Translations under genes and position numbers: made by a program | Notes under the pieces: model-generated | Database searches by the model: none | The model's input: only the letters and a program-made list of their open reading frames with translations | Told to the model about the DNA's origin: nothing | Origin: Candidatus Omnitrophota bacterium | Lineage (GTDB): Bacteria > Omnitrophota > Gorgyraeia > Gygaellales > JBFMHM01 | Direction: 5' to 3' | Length of the DNA: 64,000 nt | Assembly: GCA_040753015.1 (NCBI GenBank) | Contig: JBFMHM010000007.1 | Coordinates: 2,076-66,075 of the forward strand | Shown here: positions 1 through 64,000 of the stretch, piece after piece | Numbering within the stretch: position 1 is the first letter of the stretch | Layout of the letters: every line of letters starts with the position of its first letter

Positions 1-473
1 AATAAGAACGATACACCATAAACACCTGTGATATCTGCAATTTGAATTATCGGTAAATTATTATATTGAGAATACCCTAAAATTGCCCAACCAAAACCTG
101 TTAGAATATAATTACGAATATATTCTAAGATAACCCAGCATGAAGAAACTAGAAGCATGTTTTTTATTTCTGGCCTATAAATATAGGAAAAAACTACACC
201 AAAAATTGCAAAATATAGCCCTAGATATAGGACTAAAATTATCAGTCCGGAAACCGTTACATGTGCTAGCCAATAGATTGCGCCTAAAAAGAATAATACC
301 CCCGTAAAATATGAAAGTAAAAATACCTGCCATTTATTTCTCTCCTGAATAGCAAAGAATAGCGGAACAAAACCAACCCAGGCAAGACCCCAGATGAACG
401 GTTTTAATGAAGTAAAAATTAAAAATATTGCGGATAAAATACTTAATAAGAAAGATAATATTTTTCTGTTCAT
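1..473 (-). CDS. lnt: Apolipoprotein N-acyltransferase (Lnt), N-terminal membrane domain; 3' end lies beyond the window start
   Basis: Manual minus-strand translation from ATG at 473: MNRKILSFLLSILSAIFLIF...GWAILGYSQYNNLPIIQIADITGVYGVSFL. It is multi-TM and shows the Lnt motifs 'LLEYIR..LTGFGW..LGYSQ' and 'GVYGVSFL'. No in-frame stop down to position 1. Confidence 0.6.
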   Translation of the reverse strand, partial: MNRKILSFLLSILSAIFLIFTSLKPFIWGLAWVGFVPLFFAIQERNKWQVFLLSYFTGVLFFLGAIYWLAHVTVSGLIILVLYLGLYFAIFGVVFSYIYRPEIKNMLLVSSCWVILEYIRNYILTGFGWAILGYSQYNNLPIIQIADITGVYGVSFL

Positions 474-532
474 AATGCCCTAATTTTATTATATTACGCG
501 TAATCTATCTTGGAAGGGAGAATTGGCAAATC

Positions 533-3439
533 TTACCTGCCACAGCATTTTTTGTACTTCCTACCGCTTTTGCATGGACAAGGCTCATTACGGCCAACTT
601 CTTTAGTTTTAACAACCGGTTTTGAAGGAGTTTCTTGAGGCATACCCGGCTCTACATGAGGCTCTTTAAAGGTCTCTTTTTCCGGATGAATATAACTTTG
701 AGGCACAGAATCGAATACGCCTTTGACCTGACGCGGCATCGATAATTTAACTTTAAATAAAGCTTGTACTGACTCAAGCTTTATGCTTTCAATCATACCA
801 CTAAACATATTGAATGCTTCGCGCTGGTATTCTATTAAAGGATCTCTTTGGCCATATGCTCTTAGACTAATTCCTTCTCTCAATGTATCCATTGCGTACA
901 AATGCTCTTTCCATTTAGTATCTATTACCTGAAGGCAAATGAACCTCTCTAAAAATTTGAGCTGCTCGGCATTAGTTATCTCTTTTTGATGGTAAACTTC
1001 TTTTATTTTTTCAAAAATATAATCCTTTAACTCTTCTTCCGCCAAAGGCGGATCCGCCTCAGGCGGAAAATTTTCTACTACTATACCAAAAGTATCTTTT
1101 AACGATCTATCTAAACCATCATAATCTCTTTCTTCTCCAGATAGGAATTGTTGGATATAAATATCTAAAATTTCATCAGCTATTATAAATATATCTTCTT
1201 TTATATCTTGTCCTTCTAAGACTTGTTTTCTTCTGCCATAGATAACTTCTCTTTGTTTATTCATAACATTATCATATTCAAGCAGCTGTTTTCTGATTTC
1301 AAAATTATGCTGCTCAACTCTTCTTTGTGCTGTTTCAATTGATTTTGATACCCAAGGATGCTCAATTGCCTGTCCAGCTTGCCAAGAAAACTTATCTAAT
1401 AGTCCGATCAAGCGATCGGAACCAAAAATACGCATTAGATCATCTTCTAACGATACATAAAATCTCGACGAACCAGGATCTCCCTGACGGCCAGACCTAC
1501 CGCGTAACTGGTTATCAATTCTACGCGCCTCATGGCGCTCTGTACCAATAACATGAAGCCCGCCGGTTTCAATTACTTTATTATGCTCATCACTAGCCTG
1601 CTTTCTAAATTTTTCAATATATAATTTAAATTTATCGTTATAATCTTTATTCTCTTGAGCTATTTTTTCCTCTCTAAGCAAAGTTTTTGTTAAAAAGTCA
1701 GGATTACCGCCTAAAAGAATATCGGTGCCGCGGCCTGCCATGTTTGTAGCAATAGTTATTGCCTTAAAGCGGCCGGCTTGAGCAATAATTTGCGCTTCCA
1801 TTTCATGGTATTTTGCATTTAAAACATTATGGGGAATACCTCTTTCTTGTAACAAATTTGAGATAATTTCGGAATTTTCAATTGAGATTGTTCCAACTAA
1901 AACAGGTTGCCCATTCTTATAGCATTCAACTATTTCCAAAATAATCGCATCAAATTTCTCTTTTTCTGTTTTATAAATTATATCGGGATAATTTTTACGG
2001 ATTAAAACACGGTTAGTCGGAATAGGAATTACATCTAATTTATAAATTTGTTTAAATTCCTGTGCCTCTGTAAAAGCAGTACCTGTCATGCCCGCTAGTT
2101 TTTCATACATCCTGAAGTAATTCTGAAATGTAATCGTAGCAAGGGTCTGATTCTCACGTTCAATCTTTAGATTTTCTTTTGCCTCTATTGCCTGGTGAAG
2201 ACCATCAGACCAACGACGCCCCGGCATAATCCTGCCAGTGAATTCATCAACAATAACAACTTTACCATCTTTAATAATGTACTGAACATCCTTGCGATAC
2301 ATTGGGCTATGCGCCATAAGCGCCTGAATTATATGATGGCGCCACTCAATAGTCTCTATTTCATGCAAGCTGGGTATTCCCAAAGACTTGCTTACCTTAA
2401 CCTCACCTTCCTCTGTCAGATGCACGGCATGGGCTTTTTCATCGATCAAATAATCATAACCTTGAGATATATCAATACCCTTATATTTTGCATCTATCTG
2501 CTCTTTCTCTGAAACAACCTTTCCTTTTAATTTAGAGATAACTTTATCTGCAATATAATATTTTTCGGTAGATTCTTCTGCTGGGCCAGAAATAATTAAA
2601 GGCGTACGCGCCTCATCAACTAATATTGAATCTACTTCATCGACAATTGCATAATGAAACGGCCGTTGAACCATTTCACTCTTATCAATAACCATATTGT
2701 CGCGCAGATAATCAAAACCAAATTCATTATTTGTTCCATAGGTAACATCTTTAGAATATTCATAGCGGCGGGCATCTGGATCTAAATCATGCTGGATTAC
2801 TCCTACGGAAAGCCCTAAAAATTCATAAATTGGGCCCATCCATTCACGGTCACGGCGCGCTAAATAATCATTGACTGTTACAATATGGACGCCTCGACCC
2901 AAAAGCGCATTTAAATAAGCTGGCAGTGTTGCAACTAATGTTTTTCCTTCACCTGTAGCCATCTCAGCAATTTTGCCTTGATGAAGAATTATACCGCCAA
3001 GCAGCTGCGAGTCAAAATGCCGCATATTACAAACTCGCCTTGCAGCCTCACGCACAACGCTAAAAGCCTCACATAAGATATTGTCAAAAACTTTATTATG
3101 TAAATTTTTTAAACTTAAATGTAGCTTATCTTTCTCTTCGGGAATAACTGCTGTATTAAAACGTTCCTTTAGTTCTATAATTTGACTTTCCAATTCTTTT
3201 TCTTTTTTAAAAACATGCTCTTTAAACTCTTCGGTTTTATCCCGAAGCCCTTGATCAGATAAAGCTTTTACTTTTTCCTCTAAACTATTTATCTGGCTAA
3301 CATATTTGGCAAGACTGCTAATTTCAGCGATTGCCGAAGTAGGAAGCTCTAATCCAAGTTTAATATTAACACTGGGTTTAAGCCGGTCAATTTTTCTTTG
3401 ATGATTTTTTAAAGTTGTTTTTTTAATAAAACTTAACAT
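533..3439 (-). CDS. secA: Preprotein translocase ATPase SecA (968 aa)
   Basis: DEAD-like motor ('MATGEGKTLVATL', 'LVDEARTPLIISG') and a C-terminal zinc-finger tail 'CPCKSGRKYKKCCG'. Confidence 0.95.
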   Translation of the reverse strand: MLSFIKKTTLKNHQRKIDRLKPSVNIKLGLELPTSAIAEISSLAKYVSQINSLEEKVKALSDQGLRDKTEEFKEHVFKKEKELESQIIELKERFNTAVIPEEKDKLHLSLKNLHNKVFDNILCEAFSVVREAARRVCNMRHFDSQLLGGIILHQGKIAEMATGEGKTLVATLPAYLNALLGRGVHIVTVNDYLARRDREWMGPIYEFLGLSVGVIQHDLDPDARRYEYSKDVTYGTNNEFGFDYLRDNMVIDKSEMVQRPFHYAIVDEVDSILVDEARTPLIISGPAEESTEKYYIADKVISKLKGKVVSEKEQIDAKYKGIDISQGYDYLIDEKAHAVHLTEEGEVKVSKSLGIPSLHEIETIEWRHHIIQALMAHSPMYRKDVQYIIKDGKVVIVDEFTGRIMPGRRWSDGLHQAIEAKENLKIERENQTLATITFQNYFRMYEKLAGMTGTAFTEAQEFKQIYKLDVIPIPTNRVLIRKNYPDIIYKTEKEKFDAIILEIVECYKNGQPVLVGTISIENSEIISNLLQERGIPHNVLNAKYHEMEAQIIAQAGRFKAITIATNMAGRGTDILLGGNPDFLTKTLLREEKIAQENKDYNDKFKLYIEKFRKQASDEHNKVIETGGLHVIGTERHEARRIDNQLRGRSGRQGDPGSSRFYVSLEDDLMRIFGSDRLIGLLDKFSWQAGQAIEHPWVSKSIETAQRRVEQHNFEIRKQLLEYDNVMNKQREVIYGRRKQVLEGQDIKEDIFIIADEILDIYIQQFLSGEERDYDGLDRSLKDTFGIVVENFPPEADPPLAEEELKDYIFEKIKEVYHQKEITNAEQLKFLERFICLQVIDTKWKEHLYAMDTLREGISLRAYGQRDPLIEYQREAFNMFSGMIESIKLESVQALFKVKLSMPRQVKGVFDSVPQSYIHPEKETFKEPHVEPGMPQETPSKPVVKTKEVGRNEPCPCKSGRKYKKCCGR

Positions 3440-4537
3440 TGCTTGCTTTTTTGAATTTTCAAATATGCTTCTATAAAATCGTCTAATTTCCCATCCATAA
3501 CCGCACTAACATTGCCGGTTTCAAAATCTGTTCGGTGATCTTTTACCATATTATAAGGATGCATCACATAACTTCTAATCTGACTGCCCCATTCAATTTT
3601 TTGCTTTAAGCCCGACTCTTTTTGTAAAACCTGTTTTTGTTCTTCTGCCCGTTTTTCGAAGAGACGCGCCTTCAAAATCTTTAAAGCTGTTTGTTTGTTT
3701 TGATATTGCGAACGTTCATTCTGACAAGAAACAACAATACCTGTAGGTAAATGAGTAATACGCACAGCAGAGTCTGTCGTATTCACACCTTGCCCTCCCG
3801 GGCCGCTTGCTCGATAAACATCAATACGCAAGTCTTCTTCTTTTACATTAACATCTCCCGCCTCTTCTACCTCTGGGATCACATCAACAGAGGCAAACGA
3901 CGTATGCCTTCTTTTATTAGAATCAAAAGGAGAAATTCTTACCAAGCGGTGCACACCGCGTTCTGCCTTTAAATATCCATAAGCATAGAATCCATCGATA
4001 AGAATAGTGGCATTCTTAATTCCTGCTTCTTCCCCAGCTAGATAATCAATTACTTTAGTTTTAAATCCTCGCAATTCTGCAAAACGTAAATACATTCGAA
4101 AAAGCATACTTGCCCAGTCACAGGATTCTGTACCCCCGGCACCTGCATTGATAGAGAGGATTGCATTACTTTTATCGAATTCTCCTGATAAAAGAGTCTG
4201 AAATTCTAAAATGTCTGCTTTTCTGATAATCTCTTCTAATTCTTTATCGAAAGAAATAAAAAAATCATCCGGCTCTTTTAGAGAAATTTCAAATAATTCT
4301 TTCAATTCCTTAAACTTAACGAAGGAAGTCTGAAAATTATCAATGGTATCTTTTAATTGTTTCAACTCAACTACAATTTTATTTGCCTCTTCTTGATTAT
4401 TCCAGAATGAAGCATTTGTCATTAAATCATTGATTTCTTTAATTCGCTTAAGCTTATTATCAACGTCAAAGATAACCTCTTAGTTGACTAAACTTATCTT
4501 CTAAATCCTGAATTTTTTTAACGATTACATCGTGCAT
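3433..4537 (-). CDS. prfB: Peptide chain release factor 2, with programmed +1 ribosomal frameshift
   Basis: The ORF 3433..4422 carries 'SGPGGQ' (GGQ motif) and SPF-like tripeptide context. Frame 0 starts at ATG 4537 (MHDVIVKKIQDLEDKFSQLRGYL) and ends at the in-frame TGA at 4468-4466. That stop lies in the sequence AGA GGU UAU CUU UGA C, nearly identical to the E. coli prfB shift site. The +1 frame (GAC = D) continues ...VDNKLKRIKEINDL into the main ORF. Confidence 0.9.
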
Positions 4538-5610
4538 TATTGCCTCTTTATTCCTTTCAAAGCTAAACTTAAATCATCTTTATTATCGGAAAAATCCATG
4601 GCTACTTCCGGGCTAATCTTTTTTTCTTTAATTAACTTCATTAAACACTGATTAAAACTTTGCATACCAAATAACTCCCCTTCTTCTATATAACGCGGAA
4701 TTTCATATTCTTTTGCCTCCCGTATAAGACGGCCGATAGTCGGCGTAAGTATCATTGTTTCATAAGCGGGAATTCTCGCCTTAACATCAATTCTTGGAAT
4801 AAGACGAAGAGAAATTACGCCTTTGAGTAACATTGATAGTTGAAGCCGAATTTGATTATGCTGGTGCGGCGGGAAAAAATTAATAATTCGCTCTATCGTC
4901 TGATAAGCATTAATTGTGTGCAATGTACTCAAAACCAAAACTCCGGTCTCTGCGGCTGTTAGAGCTGCTTTCATTGTTTCTTCGTCGCGAATATTACCAA
5001 TTAAAATAACATCGGGGCTCTGCAAAGTAAATGCCTTTAGAGCAGTAGGATAACAAGAAACATCTATCCCTAAATCCCTTTGATTAACAATTGACTTTTT
5101 ATCTGAAAAAGTGTATTCGATAGGTTCTTCGACGGTTAAGACATGCCTCTTTAAATTCTGATTTATGTATTCAATTATGCTAGCAAGCGTTGTAGATTTA
5201 CCGCTTCCCATAGATCCGGTCAACAAAACTAACCCTCTCCGCTCACAAGAGAGCCGCTTTAAAACCTCCGCGGGCAAATTCAGTTCTTCAAAGCTATCTA
5301 TTTTATTCGGGATATGCCTTACGACAAGCGAAGGTGTATTGCGCTGCTGAAATATACTAACGCGAAACCGCGTAGATAATTCTTCTGAATAATAAGCAAA
5401 ATCAATATCAAGGCATTTTTTATATTTCTCAATCTGTTCCTTAGTAGCGAGTTCCTCGATAAATTTTTGCATATCTTCGGCTGAAAGGATTTTATCATCA
5501 AATGATTCTACCTCACCATTAATCCTTAGGTGAATATTTGCAGCGCTGCGGCAAAATAAATCTGATGCCTTTTTTTCTATCATTAATTTGAATATTTCTT
5601 CTATATGCAT
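4537..5610 (-). CDS. pilT: Type IV pilus retraction ATPase PilT/PilU family (357 aa)
   Basis: Walker A 'LLTGSMGSGKSTTLA', Walker B 'ILIGNIRDEET' and PilT-like size. Its stop overlaps the prfB start (TAATG). Confidence 0.8.
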   Translation of the reverse strand: MHIEEIFKLMIEKKASDLFCRSAANIHLRINGEVESFDDKILSAEDMQKFIEELATKEQIEKYKKCLDIDFAYYSEELSTRFRVSIFQQRNTPSLVVRHIPNKIDSFEELNLPAEVLKRLSCERRGLVLLTGSMGSGKSTTLASIIEYINQNLKRHVLTVEEPIEYTFSDKKSIVNQRDLGIDVSCYPTALKAFTLQSPDVILIGNIRDEETMKAALTAAETGVLVLSTLHTINAYQTIERIINFFPPHQHNQIRLQLSMLLKGVISLRLIPRIDVKARIPAYETMILTPTIGRLIREAKEYEIPRYIEEGELFGMQSFNQCLMKLIKEKKISPEVAMDFSDNKDDLSLALKGIKRQ

Positions 5611-5668
5611 AATTACCTCTTTGTTTTATATGATTACTAGTATATCTTTTGTACTCAAGATAGCAAGA

Positions 5669-5779
5669 GTTTTATATATAATCCTTTTCTATTTTAAGTA
5701 ATCTTTTCTTCAAACTTAAACCATTAGAATATCCTCCAAGCGAGCCGTCTGAATTTATTATCCGATGGCAAGGTTTCAT
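5669..5779 (-). pseudogene. ogt: 3'-terminal remnant (36 codons) of methylated-DNA-protein-cysteine methyltransferase (Ogt/MGMT) active-site region
   Basis: Manual translation: MKPCHRIINSDGSLGGYSNGLSLKKRLLKIEKGLYI*. It holds the MGMT signature 'PCHR(V/I)I.S.GSLGGY..G...K..LL' but no N-terminal domain. Its ATG overlaps the uvrC stop (ATGA). Confidence 0.6.
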
Positions 5780-7026
5780 TTAATTAAATATTTTTTTCTT
5801 AATAATAAATTATACGAATGTGCGAAACGATGGGCTTCGTCGCGTATACGTTGAACTAATTTTAATGCTGCTGAATCTCTGGGTAGATTTACTCCAGAAG
5901 GTTTTTTAGTGCTAAATATAATTTCATTCTCCTTAGCAATACTAATTACAGGGATATCTATCCTTAATCTTTTTAAGACTTCCAGCCCAACTGATAAATG
6001 CCCTTTACCTCCATCAATTAAAATCAAATCCGGTAAAGATGCTTTTTCTCTAATCAATTTAGAATAGCGTCGGTTGAGCACTTCTTCTAAACAACTGTAA
6101 TCGTCTCTACCTGTAACAGTTTTTATTTTAAATCGTCTATACCCCGACTTATCAGCTACGCCTTTACAAAAAGATACCAACGATCCTGCTTTAAAACTTT
6201 CACCTATAGAAGAAATATCAAATGCCTCAATCCTTAAGGGTATTTTATTCAAATCTAATGTTTTTTTTAGAGACTCCAAATCGTTCTGAGCTCTATCTTC
6301 TATATTAAATAAACTTCCTAATGCATTAATTTCATCGCGTAACTCTTTTGCCTCCTCAAAATGTTTACGCTTTGCTGCTTCAAACATTTTTTTTGTTAAG
6401 CTATTAATTAATTCTTCATATCTGCCTTCTAAAAATAAAGACACGTTATTAATAATCTGGCGATATTTTAATTTAGTTTTTCTATCAGCGCATGGCGCAA
6501 AACAAAGATTAAGTTTTGAATAAAGGCAGGCCTTCCTGGCGGCAGGCAGAGATTCTTTAGGCAAGTTTTTACAAGTCCTAAACTTAAAAATTCTTCGTAA
6601 TATTTTAAAAGCCTCCCTTAGGAGCGCTGCATCAGGATAAGGGCCATAATATTTGAAGTCGCCAGTTTGTTTATAGGGCCTGCCGATAAAAACACGCGGA
6701 AATTCTTCATTTGTGATTATTATCGCCGGATAACTTTTATCATCTTTTAAAGAAATATTGTATTTTGGCTGATATTTCTTAATTAAAGCATTTTCTAAAA
6801 GTAATGCGGAAGCCTCATTAGTAGTTTTTATATATTCAACCGAAGCAATGTTATTAACTAAAGTAAAGGTTTTTAAAACCTGTTTTTGCCCCGAGGAAAA
6901 ATAGGTTGAAATCCGTTTTTTTAAATTACGCGCCTTACCAATATAAATAATGTTCTTTCTAACATCTCTCATTAAGTAAACGCCGCAAGTATTTGGAGCA
7001 TTCACTATTAGTTCTTTAAAGTCCAT
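5776..7026 (-). CDS. uvrC: Excinuclease ABC subunit C, short form (416 aa) ending after the RNase H-like endonuclease domain
   Basis: GIY-YIG N-terminus ('GVYLMRD...IIYIGKARNLKKR'), a central UvrBC-interaction region, and a C-terminal 'IDGGKGHL...EAHRFA' endonuclease domain. The C-terminal HhH region is absent. Confidence 0.85.
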   Translation of the reverse strand: MDFKELIVNAPNTCGVYLMRDVRKNIIYIGKARNLKKRISTYFSSGQKQVLKTFTLVNNIASVEYIKTTNEASALLLENALIKKYQPKYNISLKDDKSYPAIIITNEEFPRVFIGRPYKQTGDFKYYGPYPDAALLREAFKILRRIFKFRTCKNLPKESLPAARKACLYSKLNLCFAPCADRKTKLKYRQIINNVSLFLEGRYEELINSLTKKMFEAAKRKHFEEAKELRDEINALGSLFNIEDRAQNDLESLKKTLDLNKIPLRIEAFDISSIGESFKAGSLVSFCKGVADKSGYRRFKIKTVTGRDDYSCLEEVLNRRYSKLIREKASLPDLILIDGGKGHLSVGLEVLKRLRIDIPVISIAKENEIIFSTKKPSGVNLPRDSAALKLVQRIRDEAHRFAHSYNLLLRKKYLIK

Positions 7027-8564
7027 TTTATAATTTGATTAATTTTTTTAATTCCGAGTAAATTAGTGATCAACATATAAACCGCTGTACCAATAATAAT
7101 CACAAAAATAAGCTTAACAATAATATCAAATCTCACAAACCTCCAAAATACATATAAAAATAACCCCATAACCAAACTTGCATAGCAAACCTTAAGAATA
7201 AATTGCTGTAAATTTTTCGTGAATAAAGTAGTATCTGTCTTCTTATATGCTGCGTGCAGCATTAAAAAATTAAAAGCCGATGATATAGCGCTAGCTAAAG
7301 CAAGGCCACCTACTTTTAAGGGCCAGATTAATATTAAGTTTAAACATAAATTCAGCAACAATGACAAAAAAGCAATTTTTACGGGAGTAGCTGTATCTTG
7401 TCTTGAATAAAAATTTGAAGCCATAATCCTTGCGCTTGCATAAAACGGCAGGCCCAGCGAAAAAAACATTAAAGCAAAACTTGTGATATTAGTAGAATAG
7501 CTGGTGAATTTACCCCTTTGAAATAAAACCTGTATTACCGGATGAGCTAGAATAAATAGAGCCACTAAACAAGGAATCATAATAAAAAAAATTGCTTTCA
7601 AAGAAAAAATAAGAGTGTTCCTATGTTCTTCGGCTTGGCCTTGAGCAATTTTTTTTGATAATGATGGTAAAATAGCAGTCATCATCGCTGTACTAAAAAT
7701 ACCCAAAGGAAATTGAATTAAATGATTTGCATAATAAACTGCTGAAACCGCACCTTCTCCCACAATCCAAGATAAAGAAGCTAAAATAGTATCCATAAAA
7801 ACATTTAATTGATAAACAATGGTCCCAAATATTCTGGGAATAATCAACTTAAATATTTTATTTACAGCCGGATGGAAAATATCTATCTTAATCATTTTAA
7901 AATCGGCACCCTTGGATAAATCGTAGAATTTTTTAGCACTCGAAATGATATGCATTACAAACTGTAATAATCCTCCAGCTAAAACTCCTAAAGCAAGGCT
8001 AAAAATAGGTTGGTGCAATCTATTAAAAGTTAAAAATATTGCAAAAATCATAGCAATATTTAAAAAACAAGGGCTTAGTGCAGAAATAGAAAAAACTCCT
8101 TCTGTATTTAAAAATGCCATCAATAGCGCAACTAGGCCGATAAAGAATACATAAGGAAAATTTATCTTTAAAATCTCTATTGTTAGGTTCAATTTATCCG
8201 GGCTTGAAATAAAACCCGGTGCAATAACCCTTACAACGAATGGAGCCAGTAAAACACCTAAAATTACTATTATCACTAAAATAATAGATAATAGTATAAA
8301 AATACTTAAAATTAGGCTCAGGTAAGATTCTTTTTTATGTTTAACCGAATATTCTGAGAATACTGGTACTAACGCGCTGGAAGCCGCACCTTCACCTATA
8401 ATATCGCGAAAAAGATTCGGTATACGAAAAGCAACAAAAAAAGCATCTAGGCTTGAAGAAGTACCAAAGAATCCTGCAATCACGATATCACGGGCAAAAC
8501 CCAAAATACGTGAACAGAGCGTAAAAAAACTAACCCGAGAAAAAGACTTGACTATTGACTTCAT
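7008..8564 (-). CDS. murJ: Lipid II flippase MurJ/MviN (518 aa)
   Basis: Polytopic membrane protein with the MurJ N-terminus 'RILGFARDIVIAGFFG...DAFFVAFRIPNLFRDI'. Confidence 0.85.
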   Translation of the reverse strand: MKSIVKSFSRVSFFTLCSRILGFARDIVIAGFFGTSSSLDAFFVAFRIPNLFRDIIGEGAASSALVPVFSEYSVKHKKESYLSLILSIFILLSIILVIIVILGVLLAPFVVRVIAPGFISSPDKLNLTIEILKINFPYVFFIGLVALLMAFLNTEGVFSISALSPCFLNIAMIFAIFLTFNRLHQPIFSLALGVLAGGLLQFVMHIISSAKKFYDLSKGADFKMIKIDIFHPAVNKIFKLIIPRIFGTIVYQLNVFMDTILASLSWIVGEGAVSAVYYANHLIQFPLGIFSTAMMTAILPSLSKKIAQGQAEEHRNTLIFSLKAIFFIMIPCLVALFILAHPVIQVLFQRGKFTSYSTNITSFALMFFSLGLPFYASARIMASNFYSRQDTATPVKIAFLSLLLNLCLNLILIWPLKVGGLALASAISSAFNFLMLHAAYKKTDTTLFTKNLQQFILKVCYASLVMGLFLYVFWRFVRFDIIVKLIFVIIIGTAVYMLITNLLGIKKINQIIKWTLKN

Positions 8565-8610
8565 CTGTGTTATAAATTAACCCTTAACAAATTTTAAAAG
8601 GAGAAAATTA

Positions 8611-8871
8611 ATGCCTCAACGTAAGTGTGCCTTAAAAGCAATGCGCTCAAGTAAAAAAAAGCGTGTTAATAATTTAAAGATTAAAAACAATATCAAAAAA
8701 CTAATAAAAAATTTTATCAAACTGATTTCTACAAAAAAACTTGAAGAAGCTAAAAAACTACTCCCGAGTATCGCGTCTAGCCTTGACAAAGCAGCAAAAA
8801 AGAAAATTATCCATATAAATAGCGCTAAGAGGAAAATTTCCCGCCTAGCTTTAAAGCTAAAAAGTACATAA
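8611..8871 (+). CDS. rpsT: 30S ribosomal protein S20
   Basis: Lys/Arg-rich 86-aa protein of S20-like composition. There is a GGAG Shine-Dalgarno 7 nt upstream. It is the only convincing plus-strand gene in the first 36 kb. Confidence 0.8.
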   Translation: MPQRKCALKAMRSSKKKRVNNLKIKNNIKKLIKNFIKLISTKKLEEAKKLLPSIASSLDKAAKKKIIHINSAKRKISRLALKLKST

Positions 8872-9498
8872 TTTAATTAAAAACACTTCCAAAGCAACTG
8901 TTTCTGTAAGACGTCCTGTTTTTATAGCTAGATCTGTTTCTAATAACAAATTAAACCTTCTCAACCTATCTTGCAAATTTAAATTTTCTTTCTCCCATTG
9001 ATACCTAAGAGCACCAATTATCTTCTGCGCTTGAGTTCTCTGCAACATTAACTCATTTAATAGACATAAAGCTTCTTGTGTTTTTTTTTGGTCTATCAGG
9101 CGGCCTAAACTAAAAACGCTTGGATAAAAGCCGCGTTTAAAAGTAAAAACTTTTATCTGGCTGCAATTAACAAGTTTATTAATAAAGTCATCTTTTATAT
9201 CAAAGTTGTATATATCTAGAATTAATAATATATGCGCGGATGGATTTTTTATATATTCAAGCAGGAATTTCTTGGAATCTTGTGATAGATGCTCGACTTC
9301 TTTTATAACAAAAATTATTTTCTTGTCTTTGAAAGGATACTTGTGAAGGTATTCCTGTAATTCGACACAGGTCAGTTCTTTAGCAAAAACGGTTTGAAAA
9401 TTTAATTTATCCAAGCTGGTATCTAGATTTTCTTTTTTTATTAACTCAAGTTTCTTCCTCTTGGATAATTCATCTTCTCCTATAAATAAATAAGTCAC
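8857..9498 (-). CDS. holA: DNA polymerase III delta subunit (HolA)-like, short (213 aa)
   Basis: Weak delta-subunit N-terminal similarity. It sits in the holA-lptE synteny known from proteobacteria. Confidence 0.45.
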   Translation of the reverse strand: MTYLFIGEDELSKRKKLELIKKENLDTSLDKLNFQTVFAKELTCVELQEYLHKYPFKDKKIIFVIKEVEHLSQDSKKFLLEYIKNPSAHILLILDIYNFDIKDDFINKLVNCSQIKVFTFKRGFYPSVFSLGRLIDQKKTQEALCLLNELMLQRTQAQKIIGALRYQWEKENLNLQDRLRRFNLLLETDLAIKTGRLTETVALEVFLIKLCTF

Positions 9499-9504
9499 GT
9501 CTTA

Positions 9505-10059
9505 TCACCATGCTTCAACGGTTTTTTCGACAATCCTACGCACCAAATCAAAACTTGCCTCTCTGACAATCGTATCATCACTTTTCTCAAGATTGCCTTC
9601 TACAAATGTACTTGTATCGCCGCCATAATTATTTAATTCCCAAAGCATTTTATTATTACGGCTATCATAAAGCCTTACATCTACAAGAATATTTACACGA
9701 TATTCCTCAACCTCATTATCAGCATTATAACGCACTGGGTCTTTACGATAATCAATAAGTTCTCCTGATAAGATCAGATCAGCATTTTTACTAGACACCA
9801 CCCTAAGGCTTCCATCAATAATAAACCTATCAACTAAAGAATTAGTTAACGTTGTTTCAACCCCGGCAGTATATGTCTTATAAATACTGCGGCTACCTTC
9901 CGATGTAAAATTAATCTTATTCTTAAACGGATCTATATGTATTGTTTTTAAATCTGGCGCGAGGGCTGTTTTTGTTGTGTAACCACATCCGGCTAAAATT
10001 GAAACTAAGAAACAAATCTGCACAATCGGTATTATCAATCTACCTAATTTGGAATTCAT
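9505..10059 (-). CDS. lptE: LPS-assembly lipoprotein LptE-like (184 aa)
   Basis: Lipobox 'LAGCG' after a signal peptide, about 180 aa, immediately upstream of holA as in the E. coli leuS-lptE-holA arrangement. Confidence 0.45.
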   Translation of the reverse strand: MNSKLGRLIIPIVQICFLVSILAGCGYTTKTALAPDLKTIHIDPFKNKINFTSEGSRSIYKTYTAGVETTLTNSLVDRFIIDGSLRVVSSKNADLILSGELIDYRKDPVRYNADNEVEEYRVNILVDVRLYDSRNNKMLWELNNYGGDTSTFVEGNLEKSDDTIVREASFDLVRRIVEKTVEAW

Positions 10060-11033
10060 TTTTTCTTTTCCTTCATTTTTTGTGAATGCTCGAGAATTTC
10101 TATAGCCTTTAATTGCCCGCGGGATTTTTCTGCAAAATCAGTATCAGGATAATAATCAATAACTATCTGATAATAAATTTTAGCGGCACCGTAAGCTTTA
10201 TTTTTAAAATAAAATTGGGCAATATCAAAATTATTCCTGGCTTCTTTATTTTTAAGTGAACCGATGTGTTCTTGGGCTTTTTGTGTAAGTTCAGCGTCGG
10301 GATGTTTACTGACAAATTCTTCAAATTTCTCACGTGCTTCTTTAGAATATTCCTGGTCATATCCAACTTTTGGCGATACTCTTTCTAGAGATGCGGCAAT
10401 CTGGAATTTCGCAGGTTCCACCCATTCACTATTCGGATAGTTTGCAATTACTTTTTCAAATTCATCTTGCGCATCAAGATAATAACCTAAATTTTTTAAA
10501 ACAAGCCCGAGTTTATATTGCGCTTTTGCTGCAAGTTTGCCATAGGGAGCATTCTCAACAACTTTTCTTAATATTTCAATAGAAGGGTTTTCTACAGGTA
10601 AGGGTATTTTACCTATTTTCCGTGTCTCACCCTCCATAAACCTTTCAGCGATTGCATATTCTCTCTCTATAACCTCATTCACGCGGCCTGAAAAAGGGTA
10701 TTTATCAATTACCTTCTGGTAAGCAAGATACGCATCATATGAATTCCCTCTATTCTCATAAGACATCCCAATATAATATTGTGATTCCGCGGCTTCAAAA
10801 CACCCGGGAAAATATTTAATAAGTTTTTGAAATTCTTCTATCGCCTTGTCATAATCCTTAGCCTGATAATAATCCATAGCCACTAAAAATTGGTCTTTAG
10901 GATTTTTTCTAACTGTGTATTTTGGATTTACAAATTTTCCGGTTTTTGGCGTCCAAATCCAGTAGGCATAGGAAATTTTAGGCAAAAATAAGCCTAAAAT
11001 TAAAATAAGAATAGTTAGAATTCGTTTGTTCAT
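10056..11033 (-). CDS. bamD: TPR-repeat outer-membrane assembly factor, BamD/YfiO-like (325 aa)
   Basis: Signal peptide plus repeated TPR-like 'YY.A...Y..A...F..L...YP.S' units typical of BamD. Confidence 0.5.
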   Translation of the reverse strand: MNKRILTILILILGLFLPKISYAYWIWTPKTGKFVNPKYTVRKNPKDQFLVAMDYYQAKDYDKAIEEFQKLIKYFPGCFEAAESQYYIGMSYENRGNSYDAYLAYQKVIDKYPFSGRVNEVIEREYAIAERFMEGETRKIGKIPLPVENPSIEILRKVVENAPYGKLAAKAQYKLGLVLKNLGYYLDAQDEFEKVIANYPNSEWVEPAKFQIAASLERVSPKVGYDQEYSKEAREKFEEFVSKHPDAELTQKAQEHIGSLKNKEARNNFDIAQFYFKNKAYGAAKIYYQIVIDYYPDTDFAEKSRGQLKAIEILEHSQKMKEKKK

Positions 11034-11096
11034 AGTTTTAATAATTTACCATAGAGGGATGAGTGTGTAAAGCGTAATTTATATCACTATTACGCT

Positions 11097-11240
11097 ATCG
11101 CCTCGATTTGAATTAGGCTTAAGTCAATACCCCCTGGATCTGGTTGGATTTCTGTAGGGGCAGATCCATGTATCTGCCCAGATAAAATAGGCATTGCCTC
11201 GCCAGCTTGAGCTATATAAGCAACTGCTCGGTCTATGATT
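11097..11240 (-). pseudogene. 48-codon remnant homologous to the C-terminal tail of the downstream giant protein
   Basis: Manual translation: IDRAVAYIAQAGEAMPILSGQIHGSAPTEIQPDPGGIDLSLIQIEAIA*. The giant ORF C-terminus is ...VERAEAYVATVAGDRVSIEQAQGVPTEIQPDPGGIDLSLIQIQPLIS*. The nucleotide match is about 60 nt ('gaattaggcttaagtcaataccccctgg.tctggttggattt', 11110-11160 vs 12638-12690). Confidence 0.65.
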
Positions 11241-11266
11241 AAATTTTGTTTAATCCTTTCGCATCT

Positions 11267-12517
11267 TCATTCCTTTAATAAATATTTCCACGCAGGAATA
11301 ACTTCTATCATTTGGCCTGCTTCCTTCAGCATCCTCTCATTATCCTTAGAAATAACAGATATTTTTTTGTTTTTCGGAAATCTTTTTAAAAAAAGCCTTA
11401 AGCCATCAAATTTTTTGTCTTTCAGGTTAATTTCGGATTGATATTTAACTTCTACCGCACCTAGAACATGAAAATTACTAAATACAAAATCAATCTCCTT
11501 TTCACTTTCTGCAAAATAACCTATTCTGGGCTGTTTTTTAAAAAGACATAGAAATACCGCATTTTCCACTTTTACACCTAAATCACCTTTTCCTGTTAAA
11601 ACGGTTTTTATTCCACTATCAAAAAGGTAATTCTTTTTTTGTGAATATACCCGTTCATTATAAGATGTTGCCCATTTTTCAAGCGGCTTAATTAAAAAAG
11701 ATGCTTCCAAATACCCAATATATTCCTTAACTGTATCAACTGCGATTCCTAATATATTGCCAAGTTTATTAAAACTTGTCCGCGAACCAACAGAGCTAGC
11801 TATAAGCATCAAAAGATCTTTTAAAACAGATATACGTTTTATACTATGTAACCTAACAATATCTCGCACTAGAATATCATCTATCAAATTATTCAAATAA
11901 TCATCTGAAGGATGAAGCGCATTTTCAGGATATCCTCCCCGCATAAGATACTCCTCAAATAGAGCTTCAAATTTATAATCCTCAGACTTTGAAGGTAATT
12001 CTTTTTTAAAAGAAAGATATTCTTTAAAATTTAACGGATATATCACTGTAACGATTTGCCGGCCCGCAAGCCTTCCCTCTTGCCTTTTAATTAAAGAAGA
12101 TGTAGAACCGCTGCAAATTATTTTAACATTTTCTAAATCATACATCGATTTTAGCTCTATCTCCCAACCAGGAGTTTCCTGTATTTCATCCAAAAAAAGA
12201 TAAAGTTTTTTTGAACGCGAATGCATAAAAATTTTTCTAAATAATTTAAGGTGTTCCGTAATGGTAGTTTTAGATAAACGTGGATTATCAAGGCTTAAAT
12301 AAATAATATCTTTTGCCGGAATATTTTTGTGTAAGCACCATTTTATTAGCTGTTTTATAATTGTAGTTTTACCAACCCGCCTTGACCCAATAATTATATC
12401 TATTTGCTTACGGCTAAAAATTTTTTCTATTTTACCTAAATAATCTGTTCTTTGTATGCCACATTCAAATTTTTTATTCTCCCACCAAGGGTTAAAAGCA
12501 TAATACAAATCCTCCAT
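11267..12517 (-). CDS. AAA-family ATPase with DUF4143-like C-terminus (416 aa)
   Basis: Walker A 'IIIGSRRVGKTTIIKQL' and Walker B 'LFLDEIQ'. The architecture matches the widespread AAA_14/DUF4143 'ATP-binding protein' family. Confidence 0.8.
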   Translation of the reverse strand: MEDLYYAFNPWWENKKFECGIQRTDYLGKIEKIFSRKQIDIIIGSRRVGKTTIIKQLIKWCLHKNIPAKDIIYLSLDNPRLSKTTITEHLKLFRKIFMHSRSKKLYLFLDEIQETPGWEIELKSMYDLENVKIICSGSTSSLIKRQEGRLAGRQIVTVIYPLNFKEYLSFKKELPSKSEDYKFEALFEEYLMRGGYPENALHPSDDYLNNLIDDILVRDIVRLHSIKRISVLKDLLMLIASSVGSRTSFNKLGNILGIAVDTVKEYIGYLEASFLIKPLEKWATSYNERVYSQKKNYLFDSGIKTVLTGKGDLGVKVENAVFLCLFKKQPRIGYFAESEKEIDFVFSNFHVLGAVEVKYQSEINLKDKKFDGLRLFLKRFPKNKKISVISKDNERMLKEAGQMIEVIPAWKYLLKE

Positions 12518-12612
12518 AATAACCTCGCTTTCTTATTTAATATAATATATATGAAATCGAAACTTTTGTCAAATAATTTCTATTACAATCGAAACTTTTG
12601 TATTAGAAAAAT

Positions 12613-15600
12613 TCAACTAATTAAAGGTTGGATCTGAATTAGGCTTAAGTCAATACCCCCTGGGTCTGGTTGGATTTCCGTAGGAACACCCTGTGCCTGT
12701 TCAATAGACACTCTATCGCCAGCCACTGTTGCAACATATGCCTCTGCGCGCTCAACTAACGTAGGTTCAGCTTGACCAGTGCGTTCGGTAATTTCTGTTG
12801 GCGATGCACCAACTTGCCTAAGTAGCTGCTCTATTGGATTGCCTGATCTACCACCTTGAACCAATGTTAATCTTGACGGTGGATTTTTAGAATCCGAACT
12901 ACCTGGTTCGTTTCCTGATTCTAGATTAGGATCTAGTGCTTCGGACGCTAACACGCCTAACCTAATTAATTGTGGAATACATTCTGCATCGCCATGATAT
13001 CCTTGCCATTGGCCTTCGTAAAGCGAAAGATGCATCTGTCTATTAATATCTAGAGCAACAATAAAACTTATATTTTTATACTTACCCCAAAGAAATTCAG
13101 CTCTAGAATTATCTTCGTCGCTTGGCTTAACATTATGACCTTCTTCGGGATGATAATGTCCCTGGACATCCTCTATCTGCGATAAAACTCCATTGTAATG
13201 ATGATAATCACCTAGGATTTCATTAACTGAATCAAAATTTCCTGATACACATAATAATATAGTTTCTTTACCTCTTCTTATAACTCTAAAACCCTTTTCT
13301 ATAGCCATTGCGGTAGACAAGATATCTCTAAATTGCGCAACTGTTAAGCTCTTAAGAACAACTATTCTATGTTCAATTCCACTAGGCATTACCAATGATT
13401 TTCGATCTAAGGATTGTTCTATCTTACCCAATAAATCTATCAGCATATCAACTCCTTTAACTCTTTTTCTAGCCTCCTCTATTATTAATTCGCCTATTAT
13501 ATTTGAAAAAATTTCCTTATCTTCATCGATAAATATGCCGTTTTTCCCATAAACATCATTTTGAAATCTTTCAATTATTCTCGCTATCAAAATTTTTAAA
13601 TCTCTCTCATATCTTTTAGTTTTAGTACTAGGATTATCGAGATTTAATCGAATAGCCAATAATAACTCATTTCTGAATATCTCAATAACGCGCTGCATTG
13701 CTTGTTCCCTCTCTCTTTTTGGTATATCACTAGAATGGGTATTATCCAGCAGAGGCCACATTAATTCATCGCTATATTCAATATCACTACAGTCAACACT
13801 TACATCAGTGCCATCATCGAATTTAATCTCTATCATTTTACTACCAAATAAATCTATCCAATTAATTACTCCCTCTTTTCCATTAAATAAAACGCGATCT
13901 CTCTTATGATATAAAATACCCTTAATCGTTAAAGAATCTGCCAGCCCTACACCTGCCGCGGGATTTATTTCCGTATCTGCCACTTCCACACTTGGTGCTT
14001 CTTCACTTGTAGCACAGCTATATTTTGTAAGTAATGGCTCAACATTGTAAGATCGATTTGCTTGTGCATGCAGGCGATTATTTTGTGCATGAGTGATGTG
14101 ATTGCGACGATCAGCGCCGGTGTAATACTGTAATTCAGCATCCCATCCTTGTGCTTCTGTTATTTCATGGCCAAGGACTGTTTGATATTCTGGATTGCTT
14201 TCTCCTAAATTAAATATCTCTTCGTCCATATACACTACAATTTGCCCATAGCTTGCGCCTAAACCAATGTGGCCAAGCTGGCCAGCTGATGAGCCGTCGG
14301 GATGTTTTAGTTCTTTTAAGCCTTTTACTGGGATAATATAAATACCGTTTACTTCTCGAACTAAGCCCTGTTTTTCTGCTGCTTTTAAAGCGGCTAACCG
14401 TCTCGCCCAAAGCCTTGCATCGCCTTCGCCAGGGTTTCTTTCAATATACACTGCCTCTGGAATATTCCTTATACCTTTATCATCTTTACCTCTAATATGC
14501 TCACTTAGCTTTGAGTTAGGCAGCAACGCACCAGAGCCAGCTGCGGGGTTAGTGTCGTCTTTACTGAATCGCACTAAGAGTCTCTTTACCAAATCTGAAA
14601 TCCTCGTTAATATTGATTGTCTATGTCCATACCACAGTTTTAAGTTTGTAATTGAATACTTTGAATCTGCTGGAAAGTTCTCTTGAATTTTTTGTGTAAT
14701 ATTAGCTTTTTTACTAGTGAGTTTTACCATTGCTACATTGATATTAACACGATTAGAGCCTGTGCTATCGCTTACAGCTACTAACACTTGTTCATAGCCG
14801 TTTTTTTGTGCTATTTCTTGGGTTAATTTATTAAGTAACTGTTCTACGAAAGCCTCTGCATTAAGCCTATTTGCAAGAGGAGTCCTTGGCTCAATACCAA
14901 CTATAACTAAAGACTTTTTGCCATTTATAATTAGAGTAAGCGTATATATTGAACCAACAATTCTGCCGTTTTCAATTATTCTGATTGGAGTAAAATTAGG
15001 ATTAAGTAGTTCTTGCGGATAATCTTTTGTACAGTCTTCTCCAAGGTAACCAAAGAAGTAATCTAGTGATGTTTTTGCCGGAATAAATTCAAGATCTATA
15101 ACTTCTGTTCCTTGTTCGGTTGTTATTCTTTGTTTAACAATGCCGGCTACGCGGGTTAGGCCGCTTACCTCGTCAATTACTTGCCTTGTTTCAATATTTG
15201 CTTCTGGTTTTATTTCAGTGAGAATTTCTTTTAAGGTGTATAAGTTTTGCGCGGTTAAAGGATTATCTAGGCTAATTGCATCTAGGGTTTGTTTTAAATG
15301 TGGATTAACAATTAAAACTAATGTTAGCATAAGATCTAAAGAACCTTGAACTTGTTTAATAGTTGGAGTGCCTGAAGCATGTTGTGTATTTAAGGTGATA
15401 ATTTCTTTTATTATCGCGGGATAATCTATTGTTGCGGCATTGGCAGTTAGATATGTTTGGATTTCTTGTTCTATTAGAGAATAATTTCTTTCTTTAGGGG
15501 CTTTTGCTAGTTCTTCTTGTATAGCTGATTGAGTTTGTAAACTAACAACTAAGGCTCGTAAGTTTTCAGGTAATTCATCTAATCTTTGTAATTTAATAAA

Positions 15601-18600
15601 TCTCTCAGTAATTAATTTTGCTAACACCTCTGGTGGAGCTCTTTGAGATAACTGCTTAAGATGGGTAAGCTTTTCTCGGACAAAGGCCTCTTCTTCAGTA
15701 GTTATTCCTTGAAGAACCAATATTCCTGAATATGCCTGCATTGTAAAAGAAGTTGTAAAGTTTGGTTGTGGTATTACTTCATTTTTATATCGTTCTCTTG
15801 TAGAACGATAGGTTTCAAGAGGAAGATTAGTTGAGCCGACAATAGACAGATGCGTTTCTTCTATCAGCTCGTCATCAATAAGGCCTTGTTCTGGTTCGGT
15901 ACCTTCAATAAATGAATCATAATAGAGCTTATAGTTAACTATAAGCCTAGCCCGTTCTTGGCCTTGTAATTGCTTAAACCTAGCGTATAGCTTAGATAGA
16001 TATAAGGATATTTCAAATTGGCTAAAATACCTGCTTATTAAATTTAATTCTTTCTGGATATTCTCTGGAGTAAGTGTTCTTAAGAATGCGTTGTTATTCT
16101 CTAAATTTGCCCCTGATTGCCTGAAGAATCTAATTAATAAATTATAGGTGTTTTCTTCTTTTAACTGCTCTAAGGTAAAGCCATTATTAAGAAGAATTAA
16201 TAATGCCCTTGCTACTGGTGCTTCTTTAAGATTAGTTTCTCTGCAAACTTTGGTTAAAAATTTATCCATCTCATTACTTACTTCATTAACTAATGTTTTA
16301 TCTGCCGTGGTAAGCGTCTCTGCCACAGCTTGAGCAATAGAAGCGAAAGTTTTGGCTTGCAAGTAAGGATCATTAGGGAGTTTTTCTGCTGCGGCAATAG
16401 CTTTAGCAAAAACAACAGCTGCTTCTTGTTCTGGCCTACCTGCTTGTGCCACAGCTTGAGCAATAGAAGCGAAAGTTTGGGCTTGCAAGTAAGGATCATT
16501 AGGGAGTTTTTCTGCTGCTAAGGCAAGGGCTTGTTCAAACCTACCTGCTTGTGCCATAGCTTGAGCAATAGAAGCAAAAATTTGGGCTTGCAAGGAAGGA
16601 TTATTAGTGAGTTTTTCTGCTGCTAAGGCAAGGGCTTGTTCAAACCTACCTGCTTGTGCCACAGCTTGAGCAATAGAAGCGAAAGTTTTGGCTTGCAAGT
16701 AAGGATCATTAGTGAGTTTTTCTGCTGCTAAGGCAAGGGCTAAACGCAAAATTAAATTCTGTTTATGAGCTAATTTTTTAACGATTACTTGTTCATCATC
16801 TGCAACTGTAGCTACTCCTGCCGCGGGATTTGTTTCATTATCTACCACTTCCACACTTGGTGCTTCTTCACTTGTAGCACAGCCGTATTTTGCAAGTAAT
16901 GGCTCGACATTGTGAGTTTGATTTGCATTAGTGTGCAGGCGAGTATTTTGTGCGTGAGTGATGTGATTACGACGATCTGCTCCTATGTAAAATTGTAATT
17001 CAGTATCCCAACCTTGTGCTTCTGTTATTTCATGGCCAAGGACTGTTTGATATTCTGGATTGCTTTCTCCTAAATTAAATATCTCTTCGTCCACATACAC
17101 TACAATTTGCCCATAGCTTGCACCTAAACCTATGTGCCCAAGCTGGCCTGCTTTTGTACCGTCAGGATGTTTAAGATCTTTTAAACCTTTTACGGGAATG
17201 ATGTAAATACCGTTTACTTCTCGAACTAAGCCTTGTTTTTCAGCTGCTTTTAAAGCGGCTAACCGTCTCGCCCAAAGCCTTGCATCGCCTTCGCCAGGGT
17301 TTCTTTCAACATAGACTGCCTCTGGAATATTTCCGCGTTTAGCAATATGTTTACTTAACTCTGAATTAGGCAGCAACGCACCAGAGCCTGCGGCGGGGTT
17401 GATGGAAGATTTAAATGCTGTAACTTCATGATCAAGTCGTACAAGAAAGCTATCTTTCTCTAATAAATCTGTAAGAAAAATGCCTTTTGGGCTGTTTAAA
17501 ATCTCTCCTAAAAGATTAGAATCATGTATTAAAAGCCATCTTACAAAAGCAGCCGAGACAAAAATTTTTCCCTGATCCACAAAACTTATAGCAACCCCCG
17601 TTTCTGCGTCTTCAAAAATAAAATCTACATCTTTTAATAATACAACCTCTGAAGCTCTGTCTCCTAATGATTGAATAACATCCCTAAAGCCAGCGATCAT
17701 ATTATCATTAAAACCAAAATCACACCTTAATCTATTTTGGGAATCTCTAGGTTCTAAGGGCCTGAAAGTCGTTCTTTCAGGAAGAGGGTCTAGATAATCT
17801 ATAAAAGGCTCATATAAAACGATATTTCCTTCTCTAACAACAGCTCCACATGCTCTATTACGCCTTAAAGAATCGGCGATTTTTCGTTGAGCATGATTGC
17901 TGAGTGCCCTTACCTGGCGAGACCAAAGAAATTCACAAATAAATGAACCGAGCAGATCGGATAAGCGATGTCGTAAAATAGAATCGTCCAACTTAGCCCT
18001 CTCTAAATCTACCAACCTCTCTAAATCTGCCGGGCTTCTCCTTAAGATCCAAATCAAAAATTCTTCACTAATCCAAAATCTATTATCCCTAAAATGACTC
18101 ACGATAGCACTGCGTTTTTCTGAATCGTAATAAATAAATGGTCTAGATCGCAAAATAGCTAAAGATATCCCTCGGCTACGTAAATATGTTAAGAATAACT
18201 CAACTCGTCTTTTATCTAAATCGCCAAATTGAATCCCTTCTCCTTCTGGAATAATCCTTCTCACCCTAAAGCCTACTCGGCTAACCCTTGGGATAGATGT
18301 TTGAACAAGCTGATTATCGCTTCCTAAGCTCAATTCAAGAGCTTTTTCTACACCGTTTTCAACAGCACTAGCTAAAATAGAAGATATTTCTGCTTCGTAT
18401 TGCACAGTATCTTCATGAGCTACTTCGTCTTGCGGCCCTTGAACATTTTCTCTTTCTAAACCTAAGCCTTCTTCAACACTGTCTTCCTCTGCTAAGACAA
18501 TCGAAGCTAAGTCGGCTAGTTCGCTATCAGATAAATTTAATGAAAAATTCACTTTTAACTGGCGTAGTAAAATTATTAGTATTTCGTTAGGCAAAGAACC

Positions 18601-20016
18601 AGTCTTATCCCCCTGTAAACATGAAAGTTGATCTCTGTAAATTTCTAGACTCCTCTTATCAAGAGGCACTCGGCCTGGACTACTTTTATTAGACATAAGT
18701 ATAAGAATTACCTTTCCTATCATTTGTTTTTTGATTGTTCTAAGAGCAGCAAAAAACTTTAAATTATTCAATTTAACCTCGGGATACGAAAGTAATCGGG
18801 TAATCGCTACTCCTGCTGCCTCTTTAATAATACCAGCTTGTTTTCCATGTATTTTACCTAGAAATAACAAAGAGTCTCTAATGTTTGAGCTACCTCTAAA
18901 CATAATGCGAATCATAAGAACTACACCGGCTAACTTATTAAGTTCATCTAGTATTTCTTGGAAGTTCAATTTAGTATATATATGCCACATCTGGTCATAA
19001 GACATATTCAAACTTCCCGCTTGAAGGCGAACATAAACCTCTGGTAATGCTTTCTCTATTTGAAATGTTGTAATTGATTTTGCACCCGGAGAAGCTAAAT
19101 CTGAATCTTCAAAATAAGTACTCAGCATCATTTCTATTAAAAACTTTTTAGCAATACTTCTTTCAGTAGGACTAAGTTCCGACATAAAACTAATATCTAA
19201 TCTATCTGCTACACTCTGAATAACCTGACTTTTACTTAATAAACAACGTTGAAGATATCTTGAAAGTTTTTCTCGTGCTTCTGATGACCTATCTTCTAGC
19301 ATATGCAGTGGAACACGAATAATTCCATCTTCCGAAATAGCAAATTCGGTTAATTCAATATCAACTAGCAGAATTACTAAGCCTGAGCATTCATTTTCTA
19401 ACCAAGGATATAATTTAATGGCTTTCTTCAATACATCCTCAAAATAATCTAATTTTTCTTTCACAATAAGAATAGTGGCTGTGGAATCACGCGTGCCCTC
19501 TCGCTTTAATTTATTTGCGCTCATTCGATATTGAGCAAAATTTACATTAGATTGTTGTTGTCTTAATAATTCAGCTCTTACTCTTAAAGCTGTAAGGGCA
19601 TTTTCTTGCCCTGCACCAGCACGCATAGCTTGATATCCAAAATAGAACAAACGGATATACTCCCATGGATTAATGTAAGAATTATCTTGCTGGCCAACCG
19701 AAGCCGTTTGGACTTGTATTTCTTTGGTAATTTCACTAATACCAAAGATAAAAGTTAAGTAATCTTTTTCTTTTTGACTGCGCTCTTTATCAGGCGCATA
19801 ATTTGCTAAATTTCTTTGCTCATCAGACAACGGAACCCCCCAACCTAATTCTTTATTTGCCCAAAGAGCCGTATCCATCTGTTCTCTGCTTGACTTAAGC
19901 GAAACAGCCTGACAATTTGATTCAATCATTTGGATAAAACTAATTTCTGGATTAATAATAAAAACTGTTCCATTATCTAAAACCACCTCAAATGCAACTG
20001 TTTCCTTGCCGCGCAA
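12613..20016 (-). CDS. Giant protein (2467 aa), function unknown. It has an internal ~200-aa duplicated module, four 35-aa TPR-like tandem repeats, and two copies of a 'GHEITEAQ' module. No N-terminal signal peptide.
   Basis: Single uninterrupted ORF in the track. The repeats are visible at both protein and nucleotide level. One region is shared with the neighbouring 1319-aa protein ('AAFVRWLLIHDSNLLGEIL' vs 'EAFLKYLLNHDSKLLEDIF'). Confidence 0.85.
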   Translation of the reverse strand: MRGKETVAFEVVLDNGTVFIINPEISFIQMIESNCQAVSLKSSREQMDTALWANKELGWGVPLSDEQRNLANYAPDKERSQKEKDYLTFIFGISEITKEIQVQTASVGQQDNSYINPWEYIRLFYFGYQAMRAGAGQENALTALRVRAELLRQQQSNVNFAQYRMSANKLKREGTRDSTATILIVKEKLDYFEDVLKKAIKLYPWLENECSGLVILLVDIELTEFAISEDGIIRVPLHMLEDRSSEAREKLSRYLQRCLLSKSQVIQSVADRLDISFMSELSPTERSIAKKFLIEMMLSTYFEDSDLASPGAKSITTFQIEKALPEVYVRLQAGSLNMSYDQMWHIYTKLNFQEILDELNKLAGVVLMIRIMFRGSSNIRDSLLFLGKIHGKQAGIIKEAAGVAITRLLSYPEVKLNNLKFFAALRTIKKQMIGKVILILMSNKSSPGRVPLDKRSLEIYRDQLSCLQGDKTGSLPNEILIILLRQLKVNFSLNLSDSELADLASIVLAEEDSVEEGLGLERENVQGPQDEVAHEDTVQYEAEISSILASAVENGVEKALELSLGSDNQLVQTSIPRVSRVGFRVRRIIPEGEGIQFGDLDKRRVELFLTYLRSRGISLAILRSRPFIYYDSEKRSAIVSHFRDNRFWISEEFLIWILRRSPADLERLVDLERAKLDDSILRHRLSDLLGSFICEFLWSRQVRALSNHAQRKIADSLRRNRACGAVVREGNIVLYEPFIDYLDPLPERTTFRPLEPRDSQNRLRCDFGFNDNMIAGFRDVIQSLGDRASEVVLLKDVDFIFEDAETGVAISFVDQGKIFVSAAFVRWLLIHDSNLLGEILNSPKGIFLTDLLEKDSFLVRLDHEVTAFKSSINPAAGSGALLPNSELSKHIAKRGNIPEAVYVERNPGEGDARLWARRLAALKAAEKQGLVREVNGIYIIPVKGLKDLKHPDGTKAGQLGHIGLGASYGQIVVYVDEEIFNLGESNPEYQTVLGHEITEAQGWDTELQFYIGADRRNHITHAQNTRLHTNANQTHNVEPLLAKYGCATSEEAPSVEVVDNETNPAAGVATVADDEQVIVKKLAHKQNLILRLALALAAEKLTNDPYLQAKTFASIAQAVAQAGRFEQALALAAEKLTNNPSLQAQIFASIAQAMAQAGRFEQALALAAEKLPNDPYLQAQTFASIAQAVAQAGRPEQEAAVVFAKAIAAAEKLPNDPYLQAKTFASIAQAVAETLTTADKTLVNEVSNEMDKFLTKVCRETNLKEAPVARALLILLNNGFTLEQLKEENTYNLLIRFFRQSGANLENNNAFLRTLTPENIQKELNLISRYFSQFEISLYLSKLYARFKQLQGQERARLIVNYKLYYDSFIEGTEPEQGLIDDELIEETHLSIVGSTNLPLETYRSTRERYKNEVIPQPNFTTSFTMQAYSGILVLQGITTEEEAFVREKLTHLKQLSQRAPPEVLAKLITERFIKLQRLDELPENLRALVVSLQTQSAIQEELAKAPKERNYSLIEQEIQTYLTANAATIDYPAIIKEIITLNTQHASGTPTIKQVQGSLDLMLTLVLIVNPHLKQTLDAISLDNPLTAQNLYTLKEILTEIKPEANIETRQVIDEVSGLTRVAGIVKQRITTEQGTEVIDLEFIPAKTSLDYFFGYLGEDCTKDYPQELLNPNFTPIRIIENGRIVGSIYTLTLIINGKKSLVIVGIEPRTPLANRLNAEAFVEQLLNKLTQEIAQKNGYEQVLVAVSDSTGSNRVNINVAMVKLTSKKANITQKIQENFPADSKYSITNLKLWYGHRQSILTRISDLVKRLLVRFSKDDTNPAAGSGALLPNSKLSEHIRGKDDKGIRNIPEAVYIERNPGEGDARLWARRLAALKAAEKQGLVREVNGIYIIPVKGLKELKHPDGSSAGQLGHIGLGASYGQIVVYMDEEIFNLGESNPEYQTVLGHEITEAQGWDAELQYYTGADRRNHITHAQNNRLHAQANRSYNVEPLLTKYSCATSEEAPSVEVADTEINPAAGVGLADSLTIKGILYHKRDRVLFNGKEGVINWIDLFGSKMIEIKFDDGTDVSVDCSDIEYSDELMWPLLDNTHSSDIPKREREQAMQRVIEIFRNELLLAIRLNLDNPSTKTKRYERDLKILIARIIERFQNDVYGKNGIFIDEDKEIFSNIIGELIIEEARKRVKGVDMLIDLLGKIEQSLDRKSLVMPSGIEHRIVVLKSLTVAQFRDILSTAMAIEKGFRVIRRGKETILLCVSGNFDSVNEILGDYHHYNGVLSQIEDVQGHYHPEEGHNVKPSDEDNSRAEFLWGKYKNISFIVALDINRQMHLSLYEGQWQGYHGDAECIPQLIRLGVLASEALDPNLESGNEPGSSDSKNPPSRLTLVQGGRSGNPIEQLLRQVGASPTEITERTGQAEPTLVERAEAYVATVAGDRVSIEQAQGVPTEIQPDPGGIDLSLIQIQPLIS
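13940..14555 (-). repeat. Intragenic segmental duplication, copy 2 (~610 nt, ~90% identical to 16800-17405)
   Basis: Both copies encode 'NPAAGSGALLPNS..LWARRLAALKAAEKQGLVREVNGIYIIPVKGLK.LKHPDG..AGQLGHIGLGASYGQIVVY.DEEIFNLGESNPEYQTVLGHEITEAQGWD.ELQ.Y.GADRRNHITHAQN'. Confidence 0.85.
16310..16745 (-). repeat. Four tandem ~105-nt repeats encoding 35-aa TPR/HEAT-like units
   Basis: Unit 'gcttgtgccacagcttgagcaatagaagcgaaagttttggcttgcaagtaaggatcattag.gagtttttctgctgc...' at about 16315, 16443, 16551 and 16650. Encoded unit: 'EQALALAAEKL(T/P)NDPYLQAQ(T/I)FASIAQA(V/M)AQAGRF'. The antisense ORFs 16290..16499 and 16330..16521 are artefacts of the repeats. Confidence 0.85.
16800..17405 (-). repeat. Intragenic segmental duplication, copy 1
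   Basis: Long near-identical nucleotide runs, for example 'ccacttccacacttggtgcttcttcacttgtagcacagc' in both copies. Confidence 0.85.
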
Positions 20017-20177
20017 TAATCTGCGTAATGTAGCGTGATGAGCACCTTGAGCAACAGCTAATTCTTCGATATTTGTAATTCCTTGAAGTTGGTATTTTTT
20101 AGGAAGGGCTTTATGTGTTAAGTCGGGATAACTAATATTCCAATGATGTTCATTGGCAAGCTCACTAATCGCATTGG

Positions 20178-23100
20178 TTAATTCGGGTGATCGATCTTGG
20201 GGGTTATTTTTTTTGCCTCTAATTCATCGCAGAGTGTTTTGCCTGGCATACTTGTTGAAGAAATTGTAGCAAGATCTTGTAATACTAAAAGGCGTTCTTT
20301 GACTTCATGATAAAGAACTTCTTTTAATTTTGGTGGGGCTCTAAGATGGTTAACATTAAGATAAATCTGCCTGCGGCCTAAAGCATAGTGATCATCTCCA
20401 TTATAAAAAATAATGTCTGTATCTTTAAGTGCCTGCCCTAACCCTAGCTCATCGATTGTATCTTGTAGAAGTTTTAACTGCTCTTGTGATAATTGTATAT
20501 CTTGTTCTCTTATACTAATTACCTCACCTTGCTTGCGTGTTTTTCCGTCTGATTCAATAGTTGCATCTAATTTAAAATCAACTTGGCAAGTTTTGCCACT
20601 TTGCGCATCATACCTTGCCGCTGCAATTTCATTTTCTACGATTGCCTTTTGTATACCAGGTGTATAATCCACGTTCCTGCCATGCCTAAATCCTCGGTGA
20701 TCAGACATTGAGCTACCAGGATTCATAGCTAAAAGCTGTTGAGCAGTTGTGACAACATCTATATTATCACTTCTTATTTTCACCAACTTTGCACTTCTTG
20801 GGTCATCGGTAAAAACAATTCGCCCATCATAAAAATACAACTCACCAGTTAATGGACACACTAAAATCCCTACACCAGTTGGGAAGTGACTATTGGATAG
20901 TCCAACATCCAAACCAGAATATTTTCCTACCCAATAATTACTTAGTGTCTTAGGATGAATATGCCACCACCCAATGGTAATTAATTGAGGTAAAGAATGA
21001 CCGCGCTGATCATTTAACTTATTTCGAAAAGAAGTTGCAGTCGATAAATAATCCATACTAAAAACAAGGCTTCCCGGGCCACGCGTTAATCCTTCATCGA
21101 CTGAATAAATATTTGTAATTACTAAAATATCACCATCACGATAGCCAAACAACAAGCCACCATATTCATTAACATCATTATTATGCGGGTCATTTAGAAG
21201 TTCCTGGCGAAGCCTATTATCAAATCGAACAGTCCGAATACCATCTAACCCTGACAAAGGATTAGTAAGTTCAAAATCTAATAATTCTCCATCATCACTT
21301 GAAGGTGGAAGCAAAAAATCCCCGCGGGGAGATTGATGGGCTGGCTGTGTAGGGTGAACTGCTGATAATTCTGCAGTAGGTGCAGGCATTGCTGGCGGAG
21401 GCAAAGGTTGAGATGCTGGGGGTTGTGCAACTGGCTTGGTCATAATTGCATCAGTTAATTTAGCTACAAGGCTTGTATGATCACTAAAAATATCCGCGGG
21501 TGTAATTTTTCCGCTTATTGATGCATCCTTTAAGATATCCTTTACAAAACCTCTAACCATTAAATATGTAAAAATCCTTTGGTCAAGCGGATAAAACCCC
21601 GGCCAAACAAAATTAAAAAATAAATGTCTCTCAGAAGTATACCGACGACCACCAACATGTCTAGTGCCTCCCTCATAAGCCGATTTTGTTTCTACACAAA
21701 CATCGTTTAGAATAAGCTGCGGTACAATTTTTGGCTGAGCCGCCAATACAGATTGTAATCGCGATAATAAATCCTTTAGCTCTACGTCAATTGTTTCTGC
21801 ATTTAAGCCGCGTACCCTCGCGATAACTTCTTCTGCAAAAGAAAGCGCTTCTTTGTAATCTAACTGGTGTAAGTACCGCATATCGGTAGTAACACCTAAA
21901 ATATCTGTAACAAGCTCTCTAGAAACATCAACGCCTGCGCCAACGAAAAACGCAGTCATTATCGAGCCTTGTTTTACAAGTACTTCGTTTGCAATTTTTG
22001 TTCCTAATCTCCAAATTAAATTAGAAGAATCATCGGAATCTATTTCAATTACAGAACCTAATTCTTCTGGCCCTACAACAATAGAAACTCTTCTTATCCC
22101 ATTTAACATTATTTTAAGACTTGCTATTTTATCTTCTATTCTTCTAGCCCAATCACTCCAATCACTAGTATCAGTACTCATGACTAACCCAGGTCGTAGT
22201 TGAGCAACCGCTGTCCTAAGCCGTTGGCTTTCAGCCTGTTTTCTTTTAGCGCGTTCTTCAGGTGTTATAGATAATTTTTCTATAATATCATCTAACATAC
22301 GCTTTACTGGCCTATTCTGACTAGCATCAAATGATCCTGGAAGTATTACAGTAATTCCCGTCATTTTTCTAATTGCTGCTTCAACCCTCTGTAAAAGTTC
22401 ATTGTAGTCGGAATCCGTATCATGAGAATAATCTGGTTCATTCAAATGACGAAGGTCGTGGCGGAAGATGTCTTCTAGAAGTTTTGAATCATGATTTAAA
22501 AGATATTTTAGGAATGCTTCTGTAAGCCAAATTCTTCTGCGTTCTTGGCTAAAGATACCGCCAGCTACTGTTGCACCTGCATGGGTATAGGCAAAAGATG
22601 CACTATCTTGAGGTTGATAAAGCACAGGGCCCCTGCGATCAAGGCCAATACGAAAACCATTAATTTCTCCCTGAGGCAGGCTAGCCCATATTCTAACAAG
22701 TTCTCTTTGCTCTCCCTCTGTAAGATTTACTGCTTCTTGCCTAGTTAATTCACGAAGATTATCAACTGCATTATTTGGCATATTCCTTTGCACAATTCGT
22801 CCATCCTCAAAGCTCAACTCTACTACCGCGCTTGGGCCAACTGCAATTGCTGCTCTAAGATGCGGATTCACCTCTCTATTATTATCCGCATTGCCGATGT
22901 TAACAATATCACTTCTCGGCAATCGCCCCACCTCACTAACTGTTGCAGTCCGCTGGACAGAAAGCTCTCCAGTTTGCGCAAAAAGCATACCACCACTTGT
23001 GTAAGTTCTTTTAATTTTACGATTTAATTCTTTTTGATCTTGGGTATCTATAAGTTTATATTCGCCTTTTGTTGAGTTTAGGTAAGATTTATAAATTTGC

Positions 23101-24137
23101 TCTGGTTTAAATTTAAGATTATTGGTTTTTTGATAAGAATTTATTAATTGTTTTAACTTTTCGTTTTTCTCTTTACTCTTTACGCTTTTTTTGTACCACT
23201 GGGCGAGAATGAGTGCTTGATAAATTTGTCTAAGTGGTTCATAGGCTTTGTCTTGGTTTACTCGTTGAGTTAGTTCTGGGAGTATCAGTTGTTTTAGTTG
23301 AGATTCACAATATTCCTGTAGTTCTTCAGTTCGTTTGTCATTAGAAATTGGGATTTGGGATTTCTCAAGGTATTCGCTTTCTAGAAGCACCTTGAGCGTT
23401 GCTTTAACTATTGTAATTGAATCTTTAGTTTCGTAGACTTTAGCTTCATCAGGAACTATCCAGACGCGGAAGGTGGTAGGAATAGATACAGTTCGACTGT
23501 TCGTCAGTTCTTCGGTTCTTAGGTTTTGATTTTCATTTTGATTTTTGGTTTGTATATTTGATATTTGATATTTGATTTTTGATTTTTCTAAAGCTTTAGC
23601 CTTAGAAAACACTCTTTCCCAATAGGTTTTAGCATTTTTACCATAACCGGGTAATAATTCAAAGGCTGTGTCTTTCTTTAGTTTTAGGTCTAATACTAAA
23701 AGCGCTTTACCTAGGTCAGTGTCAGCAATTGAGTTACCGATGATTCTGCTTGGATCGTTTGGATTTAGGTTAACCCAAAGGTCTTTGTAGTCTATAGATA
23801 GGCTAGTAAAGAAATAATCTAGAAGCTCTTTACTTTTAAGCTTCTTCTGTTGTTCTGATATGTTGCGAGGAAGAAAGTTGAAATTAAAATTAAACCCAGA
23901 ATTTAGAGAAAGCGAAACGAATGTTGCATTTGGTTCGGGGACTTTAAGGCTAACAGCTTGGCCAAAGCTAATACTCTGGCAAAGAAATGTAAATGCCAAA
24001 AATAGACAAAAAATCCTTCTTGTAAGACTTATTTTATTCATTATAAATTTTTTGAAAAAGTGGACAAAAAATAACCCCTCACATATGCTTGGGGGTCGCC
24101 AGACTTCGTCGAACTCTGACGAGATATGTTTATTCAT
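20178..24137 (-). CDS. Giant secreted protein, function unknown, with a JAB/MPN (JAMM-like) domain near the C-terminus and a C-terminal 'YHEV' module. Annotated as 1319 aa from the track's first Met; the probable true start at the internal Met (24041) gives about 1287 aa with a signal peptide.
   Basis: An internal Met at about 24041 begins a classic signal peptide, 'MNKISLTRRIFCLFLAFTFLCQSISFGQA'. An MPN core 'EYGGLLFGYRDGDILV...GWWHIHP...YSGLD' lies at about 20880-21180. There is a low-complexity NQNENQN stretch at about 23530-23600. Confidence 0.85.
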   Translation of the reverse strand: MNKHISSEFDEVWRPPSICEGLFFVHFFKKFIMNKISLTRRIFCLFLAFTFLCQSISFGQAVSLKVPEPNATFVSLSLNSGFNFNFNFLPRNISEQQKKLKSKELLDYFFTSLSIDYKDLWVNLNPNDPSRIIGNSIADTDLGKALLVLDLKLKKDTAFELLPGYGKNAKTYWERVFSKAKALEKSKIKYQISNIQTKNQNENQNLRTEELTNSRTVSIPTTFRVWIVPDEAKVYETKDSITIVKATLKVLLESEYLEKSQIPISNDKRTEELQEYCESQLKQLILPELTQRVNQDKAYEPLRQIYQALILAQWYKKSVKSKEKNEKLKQLINSYQKTNNLKFKPEQIYKSYLNSTKGEYKLIDTQDQKELNRKIKRTYTSGGMLFAQTGELSVQRTATVSEVGRLPRSDIVNIGNADNNREVNPHLRAAIAVGPSAVVELSFEDGRIVQRNMPNNAVDNLRELTRQEAVNLTEGEQRELVRIWASLPQGEINGFRIGLDRRGPVLYQPQDSASFAYTHAGATVAGGIFSQERRRIWLTEAFLKYLLNHDSKLLEDIFRHDLRHLNEPDYSHDTDSDYNELLQRVEAAIRKMTGITVILPGSFDASQNRPVKRMLDDIIEKLSITPEERAKRKQAESQRLRTAVAQLRPGLVMSTDTSDWSDWARRIEDKIASLKIMLNGIRRVSIVVGPEELGSVIEIDSDDSSNLIWRLGTKIANEVLVKQGSIMTAFFVGAGVDVSRELVTDILGVTTDMRYLHQLDYKEALSFAEEVIARVRGLNAETIDVELKDLLSRLQSVLAAQPKIVPQLILNDVCVETKSAYEGGTRHVGGRRYTSERHLFFNFVWPGFYPLDQRIFTYLMVRGFVKDILKDASISGKITPADIFSDHTSLVAKLTDAIMTKPVAQPPASQPLPPPAMPAPTAELSAVHPTQPAHQSPRGDFLLPPSSDDGELLDFELTNPLSGLDGIRTVRFDNRLRQELLNDPHNNDVNEYGGLLFGYRDGDILVITNIYSVDEGLTRGPGSLVFSMDYLSTATSFRNKLNDQRGHSLPQLITIGWWHIHPKTLSNYWVGKYSGLDVGLSNSHFPTGVGILVCPLTGELYFYDGRIVFTDDPRSAKLVKIRSDNIDVVTTAQQLLAMNPGSSMSDHRGFRHGRNVDYTPGIQKAIVENEIAAARYDAQSGKTCQVDFKLDATIESDGKTRKQGEVISIREQDIQLSQEQLKLLQDTIDELGLGQALKDTDIIFYNGDDHYALGRRQIYLNVNHLRAPPKLKEVLYHEVKERLLVLQDLATISSTSMPGKTLCDELEAKKITPKIDHPN

Positions 24138-24294
24138 ATCTTATTATATGTTAATTATACCTTATAAATAGCCTAAAAACAAGGCTCTGGAGGCTTTTTT
24201 TGAAAGCGGTTACAACCAATTAGTATTTACATCATAACTTATTATATATCAGGTAGTTAAGCAATCATTAACTACTAATATAAAACTAATAGAA

Positions 24295-25524
24295 TTAAAA
24301 TTGATAATTCGGCTTATATACAAACTGACGGCCGTGTTTAGATTTAACAAGAATTCCCTTTACGACCAAATCCTCAAGATCATGACGTGCAGTTTCATAA
24401 ACAACCTTAAACCAACCTTCATAGGCCTTAATAATTATCATCCTTTTATCACTTACGAGAAATTTTTTAAGAAATTTATCCTGGCGCTCATTAAGCAGAA
24501 TCCCTTTTTCTCTTAGCTTAACAAAAACAAACTCACGTTGATAATGTTGAGCGATTCGCTCACTAACAAGCCGCATAGACTCTAAAATTGTATCCGATAG
24601 ATACAGTAAGAAATAAGTCAAATCAGCATTGCAATCTTCTACATCTTTAATGGCCCTGTAATACTGTATTTTTGTCTTCTGAACAACCGCTGATATAGAA
24701 AAATATTTAAAAAATTCATATCCGTGTTTAATCATAAAATAATAGAACAACGCCCGTGCAGTCCGGCCATTACCATCGAAAAATGGATGAATATAAACAA
24801 AATAAAAATGGATAAAAGACGCTCTAATTATAGGATGAATAAAACGCTCATCATCTTTACTATTAACCCACTCAACTAGTTTTCTCATTGCTGGTTCAAT
24901 CTGCTCTGCCTTAGGCGGCGTATAAATTATAATATCGCGCCGCTTGTCTTTAATATAAACCATATCATCACGGAAGCGCCCAGCATAAGCTTCATCTTCA
25001 AAAAGAGTTTCTTTAGTCACAATTTTATGCAATTGCAAAATAAAATCTAAAGATAATTCTCTATGCTTCTCTTGCAAGATAAATTGCATAGCCTTATAAT
25101 TATTTAAAACCATTTGATCATTAATATCTATAGGCGATTTTTTTTCTTCTACTAATTCACGTAAACGCTTCATAGTTGAGAAAGCCCCTTCAATAACACT
25201 TGAATAAAGCGCTTCTTCTATTAACGAATCTTTCACGAGTTCATTTTCAATTTCTTTCTTAACAACCCGATATAAAGAATCTTTACCACTCGAATCTATT
25301 TCGTAAATTCTTTTCTGTAATATTGGCGTTAAAAAATACCAAAAATTTTGATTATTTTGATCTATAAACGGCAAGCCCTCTGATTTCTGTTTTCTAAACT
25401 TAATTGCCTCTTGCCAAAACTCCTCTAAAGATAATTCGTTCGGAAGCCTATAACCAATTTCTTCTTTAGATAGATAACCTTGAACAGAAAATTTATTTAT
25501 AAATTCATTTATATTAGTATTCAT
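24295..25524 (-). CDS. fic: Fic-family protein (AMPylase-type), 409 aa
   Basis: Canonical Fic motif 'HPFFDGNGRTARALF'. It sits immediately upstream, on the same strand, of the giant secreted protein. Confidence 0.85.
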   Translation of the reverse strand: MNTNINEFINKFSVQGYLSKEEIGYRLPNELSLEEFWQEAIKFRKQKSEGLPFIDQNNQNFWYFLTPILQKRIYEIDSSGKDSLYRVVKKEIENELVKDSLIEEALYSSVIEGAFSTMKRLRELVEEKKSPIDINDQMVLNNYKAMQFILQEKHRELSLDFILQLHKIVTKETLFEDEAYAGRFRDDMVYIKDKRRDIIIYTPPKAEQIEPAMRKLVEWVNSKDDERFIHPIIRASFIHFYFVYIHPFFDGNGRTARALFYYFMIKHGYEFFKYFSISAVVQKTKIQYYRAIKDVEDCNADLTYFLLYLSDTILESMRLVSERIAQHYQREFVFVKLREKGILLNERQDKFLKKFLVSDKRMIIIKAYEGWFKVVYETARHDLEDLVVKGILVKSKHGRQFVYKPNYQF

Positions 25525-25629
25525 TATATATCTCTTTTATTTACAACATGTTAATAAATTTTATATACCATTAAACTACTAATTATCTACTAATTTAATA
25601 CTAAATTATAATTATGTCAAGCTTTTTTA

Positions 25630-27012
25630 TTAAATCCTAAAATACGCACCTGGTAACTTAGAAAACCAATAAGTTGAAATAACCATTATTTGGATTAAAA
25701 ATTCACAACTCCTTGCAAATATTGAAGTTGAAAATGGCAAGATTGAGCTAATAATTAAGAAAGCGAATCCTGCGGCTGTAATCAGACTTGAAAGTGGAAC
25801 AATTATCAGATTTGCCAAAATAGTGACCGGTGAAATCATATGAAAATTATAAATAGTTATAGGCAAAATGCTAATCCAAGCTGCAAAAGATACAGAAATG
25901 CTTTGGATAAGAAATTTTGGCTTCTCTAACTTTATCTTTGCAAAAAAATCTATAATCTTTGGGCTTAAATATACAATTGCTAAAACGCAAATAAAAGAAA
26001 GCTCAAAACCAACATCAAATAGCTGGCTAGGATTTATAAAAAGAATAATCAACGCGCTTAATCCAAGAGAATTATAAATATTTAATTCTCTTTCCAATAA
26101 CAACCCGGCCAGGAAAACACAACCCATAATTGTTGCCCTTACAACTGACGGACTTGACCCAGTTAAAATACAATAAAATATAAACAATAACATTGCAATT
26201 AAATAACGTGCTTTACGTTTTATACGCAAGATTTTCAAAACGGCTAAAAATATAAATAAAATGATGCCCACATTTAACCCGCTAATTGCCAAGATATGAA
26301 CTGTACCTGTTTGAACAAAAATATCTTGTAAATCTCGTGGTAAATTTTGTCTTTTGCCTAAAATTATTGCGCTTAATAACAAATTATTCGGATAAGAGAT
26401 ATTTTGTGTAATTAAAGTATCGAGATTTTCCCGAAGTTTAAAAATTGATTTTATTATTTTATTGCCATATGATAAATGTTGTATCTGCGATGATTGCTTA
26501 ACATTAAAAGTATAATAAATATTCTGCTGGTATAGGTATTTTCTATAATCAAACTTGCCATAATTAAATACTGGTGAAAGCTTGCCTTCTAAAATTAAAT
26601 TCTCTTGGTATAAAAAATCTTCCTTATTAAAACACTTCACTAAAACTTTCCCGCTAACTTTTAGCTTAGTTTGATTAAAAATTAAATATTTTGTATCGAA
26701 GATAAATGAACTTGTCTGATTAACCTTGGGGTCAGAAATAACTTTACCCTCTGACCTAATTGCCGTTGTCTTTATGTTTAACTTGGTAAGATGATGAGCT
26801 GGTAACTTTTCGTAATTTCTTAAAAAAACTGCGCCCAAAATGAAAAACGAAATTAGCAAAAAATATGTGGATGATTTATTATTTAAGTTTTTTAGCGATA
26901 AACTAAATAGAATAATTGCTAGAAGTAATAAAAAAATAAGTGGGATACTGATAAAACTTTCAATCAATACCCCTAAACAAAAACTACATGCAAGCCAAAA
27001 CAGAAAATACAT
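25630..27012 (-). CDS. comEC: ComEC/Rec2-family DNA-uptake channel protein; competence domain only, no metallo-beta-lactamase domain (460 aa)
   Basis: Polytopic membrane protein with ComEC-like 'HILAISGLNVGII' and conserved Asp/His. It is adjacent to comEA. Confidence 0.75.
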   Translation of the reverse strand: MYFLFWLACSFCLGVLIESFISIPLIFLLLLAIILFSLSLKNLNNKSSTYFLLISFFILGAVFLRNYEKLPAHHLTKLNIKTTAIRSEGKVISDPKVNQTSSFIFDTKYLIFNQTKLKVSGKVLVKCFNKEDFLYQENLILEGKLSPVFNYGKFDYRKYLYQQNIYYTFNVKQSSQIQHLSYGNKIIKSIFKLRENLDTLITQNISYPNNLLLSAIILGKRQNLPRDLQDIFVQTGTVHILAISGLNVGIILFIFLAVLKILRIKRKARYLIAMLLFIFYCILTGSSPSVVRATIMGCVFLAGLLLERELNIYNSLGLSALIILFINPSQLFDVGFELSFICVLAIVYLSPKIIDFFAKIKLEKPKFLIQSISVSFAAWISILPITIYNFHMISPVTILANLIIVPLSSLITAAGFAFLIISSILPFSTSIFARSCEFLIQIMVISTYWFSKLPGAYFRI

Positions 27013-27359
27013 TATTCGGCGATAAGGTAGGCTTTTATTTTCTCAAATTTATTTTCGCTGATGCCCTTAATATTCTTTATCTCTTCTATACTCGTAAAAT
27101 TACCGTTAGTTTCTCTGTATTCAATAATTGCTTGAGCAGTCTTTTCGCCAATTCCAGAAATTTTAATTAAGTCGTCTTTGGTTGCTTGATTGATATTTAA
27201 TAGTTGGCCTTTTCTAATAATATGTTTTTCGATAAATTGATTAAGTTTTTCTGTTTTTTGCGGTTGGCGTTTGTAATAATAATCTAAAGTCGCACCGCAT
27301 AAGGCAATCAAACCAACAAAGATTATGATAAGTTTTTCTTGAGGGGTAAGGTTCAACAT
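27012..27359 (-). CDS. comEA: ComEA-like helix-hairpin-helix DNA-binding protein (115 aa)
   Basis: N-terminal TM anchor and a C-terminal HhH motif 'INQATKDDLIKISGIGEKTAQAII'. Confidence 0.8.
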   Translation of the reverse strand: MLNLTPQEKLIIIFVGLIALCGATLDYYYKRQPQKTEKLNQFIEKHIIRKGQLLNINQATKDDLIKISGIGEKTAQAIIEYRETNGNFTSIEEIKNIKGISENKFEKIKAYLIAE

Positions 27360-29830
27360 TAAATAACAATGTTTACTAATTTATTTGGAACAAAAATAAA
27401 TTTTTTAAGTTGTGCGTCCTTTATGCACTCTTTAACTTTCAAATCAGAAAGGGCTATCTCTCTTACTTCTGTCTCGCTTGCATCAGCTGGCACATCAATA
27501 TTTGCCCGAAGTTTACCGTTAATTTGCACAGCAATATTTACTGTTGAGGTTTTTATTTTTGCTTCATCAAACTCTGGCCAAGTTTCTAAAAATATACTTT
27601 TTGAATGCCCCAGCATCTGCCACATCTCTTCGCACACGTGCGAGGCAAACGGACTAAGTAAAAGTACAAGCTTTTCTACTGCATCTTTTACAGTCTTATT
27701 TTTACGCTGAACTTCAGGAATTTGATAAATTTGATTAACCAATTCCATCGTTGCAGAAATTGCCGTATTAAATTTATAATCCTTTTCAAACGCACTGGTT
27801 ACTTCTTTAATTGTAAGATGTAATTTCCTGGTTAATTCATGAATCTGTCCAGTCTCTGACGGTTGGACAGATTCATCTCGAGCTCTATCGAGAGATCTCT
27901 GTTCATCAATTAACCGCCAAACGCGATTTAGAAATCTTACAATACCTTCCATGCCCTTGTCTGACCAATCAAGCTCCATTTCCGGAGGCGCAGCAAAAAG
28001 AATAAATACGCGTAAAACATCAGCACCATATTGTTTAATTATTCCGTCGGGGTCAACAATATTTCCACGTGACTTTGACATTACTTCACCTTCTTTTAAA
28101 ACCATACCTTGTGTTAAAAGGCGGTTAAACGGTTCAGCAAAAGAAACCATTCCTAAATCTTGAAAAAATTTTGTAAAGAATCTTGAATACAGAAGATGTA
28201 AAACCGCATGTTCAATGCCGCCAATATATTGGTCAACCGTCATCCAATATTTTGCCTCTTCTTTATCAAAAGGGTCATTTATATAATTCGGCGAACAGAA
28301 TCGCAAAAAATACCATGATGAATCAAAAAATGTTGCCATAGTGTCAGTTTCACGGGTTGCTGCTTGTTTACATTTCGGACAATCAACATTGACAAAATCC
28401 TTTGCTTGGTTTAACGGACTTCCACCTGTACCTGTAAATTTAACATTTTCCGGCAAAACAACTGGCAGGTTATCATAGGCAACAGGTACTGTGCCGCATT
28501 TTTTGCAATTAATAATTGGAATAGGCGTGCCCCAATAGCGCTGACGGGAAATCAACCAATCACGTAAGCGCCAATGTGTTGTAATTTTGCCCATACTATT
28601 ATTCTGAATCCATTCAGCAATTTTTGTTTTTGCCTCTTGGTTAGGTATGCCATCAAACTGCCCTGAATTCACCTGCACACCACCGCCCTCATACGCTTGA
28701 ATCATATTTTTTGGATTTTGGATTTGGTCATTGGGATTTCTGATAACGATCCTCATCGGCAAATTATGTTCTTTAGCAAATAAAAAGTCCCTCTGATCAT
28801 GCGTTGGTACAGCCATAATTGCACCAGTCCCGTATTCCATTAGAACATAATCAGCAATCCAAATTGGCACTGCTTCATTATTAACCGGATTAATTGCGTA
28901 TGCCCCAATAAATTTCCCTTCTTTTTTAACATCGCTTGCCTGACGAACAATTTTTGATTCTTTTTCAACTTTTGCAATAAATTCTAAAATCTCTTTTTCT
29001 TCTGGCGCATTCTTAATAAGTTTTTTTACTAAAGGATGTTCGCAAGCTAACACAACATAAGTTGCGCCAAAAATTGTGTCTGGCCGAGTTGTAAAAACAT
29101 TTATAATTTCACTACTATCCTTAACTTTAAAATAAATTTCACAGCCTTGGCTTTTGCCAATCCAATTTTCCTGCATTGTTAGAACCTGGGTTGGCCAATT
29201 TTTGAGCTCCTTTAAATCATCCAGCAACTTTTCTTTATACTCCGTGATCTTGATAAACCATTGCTCAAGCTCTTTTTGCTCGACAATCTCTTTACATCGC
29301 CAGCAGCCGCCATTTATAACCTCTTCATTAGCAAGGGTTGTTTCGCATTTTGGACACCAGTTTACTAAAGATTTCTTCTTATAAACAAGTCCTTTTTCCA
29401 TCATTTTTAAAAATATCCACTGGTTCCATTTATAATAATCTGGATCACAGGTTGAAAGCTCTCTTTGCCAGTCATAAGAAAAACCCATTTTCTTAAGCTC
29501 TTCTTTCATCCAATCAATACACTGGTTCGTCCAAATTTTCGGATCAGATTGGTTTTTTATTGCGGCATTTTCTGCTGGTTGACCAAAGGCATCAAACCCC
29601 ATAGGATGTAGCACATTAAAACCACACATTTTTTTATACCGGGCAATTACATCGCCAATAGAATAATTACGCACATGCCCCATGTGGATTTTACCGGATG
29701 GATAGGGAAACATCTCTAAAAGGTAGTATTTAGATTTATCTTTGTCAGGAACAGCCCTAAAAATACCCTCTTTTTCCCAAAATTCCTGCCACTTTTTATC
29801 TATTTCGTTAAAATTATATGCTACTGCCAT
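27359..29830 (-). CDS. leuS: Leucyl-tRNA synthetase
   Basis: Class I HIGH ('PYPSGKIHMGHVRNY') and KMSKS ('VMSKSRGN') motifs. The track ORF extends to 29896 only by reading through the upstream tRNA-Ala gene; the real start is the Met of 'MAVAYNFNEIDKKWQEFW'. Confidence 0.95.
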   Translation of the reverse strand: MAVAYNFNEIDKKWQEFWEKEGIFRAVPDKDKSKYYLLEMFPYPSGKIHMGHVRNYSIGDVIARYKKMCGFNVLHPMGFDAFGQPAENAAIKNQSDPKIWTNQCIDWMKEELKKMGFSYDWQRELSTCDPDYYKWNQWIFLKMMEKGLVYKKKSLVNWCPKCETTLANEEVINGGCWRCKEIVEQKELEQWFIKITEYKEKLLDDLKELKNWPTQVLTMQENWIGKSQGCEIYFKVKDSSEIINVFTTRPDTIFGATYVVLACEHPLVKKLIKNAPEEKEILEFIAKVEKESKIVRQASDVKKEGKFIGAYAINPVNNEAVPIWIADYVLMEYGTGAIMAVPTHDQRDFLFAKEHNLPMRIVIRNPNDQIQNPKNMIQAYEGGGVQVNSGQFDGIPNQEAKTKIAEWIQNNSMGKITTHWRLRDWLISRQRYWGTPIPIINCKKCGTVPVAYDNLPVVLPENVKFTGTGGSPLNQAKDFVNVDCPKCKQAATRETDTMATFFDSSWYFLRFCSPNYINDPFDKEEAKYWMTVDQYIGGIEHAVLHLLYSRFFTKFFQDLGMVSFAEPFNRLLTQGMVLKEGEVMSKSRGNIVDPDGIIKQYGADVLRVFILFAAPPEMELDWSDKGMEGIVRFLNRVWRLIDEQRSLDRARDESVQPSETGQIHELTRKLHLTIKEVTSAFEKDYKFNTAISATMELVNQIYQIPEVQRKNKTVKDAVEKLVLLLSPFASHVCEEMWQMLGHSKSIFLETWPEFDEAKIKTSTVNIAVQINGKLRANIDVPADASETEVREIALSDLKVKECIKDAQLKKFIFVPNKLVNIVI

Positions 29831-29850
29831 TGAATACCTTCTAAGAATAG

Positions 29851-29924
29851 TGGAGCTGAGGGGGATTGAACCCCTGACCCCTTGCATGCCATGCAAGTGC
29901 TCTCCCAGCTGAGCTACAGCCCCA
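29851..29924 (-). tRNA. tRNA-Ala (anticodon GGC), 74 nt, no encoded CCA
   Basis: Hand-folded cloverleaf: acceptor GGGGCUG/CAGCUCC with a G3:U70 Ala identity pair; D stem GCUC/GAGC; anticodon stem CUUGC/GCAAG with loop AUGGCAU; T stem AGGGG/CCCCU with loop UUCAAUC. Confidence 0.9.
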
Positions 29925-29993
29925 TTAATTAATTTTATTAGTTGATTTTTGTTATTTTAGAATATAAAATAGCTTGCGTCAATAAAATATATT

Positions 29994-30076
29994 GCCGAAG
30001 TGGTGGAATGGCATACACGTCCGCCTCAAAAGCGGATAGGCTTGCGCCTGTGAGGGTTCGACTCCCTCCTTCGGCA
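29994..30076 (+). tRNA. tRNA-Leu (anticodon CAA), 83 nt, long variable arm
   Basis: Hand-folded: acceptor GCCGAAG/CUUCGGC with discriminator A; D stem GUG/CAC; anticodon stem UCCGC/GCGGA with loop CUCAAAA; variable stem GGC-uugc-GCC; T stem GAGGG/CCCUC with loop UUCGACU. It is followed by a T7 run. Confidence 0.9.
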
Positions 30077-30081
30077 TTTTT

Positions 30082-30702
30082 TTACTTATGATTACCCTTC
30101 AAATATGGTTTTATCGCCTTTAGTACGCGCTGGCTCATTAACCTATAGCCCTCAGCGTTAGGATGGACGTAATCGGATTTTAATTTGGGTTGCGTAAAGA
30201 TACCATCTAGGATATTCGGAACTAAAATTGTATTATATTTTCTCGAAAGCCTTCGGTAGATTGATGAGTATTCCCCCATTACAAGCCCAGCTCTAGTTTC
30301 AACTAAAGCAATAATCGCTCCACTTGACTTGATTTGCTTAATCATTTCCTCTAAATTCTTATAAGTATCTTCCAGCGACATCTTCTCTAGGTAGTCATTA
30401 CCTCCAAATTCAATAATAACTAGATATGGGTTTTTCTCTAAGACATCGGTTTTTATACGCTTTAGTCCTTCAGTTGTACTCTCACCACTCATCCCTGCAT
30501 TAATTACCGGATAATTTACTTCTTTAGCTAACAAACTCGGGTAAGAAAATTTTGGCTCGACCCCTTCGCCTGCGGTTAAACTGTCTCCATAACAAATTAT
30601 ATTTTTCCCTTTTGAATTAAGATTAGATATTTTTGACTCACACGCAGTTAAATTGATAACGTAAAAACACAATAAACTTATAATTAATATTTTATTTTTC
30701 AT
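30082..30702 (-). CDS. GDSL/SGNH-family lipase/esterase lipoprotein (TesA-like)
   Basis: Lipobox 'LTACES' and GDSL block 'ICYGDSLTAGEG'. Confidence 0.75.
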   Translation of the reverse strand: MKNKILIISLLCFYVINLTACESKISNLNSKGKNIICYGDSLTAGEGVEPKFSYPSLLAKEVNYPVINAGMSGESTTEGLKRIKTDVLEKNPYLVIIEFGGNDYLEKMSLEDTYKNLEEMIKQIKSSGAIIALVETRAGLVMGEYSSIYRRLSRKYNTILVPNILDGIFTQPKLKSDYVHPNAEGYRLMSQRVLKAIKPYLKGNHK

Positions 30703-31711
30703 ATATTAATTTTAACTGGCCGCAAGCGGCTTCAATATCTTGCCCGCGCGGCCTTCTTACGGTTACATTAACCCCCCGATTTTTCAGCTGGTTAAAAAAA
30801 CTAGAAATTTCTTTCTTATCCGGAGGAATCAACCCAAACCCCGGAATCATATTATACACTATTAAATTAATTTTTGCGTCAAATCCTTTTAGGATTTTAG
30901 CTAAATTTTTTGCATCTTGCAAGGAAGAATTTATGTCTTTAATTAAAACATATTCAAAAGTAATTTGGCGGTTAGTGTTCTTGTAGTAATCTTTACATGC
31001 TGCAATTAATTTTTCTAAAGGATAGATTTTATTCACTGGCATTAATTTTTCTCTAATTTTATCGGAAGCAGCATGCAAAGAAACTGATAACTCAACTTGT
31101 AATTTTTCATTTGCTAGTTTATTAATTTGCGGTATTAAACCACAGGTTGAAATTGTAATTTTACGCGCGCCAATATTTAAGCCATTCTTATCGTTAATAA
31201 TCCTGATTGCTAAAAGTAGATTATCGTAGTTATCAAGCGGCTCACCAATCCCCATAAAAACAATATTACCAAGATCTTTTCTATAATCTTTTAAATATAA
31301 GATTTGGCTGACTATTTCACCGCTGGTTAAATTTCTTATAAACCCTGATTTTCCGCTTGCACAAAACAAACATTTATATTTACATCCAACCTGAGTGGAA
31401 ATACAGAAAGTTATTCTTTTATCAACTGGGATAATCACGGATTCAATTGAATTATTATCTTCTAACCTAAAAAGAAATTTTTCTGTCTTATCTTCTGATC
31501 TAAACTTATCTATTAATTCTATCTTGCTAAAATATAGATTAGCTCTAAGCAACTCTTTAAGAGCCTGTGAAAGATTCGTCATCAAAGCAAAATCTTCATT
31601 ACGTTTTTGATATATCCAAGAAAATATTTGCCTAGCGCGAAAAGCTGAATGCCCCTTTTCAATAAGAAATCTCTCTAAGTTTATTAATGTTAAATTTTTA
31701 ATGTCTTGCAT
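30692..31711 (-). CDS. rlmN: 23S rRNA/tRNA A-C2 methyltransferase RlmN (radical SAM)
   Basis: 'CISTQVGCKYKCLFCASG' CxxxCxxC cluster in an RlmN-typical layout. Confidence 0.85.
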   Translation of the reverse strand: MQDIKNLTLINLERFLIEKGHSAFRARQIFSWIYQKRNEDFALMTNLSQALKELLRANLYFSKIELIDKFRSEDKTEKFLFRLEDNNSIESVIIPVDKRITFCISTQVGCKYKCLFCASGKSGFIRNLTSGEIVSQILYLKDYRKDLGNIVFMGIGEPLDNYDNLLLAIRIINDKNGLNIGARKITISTCGLIPQINKLANEKLQVELSVSLHAASDKIREKLMPVNKIYPLEKLIAACKDYYKNTNRQITFEYVLIKDINSSLQDAKNLAKILKGFDAKINLIVYNMIPGFGLIPPDKKEISSFFNQLKNRGVNVTVRRPRGQDIEAACGQLKLIYEK

Positions 31712-32177
31712 TATTATTTATAAGCTCTATTCCGTGGATCAATACCGGTAAAATCAACGGCATAATTTGTTCTATCGCCTTTGGATTACCGGGTAAATTA
31801 ATAATTATACTTTTTTTTCTAATGCCTGATACTAAACAAGAAAGCATCGCATTTCGATTATACTTTAAACTTTTAAAACGTATGAATTCACTGATGCCGG
31901 GCAGCTCTTTGTCAATTATTTTCCTTGTTGCTTTGGCTGTTACATCTCTTAACCCTATACCTGTTCCACCAGTTGTAAGAACAATATTTATATTTAGCTC
32001 GTCTGTCATATGTTTGATTCGTTGAATAATTTTTTTTTCTTCATCAGCAATAACTTCATATTTTTTTATAGATAATTTTCCGCCTTCTAAAATTTTTCTA
32101 ATTTTTGGACCGCTTAAATCTTTATAGATACCAGAGGAAGCCCTGTCGCTTATCGTAATAATCCCAGCGCTAATCAT
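31698..32177 (-). CDS. mogA: Molybdopterin adenylyltransferase-type protein (MogA/MoaB family)
   Basis: 'LTTGGTGIGLRDVT' GGTG motif, about 160 aa. Confidence 0.7.
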   Translation of the reverse strand: MISAGIITISDRASSGIYKDLSGPKIRKILEGGKLSIKKYEVIADEEKKIIQRIKHMTDELNINIVLTTGGTGIGLRDVTAKATRKIIDKELPGISEFIRFKSLKYNRNAMLSCLVSGIRKKSIIINLPGNPKAIEQIMPLILPVLIHGIELINNNARH

Positions 32178-32596
32178 ATTATAACCCTATCGCCTATTCT
32201 TATAAGGCCGCCTTTTAAAACTTTTGTAAAAACGCCTTTTTTTGGCATAATACACTCGCCTAATTTTTTCTTAACCTCACACTGGTTATGACAAGTTTTT
32301 CCAATTTGAGTAACTTCTAAAAGACTACCAGAAATTTTTATTTTATCGCCGATATTTAATTTTGATAAATCAATATTTTTTGTAGTAATATTTTCAGCAA
32401 AGTCTCCGGATTTTAATTTATAAGATTCTATTATCTCTATAGGCAACAAACTAACCTCTCGGTGCATAAAGCCTGCGTGGGCATCACCAACTATCCCAAA
32501 ATCTTCCTTTAATTCCGCACATTTTATCGGGGTTTTGGACGTGCCTTTTTCTTTACTTATATTGATTGAGAATACTGTTGCCTGATTTTTATTCAT
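32174..32596 (-). CDS. MOSC-domain protein
   Basis: About 140 aa beta-barrel-like protein with a conserved Cys near the C-terminus, sitting in the Moco operon. Confidence 0.55.
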   Translation of the reverse strand: MNKNQATVFSINISKEKGTSKTPIKCAELKEDFGIVGDAHAGFMHREVSLLPIEIIESYKLKSGDFAENITTKNIDLSKLNIGDKIKISGSLLEVTQIGKTCHNQCEVKKKLGECIMPKKGVFTKVLKGGLIRIGDRVII

Positions 32597-33114
32597 TTAA
32601 GTATTGCACCTAATATACCAGTGGCAATTATAATAAATACAGGATCTATTTTTGTAAAAAGGAAAAGTAAAAACGCAGCCAGCACAATTAAAACATTAAT
32701 GGGGTTTAATAAACCTTTTATATTTATTACCTGGAACGCCGCAGCAATGATCATCGCAAACACAACCCATTGTATCATTGAAAATGCATTTTTAACTCTT
32801 TCTATATTTCTAAACTTCATATAAAAAGCTGAGGCGAAAACAATTAGGATAACCGGAGAAAGCATATTTGCAATATTGCTAATTACTGCCCCCCAAAACC
32901 CTCCAACTTTATTCCCCACATAAGTAGCGTATTTTATGGAAATTGCTCCGGGAAATATTTTAACAATCCCAGCAACATCCAAAAATTCTTGTTTAGTAAG
33001 CCAGTTATATTTAATAACTACCTCTTTTTCAATTAATGGTAAAAATGAATATGCCCCGCCAATTGCAAATAAACCAATTTTTAAAAAACTAAAGAATAGT
33101 TGTAAGTAAATCAT
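32593..33114 (-). CDS. ChrA-family (chromate-transporter-like) half-size membrane protein
   Basis: 173 aa with about five TM segments and a 'GGAYSFLPLIEKEVV' ChrA-like block. Confidence 0.55.
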   Translation of the reverse strand: MIYLQLFFSFLKIGLFAIGGAYSFLPLIEKEVVIKYNWLTKQEFLDVAGIVKIFPGAISIKYATYVGNKVGGFWGAVISNIANMLSPVILIVFASAFYMKFRNIERVKNAFSMIQWVVFAMIIAAAFQVINIKGLLNPINVLIVLAAFLLFLFTKIDPVFIIIATGILGAILK

Positions 33115-33541
33115 TATTTTTTAAACTAAAATCGCGCTTGCCGCCGCTTTTCTTAATTAATCTAATATCAGAAATTACCATCTTATTATCAATACTTTTT
33201 GCCATATCATATATAGTTAAAGCACAAATTGAAACCCCAGTCAATGCTTCCATTTCAAAACCAGTTTTATCACTGCCACGAACACAACAATATATCTGTA
33301 TTGAATCATTATTAAATTTATAATTTATACCGATAAAATTAGTTTTTACCGGATGGCACATTGGAATTAAATTCTGGGTTTTTTTAACCGCTAAAATTGC
33401 AGCGGTTTTCGCTGTAATAAGCGCATCCCCCTTGACTAAACGGCCTGTTTTAACTTTGGCTATCGTATTTTTTCCGGCATAAATAGCTGCACTAGCAATA
33501 GCTAATCTTTTCGTTTCTTTTTTATTGGTAATATCTATCAT
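33089..33541 (-). CDS. moaC: Cyclic pyranopterin monophosphate synthase accessory protein MoaC
   Basis: 'GFEMEALTGVSICALTIYDMAKS' MoaC signature. Confidence 0.85.
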   Translation of the reverse strand: MIDITNKKETKRLAIASAAIYAGKNTIAKVKTGRLVKGDALITAKTAAILAVKKTQNLIPMCHPVKTNFIGINYKFNNDSIQIYCCVRGSDKTGFEMEALTGVSICALTIYDMAKSIDNKMVISDIRLIKKSGGKRDFSLKNNDLLTTIL

Positions 33542-34498
33542 TTATCCTCCTACACAAGACATTTCCAGCCTACGGTCATAAACAGGCGGCTTTCTAACTT
33601 GAGATTTATTGGAAACAAAATCTTTAATTAAATATCCTAAATTTTCATCATTAATGCCCGAGCGAATTAAATTTTTCAAATCTAGATAATCCTTGGAATA
33701 AAGACATAATAAAAGCCGGCCATCGCAAGTCAAGCGAAGCCGGTTACATTGACTGCAAAAATCCTGGCTATAACCGCTAATAAAGCCAATATTGCCTGAG
33801 CTGCCTTTTATTTTATAATATCTCGCTGGGCCGTTAACTGGAATACTTTCATCAAAATAAATCATCCCGAATTTTTCTTTTAACCTTATCAATATTTCTT
33901 CACTTAAAATACCTAAATCATGAAAATCCGGCATATTATAATTCGTGGGAGAATATTCTATAAAACGTACATATATAGGCAAGTTAGAAGTTAATTTTAC
34001 TAAATCGAAAATGTCTTCTTCATTAATTTGTTTTAAAATAACCGAATTTATCTTAACAGGATTAAATCCTGACTTAAATGCATAATCTATGCCCAATAAA
34101 ACTTCATCTAATACATCTTGTCCAGATATCTTAAAAAACTTTTCTTTATCAAGCGAATTTAAACTTATATTTATACGCCTAATTCCTGCTTCTTTTAAAT
34201 ATGATGCATAATCTTTGAGCAAAATACCATTTGTCGTCAAAGATAGATCCTTAATTCCACTGGTCTTAGAAATATTTTTAACTAGGCCTATTAAATTATC
34301 TCTTAATAAAGGCTCTCCACCAGTAATACGAATACTATCAACACCTAAATTAACAAAAACTTTAATTAATCGAATAATTTCCTGATTACTTAATATACTA
34401 ATATCTCTGTAATTATTATCCTGTTTGGGCCGGCAATAAATACAATTTAAGTTACATTGATTAGTTACTGAAACCCTTAAATAATTAGGAAAACTCAT
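33542..34498 (-). CDS. moaA: GTP 3',8-cyclase MoaA (radical SAM)
   Basis: 'VTNQCNLNCIYCRP' cluster and a C-terminal second Cys cluster 'CSQCNRLRLTCDGRLLLCL'. Confidence 0.9.
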   Translation of the reverse strand: MSFPNYLRVSVTNQCNLNCIYCRPKQDNNYRDISILSNQEIIRLIKVFVNLGVDSIRITGGEPLLRDNLIGLVKNISKTSGIKDLSLTTNGILLKDYASYLKEAGIRRINISLNSLDKEKFFKISGQDVLDEVLLGIDYAFKSGFNPVKINSVILKQINEEDIFDLVKLTSNLPIYVRFIEYSPTNYNMPDFHDLGILSEEILIRLKEKFGMIYFDESIPVNGPARYYKIKGSSGNIGFISGYSQDFCSQCNRLRLTCDGRLLLCLYSKDYLDLKNLIRSGINDENLGYLIKDFVSNKSQVRKPPVYDRRLEMSCVGG

Positions 34499-35682
34499 AG
34501 AAAAATAAACTCTGCTATTGAGCCTTTCTTTAAAATATAACTACCAGGCCTAGATATAAAAAATCCGTTAGATTCGCAAATTGCCTTCATATCACCTGAA
34601 GTATTAAACTTAGTTGGTGACAACCTAAATCCTTGATTGATATAATTTATTTTACAAGGATTAAAAACCAACCTGTCCTCATCAACTTTGAACTCAAAAT
34701 TAATACTGCCTTTAAATATTTGAGGCTCAGCATATTGCCCCTGCATTTTGAAAATCACCGGTTTTATAAATAAACAAAACCCTATTAAGCTTGAGACACT
34801 ATTCCCTGGAAGGCCAAACACAAACGTATCTTTTTTTTTGCCAAACCAAATTGGCTTACCCGGCTTGATACTTACTTTATGAAAAATTTTTTTAACATTT
34901 AATTCGTTTAGAATTTGCGGCACATAATCATATTCGCCCATAGATACCCCGCCAGTAATTATAAGAATATCCGTATCTAAACTTTGCCTTAATTTATTTT
35001 TTAATATTTTTTTATTATCTTTTATAATTCCTAAATATTTAGGCTTAATATCTAAATCATTCAACAGCATTTTCAGCATGAGGCTAGTTGAATTTCTTAA
35101 AAATCCCGATTTTAATCTAACATTTGGCTCGGTAATTTCATTTCCAGTTGCAATAATCGCTACTTTTGGCTTTTTAAAAACCCTTAGATGTTTTACCCCT
35201 GCGGCGGCAAGTATACTTAATTCTTGAGCCCTAATCATCTGATTTCTATTTAGTAATAAAGATCCTTTTTTACAATCTTGGCCTTTATAGGCAATATTTT
35301 TACTAGAAGAATATTTAAAAATTCTGACTATATTTTTTTTAACTACTAAAGCTTCTTCTATCTTTACTACTCTGTCTGTGCCTCTTGGTAAAATACAACC
35401 AGTCATCACTCTGATTGCTTGATTTTTTTTGATTAGTTTACTGCTTATATTAGGGGCATTTATCGTATCAATAACTTCAAACTCTCTTGGCAAATTAATC
35501 AAATCTCTAGATCTTAAAGCATAACCGTCCATTGTAACCCGATTAAACGGAGGCATATCGATAGGACTATATACACTACAAGATGCAGCCTGTCTAAATG
35601 TATTTTCTAATTTTAGTATCTGGCTCTTAGAGCTCCTTGTATACTTTAGGACTAAATTCAAGGCTTTTTTGTATTCAATCAT
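34495..35682 (-). CDS. moeA: Molybdopterin molybdenumtransferase MoeA
   Basis: MoeA N-terminal fold and a MoCF-biosynthesis domain 'ILIITGGVSMGEYDY'. Confidence 0.8.
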   Translation of the reverse strand: MIEYKKALNLVLKYTRSSKSQILKLENTFRQAASCSVYSPIDMPPFNRVTMDGYALRSRDLINLPREFEVIDTINAPNISSKLIKKNQAIRVMTGCILPRGTDRVVKIEEALVVKKNIVRIFKYSSSKNIAYKGQDCKKGSLLLNRNQMIRAQELSILAAAGVKHLRVFKKPKVAIIATGNEITEPNVRLKSGFLRNSTSLMLKMLLNDLDIKPKYLGIIKDNKKILKNKLRQSLDTDILIITGGVSMGEYDYVPQILNELNVKKIFHKVSIKPGKPIWFGKKKDTFVFGLPGNSVSSLIGFCLFIKPVIFKMQGQYAEPQIFKGSINFEFKVDEDRLVFNPCKINYINQGFRLSPTKFNTSGDMKAICESNGFFISRPGSYILKKGSIAEFIFL

Positions 35683-35684
35683 AA

Positions 35685-36092
35685 TTATGCAACAGGCACT
35701 TCTGTATAATCTTGTTCGCCAACATGAATAAGAAGAATTTTCTCTGGCTTTAACTCAACCAATGTATAATTAGGATCGTCGGCTGTTGGAAAATAACTTC
35801 TAAGCATTGGAACTGCATTTGAAAGCCATTCTTTTTTCTTTATATCTGTGCTAATAGATGCCTTTCCGCGAATGCGCAACTGTGATAATTTTCTATCTAC
35901 AAAACAAATTTCGAAATTATTATTTTTCTCAAACTGCAATAATTTTGGCGAACCTTTTTGAGTAGCTGCAAGTATTGTTCCATCATTAAATAAAGCCGGC
36001 ATAAGCGGCCGAACACGTGGCTCATTTGCTTCTATTGTTGCAAGATATCCTAGGCCTGCATCTTTTATTATCTCTTTTATCTCATCAATCAT
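35685..36092 (-). CDS. Pyridoxamine 5'-phosphate oxidase-like FMN-binding split-barrel protein
   Basis: About 135 aa with a PNPOx-like pattern. Confidence 0.55.
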   Translation of the reverse strand: MIDEIKEIIKDAGLGYLATIEANEPRVRPLMPALFNDGTILAATQKGSPKLLQFEKNNNFEICFVDRKLSQLRIRGKASISTDIKKKEWLSNAVPMLRSYFPTADDPNYTLVELKPEKILLIHVGEQDYTEVPVA

Positions 36093-36853
36093 TTTTTCCT
36101 CCTATTTTTTATAGAAACTATTTCTGCTAATATACTAAGAGCGATTTCTTCTGGAGAATCCCCGCCAAGGTTTAGACCAATTGGAGCATAAATTTTTTTG
36201 ATTAAATTTTGGCTTATCCCAGTAACCCTCAATTTATTAAATATACTTTTTATTTTATTTTTACTACCAATCATTCCAATATAAACAACACTGCTTTTAA
36301 TAATATTCTTTAAAATAATATAATCATGCTCGTGGCCATGAGTTACAATAACGATATAACTATTTTTGTTTATATTTAATTCTTTTATTGCTTCCATGGG
36401 GCTTTTACAAATAATTTTTTTTGCATTTGGGAAAATATCTTTTTTTGCAAATTCTTTTCTCTGATCAATAATTATAATTTCAAAATCCAATACGCTAGCG
36501 AGTTTATATAATGCCTTGCCAATATGGCCTGCGCCAAAAATAATTATCTTTTCTTTCGGCTTAAACACCTCAATAAATACTGACATCTTTCCTCCGCATA
36601 AAAGCCCGCGTTCTTTATTTAAAGAATATTCTTTTAAACAAGATTGGCTGTGGCGAATAAGATACTGCGAATCCTTCTGAATATCATATTCAATCTTACC
36701 GCCGCCAATCGTACCTTCGATTGATCCATTAGAAAAAACGATCATTCTTGCGCCAATTTGACGAGGAGTTGAACCCTTAACATCAACTATCGTAACTAAA
36801 GCAAATTTCTTGCTGCTGGACAAATATTCTTCAATCTTGCTTAACAAATTCAT
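36089..36853 (-). CDS. xdhC: XdhC/CoxI-family molybdoenzyme maturation factor
   Basis: XdhC_CoxI N-domain plus a Rossmann-like 'IIIFGAGHIGKAL'. Confidence 0.7.
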   Translation of the reverse strand: MNLLSKIEEYLSSSKKFALVTIVDVKGSTPRQIGARMIVFSNGSIEGTIGGGKIEYDIQKDSQYLIRHSQSCLKEYSLNKERGLLCGGKMSVFIEVFKPKEKIIIFGAGHIGKALYKLASVLDFEIIIIDQRKEFAKKDIFPNAKKIICKSPMEAIKELNINKNSYIVIVTHGHEHDYIILKNIIKSSVVYIGMIGSKNKIKSIFNKLRVTGISQNLIKKIYAPIGLNLGGDSPEEIALSILAEIVSIKNRRKK

Positions 36854-36865
36854 CTTAGTTATAAT

Positions 36866-37447
36866 GTGTTTATGACTTCATCTATCATATTAGCTGCTGG
36901 TGCATCCAGCCGTTTTGGATCGCCAAAACAACTTGCTAAATTAAAAAATGGCCAAACTCTGATTATGCATATAATTTCTACCCTGCAAAGAACAAAAGTT
37001 GATGAAATTATCGTAGTCCTTGGCGCCTTTAAAGATCAAATTCAAAAAATCTTACCGAAAAATATAAAAATTTGTATAAATGAAAATTATCTAAAAGGCC
37101 AAACTTCATCTCTAAAGACCGGGCTAGAAAACATATCGATAAATACAGATTATTTTTTAGTTCAACCTGTAGATATACCAACGGTATCGGAAAAAACAAT
37201 TAACCAAATAATTGATAAATTTAAAATCTCAAATGCGCTAATTGGTATACCAGTTTATCAAAATAAACACGGACATCCGCCAATATATAATATAAAATTA
37301 AAAAATGAAATTTTAAGTCTTAGTGATAACCAACCGCTTTATTCAATAAATCATCGATTTTCAAATCAAACAATAAATATCGAAGTTAACGATCCGGCAA
37401 TTCTTGCCAATATCACTACCCCAAAAGACCTAGAAAAAATTAATTAA
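36866..37447 (+). CDS. Molybdenum cofactor nucleotidyltransferase (MobA/MocA family)
   Basis: 'IILAAGASSRFGSPKQL' NTP-transferase glycine-rich loop. Confidence 0.7.
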   Translation: MFMTSSIILAAGASSRFGSPKQLAKLKNGQTLIMHIISTLQRTKVDEIIVVLGAFKDQIQKILPKNIKICINENYLKGQTSSLKTGLENISINTDYFLVQPVDIPTVSEKTINQIIDKFKISNALIGIPVYQNKHGHPPIYNIKLKNEILSLSDNQPLYSINHRFSNQTINIEVNDPAILANITTPKDLEKIN

Positions 37448-39729
37448 ACTGGTTTATTTTTTAATGCCTGTAAAATTTTTTCTGGTGTTATTGGCAAACT
37501 AGTAATGCGCACTCCAACAGCATCATAGATTGCATTTGCTACTGCTGCAGATGTGGGCAAAAGTGCTGATTCGGCCATACCTTTCGCACCATACGGCCCT
37601 TCTTTATCATCAGTCTCAACAAATATAGAGTTAATTGGCGGCATATCGGTAGACCTGGGAACACGATAGCTAAAAAGTGTAGGGTTAATTCCGATGCCAT
37701 CTTTAAACTTTAAATCCTCCCAAAGCGTATAGCCAATACCTAAATAAAGGGATCCTTCAATTTGCCCTTCTACTGCTATTGGATTAATCGCCCGGCCTAT
37801 ATCATGCGCATCCGTAATATCTAAGATAGTGACCTTACCTGTTTCTTTATCTACATGCACACTAACAATCTGTGCCTCAAAACTGTAACCTGCCGAAACG
37901 TTTCCCTTACCTGTCCTTAAATCAACTGGCTTTGTTGGAGGATTATATACACCGCGCCCAATTATCATTTTTCCAAAATCAAATGAATAACACAGTTTGA
38001 CTGCATCTAAAAAACTCATTTGATTATATTCATTATCTCTATCAACAATTAATTCTTTTTTATGAACGATCCTCTCAATAGGTAAATTCCAATGTTTTGC
38101 CACAATTTCATCAATTTGTTTCCTGGCATCTTCTGCGGCGCGTTTTGTTGCATTGCCGCTAATAAAAGTAACGCGCGAAGCAAAACTTCCTGTATCGAAT
38201 GGCGTAGTTTCAGTATCCGCGGCGACGACGCGAATTCTTGATAAATCTATTCCTAAAACTTCTGCGGCGATAATCGCCATAGTTGTATTCGAACCTTGCC
38301 CAATATCTGCAGAGCCGGTAAAAATAATCACTGAACCATCTTCTTCTATTCTTATTACTGTTCCGGCGGACTCATGAGACTTGTACATTTTTGAACCCAT
38401 AACATCTGCGGCGATGGCTATACCAATTCCAAAACCTTCTTTATTCTTATCTTGTTTTAATTTTTTCCATTCAGTTTTTTCACAAGCAAGCTTAATACAA
38501 TCTTTTAGGCCATTCGAAGTAATTTCCATTCCATTAAAAGCTGTAAAATTTGGATCAGTTGCATTACGCATACGAAATTCCGCCCCGTCCATACCAATGC
38601 CACAAGCAAGCATATCCATTAAACTCTCAAAGGCAAAACCGGATTGCGCACCGCCAAAACCACGAATTGCACCTGAAATAGGATTATTTGTATAAACCCG
38701 GTAACCAAATATTTTAACGTTTTCTAGTTTATAAACCATACCGATACGCATAATAGCTGCAGCTACTACCGTAGGCCCATAACTACAATATGCCCCGCCA
38801 TCGGCGATAACTTCACCGCTTATTGCCTGGATTTTCCCATCGCGCGATGCCCCAGCTTTTAACTTAAAAATCATTGGATGTTTCCTGCGAGTATAAAGAA
38901 ACTCTTCTTCTCTAGATAGGCAAAATTTTACAGGCCGGCCGCTCTTTTTTGCAAGAAGGCAGGCGCAAAAATCAAGCGGAAGCATTTCTAGCTTTCCGCC
39001 AAAACCTCCCCCAACATGCGGCTTTATCACGCGGATATCTTTTTGATCCATCTTTAGAGTTTTTGCTAAATTCTCTCTTATACGAAATGGCGCCTGAGTT
39101 GAGGCCCAAAGAGTAATTTTTCCTTCTTCATATTTAGCTAATGCCACATGCGGCTCTAAGGACACATGCGCTTGGGATGGCAGCTTAAATTCTGCCTCAC
39201 AAATATAATCTGAATGAGCAAATCCTTTATCTACATCTCCTGCTAAAGCTGGAATCATTACAGCGACATTATTGCGTGAAGATTGAATTTTAGGTGCATC
39301 TGGTTTCATTGCTAGAATTGGATCAAATACTGCTGGCAATATTTCATATTCAACTTCAATCAGCTTGATTGCTTCCTCTGCAATTTCTTCGGTTTCAGCA
39401 CAAACTGCAGCTACCTCTTCTCCAATATAACGCACTTTGTCTGTGGCAAGGGGATACTGATCGTCGGTAAATGGAAAAAAATAAGAATTAGAGCCATATT
39501 TTATTTTATGAGTATCGTCTCTTGTGATAATTGCGTGTACGCCTTTTAGTTTAAGGGCTTTGGCTGTATTAATATTCTTTATAATTGCATGCGCATGCGC
39601 AGAACGTAAAAATTTACCAACAAGCATTCCAGGCAATTTCATATCAAAAGTATAAATTGCCTGTCCCCTTGATTTATCTTTTGCGTCTATATATGGAACA
39701 CTTTTACCTACTGACAAAAATTCATTCAT
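37444..39729 (-). CDS. Molybdopterin-binding catalytic subunit of a xanthine dehydrogenase/aldehyde oxidase/CO-dehydrogenase-family enzyme (761 aa)
   Basis: Ald_Xan_dh_C/C2 architecture: 'GGGFGGK' and 'QGSNTTMAIIAAEVLGI'. Confidence 0.85.
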   Translation of the reverse strand: MNEFLSVGKSVPYIDAKDKSRGQAIYTFDMKLPGMLVGKFLRSAHAHAIIKNINTAKALKLKGVHAIITRDDTHKIKYGSNSYFFPFTDDQYPLATDKVRYIGEEVAAVCAETEEIAEEAIKLIEVEYEILPAVFDPILAMKPDAPKIQSSRNNVAVMIPALAGDVDKGFAHSDYICEAEFKLPSQAHVSLEPHVALAKYEEGKITLWASTQAPFRIRENLAKTLKMDQKDIRVIKPHVGGGFGGKLEMLPLDFCACLLAKKSGRPVKFCLSREEEFLYTRRKHPMIFKLKAGASRDGKIQAISGEVIADGGAYCSYGPTVVAAAIMRIGMVYKLENVKIFGYRVYTNNPISGAIRGFGGAQSGFAFESLMDMLACGIGMDGAEFRMRNATDPNFTAFNGMEITSNGLKDCIKLACEKTEWKKLKQDKNKEGFGIGIAIAADVMGSKMYKSHESAGTVIRIEEDGSVIIFTGSADIGQGSNTTMAIIAAEVLGIDLSRIRVVAADTETTPFDTGSFASRVTFISGNATKRAAEDARKQIDEIVAKHWNLPIERIVHKKELIVDRDNEYNQMSFLDAVKLCYSFDFGKMIIGRGVYNPPTKPVDLRTGKGNVSAGYSFEAQIVSVHVDKETGKVTILDITDAHDIGRAINPIAVEGQIEGSLYLGIGYTLWEDLKFKDGIGINPTLFSYRVPRSTDMPPINSIFVETDDKEGPYGAKGMAESALLPTSAAVANAIYDAVGVRITSLPITPEKILQALKNKPV

Positions 39730-40198
39730 TTAAAATTCTTAGTTTTTCTGCTGCATCTTTTACGGCTTCAATAATTTTTACATACCCGGTACAGCGACAA
39801 ATATTTCCGGTTAAGCCTTGTTTTATTTCTTCCTCTGTTGGATTTGGGTTTGTATCTAGTAAATATTTTGTCGAAAGGATCATCCCCGGGGTACAAAATC
39901 CGCATTGGATTGCACCTTTATTTACAAATGCCTCCTGTATTGGATGTAAAGAATTATCTGATTCGGCTAAACCTTCGATAGTCAAAATTTCTGCGCCATC
40001 ACAATCACAAGCTAGAGTTAAACAAGAAAGTATAGACTTACCATTCATGATTACTGTACAACTACCACATTCGCCAGAATTACAGGCATTTTTAGTGCCG
40101 GTTAATAGAAGCCTATCCCGTAATAATTCAACAAGAAGTAGATTTGGCTCAACCTCTAATTCATAATTTTTAGAATTAACTTTTATTTTTATATTCAT
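39722..40198 (-). CDS. [2Fe-2S] small subunit of the molybdoenzyme
   Basis: Two Cys clusters: 'CNSGECGSCTV' and 'CGFCTPG...CRCTGY'. Confidence 0.85.
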   Translation of the reverse strand: MNIKIKVNSKNYELEVEPNLLLVELLRDRLLLTGTKNACNSGECGSCTVIMNGKSILSCLTLACDCDGAEILTIEGLAESDNSLHPIQEAFVNKGAIQCGFCTPGMILSTKYLLDTNPNPTEEEIKQGLTGNICRCTGYVKIIEAVKDAAEKLRILNE

Positions 40199-40967
40199 TT
40201 AATAAGCGCCTAAAATTTACTGAAATAATCCTACGCCTCAATTCGTCTTTCTGTAAAAGATTAAGTTCGTCATTAAATACTACTTCTATATTGCTCTCAC
40301 CATCCTGTAATGCTTTTTCAGTCTTAGGGAATCTCTGTGGGAGAGCGTTACCTAAATTACAACTAACCCTATAATCTTTATCAGCCTTAATAATACACAC
40401 CGAGGCCAATGGAATATCAGTGCTATTTGAACGAGGAATCCTTATAAAAAAGTATTTTGTTATATTTATTCTAGGAATGTTAATATATTTAAGCAAAAAC
40501 TGGGTAAAATCTTTTCTCTGTAATAAATAATCTTTTATAGAAATATTTTTTTCTGTGAATCGTAACTCTGCATCTAACGCAAGCAATAAAAATACCAAAT
40601 CCGCCCAAGGGAGACCACAGGTTATATTGCCCCCAATACTTGCCATATTACGAATTTGCGGCGTAGCTATTTCGGGAATAAATTTATTTAATACTGGGAT
40701 ATAGTTTTTAATTAAATTACTGCGCTTAATATCGTCTAAAGTTGCTGTTGAGCCTATTGAAATAAAATCATCTGTTTTTTCTATATTTTTTAGGCTTGTA
40801 ATATTCTTTAGGCCGATAATGTTTTTAGGAAAGATTTCTTGATTTTTTAAGAATGGCAAAATAAAAGTTCCGCCAGAAATAATGCGGCAATTTTCTTTTG
40901 AAGATAATAACCTTTGCGCCTCTTCTATAGTTTCCGGGCGATAATAATTAAAATTTTTAAAAATCAT
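40176..40967 (-). CDS. FAD-binding medium subunit of the molybdoenzyme
   Basis: FAD_binding_5 / CO-dehydrogenase flavoprotein layout: 'ISGGTFILP' and 'ASIGGNI'. Confidence 0.8.
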   Translation of the reverse strand: MIFKNFNYYRPETIEEAQRLLSSKENCRIISGGTFILPFLKNQEIFPKNIIGLKNITSLKNIEKTDDFISIGSTATLDDIKRSNLIKNYIPVLNKFIPEIATPQIRNMASIGGNITCGLPWADLVFLLLALDAELRFTEKNISIKDYLLQRKDFTQFLLKYINIPRINITKYFFIRIPRSNSTDIPLASVCIIKADKDYRVSCNLGNALPQRFPKTEKALQDGESNIEVVFNDELNLLQKDELRRRIISVNFRRLLNEYKNKS

Positions 40968-41255
40968 TAATGAAAAAAATGTCTTTCATGTTCGCCTAAA
41001 ATCTCCCTTACGGCTAACACTTTTTGTATTAACTAGTATTTCTTTTCTATTAAACATCGGCAACATAAAGGATTTGATTGCTAGCACTATATCGTAATTT
41101 ATTAGTATCGCAAATTCAATTTTAATTTTCCCACACAACACATACTTCTCCTTGACAACTTCTACCATATAATGTATACTTTATATGGTAAGTAAATCCT
41201 CGTTCGTGGGGTTCCGCAGGGTTCCTCGTAAATAGCGAATGAGGTTTTACCATTT
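40968..41255 (-). promoter_or_regulatory. 288-nt 5' leader of the molybdoenzyme operon with strong hairpins; possible cis-regulatory RNA
   Basis: A perfect 9-bp hairpin ACCAUAUAA-aguauaca-UUAUAUGGU and an 8/9 stem CCUCAUUCG...CGAACGAGG on the transcribed (minus) strand. Confidence 0.3.
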
Positions 41256-41891
41256 TTAGGGGAATAAAGGGTTCTCCTCTATTAATTTATGTTTAATCAT
41301 GTTGTAATAACTATCATCCCCATATTCCAACTTACGAAATATTGCCCAACTAACAAAATCAACCGCTTGTAAGCTTTTCTCTTCTGCTGGATTTTTTATC
41401 TCTATATTCAATTTTAATTTGTGAGTATTACCAATTTGATTTTTTAAATAAGAACTAAAATTTTCATTTAAGAATTTATTAGTTTCACGTTTAGATGCAA
41501 TTAAATGAATTGTTTCATTAAGTGGTATCAATTTTTTTGTAATTATTCTATCTAAAAGAATATTTGTTACATAATTATAGAGAACAGATTTTTCGTTTTG
41601 TAATTTTATATAAACTCGTTTCTTATTTAAATAAATTGTCATTAAATCACAATCTTTTGATGCGATTTTCTTTAATAATCGCTGTCGCGTAATAGGTTCT
41701 TCTTCTGTAGCATGTAAAACACTATTAACATTCTTATGCTTATTTCTTAAAATACGATGTGCCAATCTGACACACTTTTCTATCTGACGCTTATTTCTTG
41801 TAAATAAAAAAGTAATTACGAAGAATTTTGTAGTTTTTTTCTTAGAAAAATCAAAACCTAAATCGCCTGATTCATCTAAATAAATATACAT
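41256..41891 (-). CDS. DUF3800-like protein (211 aa)
   Basis: N-terminal 'MYIYLDESGDLGF' DUF3800 signature. Confidence 0.5.
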   Translation of the reverse strand: MYIYLDESGDLGFDFSKKKTTKFFVITFLFTRNKRQIEKCVRLAHRILRNKHKNVNSVLHATEEEPITRQRLLKKIASKDCDLMTIYLNKKRVYIKLQNEKSVLYNYVTNILLDRIITKKLIPLNETIHLIASKRETNKFLNENFSSYLKNQIGNTHKLKLNIEIKNPAEEKSLQAVDFVSWAIFRKLEYGDDSYYNMIKHKLIEENPLFP

Positions 41892-43336
41892 TAAATAAAA
41901 GGTATACCTTTAGTAAAACACTCTTCCACTTTAGGCACAACTTCCATATAACTTCTGCAGCAGGCGCCAACAAGAGGGCTTGTATAACCATAAAGCATAC
42001 GATGCACTCGTTCTGGCTTTGAATAAAATTCTCTATTCATCCATCCGGCAAACCGGTTTAGGTCATCTCTGGATAGATATTTTGTGGGCATAACTGCATG
42101 GGCCATATCATAAAACCTGAAATCTTTTATTTCTCTACGTGGACTATTTTTCATTTCTTCCCAAAATTCTGTACCCGGATACGGAACTAAAATCTGCACG
42201 GTCATAAGATCAGGGTCTAACCAATCAAGAGTTTCAGCACGTTTTTTTATTGTTGTTTCATCGTCTTCCCAAAAACCAATCATTACGGTGCCACAGGTAG
42301 AAATATCATTTTCACGAAGCTTAGTAATTGCCTCTTTTATTTGAGCAAGAGTTATATTTTTGCCCATCGCCTTAAGTTTTTCGTCGGTTTCTGCCTCAAT
42401 GCCGATTAAGGTAAGAATACAGCCCGACTGCCTCATTTTTTTATAAAGATGGGTTTGTTCAACAAATTTATCAGCACGCCCCAAAAACATCCAAGAAAAT
42501 TCGAGCTTTCTTTTCAAAATTTCATCACAAAATTCTTCGATACGCTCGGTTTGGCTGTTAAAATCATCGTCTTGAATCTCAAACATCTGAGTACCATATT
42601 TCTTTACTAAAAGCTCTGCCTGATCTGCAATGCGTTTACCGGATAAGCCGCGCCAACGGCCAACATTTTCTTTACGACGGCCGTCATACTGATTCCATTG
42701 AAAACAAAAATAACATCTACCAGCACAACCACGGCTAGTTACAATTCTTACCGCCTTCGGCCAATAAGTATATGAATAATATTTATCTAACGGAAATAAA
42801 TGATATGCCGGTAAGGGCAGGCTGTCTAAATCATCAATAATCGCCCTTGGCCCATTCAATATAACGTTATCTTTTTCTCTAAAACAAAGCCCGTCGATAA
42901 CTCGAAAATTAGCGTTGGGCTTTGCAAGTTCTTGAGTTAATTCTAAAAGAGTATTCTCTCCTTCGCCAATTACTGCAAAATCAATCTCTGGACATTCTCC
43001 TAGGGACTCCTTGCTTAAGGCGTTAAAATGCATTCCACCGCAGACAATTTTTACATTTGGCATAGCTTTCTTGATTTTTCTTGCCGCATCATATATACAA
43101 TGCACCCAAGTTGTTCCGCAACCCATGCCGATTAAATCAGGATTTCTTTTTTTAAGCTCTTCAATCATTTGATCATGGTTTAAATCAAATGCCGGACAAT
43201 CTAATACATCAACTTCGACATCCGTGGTTTTCTCTAACAAGTATGCGGCTAATTGTGCAAAACCCGGATAAATAGATCTCATTTTACCAAAATATACCCA
43301 CATGCCCATCGGCGGAGTTAAAAATGTAATTTTCAT
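41891..43336 (-). CDS. B12-binding radical SAM enzyme no. 1 (481 aa)
   Basis: N-terminal cobalamin-binding-like domain, 'VTSRGCAGRCYFCFQW' CxxxCxxC. It is paralogous to 52049..53515. Confidence 0.8.
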   Translation of the reverse strand: MKITFLTPPMGMWVYFGKMRSIYPGFAQLAAYLLEKTTDVEVDVLDCPAFDLNHDQMIEELKKRNPDLIGMGCGTTWVHCIYDAARKIKKAMPNVKIVCGGMHFNALSKESLGECPEIDFAVIGEGENTLLELTQELAKPNANFRVIDGLCFREKDNVILNGPRAIIDDLDSLPLPAYHLFPLDKYYSYTYWPKAVRIVTSRGCAGRCYFCFQWNQYDGRRKENVGRWRGLSGKRIADQAELLVKKYGTQMFEIQDDDFNSQTERIEEFCDEILKRKLEFSWMFLGRADKFVEQTHLYKKMRQSGCILTLIGIEAETDEKLKAMGKNITLAQIKEAITKLRENDISTCGTVMIGFWEDDETTIKKRAETLDWLDPDLMTVQILVPYPGTEFWEEMKNSPRREIKDFRFYDMAHAVMPTKYLSRDDLNRFAGWMNREFYSKPERVHRMLYGYTSPLVGACCRSYMEVVPKVEECFTKGIPFI

Positions 43337-44232
43337 TAATTAATTATCCTCTTAAAATTATCTCTCAATATAGAATCGCTAAAATTAAGATTTTTAACTA
43401 AGCTTATCGATTCAATAGCATCTTTATTGGCTGGCCAATCACTTCCCCAAAGAATATTATCTTTACTGAATACTTCAATTGCACAATTTATTACATTTAT
43501 AGAAGAAACTCCACTTGTATCAACATAAAATTTCTTTAAGATACTCGTTGGTACTTGCCCTAAATCTTTTACTACATTTATTCCTCTTAACATTGAATAT
43601 GTTGTATCAAAACGTTTTGCCAAAAATGGGATAACACCTGCAAAATGGGCAAAAACAAATTTTAAATTCGGAAATTTATTGCCAATACCCGCCATAATTA
43701 ATTTTCCCATGCACGCACTCAAATCAAAAAGATATTGCATGACAGGAGTCAACAATGGATCAAAGAATCTTTCGCTACCCAGCGGCATCTGTGTCTGCGA
43801 ATGCACAAAAATAGGGATATTATTCTGGCTTAAAAATTCATACAACTCAAAATAAAATTCATCATCTAGATACCTACTTTTATAGCTGGAAGATATTGAT
43901 AATACCTTTAGCCCTAATTCGTGAACTGCACGTTTTGTTTCTTCCAATAGAGAATGCCTGCTTGTCTGTGGAAGAATAAAAGCAGGAACCAGCTTATCCT
44001 TATATTTTTCTAAATCACAACTAAGCTCATCATTATAAATTTTTGCTTCGTTAACATCGCCTAATTTTTTGGCCGCATCTGTAGTAGGATACAAAATTAA
44101 ACTTTTTTTAATTTCATTCTTATCCATAAAATCAATTAATTTACCTAGATCTGACCAAACCGGCGGATAGAATGAAACATTTTCTCTAAATTTTACAGGC
44201 AGATAATGGCTATGTGAATCAAAAATTTGCAT
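43336..44232 (-). CDS. Amidohydrolase-2 (ACMSD-like metal-dependent hydrolase/decarboxylase) family protein
   Basis: 'MQIFDSHSHY' HxH metal ligands at the N-terminus, about 300 aa TIM-barrel pattern. Confidence 0.6.
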   Translation of the reverse strand: MQIFDSHSHYLPVKFRENVSFYPPVWSDLGKLIDFMDKNEIKKSLILYPTTDAAKKLGDVNEAKIYNDELSCDLEKYKDKLVPAFILPQTSRHSLLEETKRAVHELGLKVLSISSSYKSRYLDDEFYFELYEFLSQNNIPIFVHSQTQMPLGSERFFDPLLTPVMQYLFDLSACMGKLIMAGIGNKFPNLKFVFAHFAGVIPFLAKRFDTTYSMLRGINVVKDLGQVPTSILKKFYVDTSGVSSINVINCAIEVFSKDNILWGSDWPANKDAIESISLVKNLNFSDSILRDNFKRIIN

Positions 44233-44427
44233 TTATTTCTTAAATTTATCCCAAATATATAAAATAAATTTTCCTAAAAGCCATATTGCAAATATTATAA
44301 AAATAAAACCGATAATAAATTGCAGAAAAAAACTACCGATTAATAAGAATGGATATAGGACGATTCCGATTCCCAATAAAATTAATACAGCAAATAAGAA
44401 TAATAAACCTACTAAAAATGCTTTCAT
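44233..44427 (-). CDS. Small two-TM membrane protein (64 aa)
   Basis: Two hydrophobic helices, tightly packed between flanking genes. Confidence 0.35.
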   Translation of the reverse strand: MKAFLVGLLFLFAVLILLGIGIVLYPFLLIGSFFLQFIIGFIFIIFAIWLLGKFILYIWDKFKK

Positions 44428-44444
44428 ATCCCTCCTAATTATTG

Positions 44445-44900
44445 TTAAACTTTAATTTTTTGTGCCTGGGCCTCTTTTTCAATAATACCTTTTATTATCT
44501 TTAGATTATCCTGGGAATGCTTATTTATAAAGCCTTCCACGGTTTTATCATCAAACTTAGTTTTTTCATCCATTTCAAAATGCTGAATCCAGGTCATTTC
44601 TACTCCGTCAACTCTTTGCGTATAAAGCCAAATAATCTTCATAAATTTAAAAGGGAATTTTGGTTCTTGCCGTTCTGCATAAGTAAAGAATTTATCCTTA
44701 AATAATAATCTCCATGATTGCCAGCTTTTACTTTCATCATCAGTAAGACGAAATATAATTTTATTATCTTCCCTTTTAAGAATTTCTGCTTTTTTATATT
44801 CTCCACCAAAAAGCTCAGTCCAACGCGGAATATCATTTGTAATATCAAATACCATCTCATACGATGCATTGATTATAATTGAGTTACTTGTGTGTCCCAT
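44445..44900 (-). CDS. SRPBCC (polyketide cyclase/dehydrase-like, Bet v1 fold) protein
   Basis: About 150 aa with the start pattern of the Polyketide_cyc2 family. It sits in the KS/ACP cluster. Confidence 0.5.
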   Translation of the reverse strand: MGHTSNSIIINASYEMVFDITNDIPRWTELFGGEYKKAEILKREDNKIIFRLTDDESKSWQSWRLLFKDKFFTYAERQEPKFPFKFMKIIWLYTQRVDGVEMTWIQHFEMDEKTKFDDKTVEGFINKHSQDNLKIIKGIIEKEAQAQKIKV

Positions 44901-44971
44901 AATCTATCTCCTTTATATGATATCAACTGCCTAAATTCAACTTACCTCTATATTTTTCATTCTATAGAACT

Positions 44972-45334
44972 TTACTCACAAGTGAAACACACCGTTGTTT
45001 CAAAATCTTTTGAAGTTCTTGACGAACCAATAGCGCGCGCTGCATCATGTTGATCTAATGACCATGCGGCCTTACGTGCAGTATTGATAATTTTACTAGT
45101 ATCCTCATTACCAATACCTTTATATTCTGTAATTTCATTCACAACAACAACTTCCTTATTTATTTTCGCACAATGCACGTTTGCTTTCTTTAAGGCCGCC
45201 TCGCGTGAAAAAACTTTATCGCTACTATAACCTACTACCTTATATTCTCCGCTAGTTGTTTTAACTATTGAAGATGTGGAGGCACACCCTGCCAAAAAAC
45301 TAATTAAGAGTAGCAGTAAAATAATCCTCTCCAT
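44972..45334 (-). CDS. Small lipoprotein (120 aa)
   Basis: Signal peptide plus lipobox 'LAGCAS'. Confidence 0.5.
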   Translation of the reverse strand: MERIILLLLLISFLAGCASTSSIVKTTSGEYKVVGYSSDKVFSREAALKKANVHCAKINKEVVVVNEITEYKGIGNEDTSKIINTARKAAWSLDQHDAARAIGSSRTSKDFETTVCFTCE

Positions 45335-45347
45335 GTCTTTCTCCTTT

Positions 45348-46670
45348 TTAATTTATCACCCAATACCCGCCCTTATCTGGGCCAATACGTTTAATAATTC
45401 CCTCTTTCTTCATCTTCGCAATATGCCATTCTATTCCCTTAAGTGTAAGACAAGAACTTTTTGCAAGAACAGATATTGTTATTGCCGAATTTTCTTTAAT
45501 TAGGCGCAATATTTTCTCCCTAGTTTTCTCCCTAGTTTTCTCCCTAGTTTTATCTAAACCTTCTACAGTCTTTGCTTTTAAAAAACATACGCACAAGCCA
45601 CCTGTTATTTCTGAGAATTCAGGTTCAGGAAGTTTTGCTTGTCGGCATTTTTCTACAATCTTTATTGTACCCCTACCCCATGATTCGATAAATCCAGCTT
45701 TAAAAAATACATCGGCTAAAAGCTCATTACGCGGGCAAGATAAGTGAGGCTTTTTTAACTTATCACAAGTAATTTCGCGAGGAAGTTTACCAATATTCCA
45801 TAACCATAATTTATTATCATAGACTCGTATTTGCGTATGAGGACCTGTATAATCACGGTGTATAACTGCATTAATTATTGCCTCGCGTAAAGCATCTTCA
45901 GGATAGATAAGATCTTCTTTTCGATATATGCCTTCATAATAAAATCTATTTTCTAAATATTTTACTTTTAGAATCTCTAGCGTCTTTTCAACTTGTTCAA
46001 AAATATTTCCTTCGATGATATCAGTACTAATAACTTCGCTTTCCGATGCAAATCGTCCAATTTGAATAAATGCTGAAGTAAAGTATTTTTTAGGATTTTT
46101 ACCAAAAAGAAGAATAGCTGCGCGTTTTAATTTTCCTTTTTCCATAAGATTTAGTTTTTCTAAAATAAGTTTAACGTTTTTTTCACGATATATAAACGGA
46201 AATCTTGTTTTAGCTAATTGCTGAAAATACCTGATAGCTTTAATACTAATATCTTTGGATGAAGCCCTTGGCTCAATTATATTATCCCAAGATGTACCAG
46301 CACAAGAAAGAATAAAATGAGATAATTCTATTCCTTTCAATTCAGAAGTTGTGCTGCCAGAACGAATATAAAAGTTACCTTTATAAGAAATTGCGGCTTT
46401 GTATTTTTTAACAATTATTTTTATAATCGGACCATGTGTTTTTTTAATATCTTTTATATCGACAACAATGCCTAAAATATCTCTTATTTTATTTGGAATA
46501 TACTCTAAAAGTTTGTTTACATCTCTTAAGCCAACAACTCTACCTTCGTCATTAATACCTATATACAATATGCCACCACTTGTATTTGCAAATGCGCATA
46601 TTGTTTTAAGCGCTTCATCACTCCACTGTTCTTTAAATTCTATATTTTGATTTTCGTTTTTATAAATCAT
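45348..46670 (-). CDS. AlbA_2 (Schlafen-like) DNA-binding / HATPase-like / C-terminal HTH regulator ('RecG C-terminal-like ATP-dependent DNA helicase' family)
   Basis: N-terminal 'NIEFKEQWSDEALKTICAFANTSGGILYIGI' AlbA_2 signature. Contains an in-frame (KTRE)x3 repeat. Confidence 0.7.
   Translation of the reverse strand: MIYKNENQNIEFKEQWSDEALKTICAFANTSGGILYIGINDEGRVVGLRDVNKLLEYIPNKIRDILGIVVDIKDIKKTHGPIIKIIVKKYKAAISYKGNFYIRSGSTTSELKGIELSHFILSCAGTSWDNIIEPRASSKDISIKAIRYFQQLAKTRFPFIYREKNVKLILEKLNLMEKGKLKRAAILLFGKNPKKYFTSAFIQIGRFASESEVISTDIIEGNIFEQVEKTLEILKVKYLENRFYYEGIYRKEDLIYPEDALREAIINAVIHRDYTGPHTQIRVYDNKLWLWNIGKLPREITCDKLKKPHLSCPRNELLADVFFKAGFIESWGRGTIKIVEKCRQAKLPEPEFSEITGGLCVCFLKAKTVEGLDKTREKTREKTREKILRLIKENSAITISVLAKSSCLTLKGIEWHIAKMKKEGIIKRIGPDKGGYWVIN
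45512..45547 (-). repeat. Perfect 12-bp x3 tandem repeat (ttttctccctag), in frame, encoding TREKTREKTREK
   Basis: Seen directly in the sequence; a partial fourth unit follows. Confidence 0.9.
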
Positions 46671-47461
46671 ACAATTCCTACCGCCCTAATCCAACTTGCA
46701 CCAACATCCTTAATCTTTATCGGAAAGCAAATAAATTTAAAGCCGCTTGCTGGCAATTTATCTAAATTAGCCAAACGTTCGATATGTGCATACTCACGCT
46801 TGCGGCCATAAAAATGCGCTGGCCAAAGATATTTACTATCACGTGTACGCATAAAATCCGCCATCATAAATTTATAAGGCCGGTCAAAGCCTAGCGTGTC
46901 AATACCAATAATATTTACGCCAAAATTTAAAATATATTCAATTGCATCTACGCTAACACCGGGATAATTTGTTAAATAATCACGGGTTCCAAAAAATTTA
47001 TCTGCACCAGTGCGTAATAAAACAACATCGTTTTTCTTAATCTGATAATTTATTTTTTTTAAAGCATTTTCTATATCCGCTTTTAAAATAAGCTCCCCGG
47101 GTAATTTGCTAGTTAAATCTAAAACAACCCCGTCTGAAAAACACCATTCTAAAGGAATAGCTTCAGCAGTTTTTGAAGCGCGATTTTCTGACTTTGTTCC
47201 ATAGTGAAAAGAAAAATCAATATGTGTGCCAATATGTACCGGGCAATGCACAGTTTCGAGTGATAAAAACTCCTCATCTGGCAAATCCGTAGGTTTAATA
47301 ATGCGTTTACCCAGAAAAAAATCTATTTTCCCTTTTAATGTGCCCTTCATCATTACCCAATTTAAATGCTGGACACCTTCTTTATGTCCAAGCCTCTCTA
47401 TACTAAAAGGATGGACCTCTGGCGCTCTCTCGTCTATAGGTAAACTTAAATCGATTATCAT
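46667..47461 (-). CDS. Cyclase-family protein (kynurenine-formamidase-like fold)
   Basis: 'HIGTHIDFSFH' metal-binding His cluster typical of PF04199. Confidence 0.65.
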   Translation of the reverse strand: MIIDLSLPIDERAPEVHPFSIERLGHKEGVQHLNWVMMKGTLKGKIDFFLGKRIIKPTDLPDEEFLSLETVHCPVHIGTHIDFSFHYGTKSENRASKTAEAIPLEWCFSDGVVLDLTSKLPGELILKADIENALKKINYQIKKNDVVLLRTGADKFFGTRDYLTNYPGVSVDAIEYILNFGVNIIGIDTLGFDRPYKFMMADFMRTRDSKYLWPAHFYGRKREYAHIERLANLDKLPASGFKFICFPIKIKDVGASWIRAVGIV

Positions 47462-47694
47462 ACAATTTTTTTAGAATCTATTATTTTTGCTAAATCACTG
47501 ACTGTTGCAGAACGGGGAATTTCGCGTGCAGTTAATTTTACATTAAATTTTTTCTCTAGAGCAATCGCAAGCTCAACCATTTCTGTTGAGTCCATAGAAA
47601 CATCTTCGTAAAGACGCGAATCTAAATTAATTTCATTTGGTTTTAGCTTTAATAAGTTTATTATAATTCCTCTAATTTCTTCAGCTACTGACAT
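47458..47694 (-). CDS. acpP: Acyl carrier protein
   Basis: 78 aa; phosphopantetheine-attachment site 'DVSMDSTEMVELA'. Confidence 0.8.
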   Translation of the reverse strand: MSVAEEIRGIIINLLKLKPNEINLDSRLYEDVSMDSTEMVELAIALEKKFNVKLTAREIPRSATVSDLAKIIDSKKIV

Positions 47695-47708
47695 ATTGCT
47701 CCTTTCTT

Positions 47709-48941
47709 TTAAACTTTTCCTAGCACTAATACTGCATTTATGCCGCCCCGGCCGCGCGAAATTATAAGTGCTTTATCTATCTTTGTTTCACGCGCCTGGT
47801 TAGGTACATAATCTAAATCACACTCTGGATCAGGCGTTTGATAATTTATTGTTGCAGGGGCTAAGTTATTTTGCATTGCTAATATTGTACTAATTGTATC
47901 GACTGCTCCTGACGCACCAAGCAGATTTCCAAACATTGCCTTTGGAGCACTCACGGGGATTTTTTTAGCTCTATCTTTAAATACTTTCTTAATTGCTCGT
48001 GTTTCAGAAATATCTGCTTCATAAGTTGCAGCACCATCTGCGCAAATATAGTCAATTTCATCTGGAGTTACATTTGCATCTTTTAAAGCAAGCTCAATTG
48101 CAGCAGCAAGGCCAGCACCATTAATATCTGGCTTAATCCTATCTACTCCATCACAATTAGTTGCAAAACCTAAAATTTTTGCATAAATTTGCGCGTTTCT
48201 CTTTTTGGCGCGTTCCAAACTCTCTAAGATTAATACGCCAGAACCTTCTCCAATTGCAAAACCGTTCCTATCTTTGTCAAATGGTTTATAGGCAGTTTGC
48301 GGGCTATCATTACCATCTGACAACACTCCTGAAGTATTACAGCATAAAAGAGCATAAGGAGTAACTGGCGCCTCCATACCGCCAGCCAAAATTAAATCAA
48401 GTTTATTTTGTTTCAAAACTTTTCTAGCATAACCTATTGCCTGTAGAGAACTTGCGCGATCGCTAACAACTGTTTTACTATAACCTTTAATTTCATAATA
48501 TATTGAGATTTGCCCTTGCGGCGCAGCAGGAAACCAAGCGCTTGCCATATAGGGGCTTACACCTTCACGGCCCTCTAGATAAAGATCTCGCAATTCAGTT
48601 TCTGCATAAAGCCATCCGCCGATAGCATTACCCATAAAAATTCCGGTCCTATCTTTATTCTCATTTTGCATATCAATATTTGCATCGGTTAAAGCAGCCT
48701 CCGAAGCAACTAAAGCCATATGAGAAAATAAATCAATTTTTTTAAGCAGGCGCTCGGATAAATGGGTATAAGTATCCATGCCTTTAACTACGCCGGCAAT
48801 ATGCGATCTATAAAGCGAAGCATCAAACCGTTCAATTTTTGATATGAAAGACCTGCCGAATTTTATATTTGCCCAAAATTGGCGCTTACCCACACCTGAT
48901 GGGCTTACTACACCTAAACCTGTAATAACAACTTCATTCAT
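47709..48941 (-). CDS. Ketosynthase-like protein lacking the catalytic Cys/His/His (chain-length-factor / KS-beta-like)
   Basis: Thiolase-fold KS homologue. At the active-site position it has 'VVSDRASSLQAIGYA' where the partner has 'ISTGCTAGSDSVGFS'. Its His positions read 'ICADGAATYEAD' and 'MFGNLLGASG' where the partner has 'NAHGSSTRQND' and 'MIGHPLAAAN'. Confidence 0.75.
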   Translation of the reverse strand: MNEVVITGLGVVSPSGVGKRQFWANIKFGRSFISKIERFDASLYRSHIAGVVKGMDTYTHLSERLLKKIDLFSHMALVASEAALTDANIDMQNENKDRTGIFMGNAIGGWLYAETELRDLYLEGREGVSPYMASAWFPAAPQGQISIYYEIKGYSKTVVSDRASSLQAIGYARKVLKQNKLDLILAGGMEAPVTPYALLCCNTSGVLSDGNDSPQTAYKPFDKDRNGFAIGEGSGVLILESLERAKKRNAQIYAKILGFATNCDGVDRIKPDINGAGLAAAIELALKDANVTPDEIDYICADGAATYEADISETRAIKKVFKDRAKKIPVSAPKAMFGNLLGASGAVDTISTILAMQNNLAPATINYQTPDPECDLDYVPNQARETKIDKALIISRGRGGINAVLVLGKV

Positions 48942-50197
48942 TCATATCTCCTTAAAACAAGCGATGAGTGGATCCCAGAAAACCCGCTGCTTGTTTTTAA
49001 AATTGTATTAACTTTTTTGGATATCGCAACATTCGGTATATAATTTAAATCGCATAGCGGATCCTTTACCTCTTGATTAATCGTCGGAGGGAGTATATTT
49101 CTTTCAAAAATTAAACAACAAATAACTAATTCGACTGCATTTGCTGCAGCAAGCGGATGGCCAATCATCGATTTAAAAGAACTTATTGGAAGTTTATAAG
49201 CATAGCTGCCCAAAACTGATTTATAAGCACTTGTTTCAAAAATATCATTTTGTCTGGTTGATGAGCCATGGGCATTAAGATAATCTATTTCTTCTGGTTT
49301 CACTTTAGCATCTTCCAAAGCAAGTTTCATACAATTTTCCATCGGCTTACCATCTTGTGGTAAATCAGTCATATGATATGCATTGCAAGTTGTACCAAAA
49401 CCTAAAATTTCAGCATATATATGTGCGCCGCGCGCTTTAGCGTGATTTAATTCTTCTAAAACCAAAATTCCACAACCTTCACTTAAAACAAAGCCGTCTC
49501 TTTCTCCGTCAAACGGACGAGATGCTTTTTTGGGAGCACTATTTCTAACTGATAAAACGCTGATTACATCAAACGCGCCAAATGTAATCGGGGTGATGGG
49601 CGCTTCACTTGCCCCAGCAATCATAATATCTGCTTCATTATTTTGAATTGTCTCAAAAGAGAACCCTACGGAATCGCTTCCAGCAGTACATCCTGTTGAA
49701 ATCGTAGTACAAATTCCTTTTAGGCCATACCTACCCGAAATTTCCGAAGACGGCGTGTTAAACATTGCTGCGTCATATAAATCAGGCCTTGCCTTAGATG
49801 GATCAATTGCATCAACGCCATTATTTGTAACACGTAAAAATTCTTCTTCCATATACTTTGTACCACAGATAGCATTAGCTAAAGCAACACCTATTCTTGT
49901 TTTATCTATCTTATTAAAATCAATTTTAGAATCAATTAACGCTTCTTTTGCACTAACAACAGCAAACTGAACATATCTATCCATACGGTTAATCTCATCA
50001 TTGGTCAATCCTAATTCCTTTGGATTAAAATCGAACGCTTGAGCTGCAATCTTTGTGTTAAATTTAGATACATCAAAATTTGTTACTAGATCTACTGCTG
50101 AAACTCCTCCTGACATTCCCTTCCAAGCGTTTTCGCGGCCAATACCGTTTGGTGAAACTACACCTATGCCCGTAATAACAACACGACGTTTAGACAT
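48938..50197 (-). CDS. Beta-ketoacyl-ACP synthase (KS-alpha type, catalytic)
   Basis: Active-site Cys 'STGCTAGSD' and His motifs 'AHGSST' / 'GHPLAAA'. It overlaps the downstream CLF-like gene by 4 nt. Confidence 0.85.
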   Translation of the reverse strand: MSKRRVVITGIGVVSPNGIGRENAWKGMSGGVSAVDLVTNFDVSKFNTKIAAQAFDFNPKELGLTNDEINRMDRYVQFAVVSAKEALIDSKIDFNKIDKTRIGVALANAICGTKYMEEEFLRVTNNGVDAIDPSKARPDLYDAAMFNTPSSEISGRYGLKGICTTISTGCTAGSDSVGFSFETIQNNEADIMIAGASEAPITPITFGAFDVISVLSVRNSAPKKASRPFDGERDGFVLSEGCGILVLEELNHAKARGAHIYAEILGFGTTCNAYHMTDLPQDGKPMENCMKLALEDAKVKPEEIDYLNAHGSSTRQNDIFETSAYKSVLGSYAYKLPISSFKSMIGHPLAAANAVELVICCLIFERNILPPTINQEVKDPLCDLNYIPNVAISKKVNTILKTSSGFSGIHSSLVLRRYE

Positions 50198-50214
50198 TTA
50201 TAAAAAACCTCCAA

Positions 50215-50784
50215 TTATTCTTTTCTCTTTACTCTAAATACAATATTGCCACCATCCGGGCAAGTTACCGTATCGACGCTATTTGGGCTAGACATAAAAT
50301 GAAATTCCGCTCCAAAGTTAAGCGCAAACATTGCCGGAAATGCGGTGTGAAATGCTGCACCACAAAATCCAGGGATACATTTTAGGCCTTTAGTTTCCCA
50401 TTTATCACCCATCTTGTAACCAAACACACATTTACCTTCTTTAACAACCTCAATAATCATATCCTTTGGATTTGGAGCGTGATATTCTGAATCTTTAGGA
50501 ATAATCTCGACATTCCCATTATCATCTAAAACCTCGATTTTAAATTCGAGTTTTCCTCCATCAGGGCAGGTTGTTAAAATTGAGCGTTGATTATCCCGAA
50601 ATGGAAATTTTGCACCAAAAGTCAAAGCATAAGCACAAGGAAATATTGAATGCATTGCCCCAAGGCAGAAGTGCTTTGGCGCATGTGTAAAATCTTCTAG
50701 AATAAACTCATCGCCGACTTCATAATTATGATAGCAATATTCATTCTTCTTATTTACAGTTAATTTAAGTTTAGGAAATTTCAT
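50215..50784 (-). CDS. Tandem-duplicated small Cys/His-rich protein (two ~90-aa halves), TIGR04076-like
   Basis: First half: 'APKHFCLGAMHSIFPCAYALTFGAKFPF...TCPDGGKLEFKIE'. Second half: 'GLKCIPGFCGAAFHTAFPAMFALNFGAEFHF...TCPDGGNIVFRVK'. Confidence 0.5.
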   Translation of the reverse strand: MKFPKLKLTVNKKNEYCYHNYEVGDEFILEDFTHAPKHFCLGAMHSIFPCAYALTFGAKFPFRDNQRSILTTCPDGGKLEFKIEVLDDNGNVEIIPKDSEYHAPNPKDMIIEVVKEGKCVFGYKMGDKWETKGLKCIPGFCGAAFHTAFPAMFALNFGAEFHFMSSPNSVDTVTCPDGGNIVFRVKRKE

Positions 50785-51787
50785 CCTGTTCCTCTTTAAA
50801 TATTTCTTTTAAGTCTTTTTCATTAAAGAATTTTCCGGAATTCTCAACATTATGAACAAGTTTAACTATTTTTTTATTTAAAGGTGCGTTGAGATTTAAG
50901 CCATCAGCCAAACTAACTATCTCACCATTAATATAATCAATTTCTGACGGGCGGCGGCGCTTTATACTCTGTAGAATTGAACCGTATACGGGTTCTTTAC
51001 TTAAATTTACCATCATACTAGAGAAAATTTTAGCAGCTTCATCTTCACTAACAGTAATCAACCTTAAAAATCTTTCTTTAGGAAATTTAGGTAAAGATAC
51101 GAGCATTGCTCCACTTGCCTCTATGATATCAATACCTTCTCGAATTAAATTAATCGCAATCTTACATATATCTAGATCGCTGAATACTTCCTGCATACTC
51201 TTACCTAGAATTGCCGGAATGCAATTATTGAAATTTATAAAAAGTTTAGTCCATTTCATCCCGATTATTTCTTGAGTAATATATAGTTCGAAAGCTCCTT
51301 CTGCCGCCTGCCTTATTTTTTCTAAATTCTCAATTTTGCCTTCTTTAAACGGCAGGCCAATAATCCATTCCCCTTCAAAATTATGAATAACGCGGCCTTC
51401 TTCAATACAAGTTGAGCCAAACATAACAATACTTGAAACTATATTCTTTTTATCCACAAACAAAGAAGTAATTACATCAGACGATACACCATTTTGTATG
51501 GTTAAAATTACTGTGTCCTTTAAAAAATCTGCATTTGTTATAAGTGCTTCTTTTAAATCTTGCGTTTTAGTAGCAAGGACTATCAAATCTTTCTTTTCAT
51601 TTAGTTTGATATCGGCATCAAGAAAAATATTTTTTCGTCCGCGCACACCCTCAATAATTAAACCGTTATTTTTTATTGCCTGAATATTTTTGGGGCGGCC
51701 AACCAAAGATACATCATGACCTTTTTCTTTTAAATAACCACCGACTAAAGCCCCAATTGCGCCTGCACCGATTACACCAATTTTCAT
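50771..51787 (-). CDS. 2-dehydropantoate 2-reductase (PanE/ApbA) family NAD(P)-dependent oxidoreductase
   Basis: N-terminal Rossmann 'MKIGVIGAGAIGALVGGYL' and an ApbA_C domain. Confidence 0.7.
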   Translation of the reverse strand: MKIGVIGAGAIGALVGGYLKEKGHDVSLVGRPKNIQAIKNNGLIIEGVRGRKNIFLDADIKLNEKKDLIVLATKTQDLKEALITNADFLKDTVILTIQNGVSSDVITSLFVDKKNIVSSIVMFGSTCIEEGRVIHNFEGEWIIGLPFKEGKIENLEKIRQAAEGAFELYITQEIIGMKWTKLFINFNNCIPAILGKSMQEVFSDLDICKIAINLIREGIDIIEASGAMLVSLPKFPKERFLRLITVSEDEAAKIFSSMMVNLSKEPVYGSILQSIKRRRPSEIDYINGEIVSLADGLNLNAPLNKKIVKLVHNVENSGKFFNEKDLKEIFKEEQDEIS

Positions 51788-52086
51788 TTACTTATTCCAA
51801 ACCCATATTTTTTATAATCGAATCCTGCTTCTTCCATCACTTTTATCATCATTGCCTCAAACGGCTTTGGCACATCATTAAAAAAGGCCTTTACAACATC
51901 TTGTTCTTCTACTATGGAAGAATTTCTCTCTTGCGCAAGCTTAATCGCCTTCCCAGAAACAAGGCTTTCGGCAACCTTACGATGAAACAGAGGCATCTTA
52001 CTAATCATTAAATCAAATTTTCTCTTTGTAACTTCATCCCAGGTAATATCAGACATATAATTCTCCTTTTGTTGCAGATGCCTCAA
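51784..52086 (-). CDS. Small hypothetical protein (100 aa), possibly a PCP_red-like domain as found at the C-terminus of B12-rSAM BchE-type enzymes
   Basis: The ORF overlaps both neighbours (translational coupling). The family assignment is tentative. Confidence 0.35.
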   Translation of the reverse strand: MRHLQQKENYMSDITWDEVTKRKFDLMISKMPLFHRKVAESLVSGKAIKLAQERNSSIVEEQDVVKAFFNDVPKPFEAMMIKVMEEAGFDYKKYGFGISK

Positions 52087-53515
52087 ACTTAGAGATATTA
52101 TTCATAAAATCTTTAACGCAAAGTTTTACAAGATCAGAATAATTACTCTCCATAATTCTATGTATCCTAGAGGCTTTAGAGAAAAATTCTCTCATACACC
52201 AAGCACCTAACCTGCCAAGCTCTTCAACAGACAAATGATTTGTTGGAATTACCGGATGTAAGAAATCCCAAGTTTTTAAATCAATTTTTTGGGGATCAAA
52301 TAATTTTTGTTTTAACGCCTTCTTCCAAACAGGTGATCCGGGAACAGGTGTTACAAAATCAATTGCTAAAATATCCGGGTCAGCTTCTTCAGCAAAATTA
52401 AACCTATCTTTAATGCGCGCCTCGCTATCATCTTCAAGACCAATTAATATTGTACCAACAGTTGCAATATCGTTTTTACGTAGCTCTTCGATTGTTTGTT
52501 TGATTTGATTAACTGTAATACCTTTGCCGATACGTTTAAGCTCGTCATCACTAGAAACCTCAATACCAACCAACCCCATAAAAAGCCCAGCTTTTTTCAT
52601 TAAACCAAATATATCAATTTGTTTTACCCAATCATCGGCACGGCCTAAAATTACCCATTTAATTGCCAGCCTACGGCGCAAAATTTCATTGCAAGTCTCA
52701 ATAACCATATTTTTATCGACGTTAAAAGCATCGTCCTGAAATACTACAACTTTTATACCAAATTCTTTTTCTAAATATTCCAACTCATCTACGATCTTAT
52801 TACCTTTTTTCGAACGCCAAGAAAGAAAATCGCGAGGAGATCTTGGGTCATACTGTGACCATTCGTAACAAAATGAGCACCCGCCAGGGCAACCCCTTGA
52901 CGTAGAAAGCTCTGCAAATGGCTTCCAATAAGTATGCCCCACATATTTATCCATAGGAAATAAATCATATGCTGGCATAGGTAAAATATTTATATCTCTA
53001 ATTAACTCTCTATGTTTTCCAGCTATAATTTGATTGCCCTTACGAGATGCTAAACCATTAATACCTGAAAAATCTGTCTTTTTATCTTCTAATGCCTTAA
53101 CTAATTCTTCTAATGTAAGTTCTGCCTCTCCAATCATAACAAAATCTATATAAGAATGGCCTTCTAAAGTTTCTTTATAAATAGATGAATACCATAGGCC
53201 ACCAACAGCAATTTTAATATTCGGCATCATCCCTTTTATTGCCTTTGCAATTTCATTAAAATGCCAAATAACCGCAAGCCCGCCAGTCGAATGCAAAATC
53301 TCACCCAGCACAACTAAATCTGGATTATAATTTTTTACTTTTTCTAAAATTTGATCTTTACTAAGATTATCTGCCCGGCCGTCAATAACGCTAACCTCGC
53401 TAATTTTTTTCTCTCTTAAATATGCTGCAAGCTGTGCATAATATTGATTAGGTGCGCGATGTTCACCATGAGTTGCCCAAGCCCCAATGTTTGGCATAAC
53501 AAATAAAACTTTCAT
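52049..53515 (-). CDS. B12-binding radical SAM enzyme no. 2 (488 aa)
   Basis: 'STSRGCPGGCSFCYEW' CxxxCxxC and an N-terminal B12-binding-like domain. It is paralogous to 41891..43336. Confidence 0.8.
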   Translation of the reverse strand: MKVLFVMPNIGAWATHGEHRAPNQYYAQLAAYLREKKISEVSVIDGRADNLSKDQILEKVKNYNPDLVVLGEILHSTGGLAVIWHFNEIAKAIKGMMPNIKIAVGGLWYSSIYKETLEGHSYIDFVMIGEAELTLEELVKALEDKKTDFSGINGLASRKGNQIIAGKHRELIRDINILPMPAYDLFPMDKYVGHTYWKPFAELSTSRGCPGGCSFCYEWSQYDPRSPRDFLSWRSKKGNKIVDELEYLEKEFGIKVVVFQDDAFNVDKNMVIETCNEILRRRLAIKWVILGRADDWVKQIDIFGLMKKAGLFMGLVGIEVSSDDELKRIGKGITVNQIKQTIEELRKNDIATVGTILIGLEDDSEARIKDRFNFAEEADPDILAIDFVTPVPGSPVWKKALKQKLFDPQKIDLKTWDFLHPVIPTNHLSVEELGRLGAWCMREFFSKASRIHRIMESNYSDLVKLCVKDFMNNISKFEASATKGELYV

Positions 53516-53519
53516 TCTA

Positions 53520-54992
53520 TTATCCTCCGAACCAGCTTGACACTAATGATTTTCCACCACTAGTTAGATCAATATTAATATGTTTAGTTTGTGTATATTC
53601 CAACAAACCATCTCTACCTAATTCACGGCCAATACCACTTTGTTTATAACCACCAAAAGGCGTTTGATTAAAAAACATTCCATAGGTATTAACCCAAACC
53701 GTGCCACTACGTAATTTCTTGCTCACAATATTTGCACGCAATAAATCTTTTGTCCAAATCATTGCTGCAAGGCCATAGATAGTGTCGTTAGCGATTTCAA
53801 TTGCCTCATCTTCCGAAGAAAACTTAATTATTGATAACACGGGCCCAAAAATTTCCTCACGGGCAATGCGCATATTATTTTTTACATTATCAAAAATTGT
53901 CGGGGCTAAAAAATAACCCTTATTAAAATCTTTTGGAATATTTCCGCCGCACAAAAGCCGCGCTTCTTTCTTGCCTATCTCTATATAATCTAAAACTCTC
54001 TGCCTCTGCTGTTTTGAAACTAGCGGGCCAATATCGCTAGAGTAATCTAAAGCTGGGCCAAGTTTTAATTTCTTGGTTTTTTCAATAAGTAATTCAATAA
54101 ATTTATCGTAAATTGTATCTTGTAATAAAAGCCGCGAGCCAGCAACACACATTTGCCCCTGATTCATAAAAATTGCTGACATTGTTCCACCTACAGCTGC
54201 CTCTAAATCGCAATCATCAAATACAATGTTGGGAGATTTTCCACCTAATTCTAAAAATACTTTTTTTACATTGTTTGAAGCAAGGCTCATTACTTCTTTA
54301 CCTACCTCAGTTGAACCAGTAAAAGCAACCATATCAACGCTAGTATTCTGCGCTAATTCTTTTCCGATTTCTGCGCCGCTACCAGTTACAATATTAAACA
54401 CGCCTTTTGGTAAACCGGCTTTATCAATTATTTTTGCAAGTTCAAGACTGGTTAGACTTGCCAATTGTGACGGTTTAAAAACAATCGTATTTCCACAAGC
54501 AAGCGCTGGAGCAATTTTCCAAGCTGCCATAATTAAAGGATAATTCCACGGTGTAATTGAAGCAATAACTCCAAGCGGTTCTCTGACAACTGTACTCTGC
54601 CCACCAAATGGGACAGAAACTTGCTCGCCTTTTAACTCCGATTCAACTTTAGAAAAATAATCAAAACATTCTGCAGCCGTTGGCACATCGATAAATGTAG
54701 TTTGTTTAATTGTTTTTCCGGTATCGCGCGCCTCAAGCTCAGCTAACTTTTGTGCATTTTCTAAAATTCCTTCAGAAATCTTTTTTAAATATTCGGCGCG
54801 CTCGCTAAATGCTAAATTCGACCAATCACCTTTATCAAAAGTAGTCCTTGCAAAAGAAATCGCCTGCTTAACTAAATTATTGTCGGCCTTTGGAATTTCG
54901 GCAATAACTTCTTCAGTGGATGGATCGATCGAAGAAATCACTTCTTTCGTATCTAACCAATTACCATTAATATATAGTTGATATTTTTTCAT
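53520..54992 (-). CDS. NAD(P)-dependent aldehyde dehydrogenase
   Basis: 'FTGSTEVGK', 'ELGGKSP' and catalytic Cys 'GQMCVAGSR'. Confidence 0.9.
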   Translation of the reverse strand: MKKYQLYINGNWLDTKEVISSIDPSTEEVIAEIPKADNNLVKQAISFARTTFDKGDWSNLAFSERAEYLKKISEGILENAQKLAELEARDTGKTIKQTTFIDVPTAAECFDYFSKVESELKGEQVSVPFGGQSTVVREPLGVIASITPWNYPLIMAAWKIAPALACGNTIVFKPSQLASLTSLELAKIIDKAGLPKGVFNIVTGSGAEIGKELAQNTSVDMVAFTGSTEVGKEVMSLASNNVKKVFLELGGKSPNIVFDDCDLEAAVGGTMSAIFMNQGQMCVAGSRLLLQDTIYDKFIELLIEKTKKLKLGPALDYSSDIGPLVSKQQRQRVLDYIEIGKKEARLLCGGNIPKDFNKGYFLAPTIFDNVKNNMRIAREEIFGPVLSIIKFSSEDEAIEIANDTIYGLAAMIWTKDLLRANIVSKKLRSGTVWVNTYGMFFNQTPFGGYKQSGIGRELGRDGLLEYTQTKHINIDLTSGGKSLVSSWFGG

Positions 54993-55059
54993 ATATAATT
55001 ATCTATAACAAGCAAACAATATTTTGAACTATTTATGATTTTAGTAAAAAATTATCGTT

Positions 55060-55095
55060 AAAAAAATCGCTGACTCCGAAGGCTAGGAAGCGGTT
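55060..55095 (-). terminator. Rho-independent-terminator-like hairpin plus T-run downstream of the aldolase gene
   Basis: Minus strand reads CGCUuccuagccuucggagucAGCG followed by UUUUUUU. Confidence 0.4.
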
Positions 55096-55171
55096 TTTAG
55101 ATAATTTTTTATGTTCCCGTAAGGGAAAAATCATACTATAGTGAAAAATATTGGTTTGCTTGGCTATCATT

Positions 55172-56146
55172 TTATTCTACCGGTACATTTTGCCACAACT
55201 CAAAAAGCCTGGCAAACTGAGCATACCAACGCGATATCTTGGCAAAGTCACCTTGTAATTTTAATTTTTTCTGGGTAGTTGCAACAAACGGGTCAAGCTC
55301 TCTGTTAAAAATCATCTTCCAGTAGCTCTTTGGCCCAGAAATTAAAAATTCTACTTTTTCATCATCGCCGACATTTATAATTTTTCCCTCTCTAAACTCA
55401 AAACTATAAACTTTATTATCTTCGTCTAATTTTACAGCTAAATTTAAAGTTAAATTTGTGCGCTTGCCTTCAGACTGAAATTTATCATCGGTATTTACCA
55501 AACGGACAATTTCATCAATCTGCTCTTTCGAAAAAAGTTCATATCTTTTCGTTGAGATATTTTTTTGCACAGTTTCTTTTGCTTGTCCTTGATTAGAATA
55601 TAATTTTTTAATTATATCCATTTCAACCATTTCATCTAAAATTTGGATTAGATAAAAAGCATCTTTTAAAGTTTTACCGATTGCCACAACTCCATGATTT
55701 TTTAAAACAACAATATTGCTTTTTTTAAGCGCCTCGATTACTGGATTAATATCGCTAACTGTTGGCGTAAGCTGTTCAATTACCGGAACATCGCCAACAT
55801 AAAGTTTTGTTTCAAAAGTAAGTGGGGTAATTTTGTCATTTACGCTAAAATACGCCACAACTTTTGGCGAATGCGAATGCACAACGCAATTTGTATCAAT
55901 ATTTTTATAAATACCTAAATGCAGCGACAATTCTGATGTAGGATTTTTTTTACCATCGAGCAATTCTCCGGAGAGATTAATTTTTGCAATATCATTATCG
56001 AATAACTCACCCAAAGAACTATCGTGCGTAGTAATAAATACACTATCATTATCTTTAGCGCTGATATTTCCCGAGCGACCACAGACAAGATTCTTGCCCC
56101 ACAATAAGCTACCGATTCGTATTATATTTTGCTTGATATCGTCCAT
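55172..56146 (-). CDS. Class II (FucA/MtnB-type) aldolase fused to a C-terminal SCP2-like domain
   Basis: N-terminal domain has 'GNISAKD' and 'VVHSHSP' Zn-ligand histidines. The last ~110 aa look SCP2-like ('LAVKLDEDNKVYSFEFREGKI...KLKLQGDFAKI'). Confidence 0.7.
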   Translation of the reverse strand: MDDIKQNIIRIGSLLWGKNLVCGRSGNISAKDNDSVFITTHDSSLGELFDNDIAKINLSGELLDGKKNPTSELSLHLGIYKNIDTNCVVHSHSPKVVAYFSVNDKITPLTFETKLYVGDVPVIEQLTPTVSDINPVIEALKKSNIVVLKNHGVVAIGKTLKDAFYLIQILDEMVEMDIIKKLYSNQGQAKETVQKNISTKRYELFSKEQIDEIVRLVNTDDKFQSEGKRTNLTLNLAVKLDEDNKVYSFEFREGKIINVGDDEKVEFLISGPKSYWKMIFNRELDPFVATTQKKLKLQGDFAKISRWYAQFARLFELWQNVPVE

Positions 56147-56149
56147 ATA

Positions 56150-56268
56150 GTTTTAAATCCCAATTATCCAATGCCCAATGACAAATTAATTCCCAATTCA
56201 CCAATTACCAATTGAATAATTGGACATTGGTCATTTATTTGACATTGGGATTTGGTCATTGGTCATTT
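56150..56268. repeat. CCAAT/ATTGG-rich imperfect palindrome (~120 bp)
   Basis: Left arm 'cccaattatccaatgcccaatgacaaat...ccaattcaccaattaccaattg'. Right arm 'caattggacattggtcatttatttgacattgggatttggtcattggtcatt'. Confidence 0.6.
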
Positions 56269-56271
56269 TGT

Positions 56272-57195
56272 TTATATCAATACTGCCTTTGTTACTAATT
56301 CCCTTGGCGTTACGTCAAATCCCGGATAATACGCCTTAATTCCCTTTGGTGCAATGCGAATATTTTTTATTTTTGTAATCTCTTCGCCACTTCTAATTTC
56401 AATTGGAATATCCTTGCCTGTTTTTATATTAGGGCTTGGATGTTGTGTTAATACATAAAAAGGAATATTAAAATATTTTGCTAAAATTGCAATTTGAAAT
56501 GTTCCAATTTTATTTGCAAAATCACCGTTCATTGCCGAGCGGTCAGAGCCAACCACAACCATATTTACTAAACCCTTTTCCATAACATGCGCCACGGCAT
56601 TATCCGTAATTAAAGTTACATCAAAACCAGCACGCGCCAGTTCCCACGCAGTTAAACGTGCACCTTGAAAATATGGCCGGGTTTCTGTTGCGATAAACTT
56701 AACTTTTTTACCCGCTTTTTTGCAAAAATTTGCCGCCTCAACTAATTCACCGCTAACATTACAATGTGTTAATACAGTTGCTCCATCGGGAATAAAAGAA
56801 GCAAGCGTATTTGCACGTGTTAAACGTTTATTTTTTATATCAATAAGCATTCCCTCAATACTTCTTGTCAAATCTTTACCTTCAGCGTGCCACTTTAAAA
56901 ATAGAGATGTAATGTCACTAAAAGGAAATGTTGGCCGCGATTTATTTAAAGCTACAGCAACTTTTTTTAAATGTTCTGTGCTACTATCTTTTTTAAATTC
57001 AAGTAAAAATGTATATAACACGCACAAATATTGGCCAAAGGCGCGCGTCTTCATTGTCTTAATTGCACGCACAACATCCAAATAATTCTTTGCCTTAATA
57101 TATTTAACTTTATTTGGAATTAAAGTTTCATCGAGAATATAGAGTGCATTCCCTTTTAAACTAACCGGCCAAAAAAGCGGTGAGTGTTTTGTCAT
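56272..57195 (-). CDS. mtnA: MtnA/eIF-2B-family sugar-1-phosphate isomerase (5-methylthio- or 5-deoxy-ribose-1-phosphate isomerase)
   Basis: 'LTHCNVSGEL', 'TETRPYFQGARLTAWEL', 'VVGSDRSAMNGDFANKIGT' and 'IPFYV'. Confidence 0.8.
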   Translation of the reverse strand: MTKHSPLFWPVSLKGNALYILDETLIPNKVKYIKAKNYLDVVRAIKTMKTRAFGQYLCVLYTFLLEFKKDSSTEHLKKVAVALNKSRPTFPFSDITSLFLKWHAEGKDLTRSIEGMLIDIKNKRLTRANTLASFIPDGATVLTHCNVSGELVEAANFCKKAGKKVKFIATETRPYFQGARLTAWELARAGFDVTLITDNAVAHVMEKGLVNMVVVGSDRSAMNGDFANKIGTFQIAILAKYFNIPFYVLTQHPSPNIKTGKDIPIEIRSGEEITKIKNIRIAPKGIKAYYPGFDVTPRELVTKAVLI

Positions 57196-57941
57196 TTTCC
57201 TGCTAATGTTTTTACTGCTGCCAGCGATACTTTCACTATAGAGCTCTCAGCATCATAATATTTTGGGTTAATGAAACCAAGCTCGCCAGTAATTAAGTTA
57301 TCACTTACAGCTAAGATGCATCCTGCCCTAACCTGGTTTAACTTTGCAATTGTAAGCATTGTACTTGAAACCATATCTACCGCAATTGCCCCTTTTACAC
57401 GTTTCTCTTCAACAAGTTCTCTTGTTTCGCGAAGCAATGCATCAGTCACCCACACAGTGCCTAAATGATATTTTACACCTAAACTTTCACAAGCTTTAAC
57501 TAAAGCGCCTGTCACATTTTTATCTGCTTCTGATTTAAAATCTTCCTTAACATAATAAGGAGTTACTCCATCCCCCCTAATTACATCTTTTACAATTACT
57601 ACATCGCCAACCTGTATTTTTTCATCCATTGCACCGCAAGAACCGGCCCTTATAATATTTTTAGTACCTGCAGCACAAAGAATTTCTGCACAAATTGCCG
57701 AATCAGCAGAATACCTGCCGCCGTTTCCCGTAGTAATTTTTATTCCCTCATATTCACCGTTATACATTGTGTAATCAAAAAATGAAAACTTTTTTACTGT
57801 ATTAGTTAGATTTTTTAATACTGCTTGTGAACGCTCTACAGTGCCAGGAATAATTGCATATTCTGCTAAATCTCCCGGGCGTAAATTTAACATATAAAGC
57901 ATTTCTTTTGCTGACATATGAACATCTTTCTGCATCTGCAT
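57192..57941 (-). CDS. Family-1 nucleoside phosphorylase (PNP/UDP/MTA phosphorylase fold)
   Basis: PNP_UDP_1-like 'IIPGTVERSQ...KITTGNGG' pattern, 249 aa. Confidence 0.7.
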   Translation of the reverse strand: MQMQKDVHMSAKEMLYMLNLRPGDLAEYAIIPGTVERSQAVLKNLTNTVKKFSFFDYTMYNGEYEGIKITTGNGGRYSADSAICAEILCAAGTKNIIRAGSCGAMDEKIQVGDVVIVKDVIRGDGVTPYYVKEDFKSEADKNVTGALVKACESLGVKYHLGTVWVTDALLRETRELVEEKRVKGAIAVDMVSSTMLTIAKLNQVRAGCILAVSDNLITGELGFINPKYYDAESSIVKVSLAAVKTLAGK

Positions 57942-57956
57942 ATCTTTTCTCCTTTT

Positions 57957-58677
57957 CTATTTCAATTCTTCCTGTATTGGTAATTTTAATGCACTTGCAT
58001 CAGGAATTTTCCCAGATAAGTACTTAGGTAATTTTTTAGTAAGATAATATTCAGCGATACCTACTGGTTTTTTAACACTACGCAATGCGTACTCTACAAC
58101 GATATCATCTTTATCTGCACATAAAATAATACCTATTGACGGATTCTCATCTTTTAACTTTATTTGCTCATCTAAAAGTTGCAAATAAAAATCCATTTTA
58201 GCAGCATATTCTGGTTCAAATTTACCCGTTTTAAGTTCAATCGCCACAAGAGACTTTAATTCACGATTAAAAAATAAAAGGTCTATGAGAATATTTAATA
58301 TAGAATTCACGCTCTCTATCATTAGCTATTTTTTCCATAATTAAGAGATTATGCCCCCATGGTATTTCTGCAACAAGTTGTTGCAGAAATGGTTTATTTT
58401 TATATTCTTCGTAGAATCTCCGCATATTCCAAACATTTCTTTCCGAAAACCCATAAGTTTGTGGAAATACCTTTTTCAAATCGCGGGCAAGCAATACAAT
58501 AACATTATCACCCCATTTATATTTTTGCTGACGTTCGAAAATACTTTTACCAATATCCCAATAAAGTTTTATAAGCTCTTTATTAACCGTCTTTATTGCC
58601 CGAATGCGTGAAGCAACAATACGCGATTTAATCTCACTCAAAAATTTAATATATTCTTTATTAACAATACTACTCAT
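57957..58677 (-). pseudogene. Frameshifted DUF1016/YhcG-family PDDEXK nuclease, split into two overlapping ORFs
   Basis: ORF 58267..58677 is the N-terminal part ('...EREFYIKYSHRP'). ORF 57957..58322 carries the nuclease core ('LVAIELKTGKFEPEYAAKMDFYLQLLDE...IGIILCADKDDIVVEYAL'). They are in different frames and overlap by 56 nt. Confidence 0.65.
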
Positions 58678-58689
58678 ATTACAGCTTTT

Positions 58690-60189
58690 TTATCCCTTTA
58701 ATGCTTTTTTATCTATCTTATCTGTTCTTGTTTTGGGTAACCTATCACGAATTTCTATATAATGCGGTACTTTAAAATTTGCTAAATGTGAACGGCAAAA
58801 ATGCCTGATATCATCTTCGGATAGTTTTACGCCTTCCTTAAAACTTACAACCGCTTTAACTACCTCGCCTCGTAACTTATCCTCTACGCCAATTACTGCC
58901 ACCTCATTAATCTCGGGAATTTTGTGGATTACATTCTCAACTTCTGTAGCATAAACAATCTCCCCTCCTACCTTAATCATTTCTTTAATTCGGCCCATAA
59001 TATAGAGGTAGCCATCTTCATCAATTTTACCTAAGTCTCCGGTATGAAACCAACCGTTACGCATTACACGTGCAGTTTCTTCCTCGTCTTTGTAGTAGCC
59101 AACCATCACCGCCCAGCTTCTCATTGTAATTTCGCCAACTTCACCACACGACAATTCCTTATCATCTTCATCAACAATTTTTAATTCCACCCAAGGAGCA
59201 GGTAAACCAACAGAGCGAACTTTCGGGCTGCCCATTGGTATTACTGTGTTTGGCGGTGAGGTTTCGGTCATTCCCCAACCATGTAATAATTTTGCCTTTG
59301 GGCAATATTGCATAAACCTCTGTAAAACTTCTGGAGAGCTAGGAGCACCAAAAACATTTACCCAGCGAATACTAGATAAATCATATTTTTCGAATTCTTT
59401 CAACTGTAAAAGTGCAATATACATCGAGGGAACAAGATGAAAGCAGGTAACTTTGTAAGTTTCGATATTGCGTAAAAATTCAATTGGGCTAAAACGGTCC
59501 ATTACAATTAAAGTAATGCCATAATAAATGCAATTTTGCAAATAAACCAAACCGCCAAAATGTGTCAACGGCAATGCGCAAAGCTTAACATCTTTGTCAG
59601 ATAAATCTACAAAATAATCCATTGCTTGAGGCGAACCATCAAGATGCCTATAATTTAAAAGCACACCTTTGGGCCGTCCGGTTGTGCCAGAAGTATAGAA
59701 AATTAAAGCATTATCTGTTTCTTCTACTTTAACATTCGGTTCTTTAATCTCACCACGGCTTAAAAAATCTGAGAATAAATAAAATCCATTATGTTTTTCT
59801 TCATAAGAAACAATTACGTCTTTAAGGGTAGGAATTCTCTCCTTAAGGCTCAACACCGTTACACCGTCTTTTGGCCGAATAATTAAAAGTTTTGCCTCGG
59901 AGTGCGTAATACAAGAAACTAATTCTTCTTCTTTGAGCATATAATCAAGAGGAACAACTACCGCACCTAAACAAAAAAGGGCTAAGTAACTATAAATACA
60001 CTCTAGAGAATTAGGCATAAATAAAGCGACTTTGTCGCCTTTCTGAATACCAATTTCTTGCAGACTATGGCAAAATTTGTAAACTTGCTCTAAAAGTTCG
60101 CCAAAAGTAACGGTTTTTTCTTTAAATACTAACGCGGGTTTGTTTGGATACTTTTTTGCTTTATCCTTAAGTATTTCTTTAACTTGCAT
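58690..60189 (-). CDS. AMP-dependent acyl-CoA synthetase/ligase
   Basis: 'IFYTSGTTGRPKGV' AMP-binding motif, 'GWGMTE' and 'HTGDLG'. Confidence 0.85.
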   Translation of the reverse strand: MQVKEILKDKAKKYPNKPALVFKEKTVTFGELLEQVYKFCHSLQEIGIQKGDKVALFMPNSLECIYSYLALFCLGAVVVPLDYMLKEEELVSCITHSEAKLLIIRPKDGVTVLSLKERIPTLKDVIVSYEEKHNGFYLFSDFLSRGEIKEPNVKVEETDNALIFYTSGTTGRPKGVLLNYRHLDGSPQAMDYFVDLSDKDVKLCALPLTHFGGLVYLQNCIYYGITLIVMDRFSPIEFLRNIETYKVTCFHLVPSMYIALLQLKEFEKYDLSSIRWVNVFGAPSSPEVLQRFMQYCPKAKLLHGWGMTETSPPNTVIPMGSPKVRSVGLPAPWVELKIVDEDDKELSCGEVGEITMRSWAVMVGYYKDEEETARVMRNGWFHTGDLGKIDEDGYLYIMGRIKEMIKVGGEIVYATEVENVIHKIPEINEVAVIGVEDKLRGEVVKAVVSFKEGVKLSEDDIRHFCRSHLANFKVPHYIEIRDRLPKTRTDKIDKKALKG

Positions 60190-60305
60190 AAATTCGCCTC
60201 CAAATATAGTAAAATTTTACTAATCTAATTTTTATATATTGTATATTATCCAGGAATTATGTCAAGAAAAATTTAGAAGATCTAAGAAAAGTGTTTTTTA
60301 TTTAG

Positions 60306-60722
60306 CTAAATATCAATAATATTTTTTTTAATAAATTTCTCAATTGCTTTTACGGTTTCATCTTTTAATTGTGGTGGGCTTTGAGCAATCCAAACAGTAA
60401 AGTTATATAGTCCTTGAACATCTACTTCTATCCATTTTTTATTTCTATATAAGAGAACTAATAAACTAGTCAAAGCAATCCTTTTATTGCCGTTCCGGAA
60501 AGGATGATTCTTAATCATCAGATAAAAGAATATACTTGCCTTGGAGATCAAGCTAGGATACAGAGATTTACCACCAAAACTTTGGAAAGGTACGGCTAAA
60601 CAGCTCTCTAGGATATTTACAAAACGTGTAGAAAAATCCGGAATTGGTTCGTTGAAAGAAAGCATGTCTTGCGCCATCTCAAAAGCAATGAATTCTATTT
60701 CTTTAACATTAATTTGCTTCAT
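60306..60722 (-). CDS. doc: Doc-family (Fic-fold) toxin
   Basis: 'HPFRNGNKRIALTS' Doc motif; 138 aa. Confidence 0.8.
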   Translation of the reverse strand: MKQINVKEIEFIAFEMAQDMLSFNEPIPDFSTRFVNILESCLAVPFQSFGGKSLYPSLISKASIFFYLMIKNHPFRNGNKRIALTSLLVLLYRNKKWIEVDVQGLYNFTVWIAQSPPQLKDETVKAIEKFIKKNIIDI

Positions 60723-60979
60723 TCTTTTCCTAAAAGCCTAAGAACTTCACCATAATCTTTGATTACCTTCTTAACCGCGTTCTCAATTTCTGTTTTGTCT
60801 TCTTCTTTTAACTCTTGGCTAAATATAGCCGTAAGCTCCTTTTTAGAAACAGCATAGTTTCTACCAATTCTTATTGCTTTTATTTTTCCAGCCTTAACTT
60901 TTTTAAAAACAGCTACTCTTGTAATTCCCAAAATTTTTGCAAGCATCGGTAATGTTATATACTCATTTTTCTCTTCCAT
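60719..60979 (-). CDS. HTH (excisionase/MerR-like) DNA-binding protein; putative antitoxin for Doc
   Basis: 'ITLPMLAKILGITRVAVFKKVKAGKIKAIRIG' HTH. It overlaps the doc start by 4 nt. Confidence 0.6.
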   Translation of the reverse strand: MEEKNEYITLPMLAKILGITRVAVFKKVKAGKIKAIRIGRNYAVSKKELTAIFSQELKEEDKTEIENAVKKVIKDYGEVLRLLGKE

Positions 60980-61087
60980 ATATTTTCCTCTGTTAACTAA
61001 TATTAATACGATTAACCTACGTTAACTTATATATCAAAGATTAACATAATCTTGCCAAAAAATCAAGTTTATTTATATTATAGCGTA

Positions 61088-64000
61088 TTAGAAGGAAAGT
61101 GTCGTAAGGTCTATACCGCCGTTTTCGGCAACTTCTCTGGCTACTTCAGAATTTACGGCTATTAATTGTCCATGATAAACAACGGTGGATATCTTCTTAC
61201 CTAAACCTGTTTGATCTAAAGCAAGGTTTAAGTTTGCCTGCGTTGCTTCATTTGAAACAATTACGCTTCGTAAGCCAACATTTTCATCTAGCTCGCCATT
61301 TAAAGCTGCAACTATCTCTTGCTCATTAGCGCCATCAAATAATGGTATCTCTTTGCCTTGAAATATAAATTCTCTTACAACCCTAAATTCTCTACCAGCC
61401 ATTTCAAACCCAGGTAATGTCGAAACGGCTAATCTTTCTAGCGGAATAACTAATTCGATAGTTGTGCCCCTTGTTAATCTATTGCCTAACAAAATATCTA
61501 TATTACTATTTCTTTCTCCAACTTTTTCTAATTTATTCGACGGAGAACCATCAATACAACTACTGTCTATAATAATCGCACCGTTATAATCACGTAAAAC
61601 CTTCGTCTGTATAAAGAATAAAAAACCAAGTCCGCGCCTTCCCATAAGGCCATCATCAAGACGCCCTCTTTTACCATGGCCTAACCAGCCTAATCTATGC
61701 ATCTCTGCAATATTATCTAGATTTTCTGCAAGTAGAAACAAATCGTCTAACTCTATACCACATCCATCATCACTAACTTCAATAATAAGATCTTTGCCTC
61801 TTATGTACAATTTAACTTTAATTATACTGGATGTTTTCTTTTTTAGCTTAAGATTTACTTCTCTGCTAGCATCGTATGCATTTGCAATAAGCTCTCTAAC
61901 AATTTTCTCAATATCATTTCTCTGATTATTACTAAACATTGTTAACTTTTCTTTTAAAACATTTATTTTAAAATATTTATCTATAAAATTTTCTCCAACA
62001 CTATCGCCGTCAAAAGTTACGATCTCACCTTCATCACCAAATATATAATCTTTATATACATCTCCACCTATATATAATCTTTGATCACTATCAAATCTTA
62101 CTTCAACAACATCTTCAAATATTAGTATTTCTTCTTTAGGAATTTCTTTTCTGGTGATTCGCATATTCCCCTCAGCATGTGCAATAATAGAGCCGGGAAT
62201 CCTCTCAAGCCGAGCTTGCTGTAATTTACGTCTATATTCAATAGCTAATCTAATAACTACCCCTAAAACTTCCCTATAATCACCAGCCATATGTAGACCA
62301 TCTAAATCAGTGCGTGAGCCTGCACCAATTTCATTTAATGCGGCGATAAGTTGATCGAAAGATTCACTATAATGTTCATCGGCGGTGAGGATTCCAACCA
62401 CTGCCTTTGCGCGGTCTTGCGCTGAAGTATTTGCTAATCCTGGGCTATTAAGCCTATCTATAATTTTTTGCTTTAACCCAGCTGTAAATTCTGGCGCAGA
62501 CATTTGATGCTCAAGAAACAAACTATTATCTTCTATCCTAAAATGTTCTTCGGCAAGGCTAGGCTCATCAGCAATACCATAGGTTTTAAACCATTCCTCT
62601 TCTTTATCTCGATAAAGTTTTTTTATTGCTGCTGAATCATCCGCTTCAAGCTCAGCACGTAAATTTGCAAGTGCCTCGTTTAATTCTATATGGTTTATTA
62701 TTAATGGTAATTTACCCCTCTTCTCTAAAATGCGCCTTCTTACTTCATGCTCGACCTCATGATAAATTACAAATTTTTTACGCGCCACTCCCTCAGTGGT
62801 ATTATCATAATATCCGTCATCAAAAACAATCACATCATCGTTATAATGATAAGAAATTCCTGCGAGTTTTTTTATACCATTTGGGGCCGCTTCTCGATTA
62901 ACTATATCTACAGAATAAACTTCTACTGTGCCTTGGCTAGTACCTACATCTAATACAGAATTAATTTTACAGATTATTATCTTTGACGTTTCTTTATCTG
63001 GCAGAACTATATAATTATGTTTTTTTAGGATAGAATTAAGAGCATCCAGCGTGCGAGGGAATCTTCCAACGAAAACAATATTATCAGCACTAAATTCTTT
63101 TTCAAAATTATCTAACAGCCGCTTTAATTCATTAAGTTTTTTATCATGGGTAATTGAAAGAGTAAAAACTCTATCGATTTCCCTGCACAGTAAACGCACT
63201 GTCCTTCTAAGGATTAATTCTGAAATATAGATTGTAAAATTAAGCAAATATTGTTCTAATAGAAGAATGGGCCCTGTCAATGAAGGCATAATACTTGCTT
63301 GGGCTAACTGGCTTAGGCGCTCACTTTCCATACCTATAGCATGATTTATTTCGTGTGAGTAGAGTTCTTTGCGGTCAGATAAACTTAGTTGGCTTAATGC
63401 CGAAAGATTTGCATGTAATGTGTTGCCTTGAACAAACATTATGTTATTAGCGTATTGTGTGTCTTCAACTGTAATATGCGTAATACCGTGCTGCGCTAAG
63501 TATGCCTCAATTTCGGCTTTAATTCCAGGCCCTTTTTGATCCCTAACTTGCCCTACATAAATAAACTTTTGATCCGGAGGATCAACATATATTAAAGCAT
63601 GTATTTCATCTATAAGGCTTTGGTCTGTAATTGGCCCGTCCACCAATAGATCAAAATGTTTTTTCATTAAGTGAGGAATAACCTTAAAATTTTTTCTTTC
63701 ATGCTCTTCTAATGCAACAGCAACTACCCTCATTCCAGAACAATGCTTCTCTAGCTCTAAAACAAGTTTACCGAAAGCCTCTGAAGAAATACCCTGGCTT
63801 TCTAAAAAATTGGTACTCTGCCTTTGACCTATAGACCCAAGATCTAACTGAACCAACCTCTGAGATGAAAATATTTTAAATTTTAAAATAAACTGAAACT
63901 CATTAAGCCTTACATTTCCAGTTACCACTGAAAGAAAGCGTTCTGTATTTTTTAGATGAGCTACTTTATCTACAATAACTGTATAGACATCGCGACCATT
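61088..64000 (-). CDS. Large GHKL-ATPase-containing protein (>970 aa; 5' end beyond the window)
   Basis: C-terminal HATPase_c: N-box 'IVRELIANAYDAS', G1 'VSDDGCGIE', G2 'GRRGLGF'. Two HExxH motifs ('YSHEINHAIG' and 'VIYHEVEHEV'). The frame stays open from 63928 to 64000 (NGRDVYTVIVDKVAHLKNTERFLSVVTGNV...), so the true start is upstream of the window. Confidence 0.75.
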   Translation of the reverse strand, partial: NGRDVYTVIVDKVAHLKNTERFLSVVTGNVRLNEFQFILKFKIFSSQRLVQLDLGSIGQRQSTNFLESQGISSEAFGKLVLELEKHCSGMRVVAVALEEHERKNFKVIPHLMKKHFDLLVDGPITDQSLIDEIHALIYVDPPDQKFIYVGQVRDQKGPGIKAEIEAYLAQHGITHITVEDTQYANNIMFVQGNTLHANLSALSQLSLSDRKELYSHEINHAIGMESERLSQLAQASIMPSLTGPILLLEQYLLNFTIYISELILRRTVRLLCREIDRVFTLSITHDKKLNELKRLLDNFEKEFSADNIVFVGRFPRTLDALNSILKKHNYIVLPDKETSKIIICKINSVLDVGTSQGTVEVYSVDIVNREAAPNGIKKLAGISYHYNDDVIVFDDGYYDNTTEGVARKKFVIYHEVEHEVRRRILEKRGKLPLIINHIELNEALANLRAELEADDSAAIKKLYRDKEEEWFKTYGIADEPSLAEEHFRIEDNSLFLEHQMSAPEFTAGLKQKIIDRLNSPGLANTSAQDRAKAVVGILTADEHYSESFDQLIAALNEIGAGSRTDLDGLHMAGDYREVLGVVIRLAIEYRRKLQQARLERIPGSIIAHAEGNMRITRKEIPKEEILIFEDVVEVRFDSDQRLYIGGDVYKDYIFGDEGEIVTFDGDSVGENFIDKYFKINVLKEKLTMFSNNQRNDIEKIVRELIANAYDASREVNLKLKKKTSSIIKVKLYIRGKDLIIEVSDDGCGIELDDLFLLAENLDNIAEMHRLGWLGHGKRGRLDDGLMGRRGLGFLFFIQTKVLRDYNGAIIIDSSCIDGSPSNKLEKVGERNSNIDILLGNRLTRGTTIELVIPLERLAVSTLPGFEMAGREFRVVREFIFQGKEIPLFDGANEQEIVAALNGELDENVGLRSVIVSNEATQANLNLALDQTGLGKKISTVVYHGQLIAVNSEVAREVAENGGIDLTTLSF

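Follow-up and report, generated by a model that had tools for sequence, protein, structure and literature searches.

Introduction

Giant proteins of several thousand residues that carry signal peptides have been described from the Omnitrophota by West-Roberts et al. in 2023 (bioRxiv 10.1101/2023.11.21.568195) and in a 2026 preprint (10.64898/2026.06.07.730766), which already discuss a possible proteolytic self-processing and a cell-surface role. Both preprints classify the proteins by Pfam, which has no model of the domain that we call domain X, and term searches of the two found nothing similar to domain X or to its companion GGID[FL] signature. The giant protein studied here shares with the proteins described there the phylum, the signal peptide and the several-thousand-residue size, and GNAT, HATPase_c, radical SAM, HEAT/TPR, PPDK_N and response-regulator domains are likewise mixed in giant Omnitrophota proteins. 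With about 3.8 kaa, our protein falls outside the Archaeovorin / Dockerin type of at least 30,000 aa. A Pfam search found no dockerin/EF-hand, TSP3 (thrombospondin), C39 or SecA-like domain in it.

Proteins with a T9SS CTD, PEP-CTERM, GlyGly-CTERM or PGF-CTERM carry a variable passenger behind a signal peptide and have a conserved sorting element at the C-terminus. The family to which we assign the giant protein resembles them in its conserved termini around a variable passenger, its many paralogues per genome and its N-terminal signal peptide, but it has no sequence relation to them, it has no transmembrane helix after its GGID[FL] motif, its N-terminal domain is conserved too, and it is known here without a cognate sorting enzyme or secretion system. 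In this study, we have analysed a stretch of 64,000 nucleotides (the window) from a Candidatus Omnitrophota metagenome-assembled genome (MAG; GCA_040753015.1, contig JBFMHM010000007.1), in which such a gene lies among accessory genes.

Results

The five elements that a first-pass annotation had reported (a Fic gene, two giant genes, an AAA ATPase gene and the relic of a gene end) are all present in this MAG (Table 1), and the four ORFs all lie on the minus strand. The comEC-bamD spacing is 14,596 bp here. Among related metagenomic loci, 67 have both genes, with a gap whose median is 103 bp and which is 300 bp or less in 54 and 9,256 bp at the largest. Because of this ComEC-BamD synteny in related loci, the region is accessory, and the earlier view that it is not housekeeping is borne out: the 14.6-kb interval is a true accessory insertion inside a conserved Omnitrophota housekeeping cluster, and the comEC-bamD interval is a repeatedly used insertion site in this phylum.

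Table 1. Features of the comEC-bamD island and its flanks, in window coordinates.
Feature	Position	Strand	Remarks
Relic GGIDL tail	11097..11264	-	63 bp before BamD; shares the frame of the AAA gene, only its TGA between
AAA_14 + DUF4143 ATPase	11267..12517	-	416 aa; stand-alone; near 3' end of giant gene
Sigma-70-like match	12544..12572	-	TTGACA-17-TATATT, 11/12; in 95-bp gap before the AAA gene
Giant gene	12613..24137	-	~3,841 codons from first ATG; as assembled, 1319-aa + 2467-aa ORFs
2467-aa ORF	12613-20016	-	downstream part of giant gene; annotated TTG start
C-terminal tail	12616..12660	-	GGIDLSLIQIQPLIS; GGID[FL] family motif
Second JAMM-like motif	13111..13269	-	KETILL..HYHPEEGHNVKPSDED; motif alone; in 2467-aa part
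D module, copy 2	13888..14601	-	NPAAG on both sides
Domain Y	14614..16215	-	~530 aa; helical part, then divergent GNAT-fold domain (14626-15126)
Four tandem 35-aa helical repeats	16315..16740	-	PPR/TPR-like; DNA repeats with 105-nt period
D module, copy 1	16747..17475	-	core GHIGLG..YGQIVVYVD..HEITE; NPAAG on both sides
Apparent intergenic stretch	20017-20206	-	coding in frame of 2467-aa ORF; no ATG, GTG or TTG
Z module	20120..20702	-	..GRRQIYLNVNHL..LYHEVKE..; spans the frame break
1319-aa ORF	20178-24137	-	upstream part of giant gene
A8 run	20207-20214	-	T8 on plus strand; site of frame change
JAB/MPN-like domain	20808..21233	-	E991, H1059-I-H1061, S1074-G-L-D1077
Module ..RRIWLTEAFLKYLLNHDSKLLEDIFRHDLRH	22368..22640	-	resembles modules 18058-18081 (RFWISEEF) and 17545-17568 (KIFVSAAF)
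Domain X	22968..23960	-	conserved ~330-aa N-terminal domain; motifs WVNLNP, DLKLKKD, WIVPD
Predicted Sec signal peptide	23961..24041	-	MNKISLTRRIFCLFLAFTFLCQSISFG|Q; read from sequence; NCBI start same (P0002); homologue N-termini equivalent
Fic protein	24295..25524	-	409 aa; stand-alone class-II, C-terminal domain; SoFic-like
Flanks of insertion			SecA, PrfB, PilT, UvrC, MurJ, HolA, LptE, BamD / ComEC, ComEA, LeuRS, RlmN

Where two giant proteins had been described, we read a single gene for a predicted exported protein of about 3,840 residues (about 3,809 codons from the signal-peptide start), broken at a run of eight A's. It is seen as two ORFs because of a 1-nt frame change in this run: the downstream frame overlaps the end of the upstream ORF there, and a single ORF would be regained either with A9 or through slippage by -1 on A AAA AAA. 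The 62-codon linker above the TTG has a codon-usage score of 0.41, as against 0.41+-0.12 for in-frame coding sequence and -0.9/-1.1 off-frame, and the frame of the 2467-aa ORF is open for 69 codons above the TTG, the longest such extension among 41 ORFs, with no start codon within. A homologue encoded by a single 2,596-aa ORF (L004) aligns through the junction (..LCDELEAKKNNPQDRSPELTNAISELANEHH with its ..LFDELKLTLTAPEDRSPELNQAIADISTRVH), and the fused reading lifts its score to 91.7 bits, from 72.8 without it. Domains X and Y occur within single proteins in P0092, P0112 and P0144; P0092 joins domain X, from the upstream ORF part, to domain Y and a D module from the downstream part. The family signature, with domain X at the N-terminal end and GGID[FL] at the C-terminal end, is complete only across both ORFs.

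As for the cause of the break, which is seen in one assembly, a rough apportioning makes an assembly error fairly plausible, a real off-state or pseudogene possible, and a bypass by slippage improbable. Split domain-X genes are present in other MAGs too (L061, L059). A slippery heptamer X XXY YYZ is present in the zero frame (GC A AAA AAA ATA), but no stimulatory structure for a -1 frameshift was found in the 110 nt past the A8 run, which fold to -13.3 kcal/mol in total with a 3-bp hairpin as the nearest element, and the site is not conserved in L004, which is in one frame and has no A run at the same position.

The bulk of the giant protein matches no Pfam or NCBIfam family, in line with the first reading of the sequence, and about 40% of it has no homologue at all (e.g., residues 1-560 of the 2467-aa ORF). 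The signal peptide anticipated for a start at 24041 is a typical one, and residues ~38-419 align to 88 homologues with similar N-termini. Domain X has no relatives in Pfam, NCBIfam or PDB, and its fold is novel. In archaeal homologues a signal sequence precedes it and a C-terminal membrane anchor follows it, and this layout, together with the signal peptide read at the N-terminus, leads us to predict that the giant protein is exported. At its other end, GGIDLSLIQI stands 5 aa from the terminus of the fused protein, a placement that exists only in the fused reading. The GGID[FL] motif occurs 108 times in 662 kaa, with 0 expected. Its place is one of three fixed ones: 19 archaeal/RHS-type proteins have it directly at the N-boundary of domain X, and Omnitrophota have it at the C-end in 6 cases and (where positions are printed) ~105-135 aa before it in 83. 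The C-terminal module that the giant protein had been said to share with the GHKL protein, whose ORF runs past the window end, shrinks to this motif of about 10 residues, which is nonetheless a real family signature. On these sequence comparisons, we assign the giant protein to a large, mostly Omnitrophota, undescribed family that is absent from Pfam, NCBIfam and PDB. Its layout is a signal peptide followed by domain X, a hypervariable middle, and GGID[FL] at or near the C-terminus. Two RHS homologues (P0080, P0082) carry domain X past RHS repeats and DPxGL, the usual place of toxin cargo in RHS / polymorphic toxins, with ~160-370 residues from DPxGL to the GGID[FL] motif at the start of domain X; P0080 has a transmembrane helix after domain X, and the window protein has no RHS repeats.

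In the middle of the protein, the enzymatic assignments are all weak or fold-only. A JAB domain had been called in the 1319-aa part, and concordant weak matches support it (PADLOC JAB 5.1e-5; NCBIfam cap2_3 4.5e-4; PDB 9ild 'Peptidase' at 0.099 with E..HxH aligned), but Pfam JAB stays below its cut-off (0.0035; 17.6 bits against 22.5), and the residues of the JAMM motif E...HxH x(7) S xx D are present with a spacing of 12, not 7, from HxH to SxxD. We regard this domain as a probable JAMM-type metallo-isopeptidase and a region of the 2467-aa part as a possible one. This second JAMM-like motif, absent from the first-pass annotation, has no match in Pfam, NCBIfam, PADLOC or PDB, and its region has one homologue, the 210-aa P0173, at 1.5e-6. 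The block AF[LV][KR][YW]LL.HDS, which had been taken as common to two giant proteins, does recur, but weakly: residues 515-558 of the 1319-aa part match 799-840 of the 2467-aa part with 36% identity over 44 aa in BLAST against a six-sequence database (E 0.013 in one direction and 0.026 in the other, 6e-4 with 120-aa tiles). The single protein carries several copies of this module, of which the block is one. The module at 22368..22640 matches NCBIfam SprT at 0.021, far short of the SprT cut-off. The Z module is found in two tandem copies in L004 and in one in P0027. The D modules represent an internal duplication (848-1090 ~ 1806-2043) with aa identity of up to 93% and a DNA repeat, D2, of 300 nt at 90%, and have homologues in P0196, L061, L042 and P0092. 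No significant known relative was found for the H..G..H[E/D]xxE modules, eS24 being the best PDB profile match (E 0.09-0.12). The 35-aa repeats match designer PPR proteins in phmmer (6.5e-17), a match that rests on their Ala/Gly/Gln-rich consensus, and have no Pfam PPR match. The last part of domain Y shows a GNAT fold; it has no Pfam acetyltransferase match, and by inspection (..GIEPRTPLANRLNAEAF..) it lacks the R/QxxGxG/A acetyl-CoA pyrophosphate-binding loop.

Upstream of the giant gene, the canonical Fic motif HPFFDGNGR noted earlier is present (Pfam Fic 1.5e-22, 80.6 bits against a cut-off of 24). SoFic acts in abortive infection through AMPylation, and E. coli Sofic is followed by a small antitoxin gene, AS1 (PMC12249575). 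Like SoFic-type AMPylases, the protein has HxFx(D/E)GNGRxxR (HPFFDGNGRTAR in translation), an N-terminal SSVIEG that fits the inhibitory motif [ST]xxxE[GN], and a full-length match to PADLOC SoFic that includes the C-terminal domain (2e-50; residues 89-403 against 43-351 of 361 in the HMM). It differs from them in a score far under the NCBIfam SoFic equivalog cut-off (70.9 bits against 550) and in having no AS1-like gene downstream, where no ORF fits in the 157-bp gap to the next gene. It has no signal peptide, and its gene looks like a separate passenger encoding a putative cytoplasmic AMPylase.

The ATPase named earlier as a DUF4143 AAA ATPase contains both Pfam domains in order and above the gathering score (AAA_14, 1.5e-31, 109.5 against 27 bits; DUF4143, 2.8e-23, 82.8 against 28.1). 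It shares both domains and a full-length match with PADLOC PDC-S01 (5.6e-87; 20-415 against 10-408 of 412), a membership by profile match in what is itself only a candidate defence system. By their profiles, both look like passengers of one gene each, belonging to types that are listed among anti-phage or candidate defence genes. Beyond the ATPase gene lies the relic, described earlier as 48 codons long, of which about 48 codons are indeed alignable (ending in ..DRAVAYIAQAGEAMPILSGQIHGSAPTEIQPDPGGIDLSLIQIEAIA and a stop); its stretch 11097-~11250 matches 12631-12684 with 94% identity over a 54-nt core. The domain-X gene of the GTDB genome L067 stops 49 bp short of BamD. In our locus, the former 3' end of the giant gene lies at the relic tail, and the ATPase gene, placed between the duplicated gene end and the relic, is for this reason a later insertion. 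It would have inserted some 150 bp away from the giant gene's 3' end, duplicating that end and leaving the relic beside bamD.

Discussion

Considering these results jointly, we find it probable that the insertion holds three independent things and not one system, namely a single split giant gene and two passengers. The island would consist of a giant domain-X gene, a cytoplasmic SoFic-like Fic AMPylase and a PDC-S01-type DUF4143 AAA ATPase, mutually independent.

A somewhat unlikely alternative is a small anti-phage defence islet, in which the Fic protein and the ATPase flank a decaying giant pseudogene. The PADLOC matches of the two passengers are consistent with this, as are the frame break in the giant gene and the split domain-X genes of L061 and L059. 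However, the single frame change aside, the two ORFs run unbroken through 11.5 kb and their codon usage is normal, so that any decay would be very recent, and homopolymer errors of MAG assemblies are an equally good cause of the break. The defence activity of the passengers is itself putative, the Fic protein scores far below the equivalog cut-off, and the gap downstream of its gene leaves no room for an AS1-like gene (PMC12249575).

For the giant protein itself, we have considered that domain X and the GGID[FL] element could be two halves of one module that dock onto each other, which we think unlikely. By analogy with strand exchange in type V pili (FimA/Mfa1) and TasA (PMC13655056, PMC9674648), such docking would close the protein into a loop or join molecules head to tail in a donor-strand-like assembly of giant cargo. 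The likeness is that a short beta-strand-like element at one terminus resembles the element that adjoins the folded domain at the other. Homology to these polymers is absent, pilins gave no fold match, and each subunit would here measure thousands of residues. In the archaeal and RHS proteins the element directly adjoins domain X, and in Omnitrophota it stands at the opposite terminus, with none expected by chance; compared with the archaeal boundary motif, the class-a tail reaches a score of 35-40 (p<=3e-4 by shuffling), and class-c mature N-termini open with a similar element, ..AGQLDISG... Against docking, when tail and N-terminal strand are taken from one and the same protein, they show no significant similarity (p 0.03-0.99), the first hairpin of domain X is modelled with low confidence (pLDDT 60-75), and GGID[FL] could equally be a sorting or cleavage signal.

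It is very unlikely that the Fic protein, a JAB giant, a repeat-rich giant and the ATPase form one host- or prey-interaction effector system, as the grouping of the five elements into one unit had implied. The genes are co-directional and tightly spaced in a single insertion, the giant protein bears a signal peptide, and Fic and JAB domains are common in effector and conflict systems. Co-transcription of the Fic, giant and AAA genes is possible because they are co-directional with short gaps. Yet the unit does not hold elsewhere: in the neighbourhoods within 10 kb of 80 other domain-X genes (1.19 Mb), a Fic homologue was found at none and DUF4143 at two, the ComEC-BamD gap of the 67 syntenic loci has no Fic, DUF4143 or domain X, and L067 has its domain-X gene alone in this same gap. 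The Fic protein, without a signal peptide, is a full-length match to a defence type that is cytoplasmic and consists of a single gene, and the AAA gene is the later arrival. Promoter-like sites also stand ahead of both, the best regional sigma-70-like match being just upstream of the AAA gene and further ones upstream of the Fic gene, in a scanned region whose total count of such matches equals chance. Functional interplay in this island may still exist without linkage elsewhere. Finally, that the 1319-aa and the 2467-aa ORF represent two genes in reality, with the 2467-aa protein made from its TTG, as the NCBI annotation has them and as the existence of that start would allow, is extremely improbable in view of the coding usage of the 62 start-less codons above the TTG, the homology that crosses the junction in the shifted frame, the absence from the 2467-aa ORF of both signal peptide and domain X, which go together with GGID[FL] in complete family members, and the lack, by inspection, of a Shine-Dalgarno-like sequence ahead of the TTG.

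In our preferred reading, with one giant gene and two independent passengers, the giant protein would be exported by Sec, its two conserved ends may have a part in its anchoring, its sorting or its assembly at the cell envelope, and its hypervariable, enzyme-rich middle would be the working cargo. The set carried here (JAMM-type candidates, the repeated H..G..H[E/D]xxE modules, a presumed helical-repeat binding unit and a putative divergent GNAT-fold acyltransferase) would then represent protein- or envelope-modifying activities displayed outside the cell, and a host- or prey-interaction role is possible for the giant gene alone.

Results

The gene order around the island (Table) was compared with 80 metagenomic loci fetched via the BamD-like protein (39-58% identity), in which the cluster RlmN-GDSL-LeuRS-ComEA-ComEC-BamD-LptE-HolA-MurJ-UvrC-PilT-PrfB-SecA is strongly conserved. 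Where ComEC and BamD are both present (67 loci), their spacing has a median of 103 bp, is no longer than 300 bp in 54, exceeds 1 kb in six and reaches at most 9,256 bp, as against 14,596 bp in the window, where the minus strand carries every ORF within and around the island. None of these 67 gaps contains Fic, DUF4143 or domain X (the ~330-aa N-terminal domain of the family described here). The first-pass annotation had called the region accessory and non-housekeeping, and this comparison bears it out: the island is a true accessory insertion. GC and skew profiles of the window do not clearly delimit it. The longer gaps (L124, L132, L133, L147, L155 and L157, all fetched contig loci) hold unrelated cargo, assigned by eye from ORF sequences: a 9-kb glycosyltransferase/radical-SAM-like block in L147, a transporter-like pair in L124, an IS200-like transposase in L132 and PilZ-like genes in L155 and L157. 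Because these contents are unrelated, the comEC-bamD junction appears to acquire foreign DNA repeatedly and to be a hot spot of insertion in Omnitrophota. In a locus from a GTDB genome (L067, PCWA01000012), a 1,110-aa domain-X gene, with ..SGGIDLSRIELTLKD.. internally, is the sole occupant of the gap and ends 49 bp before BamD. Upstream in the cluster, the listed TTG start of LeuRS (29896) overlaps a same-strand tRNA gene by 47 nt, so that the true start probably lies further downstream.

Features of the island and its surroundings, in window coordinates, with genes in transcription order
Feature	Coordinates	Strand	Position or remark
LeuRS, ComEA, then ComEC	ComEC 25630-27012	-	first in transcription order
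Fic	24295-25524	-	after ComEC
1319-aa ORF	20178-24137	-	after Fic
2467-aa ORF	12613-20016	-	after 1319-aa ORF
AAA_14/DUF4143 ATPase	11267-12517	-	after 2467-aa ORF
Short relic	11097-~11250 (frame region to 11267)	-	between ATPase gene and BamD
BamD/YfiO-like lipoprotein	10056-11033	-	after relic
LptE, HolA, MurJ, UvrC, PilT, PrfB, SecA	downstream of BamD	-	last in transcription order
LeuRS ORF	27359-29896		
tRNA-Ala(GGC)	29850-29923		same strand as LeuRS
A8 run	20207-20214		frame break
T8 run	25138-25145	+	within intact Fic ORF
Z module	20120-20702		spans frame break
D modules	16747-17475, 13888-14601		848-1090 and 1806-2043 of 2467-aa ORF
NPAAG	17386-17400, 16816-16830, 14536-14550, 13951-13965		exactly flanking both D copies
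Relic core and its match	11105-11158, 12631-12684		54 nt
GHKL ORF	61088-64000	-	reaches window end

The island had been described as carrying two giant proteins. Both ORFs exist and correspond exactly to AB1755_05815 and AB1755_05820 at NCBI (68,296-bp contig), but several observations indicate that they form one gene. Ahead of its annotated TTG, the 2467-aa ORF continues in frame for 69 codons without a stop; of 41 ORFs in the window none extends further (0-26 codons in the others), and no ATG, GTG or TTG lies within the extension. The 62 codons between the upstream stop and this TTG score 0.41 bits per codon for codon usage. The big ORFs reach the same level in frame (0.41±0.12 and 0.39±0.14) but -0.8 to -1.1 off frame, and most intergenic DNA also differs. 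At the A8 run the 2467-aa frame overlaps the final 13 codons of the 1319-aa ORF, and a one-base backward slip on GAG GCA AAA AAA, or the assumption of A9, yields ..ELEAKKNNPQDRSPELTNAISELANEHH.. across the break. In L004, an Omnitrophota locus (VGKM01000022), the junction module occurs twice in tandem within a single 2,596-aa ORF (..LFDELKLTLTAPEDRSPELNQAIADISTRVH), and the alignment of the fused junction with it crosses the break, raising the score from 72.8 to 91.7 bits. Furthermore, single proteins such as the database protein P0092 combine domain X, found in the upstream ORF, with domain Y and the D module, found in the downstream ORF, an architecture which therefore also supports the one-gene reading. 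Based on this coding evidence, we conclude that the two ORFs are one gene with a predicted product of 3,841 aa (3,809 aa from the signal-peptide start), and the annotation is corrected accordingly, one 3.8-kaa gene replacing two hypothetical proteins.

The A8 break may be a homopolymer miscall, a genuine 1-nt deletion (a pseudogene or a phase-variable off state) or a site of slippage during expression. Programmed frameshifting was dropped as a candidate, the sequence after the run showing no convincing stimulatory structure. Split domain-X genes also occur in two other MAGs. In L061 (358-6808) two ORFs in different frames, one of 442 aa with domain X and one of 1,766 aa, overlap across a stretch that includes a G7 run (1548-1554); in L059 (6255-9653) one in-frame stop divides the gene in two. 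These cases fit, and may reflect, either frequent switching or systematic errors of assembly. Homopolymers of 8 bases or more occur at one other place in the island, the T8 run within the Fic ORF.

The first-pass annotation had noted a signal peptide if the 1319-aa ORF starts at 24041; it is a typical one (MNKISLTRRIFCLFLAFTFLCQSISFG/Q), and the NCBI start is identical. A word-indexed search with this ORF returned 89 proteins, all of which, except its own database entry, match only residues ~40-420; residues 400-1319 and the whole 2467-aa ORF match only themselves in such searches, and the homology of domain Y was detected only by an exhaustive HMMER scan. Most homologues are Omnitrophota proteins of 1,000-2,300 aa with domain X directly after the signal peptide, and the same MAG encodes five paralogues. 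The remainder of these proteins is highly varied: many segments are without a Pfam match, and others contain HEAT, HD, PEP-utilising, radical SAM, receiver, DnaJ, adenylate kinase, triose-phosphate isomerase or HATPase_c domains. A pattern scan of GTDB species representatives, using a seven-sequence subset as the domain-X query, found the domain in at least 534 loci; among the 80 matches listed, most are labelled Omnitrophota/Omnitrophica and about one fifth 'uncultured Planctomycetales', some genomes have several loci, and ORF lengths reach 3,700 aa. A minority of the homologues, with the labels Theionarchaea or Methanotrichaceae, PGF-CTERM, TPR or RHS, have domain X internally or close to the C-terminus, with a membrane anchor after it. 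The region downstream of DPxGL in RHS proteins is the usual site of toxin cargo, and in P0080 (1378-1764) and P0082 (1199-1498) domain X lies downstream of the RHS core and DPxGL, preceded by GGIDF/GGVNF; in P0080 a C-terminal transmembrane helix follows. Domain X itself has no match in Pfam, NCBIfam or PDB sequences, and its predicted fold is novel. Exact-sequence look-ups of the window proteins, P0001 and the paralogue P0006 returned nothing, and that of P0092 one short contig (L001).

Both ends of these proteins are conserved. A scan of the fetched proteins and locus ORFs (662,000 residues in all) with the pattern [GA]G[IV][DN][FL][STHRN].[IVLM].[IVLM] gave 108 occurrences, shuffled sequences gave none, and every occurrence falls in one of three places. 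In 19 archaeal/RHS-type proteins it immediately borders domain X on the N-terminal side (..GGIDFTSIHLNYIS..); in 83 cases it lies in the C-terminal part of Omnitrophota members (..GGIDFRALPIVTQP..), with ~105-135 residues left to the end where positions are listed, and a conserved C-terminal domain comes after it; in six it forms the extreme C-terminus (the fused protein, ending in ..PDPGGIDLSLIQIQPLIS, the paralogues P0006 and P0007, and P0048, P0052 and P0055). Because these positions are fixed relative to domain X and the C-terminus, the layout of the Omnitrophota family can be given as signal peptide, domain X, variable middle, GGID[FL] element and optional C-terminal domain, which the window shows only with the two ORFs joined. 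Judged by motif position, the GGIDL tail is a family signature, and the giant protein is a member of the family. The extreme C-terminal tails are similar to the motif at the archaeal boundary (p<=3e-4). Shuffling gave no significant similarity between a protein's tail and the N-terminal strand of the same protein; the co-variation claim was dropped and the motif-position result alone retained. Since the element adjoins domain X in one group and lies at the far end in the other, the two may interact physically; that they do so, in the manner of a permuted or split module, is conceivable, if rather doubtful.

The C-terminal domain that follows GGIDF (in P0009, P0011, P0015, L010 and L018, among others) comprises ~110-130 aa, is present in most Omnitrophota domain-X proteins, ends in ..CISDILRxEEExCxxTDPxLKDILVVLxSxRS.. 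and has no Pfam domain recorded; proteins of this MAG stop right after the motif, without it. A C-terminal module had also been seen as common to the giant and GHKL proteins: the match exists, but it amounts to GGIDL plus a few residues. The GHKL ORF, with C-terminus ..ENGGIDLTTLSF and stop, is probably cut by the window and much longer in full, since no upstream stop precedes the window end; it is probably a further family member, given 52% identity between its residues 473-564 and part of the domain-X protein P0006.

The middle of the giant protein is a mosaic. Its upstream part contains a module with ..RRIWLTEAFLKYLLNHDSKLLEDIFRHDLRH, then a JAB/MPN-like domain suggested by four weak concordant matches aligning E991 and H1059-x-H1061 (PADLOC 5e-5; NCBIfam 4.5e-4; Pfam 17.6 bits, below cut-off; PDB 9ild 0.099), as well as the break-spanning Z module. 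The first half of the 2467-aa ORF holds ~560 residues without relatives, followed by two degenerate modules. The 240-residue D module occurs twice with up to 93% identity. The flanking NPAAG, seen only once more among related proteins totalling 662 kaa, may serve as a linker or a site of processing. Four 35-aa helical repeats resemble designer PPR proteins and have no Pfam PPR match; a second JAMM-like motif near the C-terminus (HYHPEEGHNVKPSDED) has no profile support, and after it come a low-complexity linker and the GGIDL tail. The C-terminal part of domain Y (residues 1631-1797 of the 2467-aa ORF) has a GNAT fold. The sequence block reported as common to the two big ORFs is present but weak (36% over 44 residues). 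D and Z have a common core, H..G..H[E/D]xxE (hhalign E 0.001, probability 21%), and no significant known relative was found for either; a zincin/SprT-like identity has no support beyond a single NCBIfam SprT match at 0.021. The best PDB profile match of this core, ribosomal protein eS24, is not significant (E 0.09-0.12) and is treated as chance; the aligned eS24 segment, ..THFGGGKTTGFGMIYD..RHGLYEKK.., is a curious motif. PDB sequence and profile searches with both whole ORFs and with domain X, domain Y and D/Z profiles gave nothing significant except designer PPR.

The remaining genes of the island were identified correctly in the first-pass annotation. The Fic protein is canonical (HPFFDGNGR; Pfam Fic 80.6 bits), matches the PADLOC SoFic model over its whole length (2e-50), carries an N-terminal [ST]xxxE[GN] motif (SSVIEG), is without a signal peptide and scores far below the NCBI SoFic equivalog cut-off. 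Unlike E. coli Sofic, whose gene is followed by an AS1 antitoxin gene (PMC12249575), the window leaves no room for an AS1-like antitoxin downstream of Fic. The ATPase has AAA_14 and DUF4143 both well above threshold and matches the PADLOC candidate system PDC-S01 at full length (5.6e-87). In a sigma-70-like scan that overall was not above chance, the region's best match (11/12) falls within the 95 bp that precede the ATPase gene, and others precede Fic. The proposal that all five elements form one Fic and JAB effector system is not supported: in 80 domain-X-centred loci (1.19 Mb) DUF4143 genes number only two and Fic homologues are absent, and the 67 syntenic loci likewise show no conserved Fic/AAA linkage. 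Judging by these neighbourhoods, the Fic and ATPase genes are passengers without conserved linkage to the giant gene.

The relic is genuine: its core is 94% identical to the intact tail sequence of the giant gene, with weaker similarity over ~150 nt, and it encodes ..PTEIQPDPGGIDLSLIQIEAIA and stop versus ..PTEIQPDPGGIDLSLIQIQPLIS and stop. Its end lies 63 bp from BamD, close to the point where the domain-X gene of L067 stops, and it forms with the intact tail a direct repeat 1,526 bp apart, with the ATPase gene between. The simplest reading would be that the ATPase gene was inserted ~150 bp from the giant gene's 3' end, duplicating or replacing that end. The relic is in the ATPase frame, with only a TGA between (..WKYLLKE-stop-RCERIKQNLIIDRAVAYIAQAGE..), which may be chance (1 in 3); read-through of this TGA, if occurring, would add a GGIDL tail to the ATPase.

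Discussion

The idea of a Fic and JAB effector system should not be carried forward; the SoFic-like Fic and the DUF4143 ATPase are better seen as two passengers at a junction that has acquired varied cargo in other lineages. Very long, signal-peptide-bearing, domain-rich proteins are documented in Omnitrophota, and published surveys sort them by Pfam content (10.1101/2023.11.21.568195; 10.64898/2026.06.07.730766). To judge from the available text of these papers, the window protein is likewise long and domain-rich with a signal peptide, but is much smaller and without their marker domains; in that text we found no description of domain X or the GGID[FL] signature. Pfam has no model for either, and a literature search for GGIDL or a conserved Omnitrophota N-terminal domain found nothing relevant.

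Given its signal peptide, and the position of domain X between signal sequence and anchor in archaeal relatives, the giant protein would be exported via Sec and be extracytoplasmic. The two conserved ends would serve anchoring, sorting or assembly, and the variable middle would be displayed enzymatic cargo, isopeptidase-like and acyltransferase-like. We consider the structural account as a whole probable, and cargo display as the function of the protein a tentative proposal. Omnitrophota are ultra-small, host-dependent bacteria. A further-reaching and, in our judgement, unlikely model is that domain X and GGID[FL] are the unrecognised terminal signature of a very large exported Omnitrophota family (at least 534 loci among species representatives, with several copies per genome, 1-3.7+ kaa), whose ends would be halves of one module, contiguous in archaeal/RHS relatives, docking mutually or to dedicated machinery to sort, anchor or polymerise enzyme-laden surface cargo, the window gene being a phase-variable member switched at A8.

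In conclusion, domain X and the near-C-terminal motif offer a handle for grouping hundreds of Omnitrophota proteins into one family, for spotting genes split in MAGs (the window gene, L061 and L059) and for approaching the sorting or assembly of the family's proteins. If true, terminal docking would amount to a new system for display or assembly at the envelope.

Follow-up and report, generated by a model that had tools for sequence, protein, structure and literature searches.

A PDC-S01-type ATPase cassette and its putative insertion scar in the repetitive 3′ end of a giant Omnitrophota gene

Introduction

Integrase-less islets, or cis-mobilizable elements, are flanked by att-like direct repeats, and some islands insert into the end of a gene and restore it, as is the case for those that target dusA or tRNA genes. 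A different type of repeated gene end is found in polymorphic toxin loci such as Rhs and CdiA, which carry orphan C-terminal modules. Among described defence-related genes, the closest counterpart of the locus presented here is PDC-S01 (COG1373), an ATPase fused to a PD-(D/E)XK domain, which constitutes the fourth most common candidate defence system (PMC12988326, PMC3424549). The C-terminal DUF4143 has been placed in the PD-(D/E)XK superfamily (PMC3424549), and the protection from phages by PDC-S01 was reported as unvalidated (PMC12988326). In the publications consulted on these ATPases we have found no description of an operator and promoter that travel with the subfamily, nor, in the work on PDC-S01, of an insertion into a repetitive gene end. 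Here we describe a PDC-S01 gene in a 64-kb stretch of DNA from a metagenome-assembled genome (the window), where it is located next to the end of a giant gene and to a short remnant that resembles this end.

Results

Organization of the locus

The genes comEC and bamD are neighbours in most of 34 syntenic Omnitrophota relatives and separated by unrelated genes in the others. In the window, comEC, which adjoins comEA, is separated from bamD by a lineage-specific block of 14.6 kb (11034..25629, minus strand), which contains a SoFic-like Fic gene (24295-25524), a 1319-aa ORF with a JAB domain (20178-24137), a giant ORF of 2467 aa (12613..20016, minus strand), the ATPase gene (11267..12517, minus strand) and the remnant, hereafter termed relic. 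The first conserved gene past the block encodes a BamD/YfiO-like TPR lipoprotein (10056..11033, minus strand). A giant gene between comEC and bamD is found in none of the 34 relatives, and the block itself contains neither an integrase or transposase nor a second giant gene. There are no tRNAs at its borders and no Rfam matches between positions 10000 and 26000, and the G+C content of neither the block nor the ATPase cassette stands out. The 1319-aa and the 2467-aa ORFs share hardly any similarity (best BLASTP E = 0.006) and their classification as clear paralogues was rejected on this basis.

A PDC-S01 gene with a conserved operator

The 416-residue ATPase combines an N-terminal AAA_14 P-loop domain (PF13173, 1.5e-31, residues 38-168), in which the Walker A (GSRRVGKTT) and Walker B (LFLDEIQ) motifs are visible, with a C-terminal DUF4143 of the PD-(D/E)XK type (PF13635, 2.8e-23, residues 218-359), and it matches the PADLOC model PDLC04787 of the candidate system PDC-S01 end to end (5.6e-87, residues 20-415 on positions 10-408 of 412). 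Homologues sharing 51-69% identity are found in unrelated contexts across phyla and more distant ones on 438 plasmids, while a scan of viral sequences returned no match. The protein is thus of a kind that is found at variable loci, as had been proposed in an initial sequence-only reading of the DNA. These loci are defence-island-like, and the protein may act in defence.

At about 19 independent loci, the same type of cassette with the same operator appears as a lone gene in unrelated contexts, the promoter and the palindromic operator being kept upstream of the homologue in all of them. In the window, this 5′ region (12518..12612, minus strand) contains the palindrome AGTTTCGAttgtaaTAGAAATT (12575-12596), which conforms to the pattern TTTCGA-N6-TCGAAA and is found only upstream of these ATPase genes, a third half-site AAAGTTTCGATT (12555-12566) and a sigma-70-type promoter with a score of 11/12 (-35 TTGACA, 12567-12572; -10 TATATT, 12544-12549). 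Half-sites of the operator are also mildly enriched right after the stop codon in four of the 19 loci, and not in the window. The putative operator may be bound by the DNA-binding part of the ATPase itself. On the opposite side, the gene is followed by a 3′ flank of 27 nt (11240..11266, minus strand), whose first approximately 11 nt past the stop codon (AGATGCGA...) resemble the same position in locus L039.

A direct repeat and a relic of the giant gene

The giant protein contains an internal duplication of about 200 residues and four copies of a 35-residue repeat, and it ends in a tandem array whose units each begin with PTEI. This tetrapeptide occurs four times in the six frames of the window, with three of the occurrences, each following G-[ASV], marking the units U1 and U2 and the relic. 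U1 (aa 2406-2444; 12685..12801, minus strand) consists of PTEITERTGQAEPT and LVERAEAYVATVAGDRVSIEQAQGV, the latter termed ext-L, and is followed by the 54-nt core-L (PTEIQPDPGGIDLSLIQI; 12631..12684, minus strand) at the start of U2 and by the present end of the ORF (QPLIS and TGA; 12613..12630, minus strand).

The equivalent sequence on the far side of the ATPase gene begins 27 nt past its stop codon and shares its strand and reading frame. It comprises ext-R (IIDRAVAYIAQAGEAMPILSGQIHGSA; 11159..11239, minus strand), which we propose to be the severed second half of U2, the 54-nt core-R (encoding the same PTEIQPDPGGIDLSLIQI; 11105..11158, minus strand), which belongs to unit U3, and EAIA followed by TAA (11090..11104, minus strand), the proposed original end of the giant ORF. 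The ATPase gene is thus bracketed by a direct repeat of 54 nt (11105-11158 and 12631-12684) with 51 identical positions (94%) and a spacing of 1526 nt. A twin of the giant-gene tail beside the ATPase gene and on the same strand had already been recognized in the sequence-only reading, and both its location and its sequence, ...IIDRAVAYIAQAGEAMPILSGQIHGSAPTEIQPDPGGIDLSLIQIEAIA preceding the stop, were correct, while its bounds (11097-11240) were about 7 nt off, with the homologous stretch at 11093-11239 and the stop codon at 11090-11092.

The relic is real coding sequence derived from the giant gene. In a tblastn search within the window it matches the giant-gene tail with 27 of 49 identities (E = 7e-10 and 3e-11), and the homology at protein level extends about 27 codons beyond the core. 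The best non-self match of these 27 residues in all six frames of the 64 kb is the segment directly upstream of the core in the giant gene (score 37 compared to 33 for the next, unrelated one). Both copies share the same layout, an Ala-rich stretch, the 18-residue core, 4-5 residues and a stop. The two cores, whose longest identical run is 29 nt, differ exclusively by three silent third-position transitions (dN = 0 over 41.3 sites, dS = 0.285), and since their dS is similar to that of the internal repeat of the giant gene (dS 0.36, dN 0.086), both were coding until recently. The uneven divergence of the flanking and core regions (30/72 in ext compared to 3/54 in the core; Fisher p = 3e-6) would be expected if a single array had been interrupted, because the former then compares U1 with U2 and the latter U2 with U3.

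The relic might itself still be functional, either as a small ORF of 34 residues starting with an ATG at 11194 or as a C-terminal extension of the ATPase by read-through of the in-frame TGA, and its frame, which it shares with the ATPase and which stays open over 58 codons, and the dN of zero in the core would be in accordance with such a role. However, a shared frame has a one in three chance, recent severing explains the silent-only pattern equally well and there is no usable ribosome-binding site, with GGCGAGG ending just 2 nt before the ATG. Since, moreover, no homologous small protein was found and the region shows no RNA family match, terminator or stable and unusual fold (z = -1.4), we consider a function of the relic very improbable.

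The tail of the giant protein is poorly represented in sequence libraries. Its C-terminal 450 residues have no match among 5.8 billion proteins. A search of the last 1200 residues against 1.84 billion representatives returned 126 matches, nearly all of which, besides the protein itself, fall between residues ~1272 and 1800; three (P0227, P0159 and P0204) reach the second repeat copy or a JAB-like stretch, and none covers the last ~70 residues encompassing U1, the core and the end. With a profile of tail and relic, no protein sharing even three five-residue words was detected. Neither Pfam nor PADLOC confirmed a JAB/JAMM motif of the giant protein that is apparent by eye (HYHPEEGHNVKPSDED), and the interpretation of its PDPGG motif as Rhs-type or as sorting signal was dropped, as there is no supporting domain.

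A proposed single insertion into one gene

The cassette cuts U2, and the relic continues the array in register. A TTAAT pentamer is located at the left junction (12620..12624, minus strand) and has a partner at 11238-11242. When the intervening 1382 nt are removed, a single in-frame ORF is obtained (...LIQIQPL-IIDRAVAY...EAIA and stop), whose rejoined junction shows a gap-free alignment with the preceding unit (QAEPTLVERAEAY vs QIQPLIIDRAVAY). The global score of U1 and the rejoined U2 is 55, compared to 15.3 +/- 5.0 in shuffled sequences (0/5000), and the local score to U1 increases from 37 to 49 with QPL in place of the actual upstream sequence, with the homology at the junction resting on three residues outside the core (QPL vs EPT, p = 0.011; 5-mer, p = 0.002). 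Both pentamers are codon-aligned as TTA AT and are expected by chance in this AT-rich DNA (33% G+C). The start of the conserved operator 13-17 nt past the giant stop codon and the start of the relic homology 27 nt past the ATPase stop codon both fit the edges of a cassette.

Since the relic continues the array in register and the two pieces rejoin in frame, one insertion would be sufficient to explain all of these features, with neither a second gene nor a deletion. We give an even chance to the view that the locus is an ordinary insertion scar, with a one-gene cassette residing inside the repetitive 3′ end of a single 2467-codon gene. Prior to insertion, the array would have consisted of U1 (PTEITERTGQAEPT-LVERAEAY...GV), U2 (PTEIQPDPGGIDLSLIQIQPL-IIDRAVAY...GSA) and U3 (PTEIQPDPGGIDLSLIQIEAIA and stop). 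A cassette of about 1.38 kb, comprising the palindromic operator, the sigma-70-type promoter, the gene of the 416-aa ATPase and ~27 nt of 3′ flank, would have entered U2 just past QPL, possibly at the TTAAT microhomology and presumably by illegitimate recombination, thereby separating two halves that were probably once contiguous. The giant ORF would now end two codons into the insert, so that QPL would be native sequence and its two terminal codons and the stop part of the inserted DNA, while the former end of ~49 codons, made up of U3 and the second half of U2, would be left untranslated between the ATPase gene and bamD. The present gene end would correspond to the old end shifted by one unit, and owing to the periodicity of the array the relic would resemble its twin. 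As the cassette appears to have landed inside the tail of the giant gene, this twin is probably its own cut-off end and not that of a second giant gene. The predicted empty site reads ...CAACCTTTAATCATAGACCGAGC..., with GATCCAACCTTTAATCATAGACCGAGCAG as search string, and neither such a site nor a relative confirming the contiguity was found among the 34 syntenic relatives and in the protein libraries. Searches for contigs with exact copies of the ATPase and BamD proteins of the window returned none, and hence no variant of the locus. The truncation at a distance of five residues past a core would be a coincidence of roughly 1 in 10 in this model.

Other origins of the repeat

As the simplest explanation, the sequence-only reading had suggested a former tandem pair of giant genes, in which the downstream gene would have been nearly completely deleted or replaced upon arrival of the cassette, with its last 48 codons left behind. 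Since both copies end with the core, 4-5 residues and a stop, a layout that is also expected from two paralogous or allelic gene ends, some probability has to be assigned to origins of this kind, and the silent-only divergence of the cores would equally apply to two functional paralogues in a locus that already contains two large ORFs in tandem, one of them with internal duplications. However, a tandem pair would require, in addition to the insertion, a deletion extending from at most ~13 nt past the giant stop codon to exactly 48 codons before the other stop, and it predicts neither the QPL/EPT homology nor the gap-free register across the insert. Tandem paralogy is also not established at the locus, since the two large ORFs are barely related, and the tail is devoid of a homologue in both protein libraries. 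Thus, while the ATPase was, as had been proposed, brought in as an inserted element, the periodic tail, the in-frame rejoining and the gap-free junction favour the single-gene insertion as simpler than the loss of a second giant gene, which we regard as unlikely.

Alternatively, DNA of a related strain carrying a divergent allele of the giant gene and the ATPase cassette might have recombined into the genome, a scenario that we find distinctly unlikely. The route would involve homologous recombination in the giant gene or upstream of it, together with an illegitimate join just upstream of the last 48 codons of the resident allele, equivalent to homology-facilitated illegitimate recombination after natural transformation. 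Competence is plausible in light of the adjacent comEA and comEC, the divergence pattern would fit two functional alleles and, at the loci L037/L038, a 5′ relic of purH upstream of the cassette with an intact purH downstream would fit a mirror-image event. Against this stands the requirement that the donor cassette directly followed the donor giant gene, a junction homology that is not predicted and the failure to find a second allele or relative in the protein libraries and among the 34 relatives.

The 54-nt repeat could also be a target duplication made by the insertion or reflect attL and attR of a small integrative cassette, with the core as duplicated or crossover site and the original gene end displaced downstream. 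The two repeats have a similar geometry, one being located 113 nt upstream of the ATG and the other 109 nt past the stop codon, the cassette in L037/L038 has beside it a second, sharply delimited copy (44 nt) of the start of the neighbouring purH (at 111 nt and 77 nt), a repeat of ~45 nt is found at L044, and control pairings of upstream and downstream flanks of different loci gave 0/378 matches at E < 1e-5. The duplicate in L037/L038 is beyond explanation by pre-existing protein repeats and thus hints at a duplication mechanism linked to insertion. However, ext-R, by which the relic is flanked on the side of the element, shows homology to the giant gene, a finding that is unexpected for a pure target duplication. 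A longer duplication that decayed neutrally is also rejected, with none of the 41.3 non-silent sites of the core but 42% of the ext positions having changed (P <= 1e-4) and all three core changes being silent (P = 0.013). Neither an integrase, a transposase domain (Pfam) nor inverted repeats bracketing the cassette were found, no flanking repeat is present at at least 10 of the ~19 homologous loci, and the repeat at L044 is ambiguous and belongs to a local repeat family. Such an origin is thus decidedly improbable. Distant REP-like repeats were found at L045 and L054. A general rule by which every PDC-S01 cassette would lie between target duplications was rejected, as it holds only for the window and L037/L038. 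To a comparable degree, we doubt that the PDC-S01 gene is a self-mobilising or cis-mobilised one-gene cassette that inserts at gene ends and duplicates tens of target nucleotides, with the operator as recognition site at its edge; the duplications would in this case amount to 54 nt here and 44 nt at purH in L037/L038.

Finally, the origin of the window from a metagenome might suggest an assembly chimera of two strain haplotypes. In this case the join would be expected at the shared core, not as two diverged copies in series with the 3′ end of the ATPase gene abutting ext-R, and the longest identical run measures only 29 nt. We attach hardly any credence to this explanation.

Discussion

The properties of the locus bear on its annotation, since the 48-codon twin should be counted neither as a small gene nor as proof of a lost paralogue, and the present stop codon of the giant gene is probably secondary. 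If the proposed insertion is correct, the open relic and its dN of zero would provide a dated footprint of the arrival in a genome of a candidate defence gene that is very common and uncharacterised. It would also bound the cargo that travels with the PDC-S01 gene, which would comprise the operator and promoter region of ~80 nt, the ORF itself and roughly 20 nt of 3′ sequence, with the palindrome TTTCGA-N6-TCGAAA offering a concrete handle on the self-regulation and movement of the ATPase. The ends of giant genes in Omnitrophota can apparently consist of tandem units that tolerate truncation.

When compared to the polymorphic toxin loci, a conserved DPxG-containing motif is similarly repeated downstream of a very large gene. 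In contrast, the tips following this motif are confined to QPLIS and EAIA, and with only 4-5 residues there is no toxin tip, the intervening gene encodes an ATPase, and no immunity gene, toxin domain or RHS or haemagglutinin repeat was detected by Pfam at the locus. With att-flanked islets and islands that target gene ends, the locus shares a direct repeat of ~50 nt around the insert and an intact target gene with a displaced copy of its end on the far side. It contains no recombinase in the cassette or the island, the ATPase being the only ORF of at least 100 residues between the repeats, and it differs from integrative elements with attL and attR in that the displaced copy shows homology to the target also in its inner flank and in that the repeat encodes a conserved motif and has changed at silent sites only.

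The relationship to PDC-S01 is closer. The full-length HMM match and both Pfam domains are the same and the gene is likewise a single-gene unit beside defence-type genes, the SoFic-like Fic in this case and AbiEii, PemK and Fic at homologous loci, and the ATPase protein itself is thus unremarkable. The locus as a whole resembles gene remnants at insertion scars, where an intact foreign gene is located between two pieces that rejoin in frame and where the downstream piece is still open and taken as unexpressed. The difference concerns the target, which is here a tandem-repeat C-terminus, and as a consequence the end of the gene is near-identical even after truncation and the scar can be mistaken for the tail of a paralogue.

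Results

A duplicated giant-gene end brackets the ATPase gene

G2467, the giant gene encoding 2467 residues (12613-20016, minus strand), ends in ...VPTEIQPDPGGIDLSLIQIQPLIS* and is followed on the same strand by the ATPase gene (11267-12517) and, downstream of the latter and in frame with its stop, by a relic reading RCERIKQNLIIDRAVAYIAQAGEAMPILSGQIHGSAPTEIQPDPGGIDLSLIQIEAIA*. The sequence-only reading had described this relic as a decayed twin of the giant-gene tail, and it is indeed present, although its TAA at 11090-11092 places it a few bases from the coordinates proposed there. The anticipated flanking repeat was found as a 54-nt direct repeat on either side of the ATPase gene (11105-11158 and 12631-12684, 51/54 identical; hereafter the cores), and with tblastn the resemblance within the window reaches over 49 residues (55% identity, E = 7e-10). 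Taken by themselves as a query to the six frames of the window, the 27 residues preceding the relic core match, apart from themselves, nothing better than the segment directly upstream of the G2467 core, with a score of 37 compared to 33 for the next match, so that the observation is confirmed.

The two parts of this similarity have diverged unevenly. The three differences between the cores are all silent (S = 12.7, N = 41.3, dS = 0.285, dN = 0), whereas the extensions upstream of each core differ at 30/72 aligned positions (dS 0.72, dN 0.57), a contrast with a Fisher p of 3e-6 for all sites and of 0.28 for silent sites only. For neutral decay from a simple duplication, 41 unchanged non-silent core sites would have a probability of at most 1e-4 at even half the rate of the extensions, and silent-only changes one of 0.013. 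Since neutral decay disagrees with both observations, both cores must have been constrained as coding sequence throughout almost their entire divergence. A plain target-site duplication spanning all 145 nt is thereby excluded, and one confined to the core is unlikely: it would make the extension on the relic side part of the cassette, whereas that extension resembles the giant gene. That the relic serves as a functional small ORF or a read-through extension appears very improbable, and that the arrangement stems from a chimeric assembly hardly credible.

The rejoined tail forms a tandem array

The motif PTEI occurs four times in the six frames of the window, three of them here (aa 2406 and aa 2445 of G2467, and the relic), each preceded by G-[ASV]. 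These define tandem units, the first of which (U1) reads PTEITERTGQAEPT + LVERAEAYVATVAGDRVSIEQAQGV, while the second (U2), starting with PTEIQPDPGGIDLSLIQIQPL..., is interrupted by the cassette; the relic contains IIDRAVAYIAQAGEAMPILSGQIHGSA, followed by the third unit (U3), PTEIQPDPGGIDLSLIQIEAIA*. The sequence TTAAT is found codon-aligned at 12620-12624 and 11238-11242, and excision of the 1382 nt between its copies yields a single open frame, ...LIQIQPLIIDRAVAY...EAIA*. Alignment of U1 to the rejoined U2 scores 55, compared to 15.3 +/- 5.0 for shuffled sequences (0/5000), and the local alignment is ungapped across the junction (QAEPTLVERAEAY / QIQPLIIDRAVAY), scoring 49 for the rejoined unit versus 37 with the real upstream sequence (p = 0.011 for the junction match of three residues outside the core).

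The relic is very probably a genuine, recently coding giant-gene tail that was parted from G2467 by the arrival of the cassette. As to how this happened, we give about an even chance to a single cassette having entered one giant gene at its repetitive 3' end, which would have cut off the last ~49 codons of G2467, whose frame would now stop two codons into the insert. The extensions would then compare U1 with U2 and the cores U2 with U3, which explains their uneven divergence without gene conversion. A former tandem pair of giant genes, initially viewed as the simplest reading, would equally fit the silent-only core changes and the identical layout of core, 4-5 residues and stop in both copies, and the same holds for an allelic replacement via homology-facilitated illegitimate recombination; however, both require extra events and leave the junction homology unpredicted, and we regard the former as rather unlikely and the latter as slightly more so.

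G2467 itself looks like a fusion. Its last 450 residues have no match among 5.8 billion proteins, a profile of both tails found none either, and homologues of its last 1200 residues are almost confined to residues ~1272-1800 (1.84 billion representatives). In these homologues (P0122-P0130, up to 50% identity), this module forms the protein's C-terminus. A domain of ~200 residues with the motif GHEITEAQGW occurs twice (aa 872 and 1822; dS 0.36, dN 0.086), its first copy followed by four Ala-rich repeats of 35 residues; the dS of the cores is near that of this internal repeat. A JAMM-like motif, HYHPEEGHNVKPSDED, near aa 2300 was spotted by eye, with no confirmation by Pfam or PADLOC.

The ATPase gene is part of a portable cassette

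The assignment of the ATPase is borne out by Pfam (AAA_14 1.5e-31, DUF4143 2.8e-23) and by the PADLOC model of the candidate defence family PDC-S01, which fits end to end (5.6e-87); by every sequence-level feature considered, it is a regular PDC-S01/COG1373 member. DUF4143 belongs to the PD-(D/E)XK superfamily (PMC3424549), and PDC-S01 is reported to rank fourth by frequency among candidate defence systems, still unvalidated (PMC12988326). The nearest non-self homologue shares 69% identity. As expected for a gene of variable loci, homologues at 51-69% identity, from MAGs labelled Omnitrophota, Desantisbacteria, Nitrospirota, Syntrophales and Desulfobacterales, occur singly, flanked by unrelated genes that include pabC-like/purH, uvrA, patatin, AbiEii, glycosyltransferases and PemK, and distant relatives (<=32% identity) reside on 438 plasmids. 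One identical ATPase of Candidatus Desantisbacteria (P0070; L080-L089) is confined to contigs <5 kb (34 index blocks), many of which stop soon after the gene, a pattern typical of multi-copy or strain-variable sequence breaking assemblies.

About 80 nt preceding the ATPase ATG are conserved in all ~19 independent loci despite very different G+C. They comprise a palindrome, AGTTTCGA-N6-TCGAAACT (12575-12596 in the window), TTGACA (12567-12572), a third half-site AAAGTTTCGATT (12555-12566) and a -10 box (12544-12549), the predicted promoter of the window scoring 11/12. These elements lie 50-130 nt before each ATG (L035-L046, L050, L062, L072, L080, L090, L091, L095). The exact TTTCGA-N6-TCGAAA is present in 17/96 fetched loci, always once and upstream of the ATPase, and in 0/34 Omnitrophota loci anchored on bamD; the window contains a single relaxed form. 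Since conservation at the 3' flank ends within about 11-20 nt, the portable unit consists of operator, promoter and ORF. We infer that the palindrome, a putative operator, is bound by the ATPase itself; autoregulation via its own DNA-binding part is a guess. Half-sites (TTTCGA/TCGAAA) recur 7-40 nt after the stop in 4/19 loci (L035, L045, L072, L080; 5.4 per kb versus a background of about 1 per kb), thus some cassettes carry the motif at both ends, which is not so in the window.

In several loci, the operator begins 0-20 nt past the stop of the upstream gene (L062 2871-2889; L072 ~2932-2945; L090 ~2919-2940; window 12599-12613). The cassettes there thus have a tendency to lie immediately at the 3' end of a gene, and the insert may supply some of the upstream stop codons. 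Directly upstream of the homologue in L072, a 93-aa gene (2651-2932) has precomputed matches to PemK toxin and weak ones to AAA_14; it possibly represents a toxin gene joined to, or overlapping with, part of an earlier copy of the ATPase gene.

A second duplicated neighbour-gene end is found beside a 64%-identical cassette, flanked on both sides by a 44-nt direct repeat with sharp boundaries (L037, 4847-4890 and 6329-6372, 89% identical; the same in L038, 109-152 and 1591-1634). The repeated sequence comprises the RBS and the initial 11 codons of purH, which lies downstream; the upstream copy of the repeat is a dead start, MYKIKRALINVFWQ*. This parallel, together with flank-swap controls that gave 0/378 comparable matches at E < 1e-5, would favour an att-like or insertion-generated duplication in the window. 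However, at least 10 further loci lack a repeat, that of L044 belongs to a local repeat family, and the constrained cores and giant-gene-like extension of the relic oppose it, so that we consider such an origin doubtful.

The comEC-bamD junction as insertion hot spot

In 34 Omnitrophota genomes compared at bamD-anchored loci (42-58% identity), the common gene order is leuS-comEA-comEC-bamD-lptE-holA-murJ-uvrC, with a comEC-bamD gap of 60-450 nt in most. In the window, it amounts to 14.6 kb (11034-25629) and holds a SoFic-like Fic gene (24295-25524, 2e-50) and a 1319-aa ORF with a JAB domain (5e-5), besides G2467, the ATPase gene and the relic. No homologue of any of these turned up in the 34 loci, and the entire block is lineage-specific, with the flavour of a defence island lent by the Fic gene, the JAB-containing ORF and the ATPase gene. 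A few relatives contain unrelated inserts at the same position (HEAT/C25 peptidase; Fur and Fe-S ATPases; TetR and SPFH; PilZ), which in L003, L008, L013, L026 and others mark this junction as a hot spot. At 29850-29923, a tRNA-Ala(GGC) predicted for the minus strand runs into the 5' end of leuS as called mechanically (27359-29896, TTG start), so that the true start of this gene probably lies further downstream.

Comparison with known systems

An integrase-type island, a transposon and a polymorphic-toxin array were each rejected, since defining features of each were looked for and not found. Two side observations deserve mention, namely that the operator is conserved and that neighbour-gene ends are duplicated at two loci. 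The locus resembles a known kind, the insertion scar, here made by a common candidate defence gene.

Follow-up and report, generated by a model that had tools for sequence, protein, structure and literature searches.

A diverged Cap3-like JAB/MPN domain candidate in a predicted exported, modular protein of Candidatus Omnitrophota

Our analysis of a 64,000-nt stretch of a contig from a Candidatus Omnitrophota bacterium (JBFMHM010000007.1, positions 2,076 to 66,075; hereafter the window) points to a strongly diverged JAB/MPN domain of the Cap3-like branch in a large modular protein encoded on the reverse strand. This domain is likely to span about 170 aa in full (residues ~965-1135), and on balance, with modest confidence, we read it as catalytically competent, exported, and acting on a substrate that is probably prokaryotic. 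What we observe is homology to JAB profiles, a glutamate and an H-x-H motif in the register of the JAB active site, a modular architecture, and the features of a signal peptide, and from these we infer fold, zinc binding, activity, location and substrate. The domain is a single orphan sequence with database scores below curated thresholds, and we present it as a lead rather than as an established finding. The features discussed are collected in Table 1.

Table 1. Features of the host protein and of its JAB/MPN-like domain (window coordinates; residue numbers here and throughout the text are those of the 1319-codon maximal ORF).
Feature	Residues	Window position	Strand	Basis or remark
Maximal ORF		20178..24137	(-)	1319 codons; translation of the window
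Likely CDS		20178-24041	(-)	1287 aa, start M33; length of NCBI record P0001 and homologue starts
Predicted Sec signal peptide, MNKISLTRRIFCLFLAFTFLCQSISFGQA/V (cleavage before V)	33-60	23958..24041	(-)	Heuristic, without SignalP
Conserved N-terminal module (N-module)	~61-419	22881..23957	(-)	Sole part of the host protein with detectable homologues
Orphan middle region	420-900	21438..22880	(-)	No Pfam match
Proline-rich linker, 29% Pro	901-940	21318..21437	(-)	Directly N-terminal of the JAB-like domain
JAB/MPN-like domain core	970-1098	20844..21230	(-)	hhalign, PADLOC, NCBIfam and Pfam JAB matches
EYGGLLFGY	991-999	21167-21141	(-)	Translation
Putative catalytic glutamate in EYGGLLFG	E991	21165..21167	(-)	Matches the invariant glutamate in Cap3-like JABs and in PDB 9ild_A
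HIHP	1059-1062	20963-20952	(-)	Translation
Putative zinc-binding histidines in G-W-W-H-I-H-P	H1059-I-H1061	20955..20963	(-)	Aligned to invariant G-x-W-H-T-H-P
Loop (KTLSNYWVGKY)	1063-1073	20919..20951	(-)	Together with P1062, gives the 12-residue spacing from H1061 to S1074
Candidate catalytic Ser and third zinc ligand Asp	S1074-G-L-D1077	20907..20918	(-)	Aligned to the family pair in MAFFT alignment A2; ungapped alignments differ
C-terminal region	1146-1319	20181..20702	(-)	No Pfam match, no toxin annotation

The initial annotation placed the domain in a secreted protein of 1319 aa. The ORF does extend over 1319 codons, but translation probably begins at M33 (MNKISL..., window position 24041), giving a protein of 1287 aa; we favor this start because the NCBI record (P0001, [quoted passage not shown]) is 1287 aa long, and because every homologue starts with a signal peptide at the equivalent position. 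In the predicted signal peptide, a positively charged n-region precedes a hydrophobic core, and positions -1 and -3 carry small residues; the same layout is present in 19 other members of the host-protein family. The hydrophobic core is the sole Kyte-Doolittle peak of the host protein, with no other transmembrane or hydrophobic segment. The presence of this canonical Sec-type signal peptide, kept across the family and predicted heuristically, supports export of the protein, as had been proposed. GC3 was uniform, and recent horizontal acquisition of the JAB-like segment was therefore rejected, i.e., the JAB-like domain is not a recent foreign insert.

Profile searches support the original call of an MPN/JAMM-like domain. 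When the domain was scanned against four libraries, JAB-type models were the sole family matches in PADLOC, NCBIfam and Pfam, with no non-JAB family appearing at E up to 10, and PHROGs gave no match of any kind. For example, the PADLOC model PDLC00890 JAB matched at E=3.2e-6, alongside six more JAB-only models, one for E1-E2, and two for fusion proteins that include a JAB, and the NCBIfam matches were 6A-MBL cap2_3 (NF058523; E=3.5e-5), TIGR02256 (8e-4) and Cap3 (NF050170; 0.018, at 15.3 bits against an equivalog cut-off of 200 bits). With the Pfam JAB model (PF01398), the domain taken by itself scored 17.5 bits (E=0.0037) and the full-length protein 13.8 bits, both below the gathering threshold of 22.5 bits, and Prok-JAB (PF14464) gave no match with the E-value limit relaxed to 10. 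The registers of these matches agree, and all JAB matches put E991 on the catalytic glutamate and H1059 and H1061 on the zinc histidines. Formal membership of the JAB family is not reached, as shown by this sub-threshold Pfam score and by a histidine-to-serine spacing that departs from the canonical H-x7-S.

Next to these library matches we place two comparisons with a set of 20 bacterial Cap3-like JABs. Our own HMM of these proteins scored 19.9 bits (E=2e-8) on a 205-aa stretch containing the domain, whereas the best of 2000 shuffles scored 6.8 bits and the reversed sequence -2.2, and hhalign against the 20-sequence alignment gave a probability of 95.8% (E=6.7e-9) over 123 columns, spanning residues 30-158 of the domain stretch and reaching the strand after the catalytic helix. 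In a PDB search, the best JAB protein was the Cap3-like peptidase 9ild_A, with ESGG aligned to EYGG and WHTHP to WHIHP. The comparator profile itself retrieves AMSH-LP, Rpn11, BRCC36 and CSN5 from the PDB, which establishes that the comparator family is a true JAMM family. Judged at the profile level, the JAB/MPN likeness of the domain exceeds chance, and its similarity to JAB families is statistically significant.

The alternative that the motif and the weak profile matches are fortuitous, and that this stretch has a different fold, draws on scores under the curated Pfam and NCBIfam cut-offs, on the lack of homologues, and on structure prediction. An exhaustive phmmer search of 1.84 billion representative proteins with the domain returned the host protein itself only; no relatives were found in a word index of 5.8 billion clusters or in JGI metagenome contigs, and no paralogous JAB was found in the six-frame ORFs of the window or in 89 family proteins. 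Using tblastn, we found nothing in phages and just two weak matches in plasmids, the better of which is an annotated Mov34/MPN/PAD-1 gene adjoining ThiF, and a homologue search seeded with a 9ild fragment yielded one partial JAB (P0090). A single-sequence AlphaFold model of residues 941-1145 reached a pLDDT of 37.7, and Foldseek matched it to no JAB structure, the confidence of the model being too low for a meaningful fold search. Against a fortuitous resemblance stand the gap between the HMM score and its shuffled controls, the hhalign probability, and the agreement, on the same residues and register, of more than 10 models from three libraries that represent JABs or proteins containing a JAB, seven of these being JAB-only models from PADLOC. 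In addition, the combined motif E-x2-G-x-L-x-G...H-x-H-P...S-x-x-D, which occurs once in the six-frame ORFs of at least 100 aa in the window, was absent from 300 residue-shuffled sets of these ORFs (about 24,000 residues). We consider a chance resemblance highly improbable.

Translation of the region confirms that the three motif elements listed in the initial annotation are present, all within window positions 20880-21180, and that the spacing from the second histidine to the serine is 12 residues instead of seven. Two of the features that define JAB/MPN proteins (JAMM, MEROPS M67) are found in canonical form, with E991 in an E-x2-G-x-L-x-G strand, and with G1056, W1058, H1059, H1061 and P1062 on invariant columns around the H-x-H. 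The third feature, an S-x-x-D seven residues after the second histidine, is displaced, since S1074 lies beyond a gap of 12 residues (1062-1073), five above the canonical seven; in the 20 comparator JABs the spacing is seven, or eight in two of them. The S-x-x-D taken alone is weak evidence, with a roughly estimated chance of about 1/10 of occurring in the ~25 residues that follow HxHP.

The lengthened spacing leaves two ways of reading the Ser/Asp half of the putative active site. When a five-residue insertion is allowed, as in a second MAFFT run (alignment A2), S1074 and D1077 fall on the family Ser and Asp, and all nine columns that do not vary among 16 Cap3-like JABs (E, G, G, W, H, H, P, S, D) are matched by the domain, which argues for retained constraint at an overall identity to Cap3-like JABs of 15-22%. 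Consistent with this, removing exactly five loop residues raised the score of our HMM from 19.9 to 24.9 bits and allowed its alignment to run through S-x-x-D, and removing three, four or six residues gave no gain. In contrast, hhalign and MAFFT --add give an ungapped register in which W1069 and K1072 take the places of Ser and Asp, which would leave the site without a third zinc ligand, and the alignments of the library profiles and of our HMM end at HxHP. This second register would fit an MPN-minus-like pseudo-enzyme, i.e., a domain that kept the scaffold and the Glu/HxH residues by descent, lost the Ser/Asp half, and serves as an interaction or tail-binding module. Eukaryotic complexes often contain inactive MPN domains, as in Rpn8 and CSN6, and a spacing of 12 departs from that of the comparators. 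However, an S-x-x-D is present exactly five residues downstream, MPN-minus domains usually also lack the Glu and His residues whereas this domain has the full invariant set of the family, and an orphan at this level of identity is unlikely to have kept E, G, G, W, H, H and P by chance alone. We therefore regard a pseudo-enzyme as unlikely, although it deserves serious consideration. Of the original MPN+ assignment, the Glu/HxH register stands, being agreed on by all aligners, and the Ser/Asp pair aligns only with the five-residue insertion; that the domain is catalytically complete is plausible.

Detectable homology in the host protein is confined to its N-terminal part, and the 88 homologues that we identified, mostly from Omnitrophota, align solely to residues ~40-420, with unrelated C-terminal parts. 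For example, the paralogue P0002 is 73% identical over the N-module and then becomes abruptly unrelated, and the N-module is also found at the C-terminus of RHS-repeat proteins. An AlphaFold model of the N-module from a 21-sequence alignment reached a pLDDT of 78.9 and a pTM of 0.78, with no significant Foldseek match in PDB or BFVD; the top match, the pore-forming toxin NheA (E=0.085, TM 0.11), was not accepted, and a profile of the N-module found nothing among PDB sequences. This distribution suggests that the JAB-like domain is one of many interchangeable C-terminal “cargo” parts carried on a conserved N-module, and this arrangement may prove a more general result than the JAB-like domain itself. 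The middle region contains a weak SprT-like stretch (NCBIfam SprT, E=0.021, residues 526-588) with HDLRH at 560-564, and the last ~120 residues of the protein, with HEVKE at 1277, resemble only residues 1100-1211 of P0026. A zincin-like pattern, G-R-R-x-I...H-[ED]-x-x-[EH], is present at residues 526-565 and 1250-1282 and in the neighboring giant ORF; among these copies, the only significant similarity is that between the C-terminal copy and P0026.

The domain is flanked by a 40-residue proline-rich linker on one side and a distinct C-terminal region on the other, a position that raises the possibility of a maturation or releasing peptidase that acts in cis, cutting its own chain after export in the proline-rich linker or before the C-terminal 175 residues. 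Releasing peptidases of polymorphic and MARTX toxins free a segment by self-cutting in this way, and swappable C-terminal cargo, together with the occurrence of the N-module at the C-terminus of RHS-repeat proteins, would suit such a role; we know of no JAB that acts as a releasing peptidase. Self-cleavage has been proposed for the C39 and S8 domains of Omnitrophota giant proteins (bioRxiv 10.1101/2023.11.21.568195). On the other hand, no small immunity-like gene follows the host gene, the gene downstream being a 2467-aa ORF; the related C-terminal module is internal in P0026, where no JAB relative was detected; and no cleavage-site motif is definable, homologues being absent. We consider self-processing, which was one of two roles initially suggested, improbable as the explanation for this domain.

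The other role initially suggested was that of a secreted deubiquitinase-like effector. Spelled out as removal of ubiquitin or ubiquitin-like proteins in a eukaryotic host, in concert with the adjacent Fic enzyme, this reading fared poorly. The SGLD form of the domain resembles the SGVD and SGID of Rpn11 and CSN5, the eukaryote-rich Pfam JAB model matches at E=0.0037, the protein is predicted to be exported, and a Fic gene lies 157 nt upstream of the host gene on the same strand. However, the strongest matches of the domain are bacterial Cap3-type JABs, and the Fic protein looks like an ordinary autoinhibited cytoplasmic Fic, with no signal peptide, an autoinhibitory SxxxEG motif (SSVIEG), a C-terminal wHTH, and a SoFic-like match (PADLOC 2e-50). 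The only export signal seen in the host protein is a Sec signal peptide, which is insufficient alone for delivery into a eukaryotic cytosol, and no E1, E2, ubiquitin-like or CD-NTase gene is present within ~20 kb of the host gene. The neighbors are Fic, ComEC, ComEA, LeuRS, the 2467-aa ORF, an AAA_14 ATPase, BamD, LptE, MurJ, UvrC, RF2, SecA and Moco genes, and promoter-like and terminator-like sites, examined as operon signals, were no commoner than in shuffles. In addition, dependence on prokaryotic hosts has been inferred for Omnitrophota (PMC10066038). We consider a eukaryote-directed deubiquitinase extremely unlikely and the weight placed on the Fic neighbor unsupported.

In the reading that we favor, of a catalytically competent Cap3-like JAB, H1059, H1061 and D1077 would hold zinc, E991 would activate water, and S1074 would stabilize the intermediate, with the five-residue-longer His-Ser loop probably reshaping the substrate cleft. 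By analogy with Cap3, cleavage would occur at the C-terminal tail of a substrate protein, at a peptide or isopeptide bond. The domain stands outside any ubiquitin-like conjugation operon and, given its cargo position on a signal-peptide-led N-module, would most likely work outside the producer cytoplasm, i.e., in the periplasm, at the cell surface, or on a target cell. The substrate would probably be prokaryotic, either a host or prey protein or a member of the same family, with eukaryotic ubiquitin an unlikely target.

Omnitrophota have been proposed to prey on or parasitize prokaryotes and to export long proteins (bioRxiv 10.1101/2023.11.21.568195; PMC10066038). In a more specific version of our reading, the organism would release a JAB isopeptidase of Cap3 descent for attack or counter-defense, active inside or on the prey cell. 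Such an enzyme might strip conjugates of prokaryotic immune ubiquitin-like proteins (CBASS Cap2, Bil-type, archaeal SAMPs) or, alternatively, cut isopeptide cross-links in the prey envelope, and the lengthened active-site loop would adapt it to its new substrate. We regard this as very unlikely; if true, it would set a precedent both for a secreted effector of the JAMM type and for one microbe targeting the ubiquitin-like machinery of another.

JAB/MPN enzymes are known as isopeptidases of ubiquitin-like systems and, in bacteria, of CBASS and related anti-phage systems; to our knowledge they are cytoplasmic. We found no precedent in the literature for JAB activity in an exported protein, and JAB/MPN domains are not mentioned in the preprints on Omnitrophota long proteins that we consulted. 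An apparently intact JAB in a Sec-exported modular protein, with an altered loop and no conjugation partners, would widen the known sites and substrates of the fold, and it would offer a testable enzymatic handle on the long exported Omnitrophota proteins that are thought to be used on hosts.

Comparison with known systems places the domain, by its sequence matches, closest to bacterial Cap3-type JABs and not to Rpn11 or AMSH. The eukaryotic and archaeal JAMM proteins covered by PF01398 (Rpn11, CSN5, AMSH/AMSH-LP, BRCC36, JAMM1) share the same motif logic, E...HxH...SxxD, but the domain falls short of that model's threshold, differs from the spacing of seven, and belongs to a prokaryote-associated bacterium. 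The releasing peptidases of polymorphic and MARTX toxins, and the C39 and S8 domains of Omnitrophota, also present a peptidase-like domain in a large exported modular protein with variable C-termini; they are cysteine or serine enzymes or zincins, not JABs, and no recognizable toxin/immunity pair of the polymorphic-toxin kind is present at the host gene.

Cap3 is a zinc JAB isopeptidase that frees the CD-NTase C-terminus from conjugates (PMC10097602, PMC11153139). Cap3 of CBASS (NF050170, PADLOC JAB, 9ild_A) provides the best sequence matches to our domain, with the glutamate of ExGG-L-G and the G-x-W-H-x-H-P strand aligning residue for residue, and with nine of nine family-invariant residues present once the loop insertion is allowed. 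However, Cap3 stands alone as a cytoplasmic protein of 150-170 aa, its gene adjoins an E1/E2 gene (Cap2, ThiF/UBC) and usually lies near CD-NTase or SAVED genes, and its His-to-Ser spacing is 7-8, whereas here the domain, at an identity of only 15-22%, lies inside a 1287-aa protein predicted to be exported and apart from such partners. The E1/E2-fused JABs (NF058523, PDLC00827) and TIGR02256 (ICE_VC0181) differ in that their partners are E1/E2 domains in cytoplasmic defense operons, in place of the signal peptide, N-module and orphan sequence found here. NF058523 and TIGR02256 are the top NCBIfam matches, over the same residues of our domain, and the fused proteins show that this JAB branch does occur inside larger proteins.

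The protein under study is encoded by a maximal ORF of 1319 codons, whose numbering is used for residues throughout. Its NCBI entry, "hypothetical protein AB1755_05820" of a Candidatus Omnitrophota MAG, has 1287 aa and begins at M33 of this ORF, and M33 (window position 24041) is likely the start since the homologues all begin at an equivalent Met. All of the motif strings quoted by the initial annotation, which had called an MPN/JAMM-like domain here, are present in the protein (window 21167-20907, within the reported interval), and the gap between H1061 and S1074 is 12 residues, as it had counted. Among the window's ORFs of 100 aa or more, all six frames included, there is a single instance of the composite motif, and 300 residue-shuffled versions of this ORF set contain no instance; the motif is beyond chance.

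Features of the target protein and its neighbourhood (window positions; residues in 1319-codon numbering)
Feature	Window position	Strand	Residues	Remarks
Target, maximal ORF	20178-24137	-		1319 codons
N-terminal module	22881-23957	-	~61-419	shared with 88 homologues (P0002-P0089)
EYGGLLFGY		-	991-999	target translation
HIHP		-	1059-1062	target translation
SGLD		-	1074-1077	target translation
Short pattern, first site	~22443-22562		526-565	
Short pattern, second site	~20292-20390		1250-1282	
2467-aa ORF	12613-20016	-		directly downstream of target
AAA_14/DUF4143 ATPase	11267-12517	-		PADLOC candidate defence family PDC-S01, E=5.6e-87; just downstream of the two long ORFs
Fic protein, SoFic type	24295-25524	-		PADLOC 2e-50
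prfB frameshift site	4465-4537	-		ATG at 4537; CTT TGA C at 4471-4465
prfB main PCRF/RF-1 ORF	4422-3433	-		
Molybdenum-cofactor run	30692-40198	-		

The stretch carrying these motifs (residues ~965-1135, core 970-1098) very probably has a JAB fold. It matched the PADLOC JAB model PDLC00890 (E=3.2e-6), the NCBIfam models 6A-MBL cap2_3 (E=3.5e-5), TIGR02256 (E=8e-4) and Cap3 (E=0.018), and Pfam JAB PF01398 (E=0.0037, with a score short of the Pfam threshold), as well as six further JAB-only, one E1-E2 and two JAB-containing fusion models in PADLOC. No non-JAB family matched the stretch (Pfam E up to 10; PADLOC and NCBIfam E up to 1), and a PHROGs scan gave no match. The two top phmmer matches among PDB sequences (both E ~0.1) were 9ild_A, a Cap3-like peptidase whose ESGG and WHTHP fall in register with EYGG and WHIHP, and an unrelated Rieske protein; the best plasmid tblastn match was weak (E=0.6), to an annotated Mov34/MPN/PAD-1 gene adjoining a ThiF gene. 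With an HMM built from 20 varied Cap3-like JABs of plasmid and genome origin, most of them encoded beside E2/UBC or ThiF genes, the domain scored 19.9 bits (E=2e-8, single comparison) against 6.8 bits for the best of 2000 shuffles and -2.2 for the reversed sequence. These controls, together with the empty shuffled ORF sets, make a chance match very improbable. An hhalign alignment of the domain to the comparators gave 95.8% probability (E=6.7e-9); it spans 123 columns, beginning at the strand that precedes helix 1 and ending at the one that follows the catalytic helix. A profile of our MAFFT alignment of 16 Cap3-like JABs and the domain (the query being 1 of 17 rows) recovered AMSH-LP, Sst2, Rpn11, BRCC36, CSN5 and archaeal JAMM1 from PDB, and the comparator family is a true JAMM.

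Profile alignments place E991 on the invariant Glu column, and G1056, W1058, H1059, H1061 and P1062 on the invariant G-x-W-H-T-H-P columns, and for the first two-thirds of the domain the predicted assignment is clear. All of them end directly after HxHP because of a longer loop: the family has H-x7-S-x2-D (x8 in two members), and the target, with x12, departs from this canonical spacing. In silico removal of exactly five residues anywhere in 1063-1073 lifted the HMM score to 22.6-24.9 bits, with the alignment now running through P-S-x-x-D, whereas removal of three, four or six gave no gain. The MAFFT alignment opened a five-residue gap unprompted, and the domain then matches 9 of 9 positions at which all 16 family members agree (E, G, G, W, H, H, P, S, D). 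By contrast, hhalign and a MAFFT --add run favour an ungapped register, in which W1069 and K1072 take the places of the family Ser and Asp, as would be expected of an inactive MPN scaffold. MPN-minus domains usually lack the Glu and His too, and an orphan at 15-22% identity that keeps all other invariant residues would be likelier to have kept the whole site; we therefore lean towards a five-residue insertion, with S1074 and D1077 as the family Ser and Asp, and regard an inactive scaffold as rather unlikely. The initial call thus stands for the Glu, the HxH and profile-level homology, with the S-x-x-D register split between aligners.

The domain is an orphan in our searches: exhaustive phmmer against 1.84 billion representative proteins returned only the target itself, a word-index search and JGI metagenome contigs returned no relatives, and neither the window nor the 89 family proteins contain a paralogous JAB. 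A final homologue search gave one partial JAB only. AlphaFold, run on the single domain sequence without an alignment, gave a pLDDT of 37.7, and Foldseek on that low-confidence model returned noise.

All 88 homologues of the whole target align to residues ~40-420 only. A canonical Sec-type signal peptide precedes this N-terminal module in the target, where it is the sole hydrophobic segment, and in the 19 other members inspected, and the target is likely exported. The module carries the motifs FWVNLxP, RVWIVPD, LKVxLExDYL, YAxLRQxYxSLILAxWFK and RxYFSGG; AlphaFold, from a 21-sequence alignment, predicts long helices and two beta hairpins (pLDDT 78.9, pTM 0.78), for which Foldseek found no significant counterpart in PDB or BFVD. 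Sequences after the module are unrelated between members, and are enzyme-like in dozens of mostly Omnitrophota proteins, with precomputed Pfam domains including HEAT, HD, radical SAM, PPDK_N, glucose-6-phosphate isomerase, triosephosphate isomerase, adenylate kinase, receiver, DnaJ, GNAT and NlpC/P60. A paralogue in the same MAG (P0002) has 73% identity across the module and nothing in common afterwards. The module also occurs C-terminally in RHS-repeat proteins and in archaeal (Theionarchaea, Methanotrichaceae) TPR/PGF-CTERM proteins. It resembles a common chassis for export, anchoring or delivery that takes exchangeable cargo, and, because homologues share the module only, the JAB-like domain is, as read from these alignments, one variable cargo segment on it. 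On its N-terminal side the domain adjoins a 40-residue proline-rich linker, and on its C-terminal side ~175 residues similar to one homologue alone (P0026). GC3 is uniform along the gene, which rules out recent foreign insertion of the JAB segment. This architecture agrees with published Omnitrophota long proteins, which mostly bear signal peptides or TM segments and mixed enzyme domains; their published descriptions make no mention of JAB/MPN.

A short pattern, G-[RQ]-[RQ]-I-x-[LVI], then 15-22 residues, then H-[ED]-x-x-[EH] (as HDLRH, HEVKE, HDALE or HEITE), recurs twice in the target, in P0026 (~1150-1185) and in a neighbouring ORF (~970-1000). It recalls an SprT/zincin motif in degenerate form (NCBIfam SprT E=0.021), and significant similarity among the copies is limited to the target C-terminus and P0026.

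The target's neighbours are housekeeping or unrelated genes: Fic, ComEC, ComEA, LeuRS, GDSL lipase, RlmN, molybdenum-cofactor genes and xanthine dehydrogenase on the upstream side, and the 2467-aa ORF, the AAA_14/DUF4143 ATPase, BamD, LptE, HolA, MurJ, UvrC, a PilT-like ATPase, RF2 and SecA downstream. No E1, E2, ubiquitin-like or CD-NTase genes are among them, and promoter-like and terminator-like sites are no commoner than background. The 2467-aa ORF has no NCBIfam or PADLOC match, sub-threshold Pfam matches only (best Peptidase_M48, E=0.004, at HEITE near residue 995; faint MpPF1, E=0.052), and no obvious signal peptide at its putative TTG start. The Fic protein, of a type that PADLOC classes as a candidate defence gene, has an intact active motif (HPFFDGNGRTARA), an autoinhibitory SSVIEG motif and a weakly matched C-terminal winged-helix motif. 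It has no signal peptide, and we found no functional tie to the JAB protein, so the earlier proposal of a secreted deubiquitinase effector alongside Fic is not upheld.

Elsewhere in the window, prfB (RF2) has a classical programmed +1 frameshift site, in which the ATG is followed by AGAGGTTAT CTT TGA C. A run of molybdenum-cofactor genes (MogA-like, MOSC, MoaC, MoaA, MoeA) includes XdhC and a xanthine-dehydrogenase-type molybdoenzyme with a 2Fe-2S subunit; no MoaD/MoaE was found among the ORFs scanned.

We propose that the domain is a zinc JAB metallo-(iso)peptidase of prokaryotic Cap3-like descent, in which H1059, H1061 and D1077 would bind the metal, E991 would act as general base and S1074 as oxyanion partner. 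Catalytic competence is somewhat favoured by the residues retained. The longer loop beside the cleft may change specificity, and the family signal peptide would take the domain out of the cytoplasm. Cap3 frees the C-terminus of the CD-NTase from its conjugates (PMC10097602, PMC11153139), and by analogy this domain may cleave a protein substrate at its C-terminal tail. Confidence in any specific substrate is low. Since Omnitrophota are inferred to prey on or parasitise bacteria and archaea (PMC10066038), a prokaryotic substrate, or the protein family itself, is more likely than eukaryotic ubiquitin, and a eukaryote-directed DUB effector is highly improbable. A cis-releasing peptidase is quite unlikely.

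The proposed metallopeptidase would work as other JAMM enzymes do, and Cap3-type JABs are nearest to it in sequence. Cap3 is free-standing, whereas this domain is embedded in a larger protein, without the Cap3 operon partners beside it and scoring far below the Cap3 equivalog cut-off; by these sequence features, it is not a Cap3. Such an architecture and probable location are undescribed for the JAB fold in the literature searched. The JAB call, for one orphan sequence of putative activity, is credible and its context unusual: a diverged JAB domain, related to Cap3-type enzymes, in an architecture of signal peptide, Omnitrophota N-terminal module and orphan segments.
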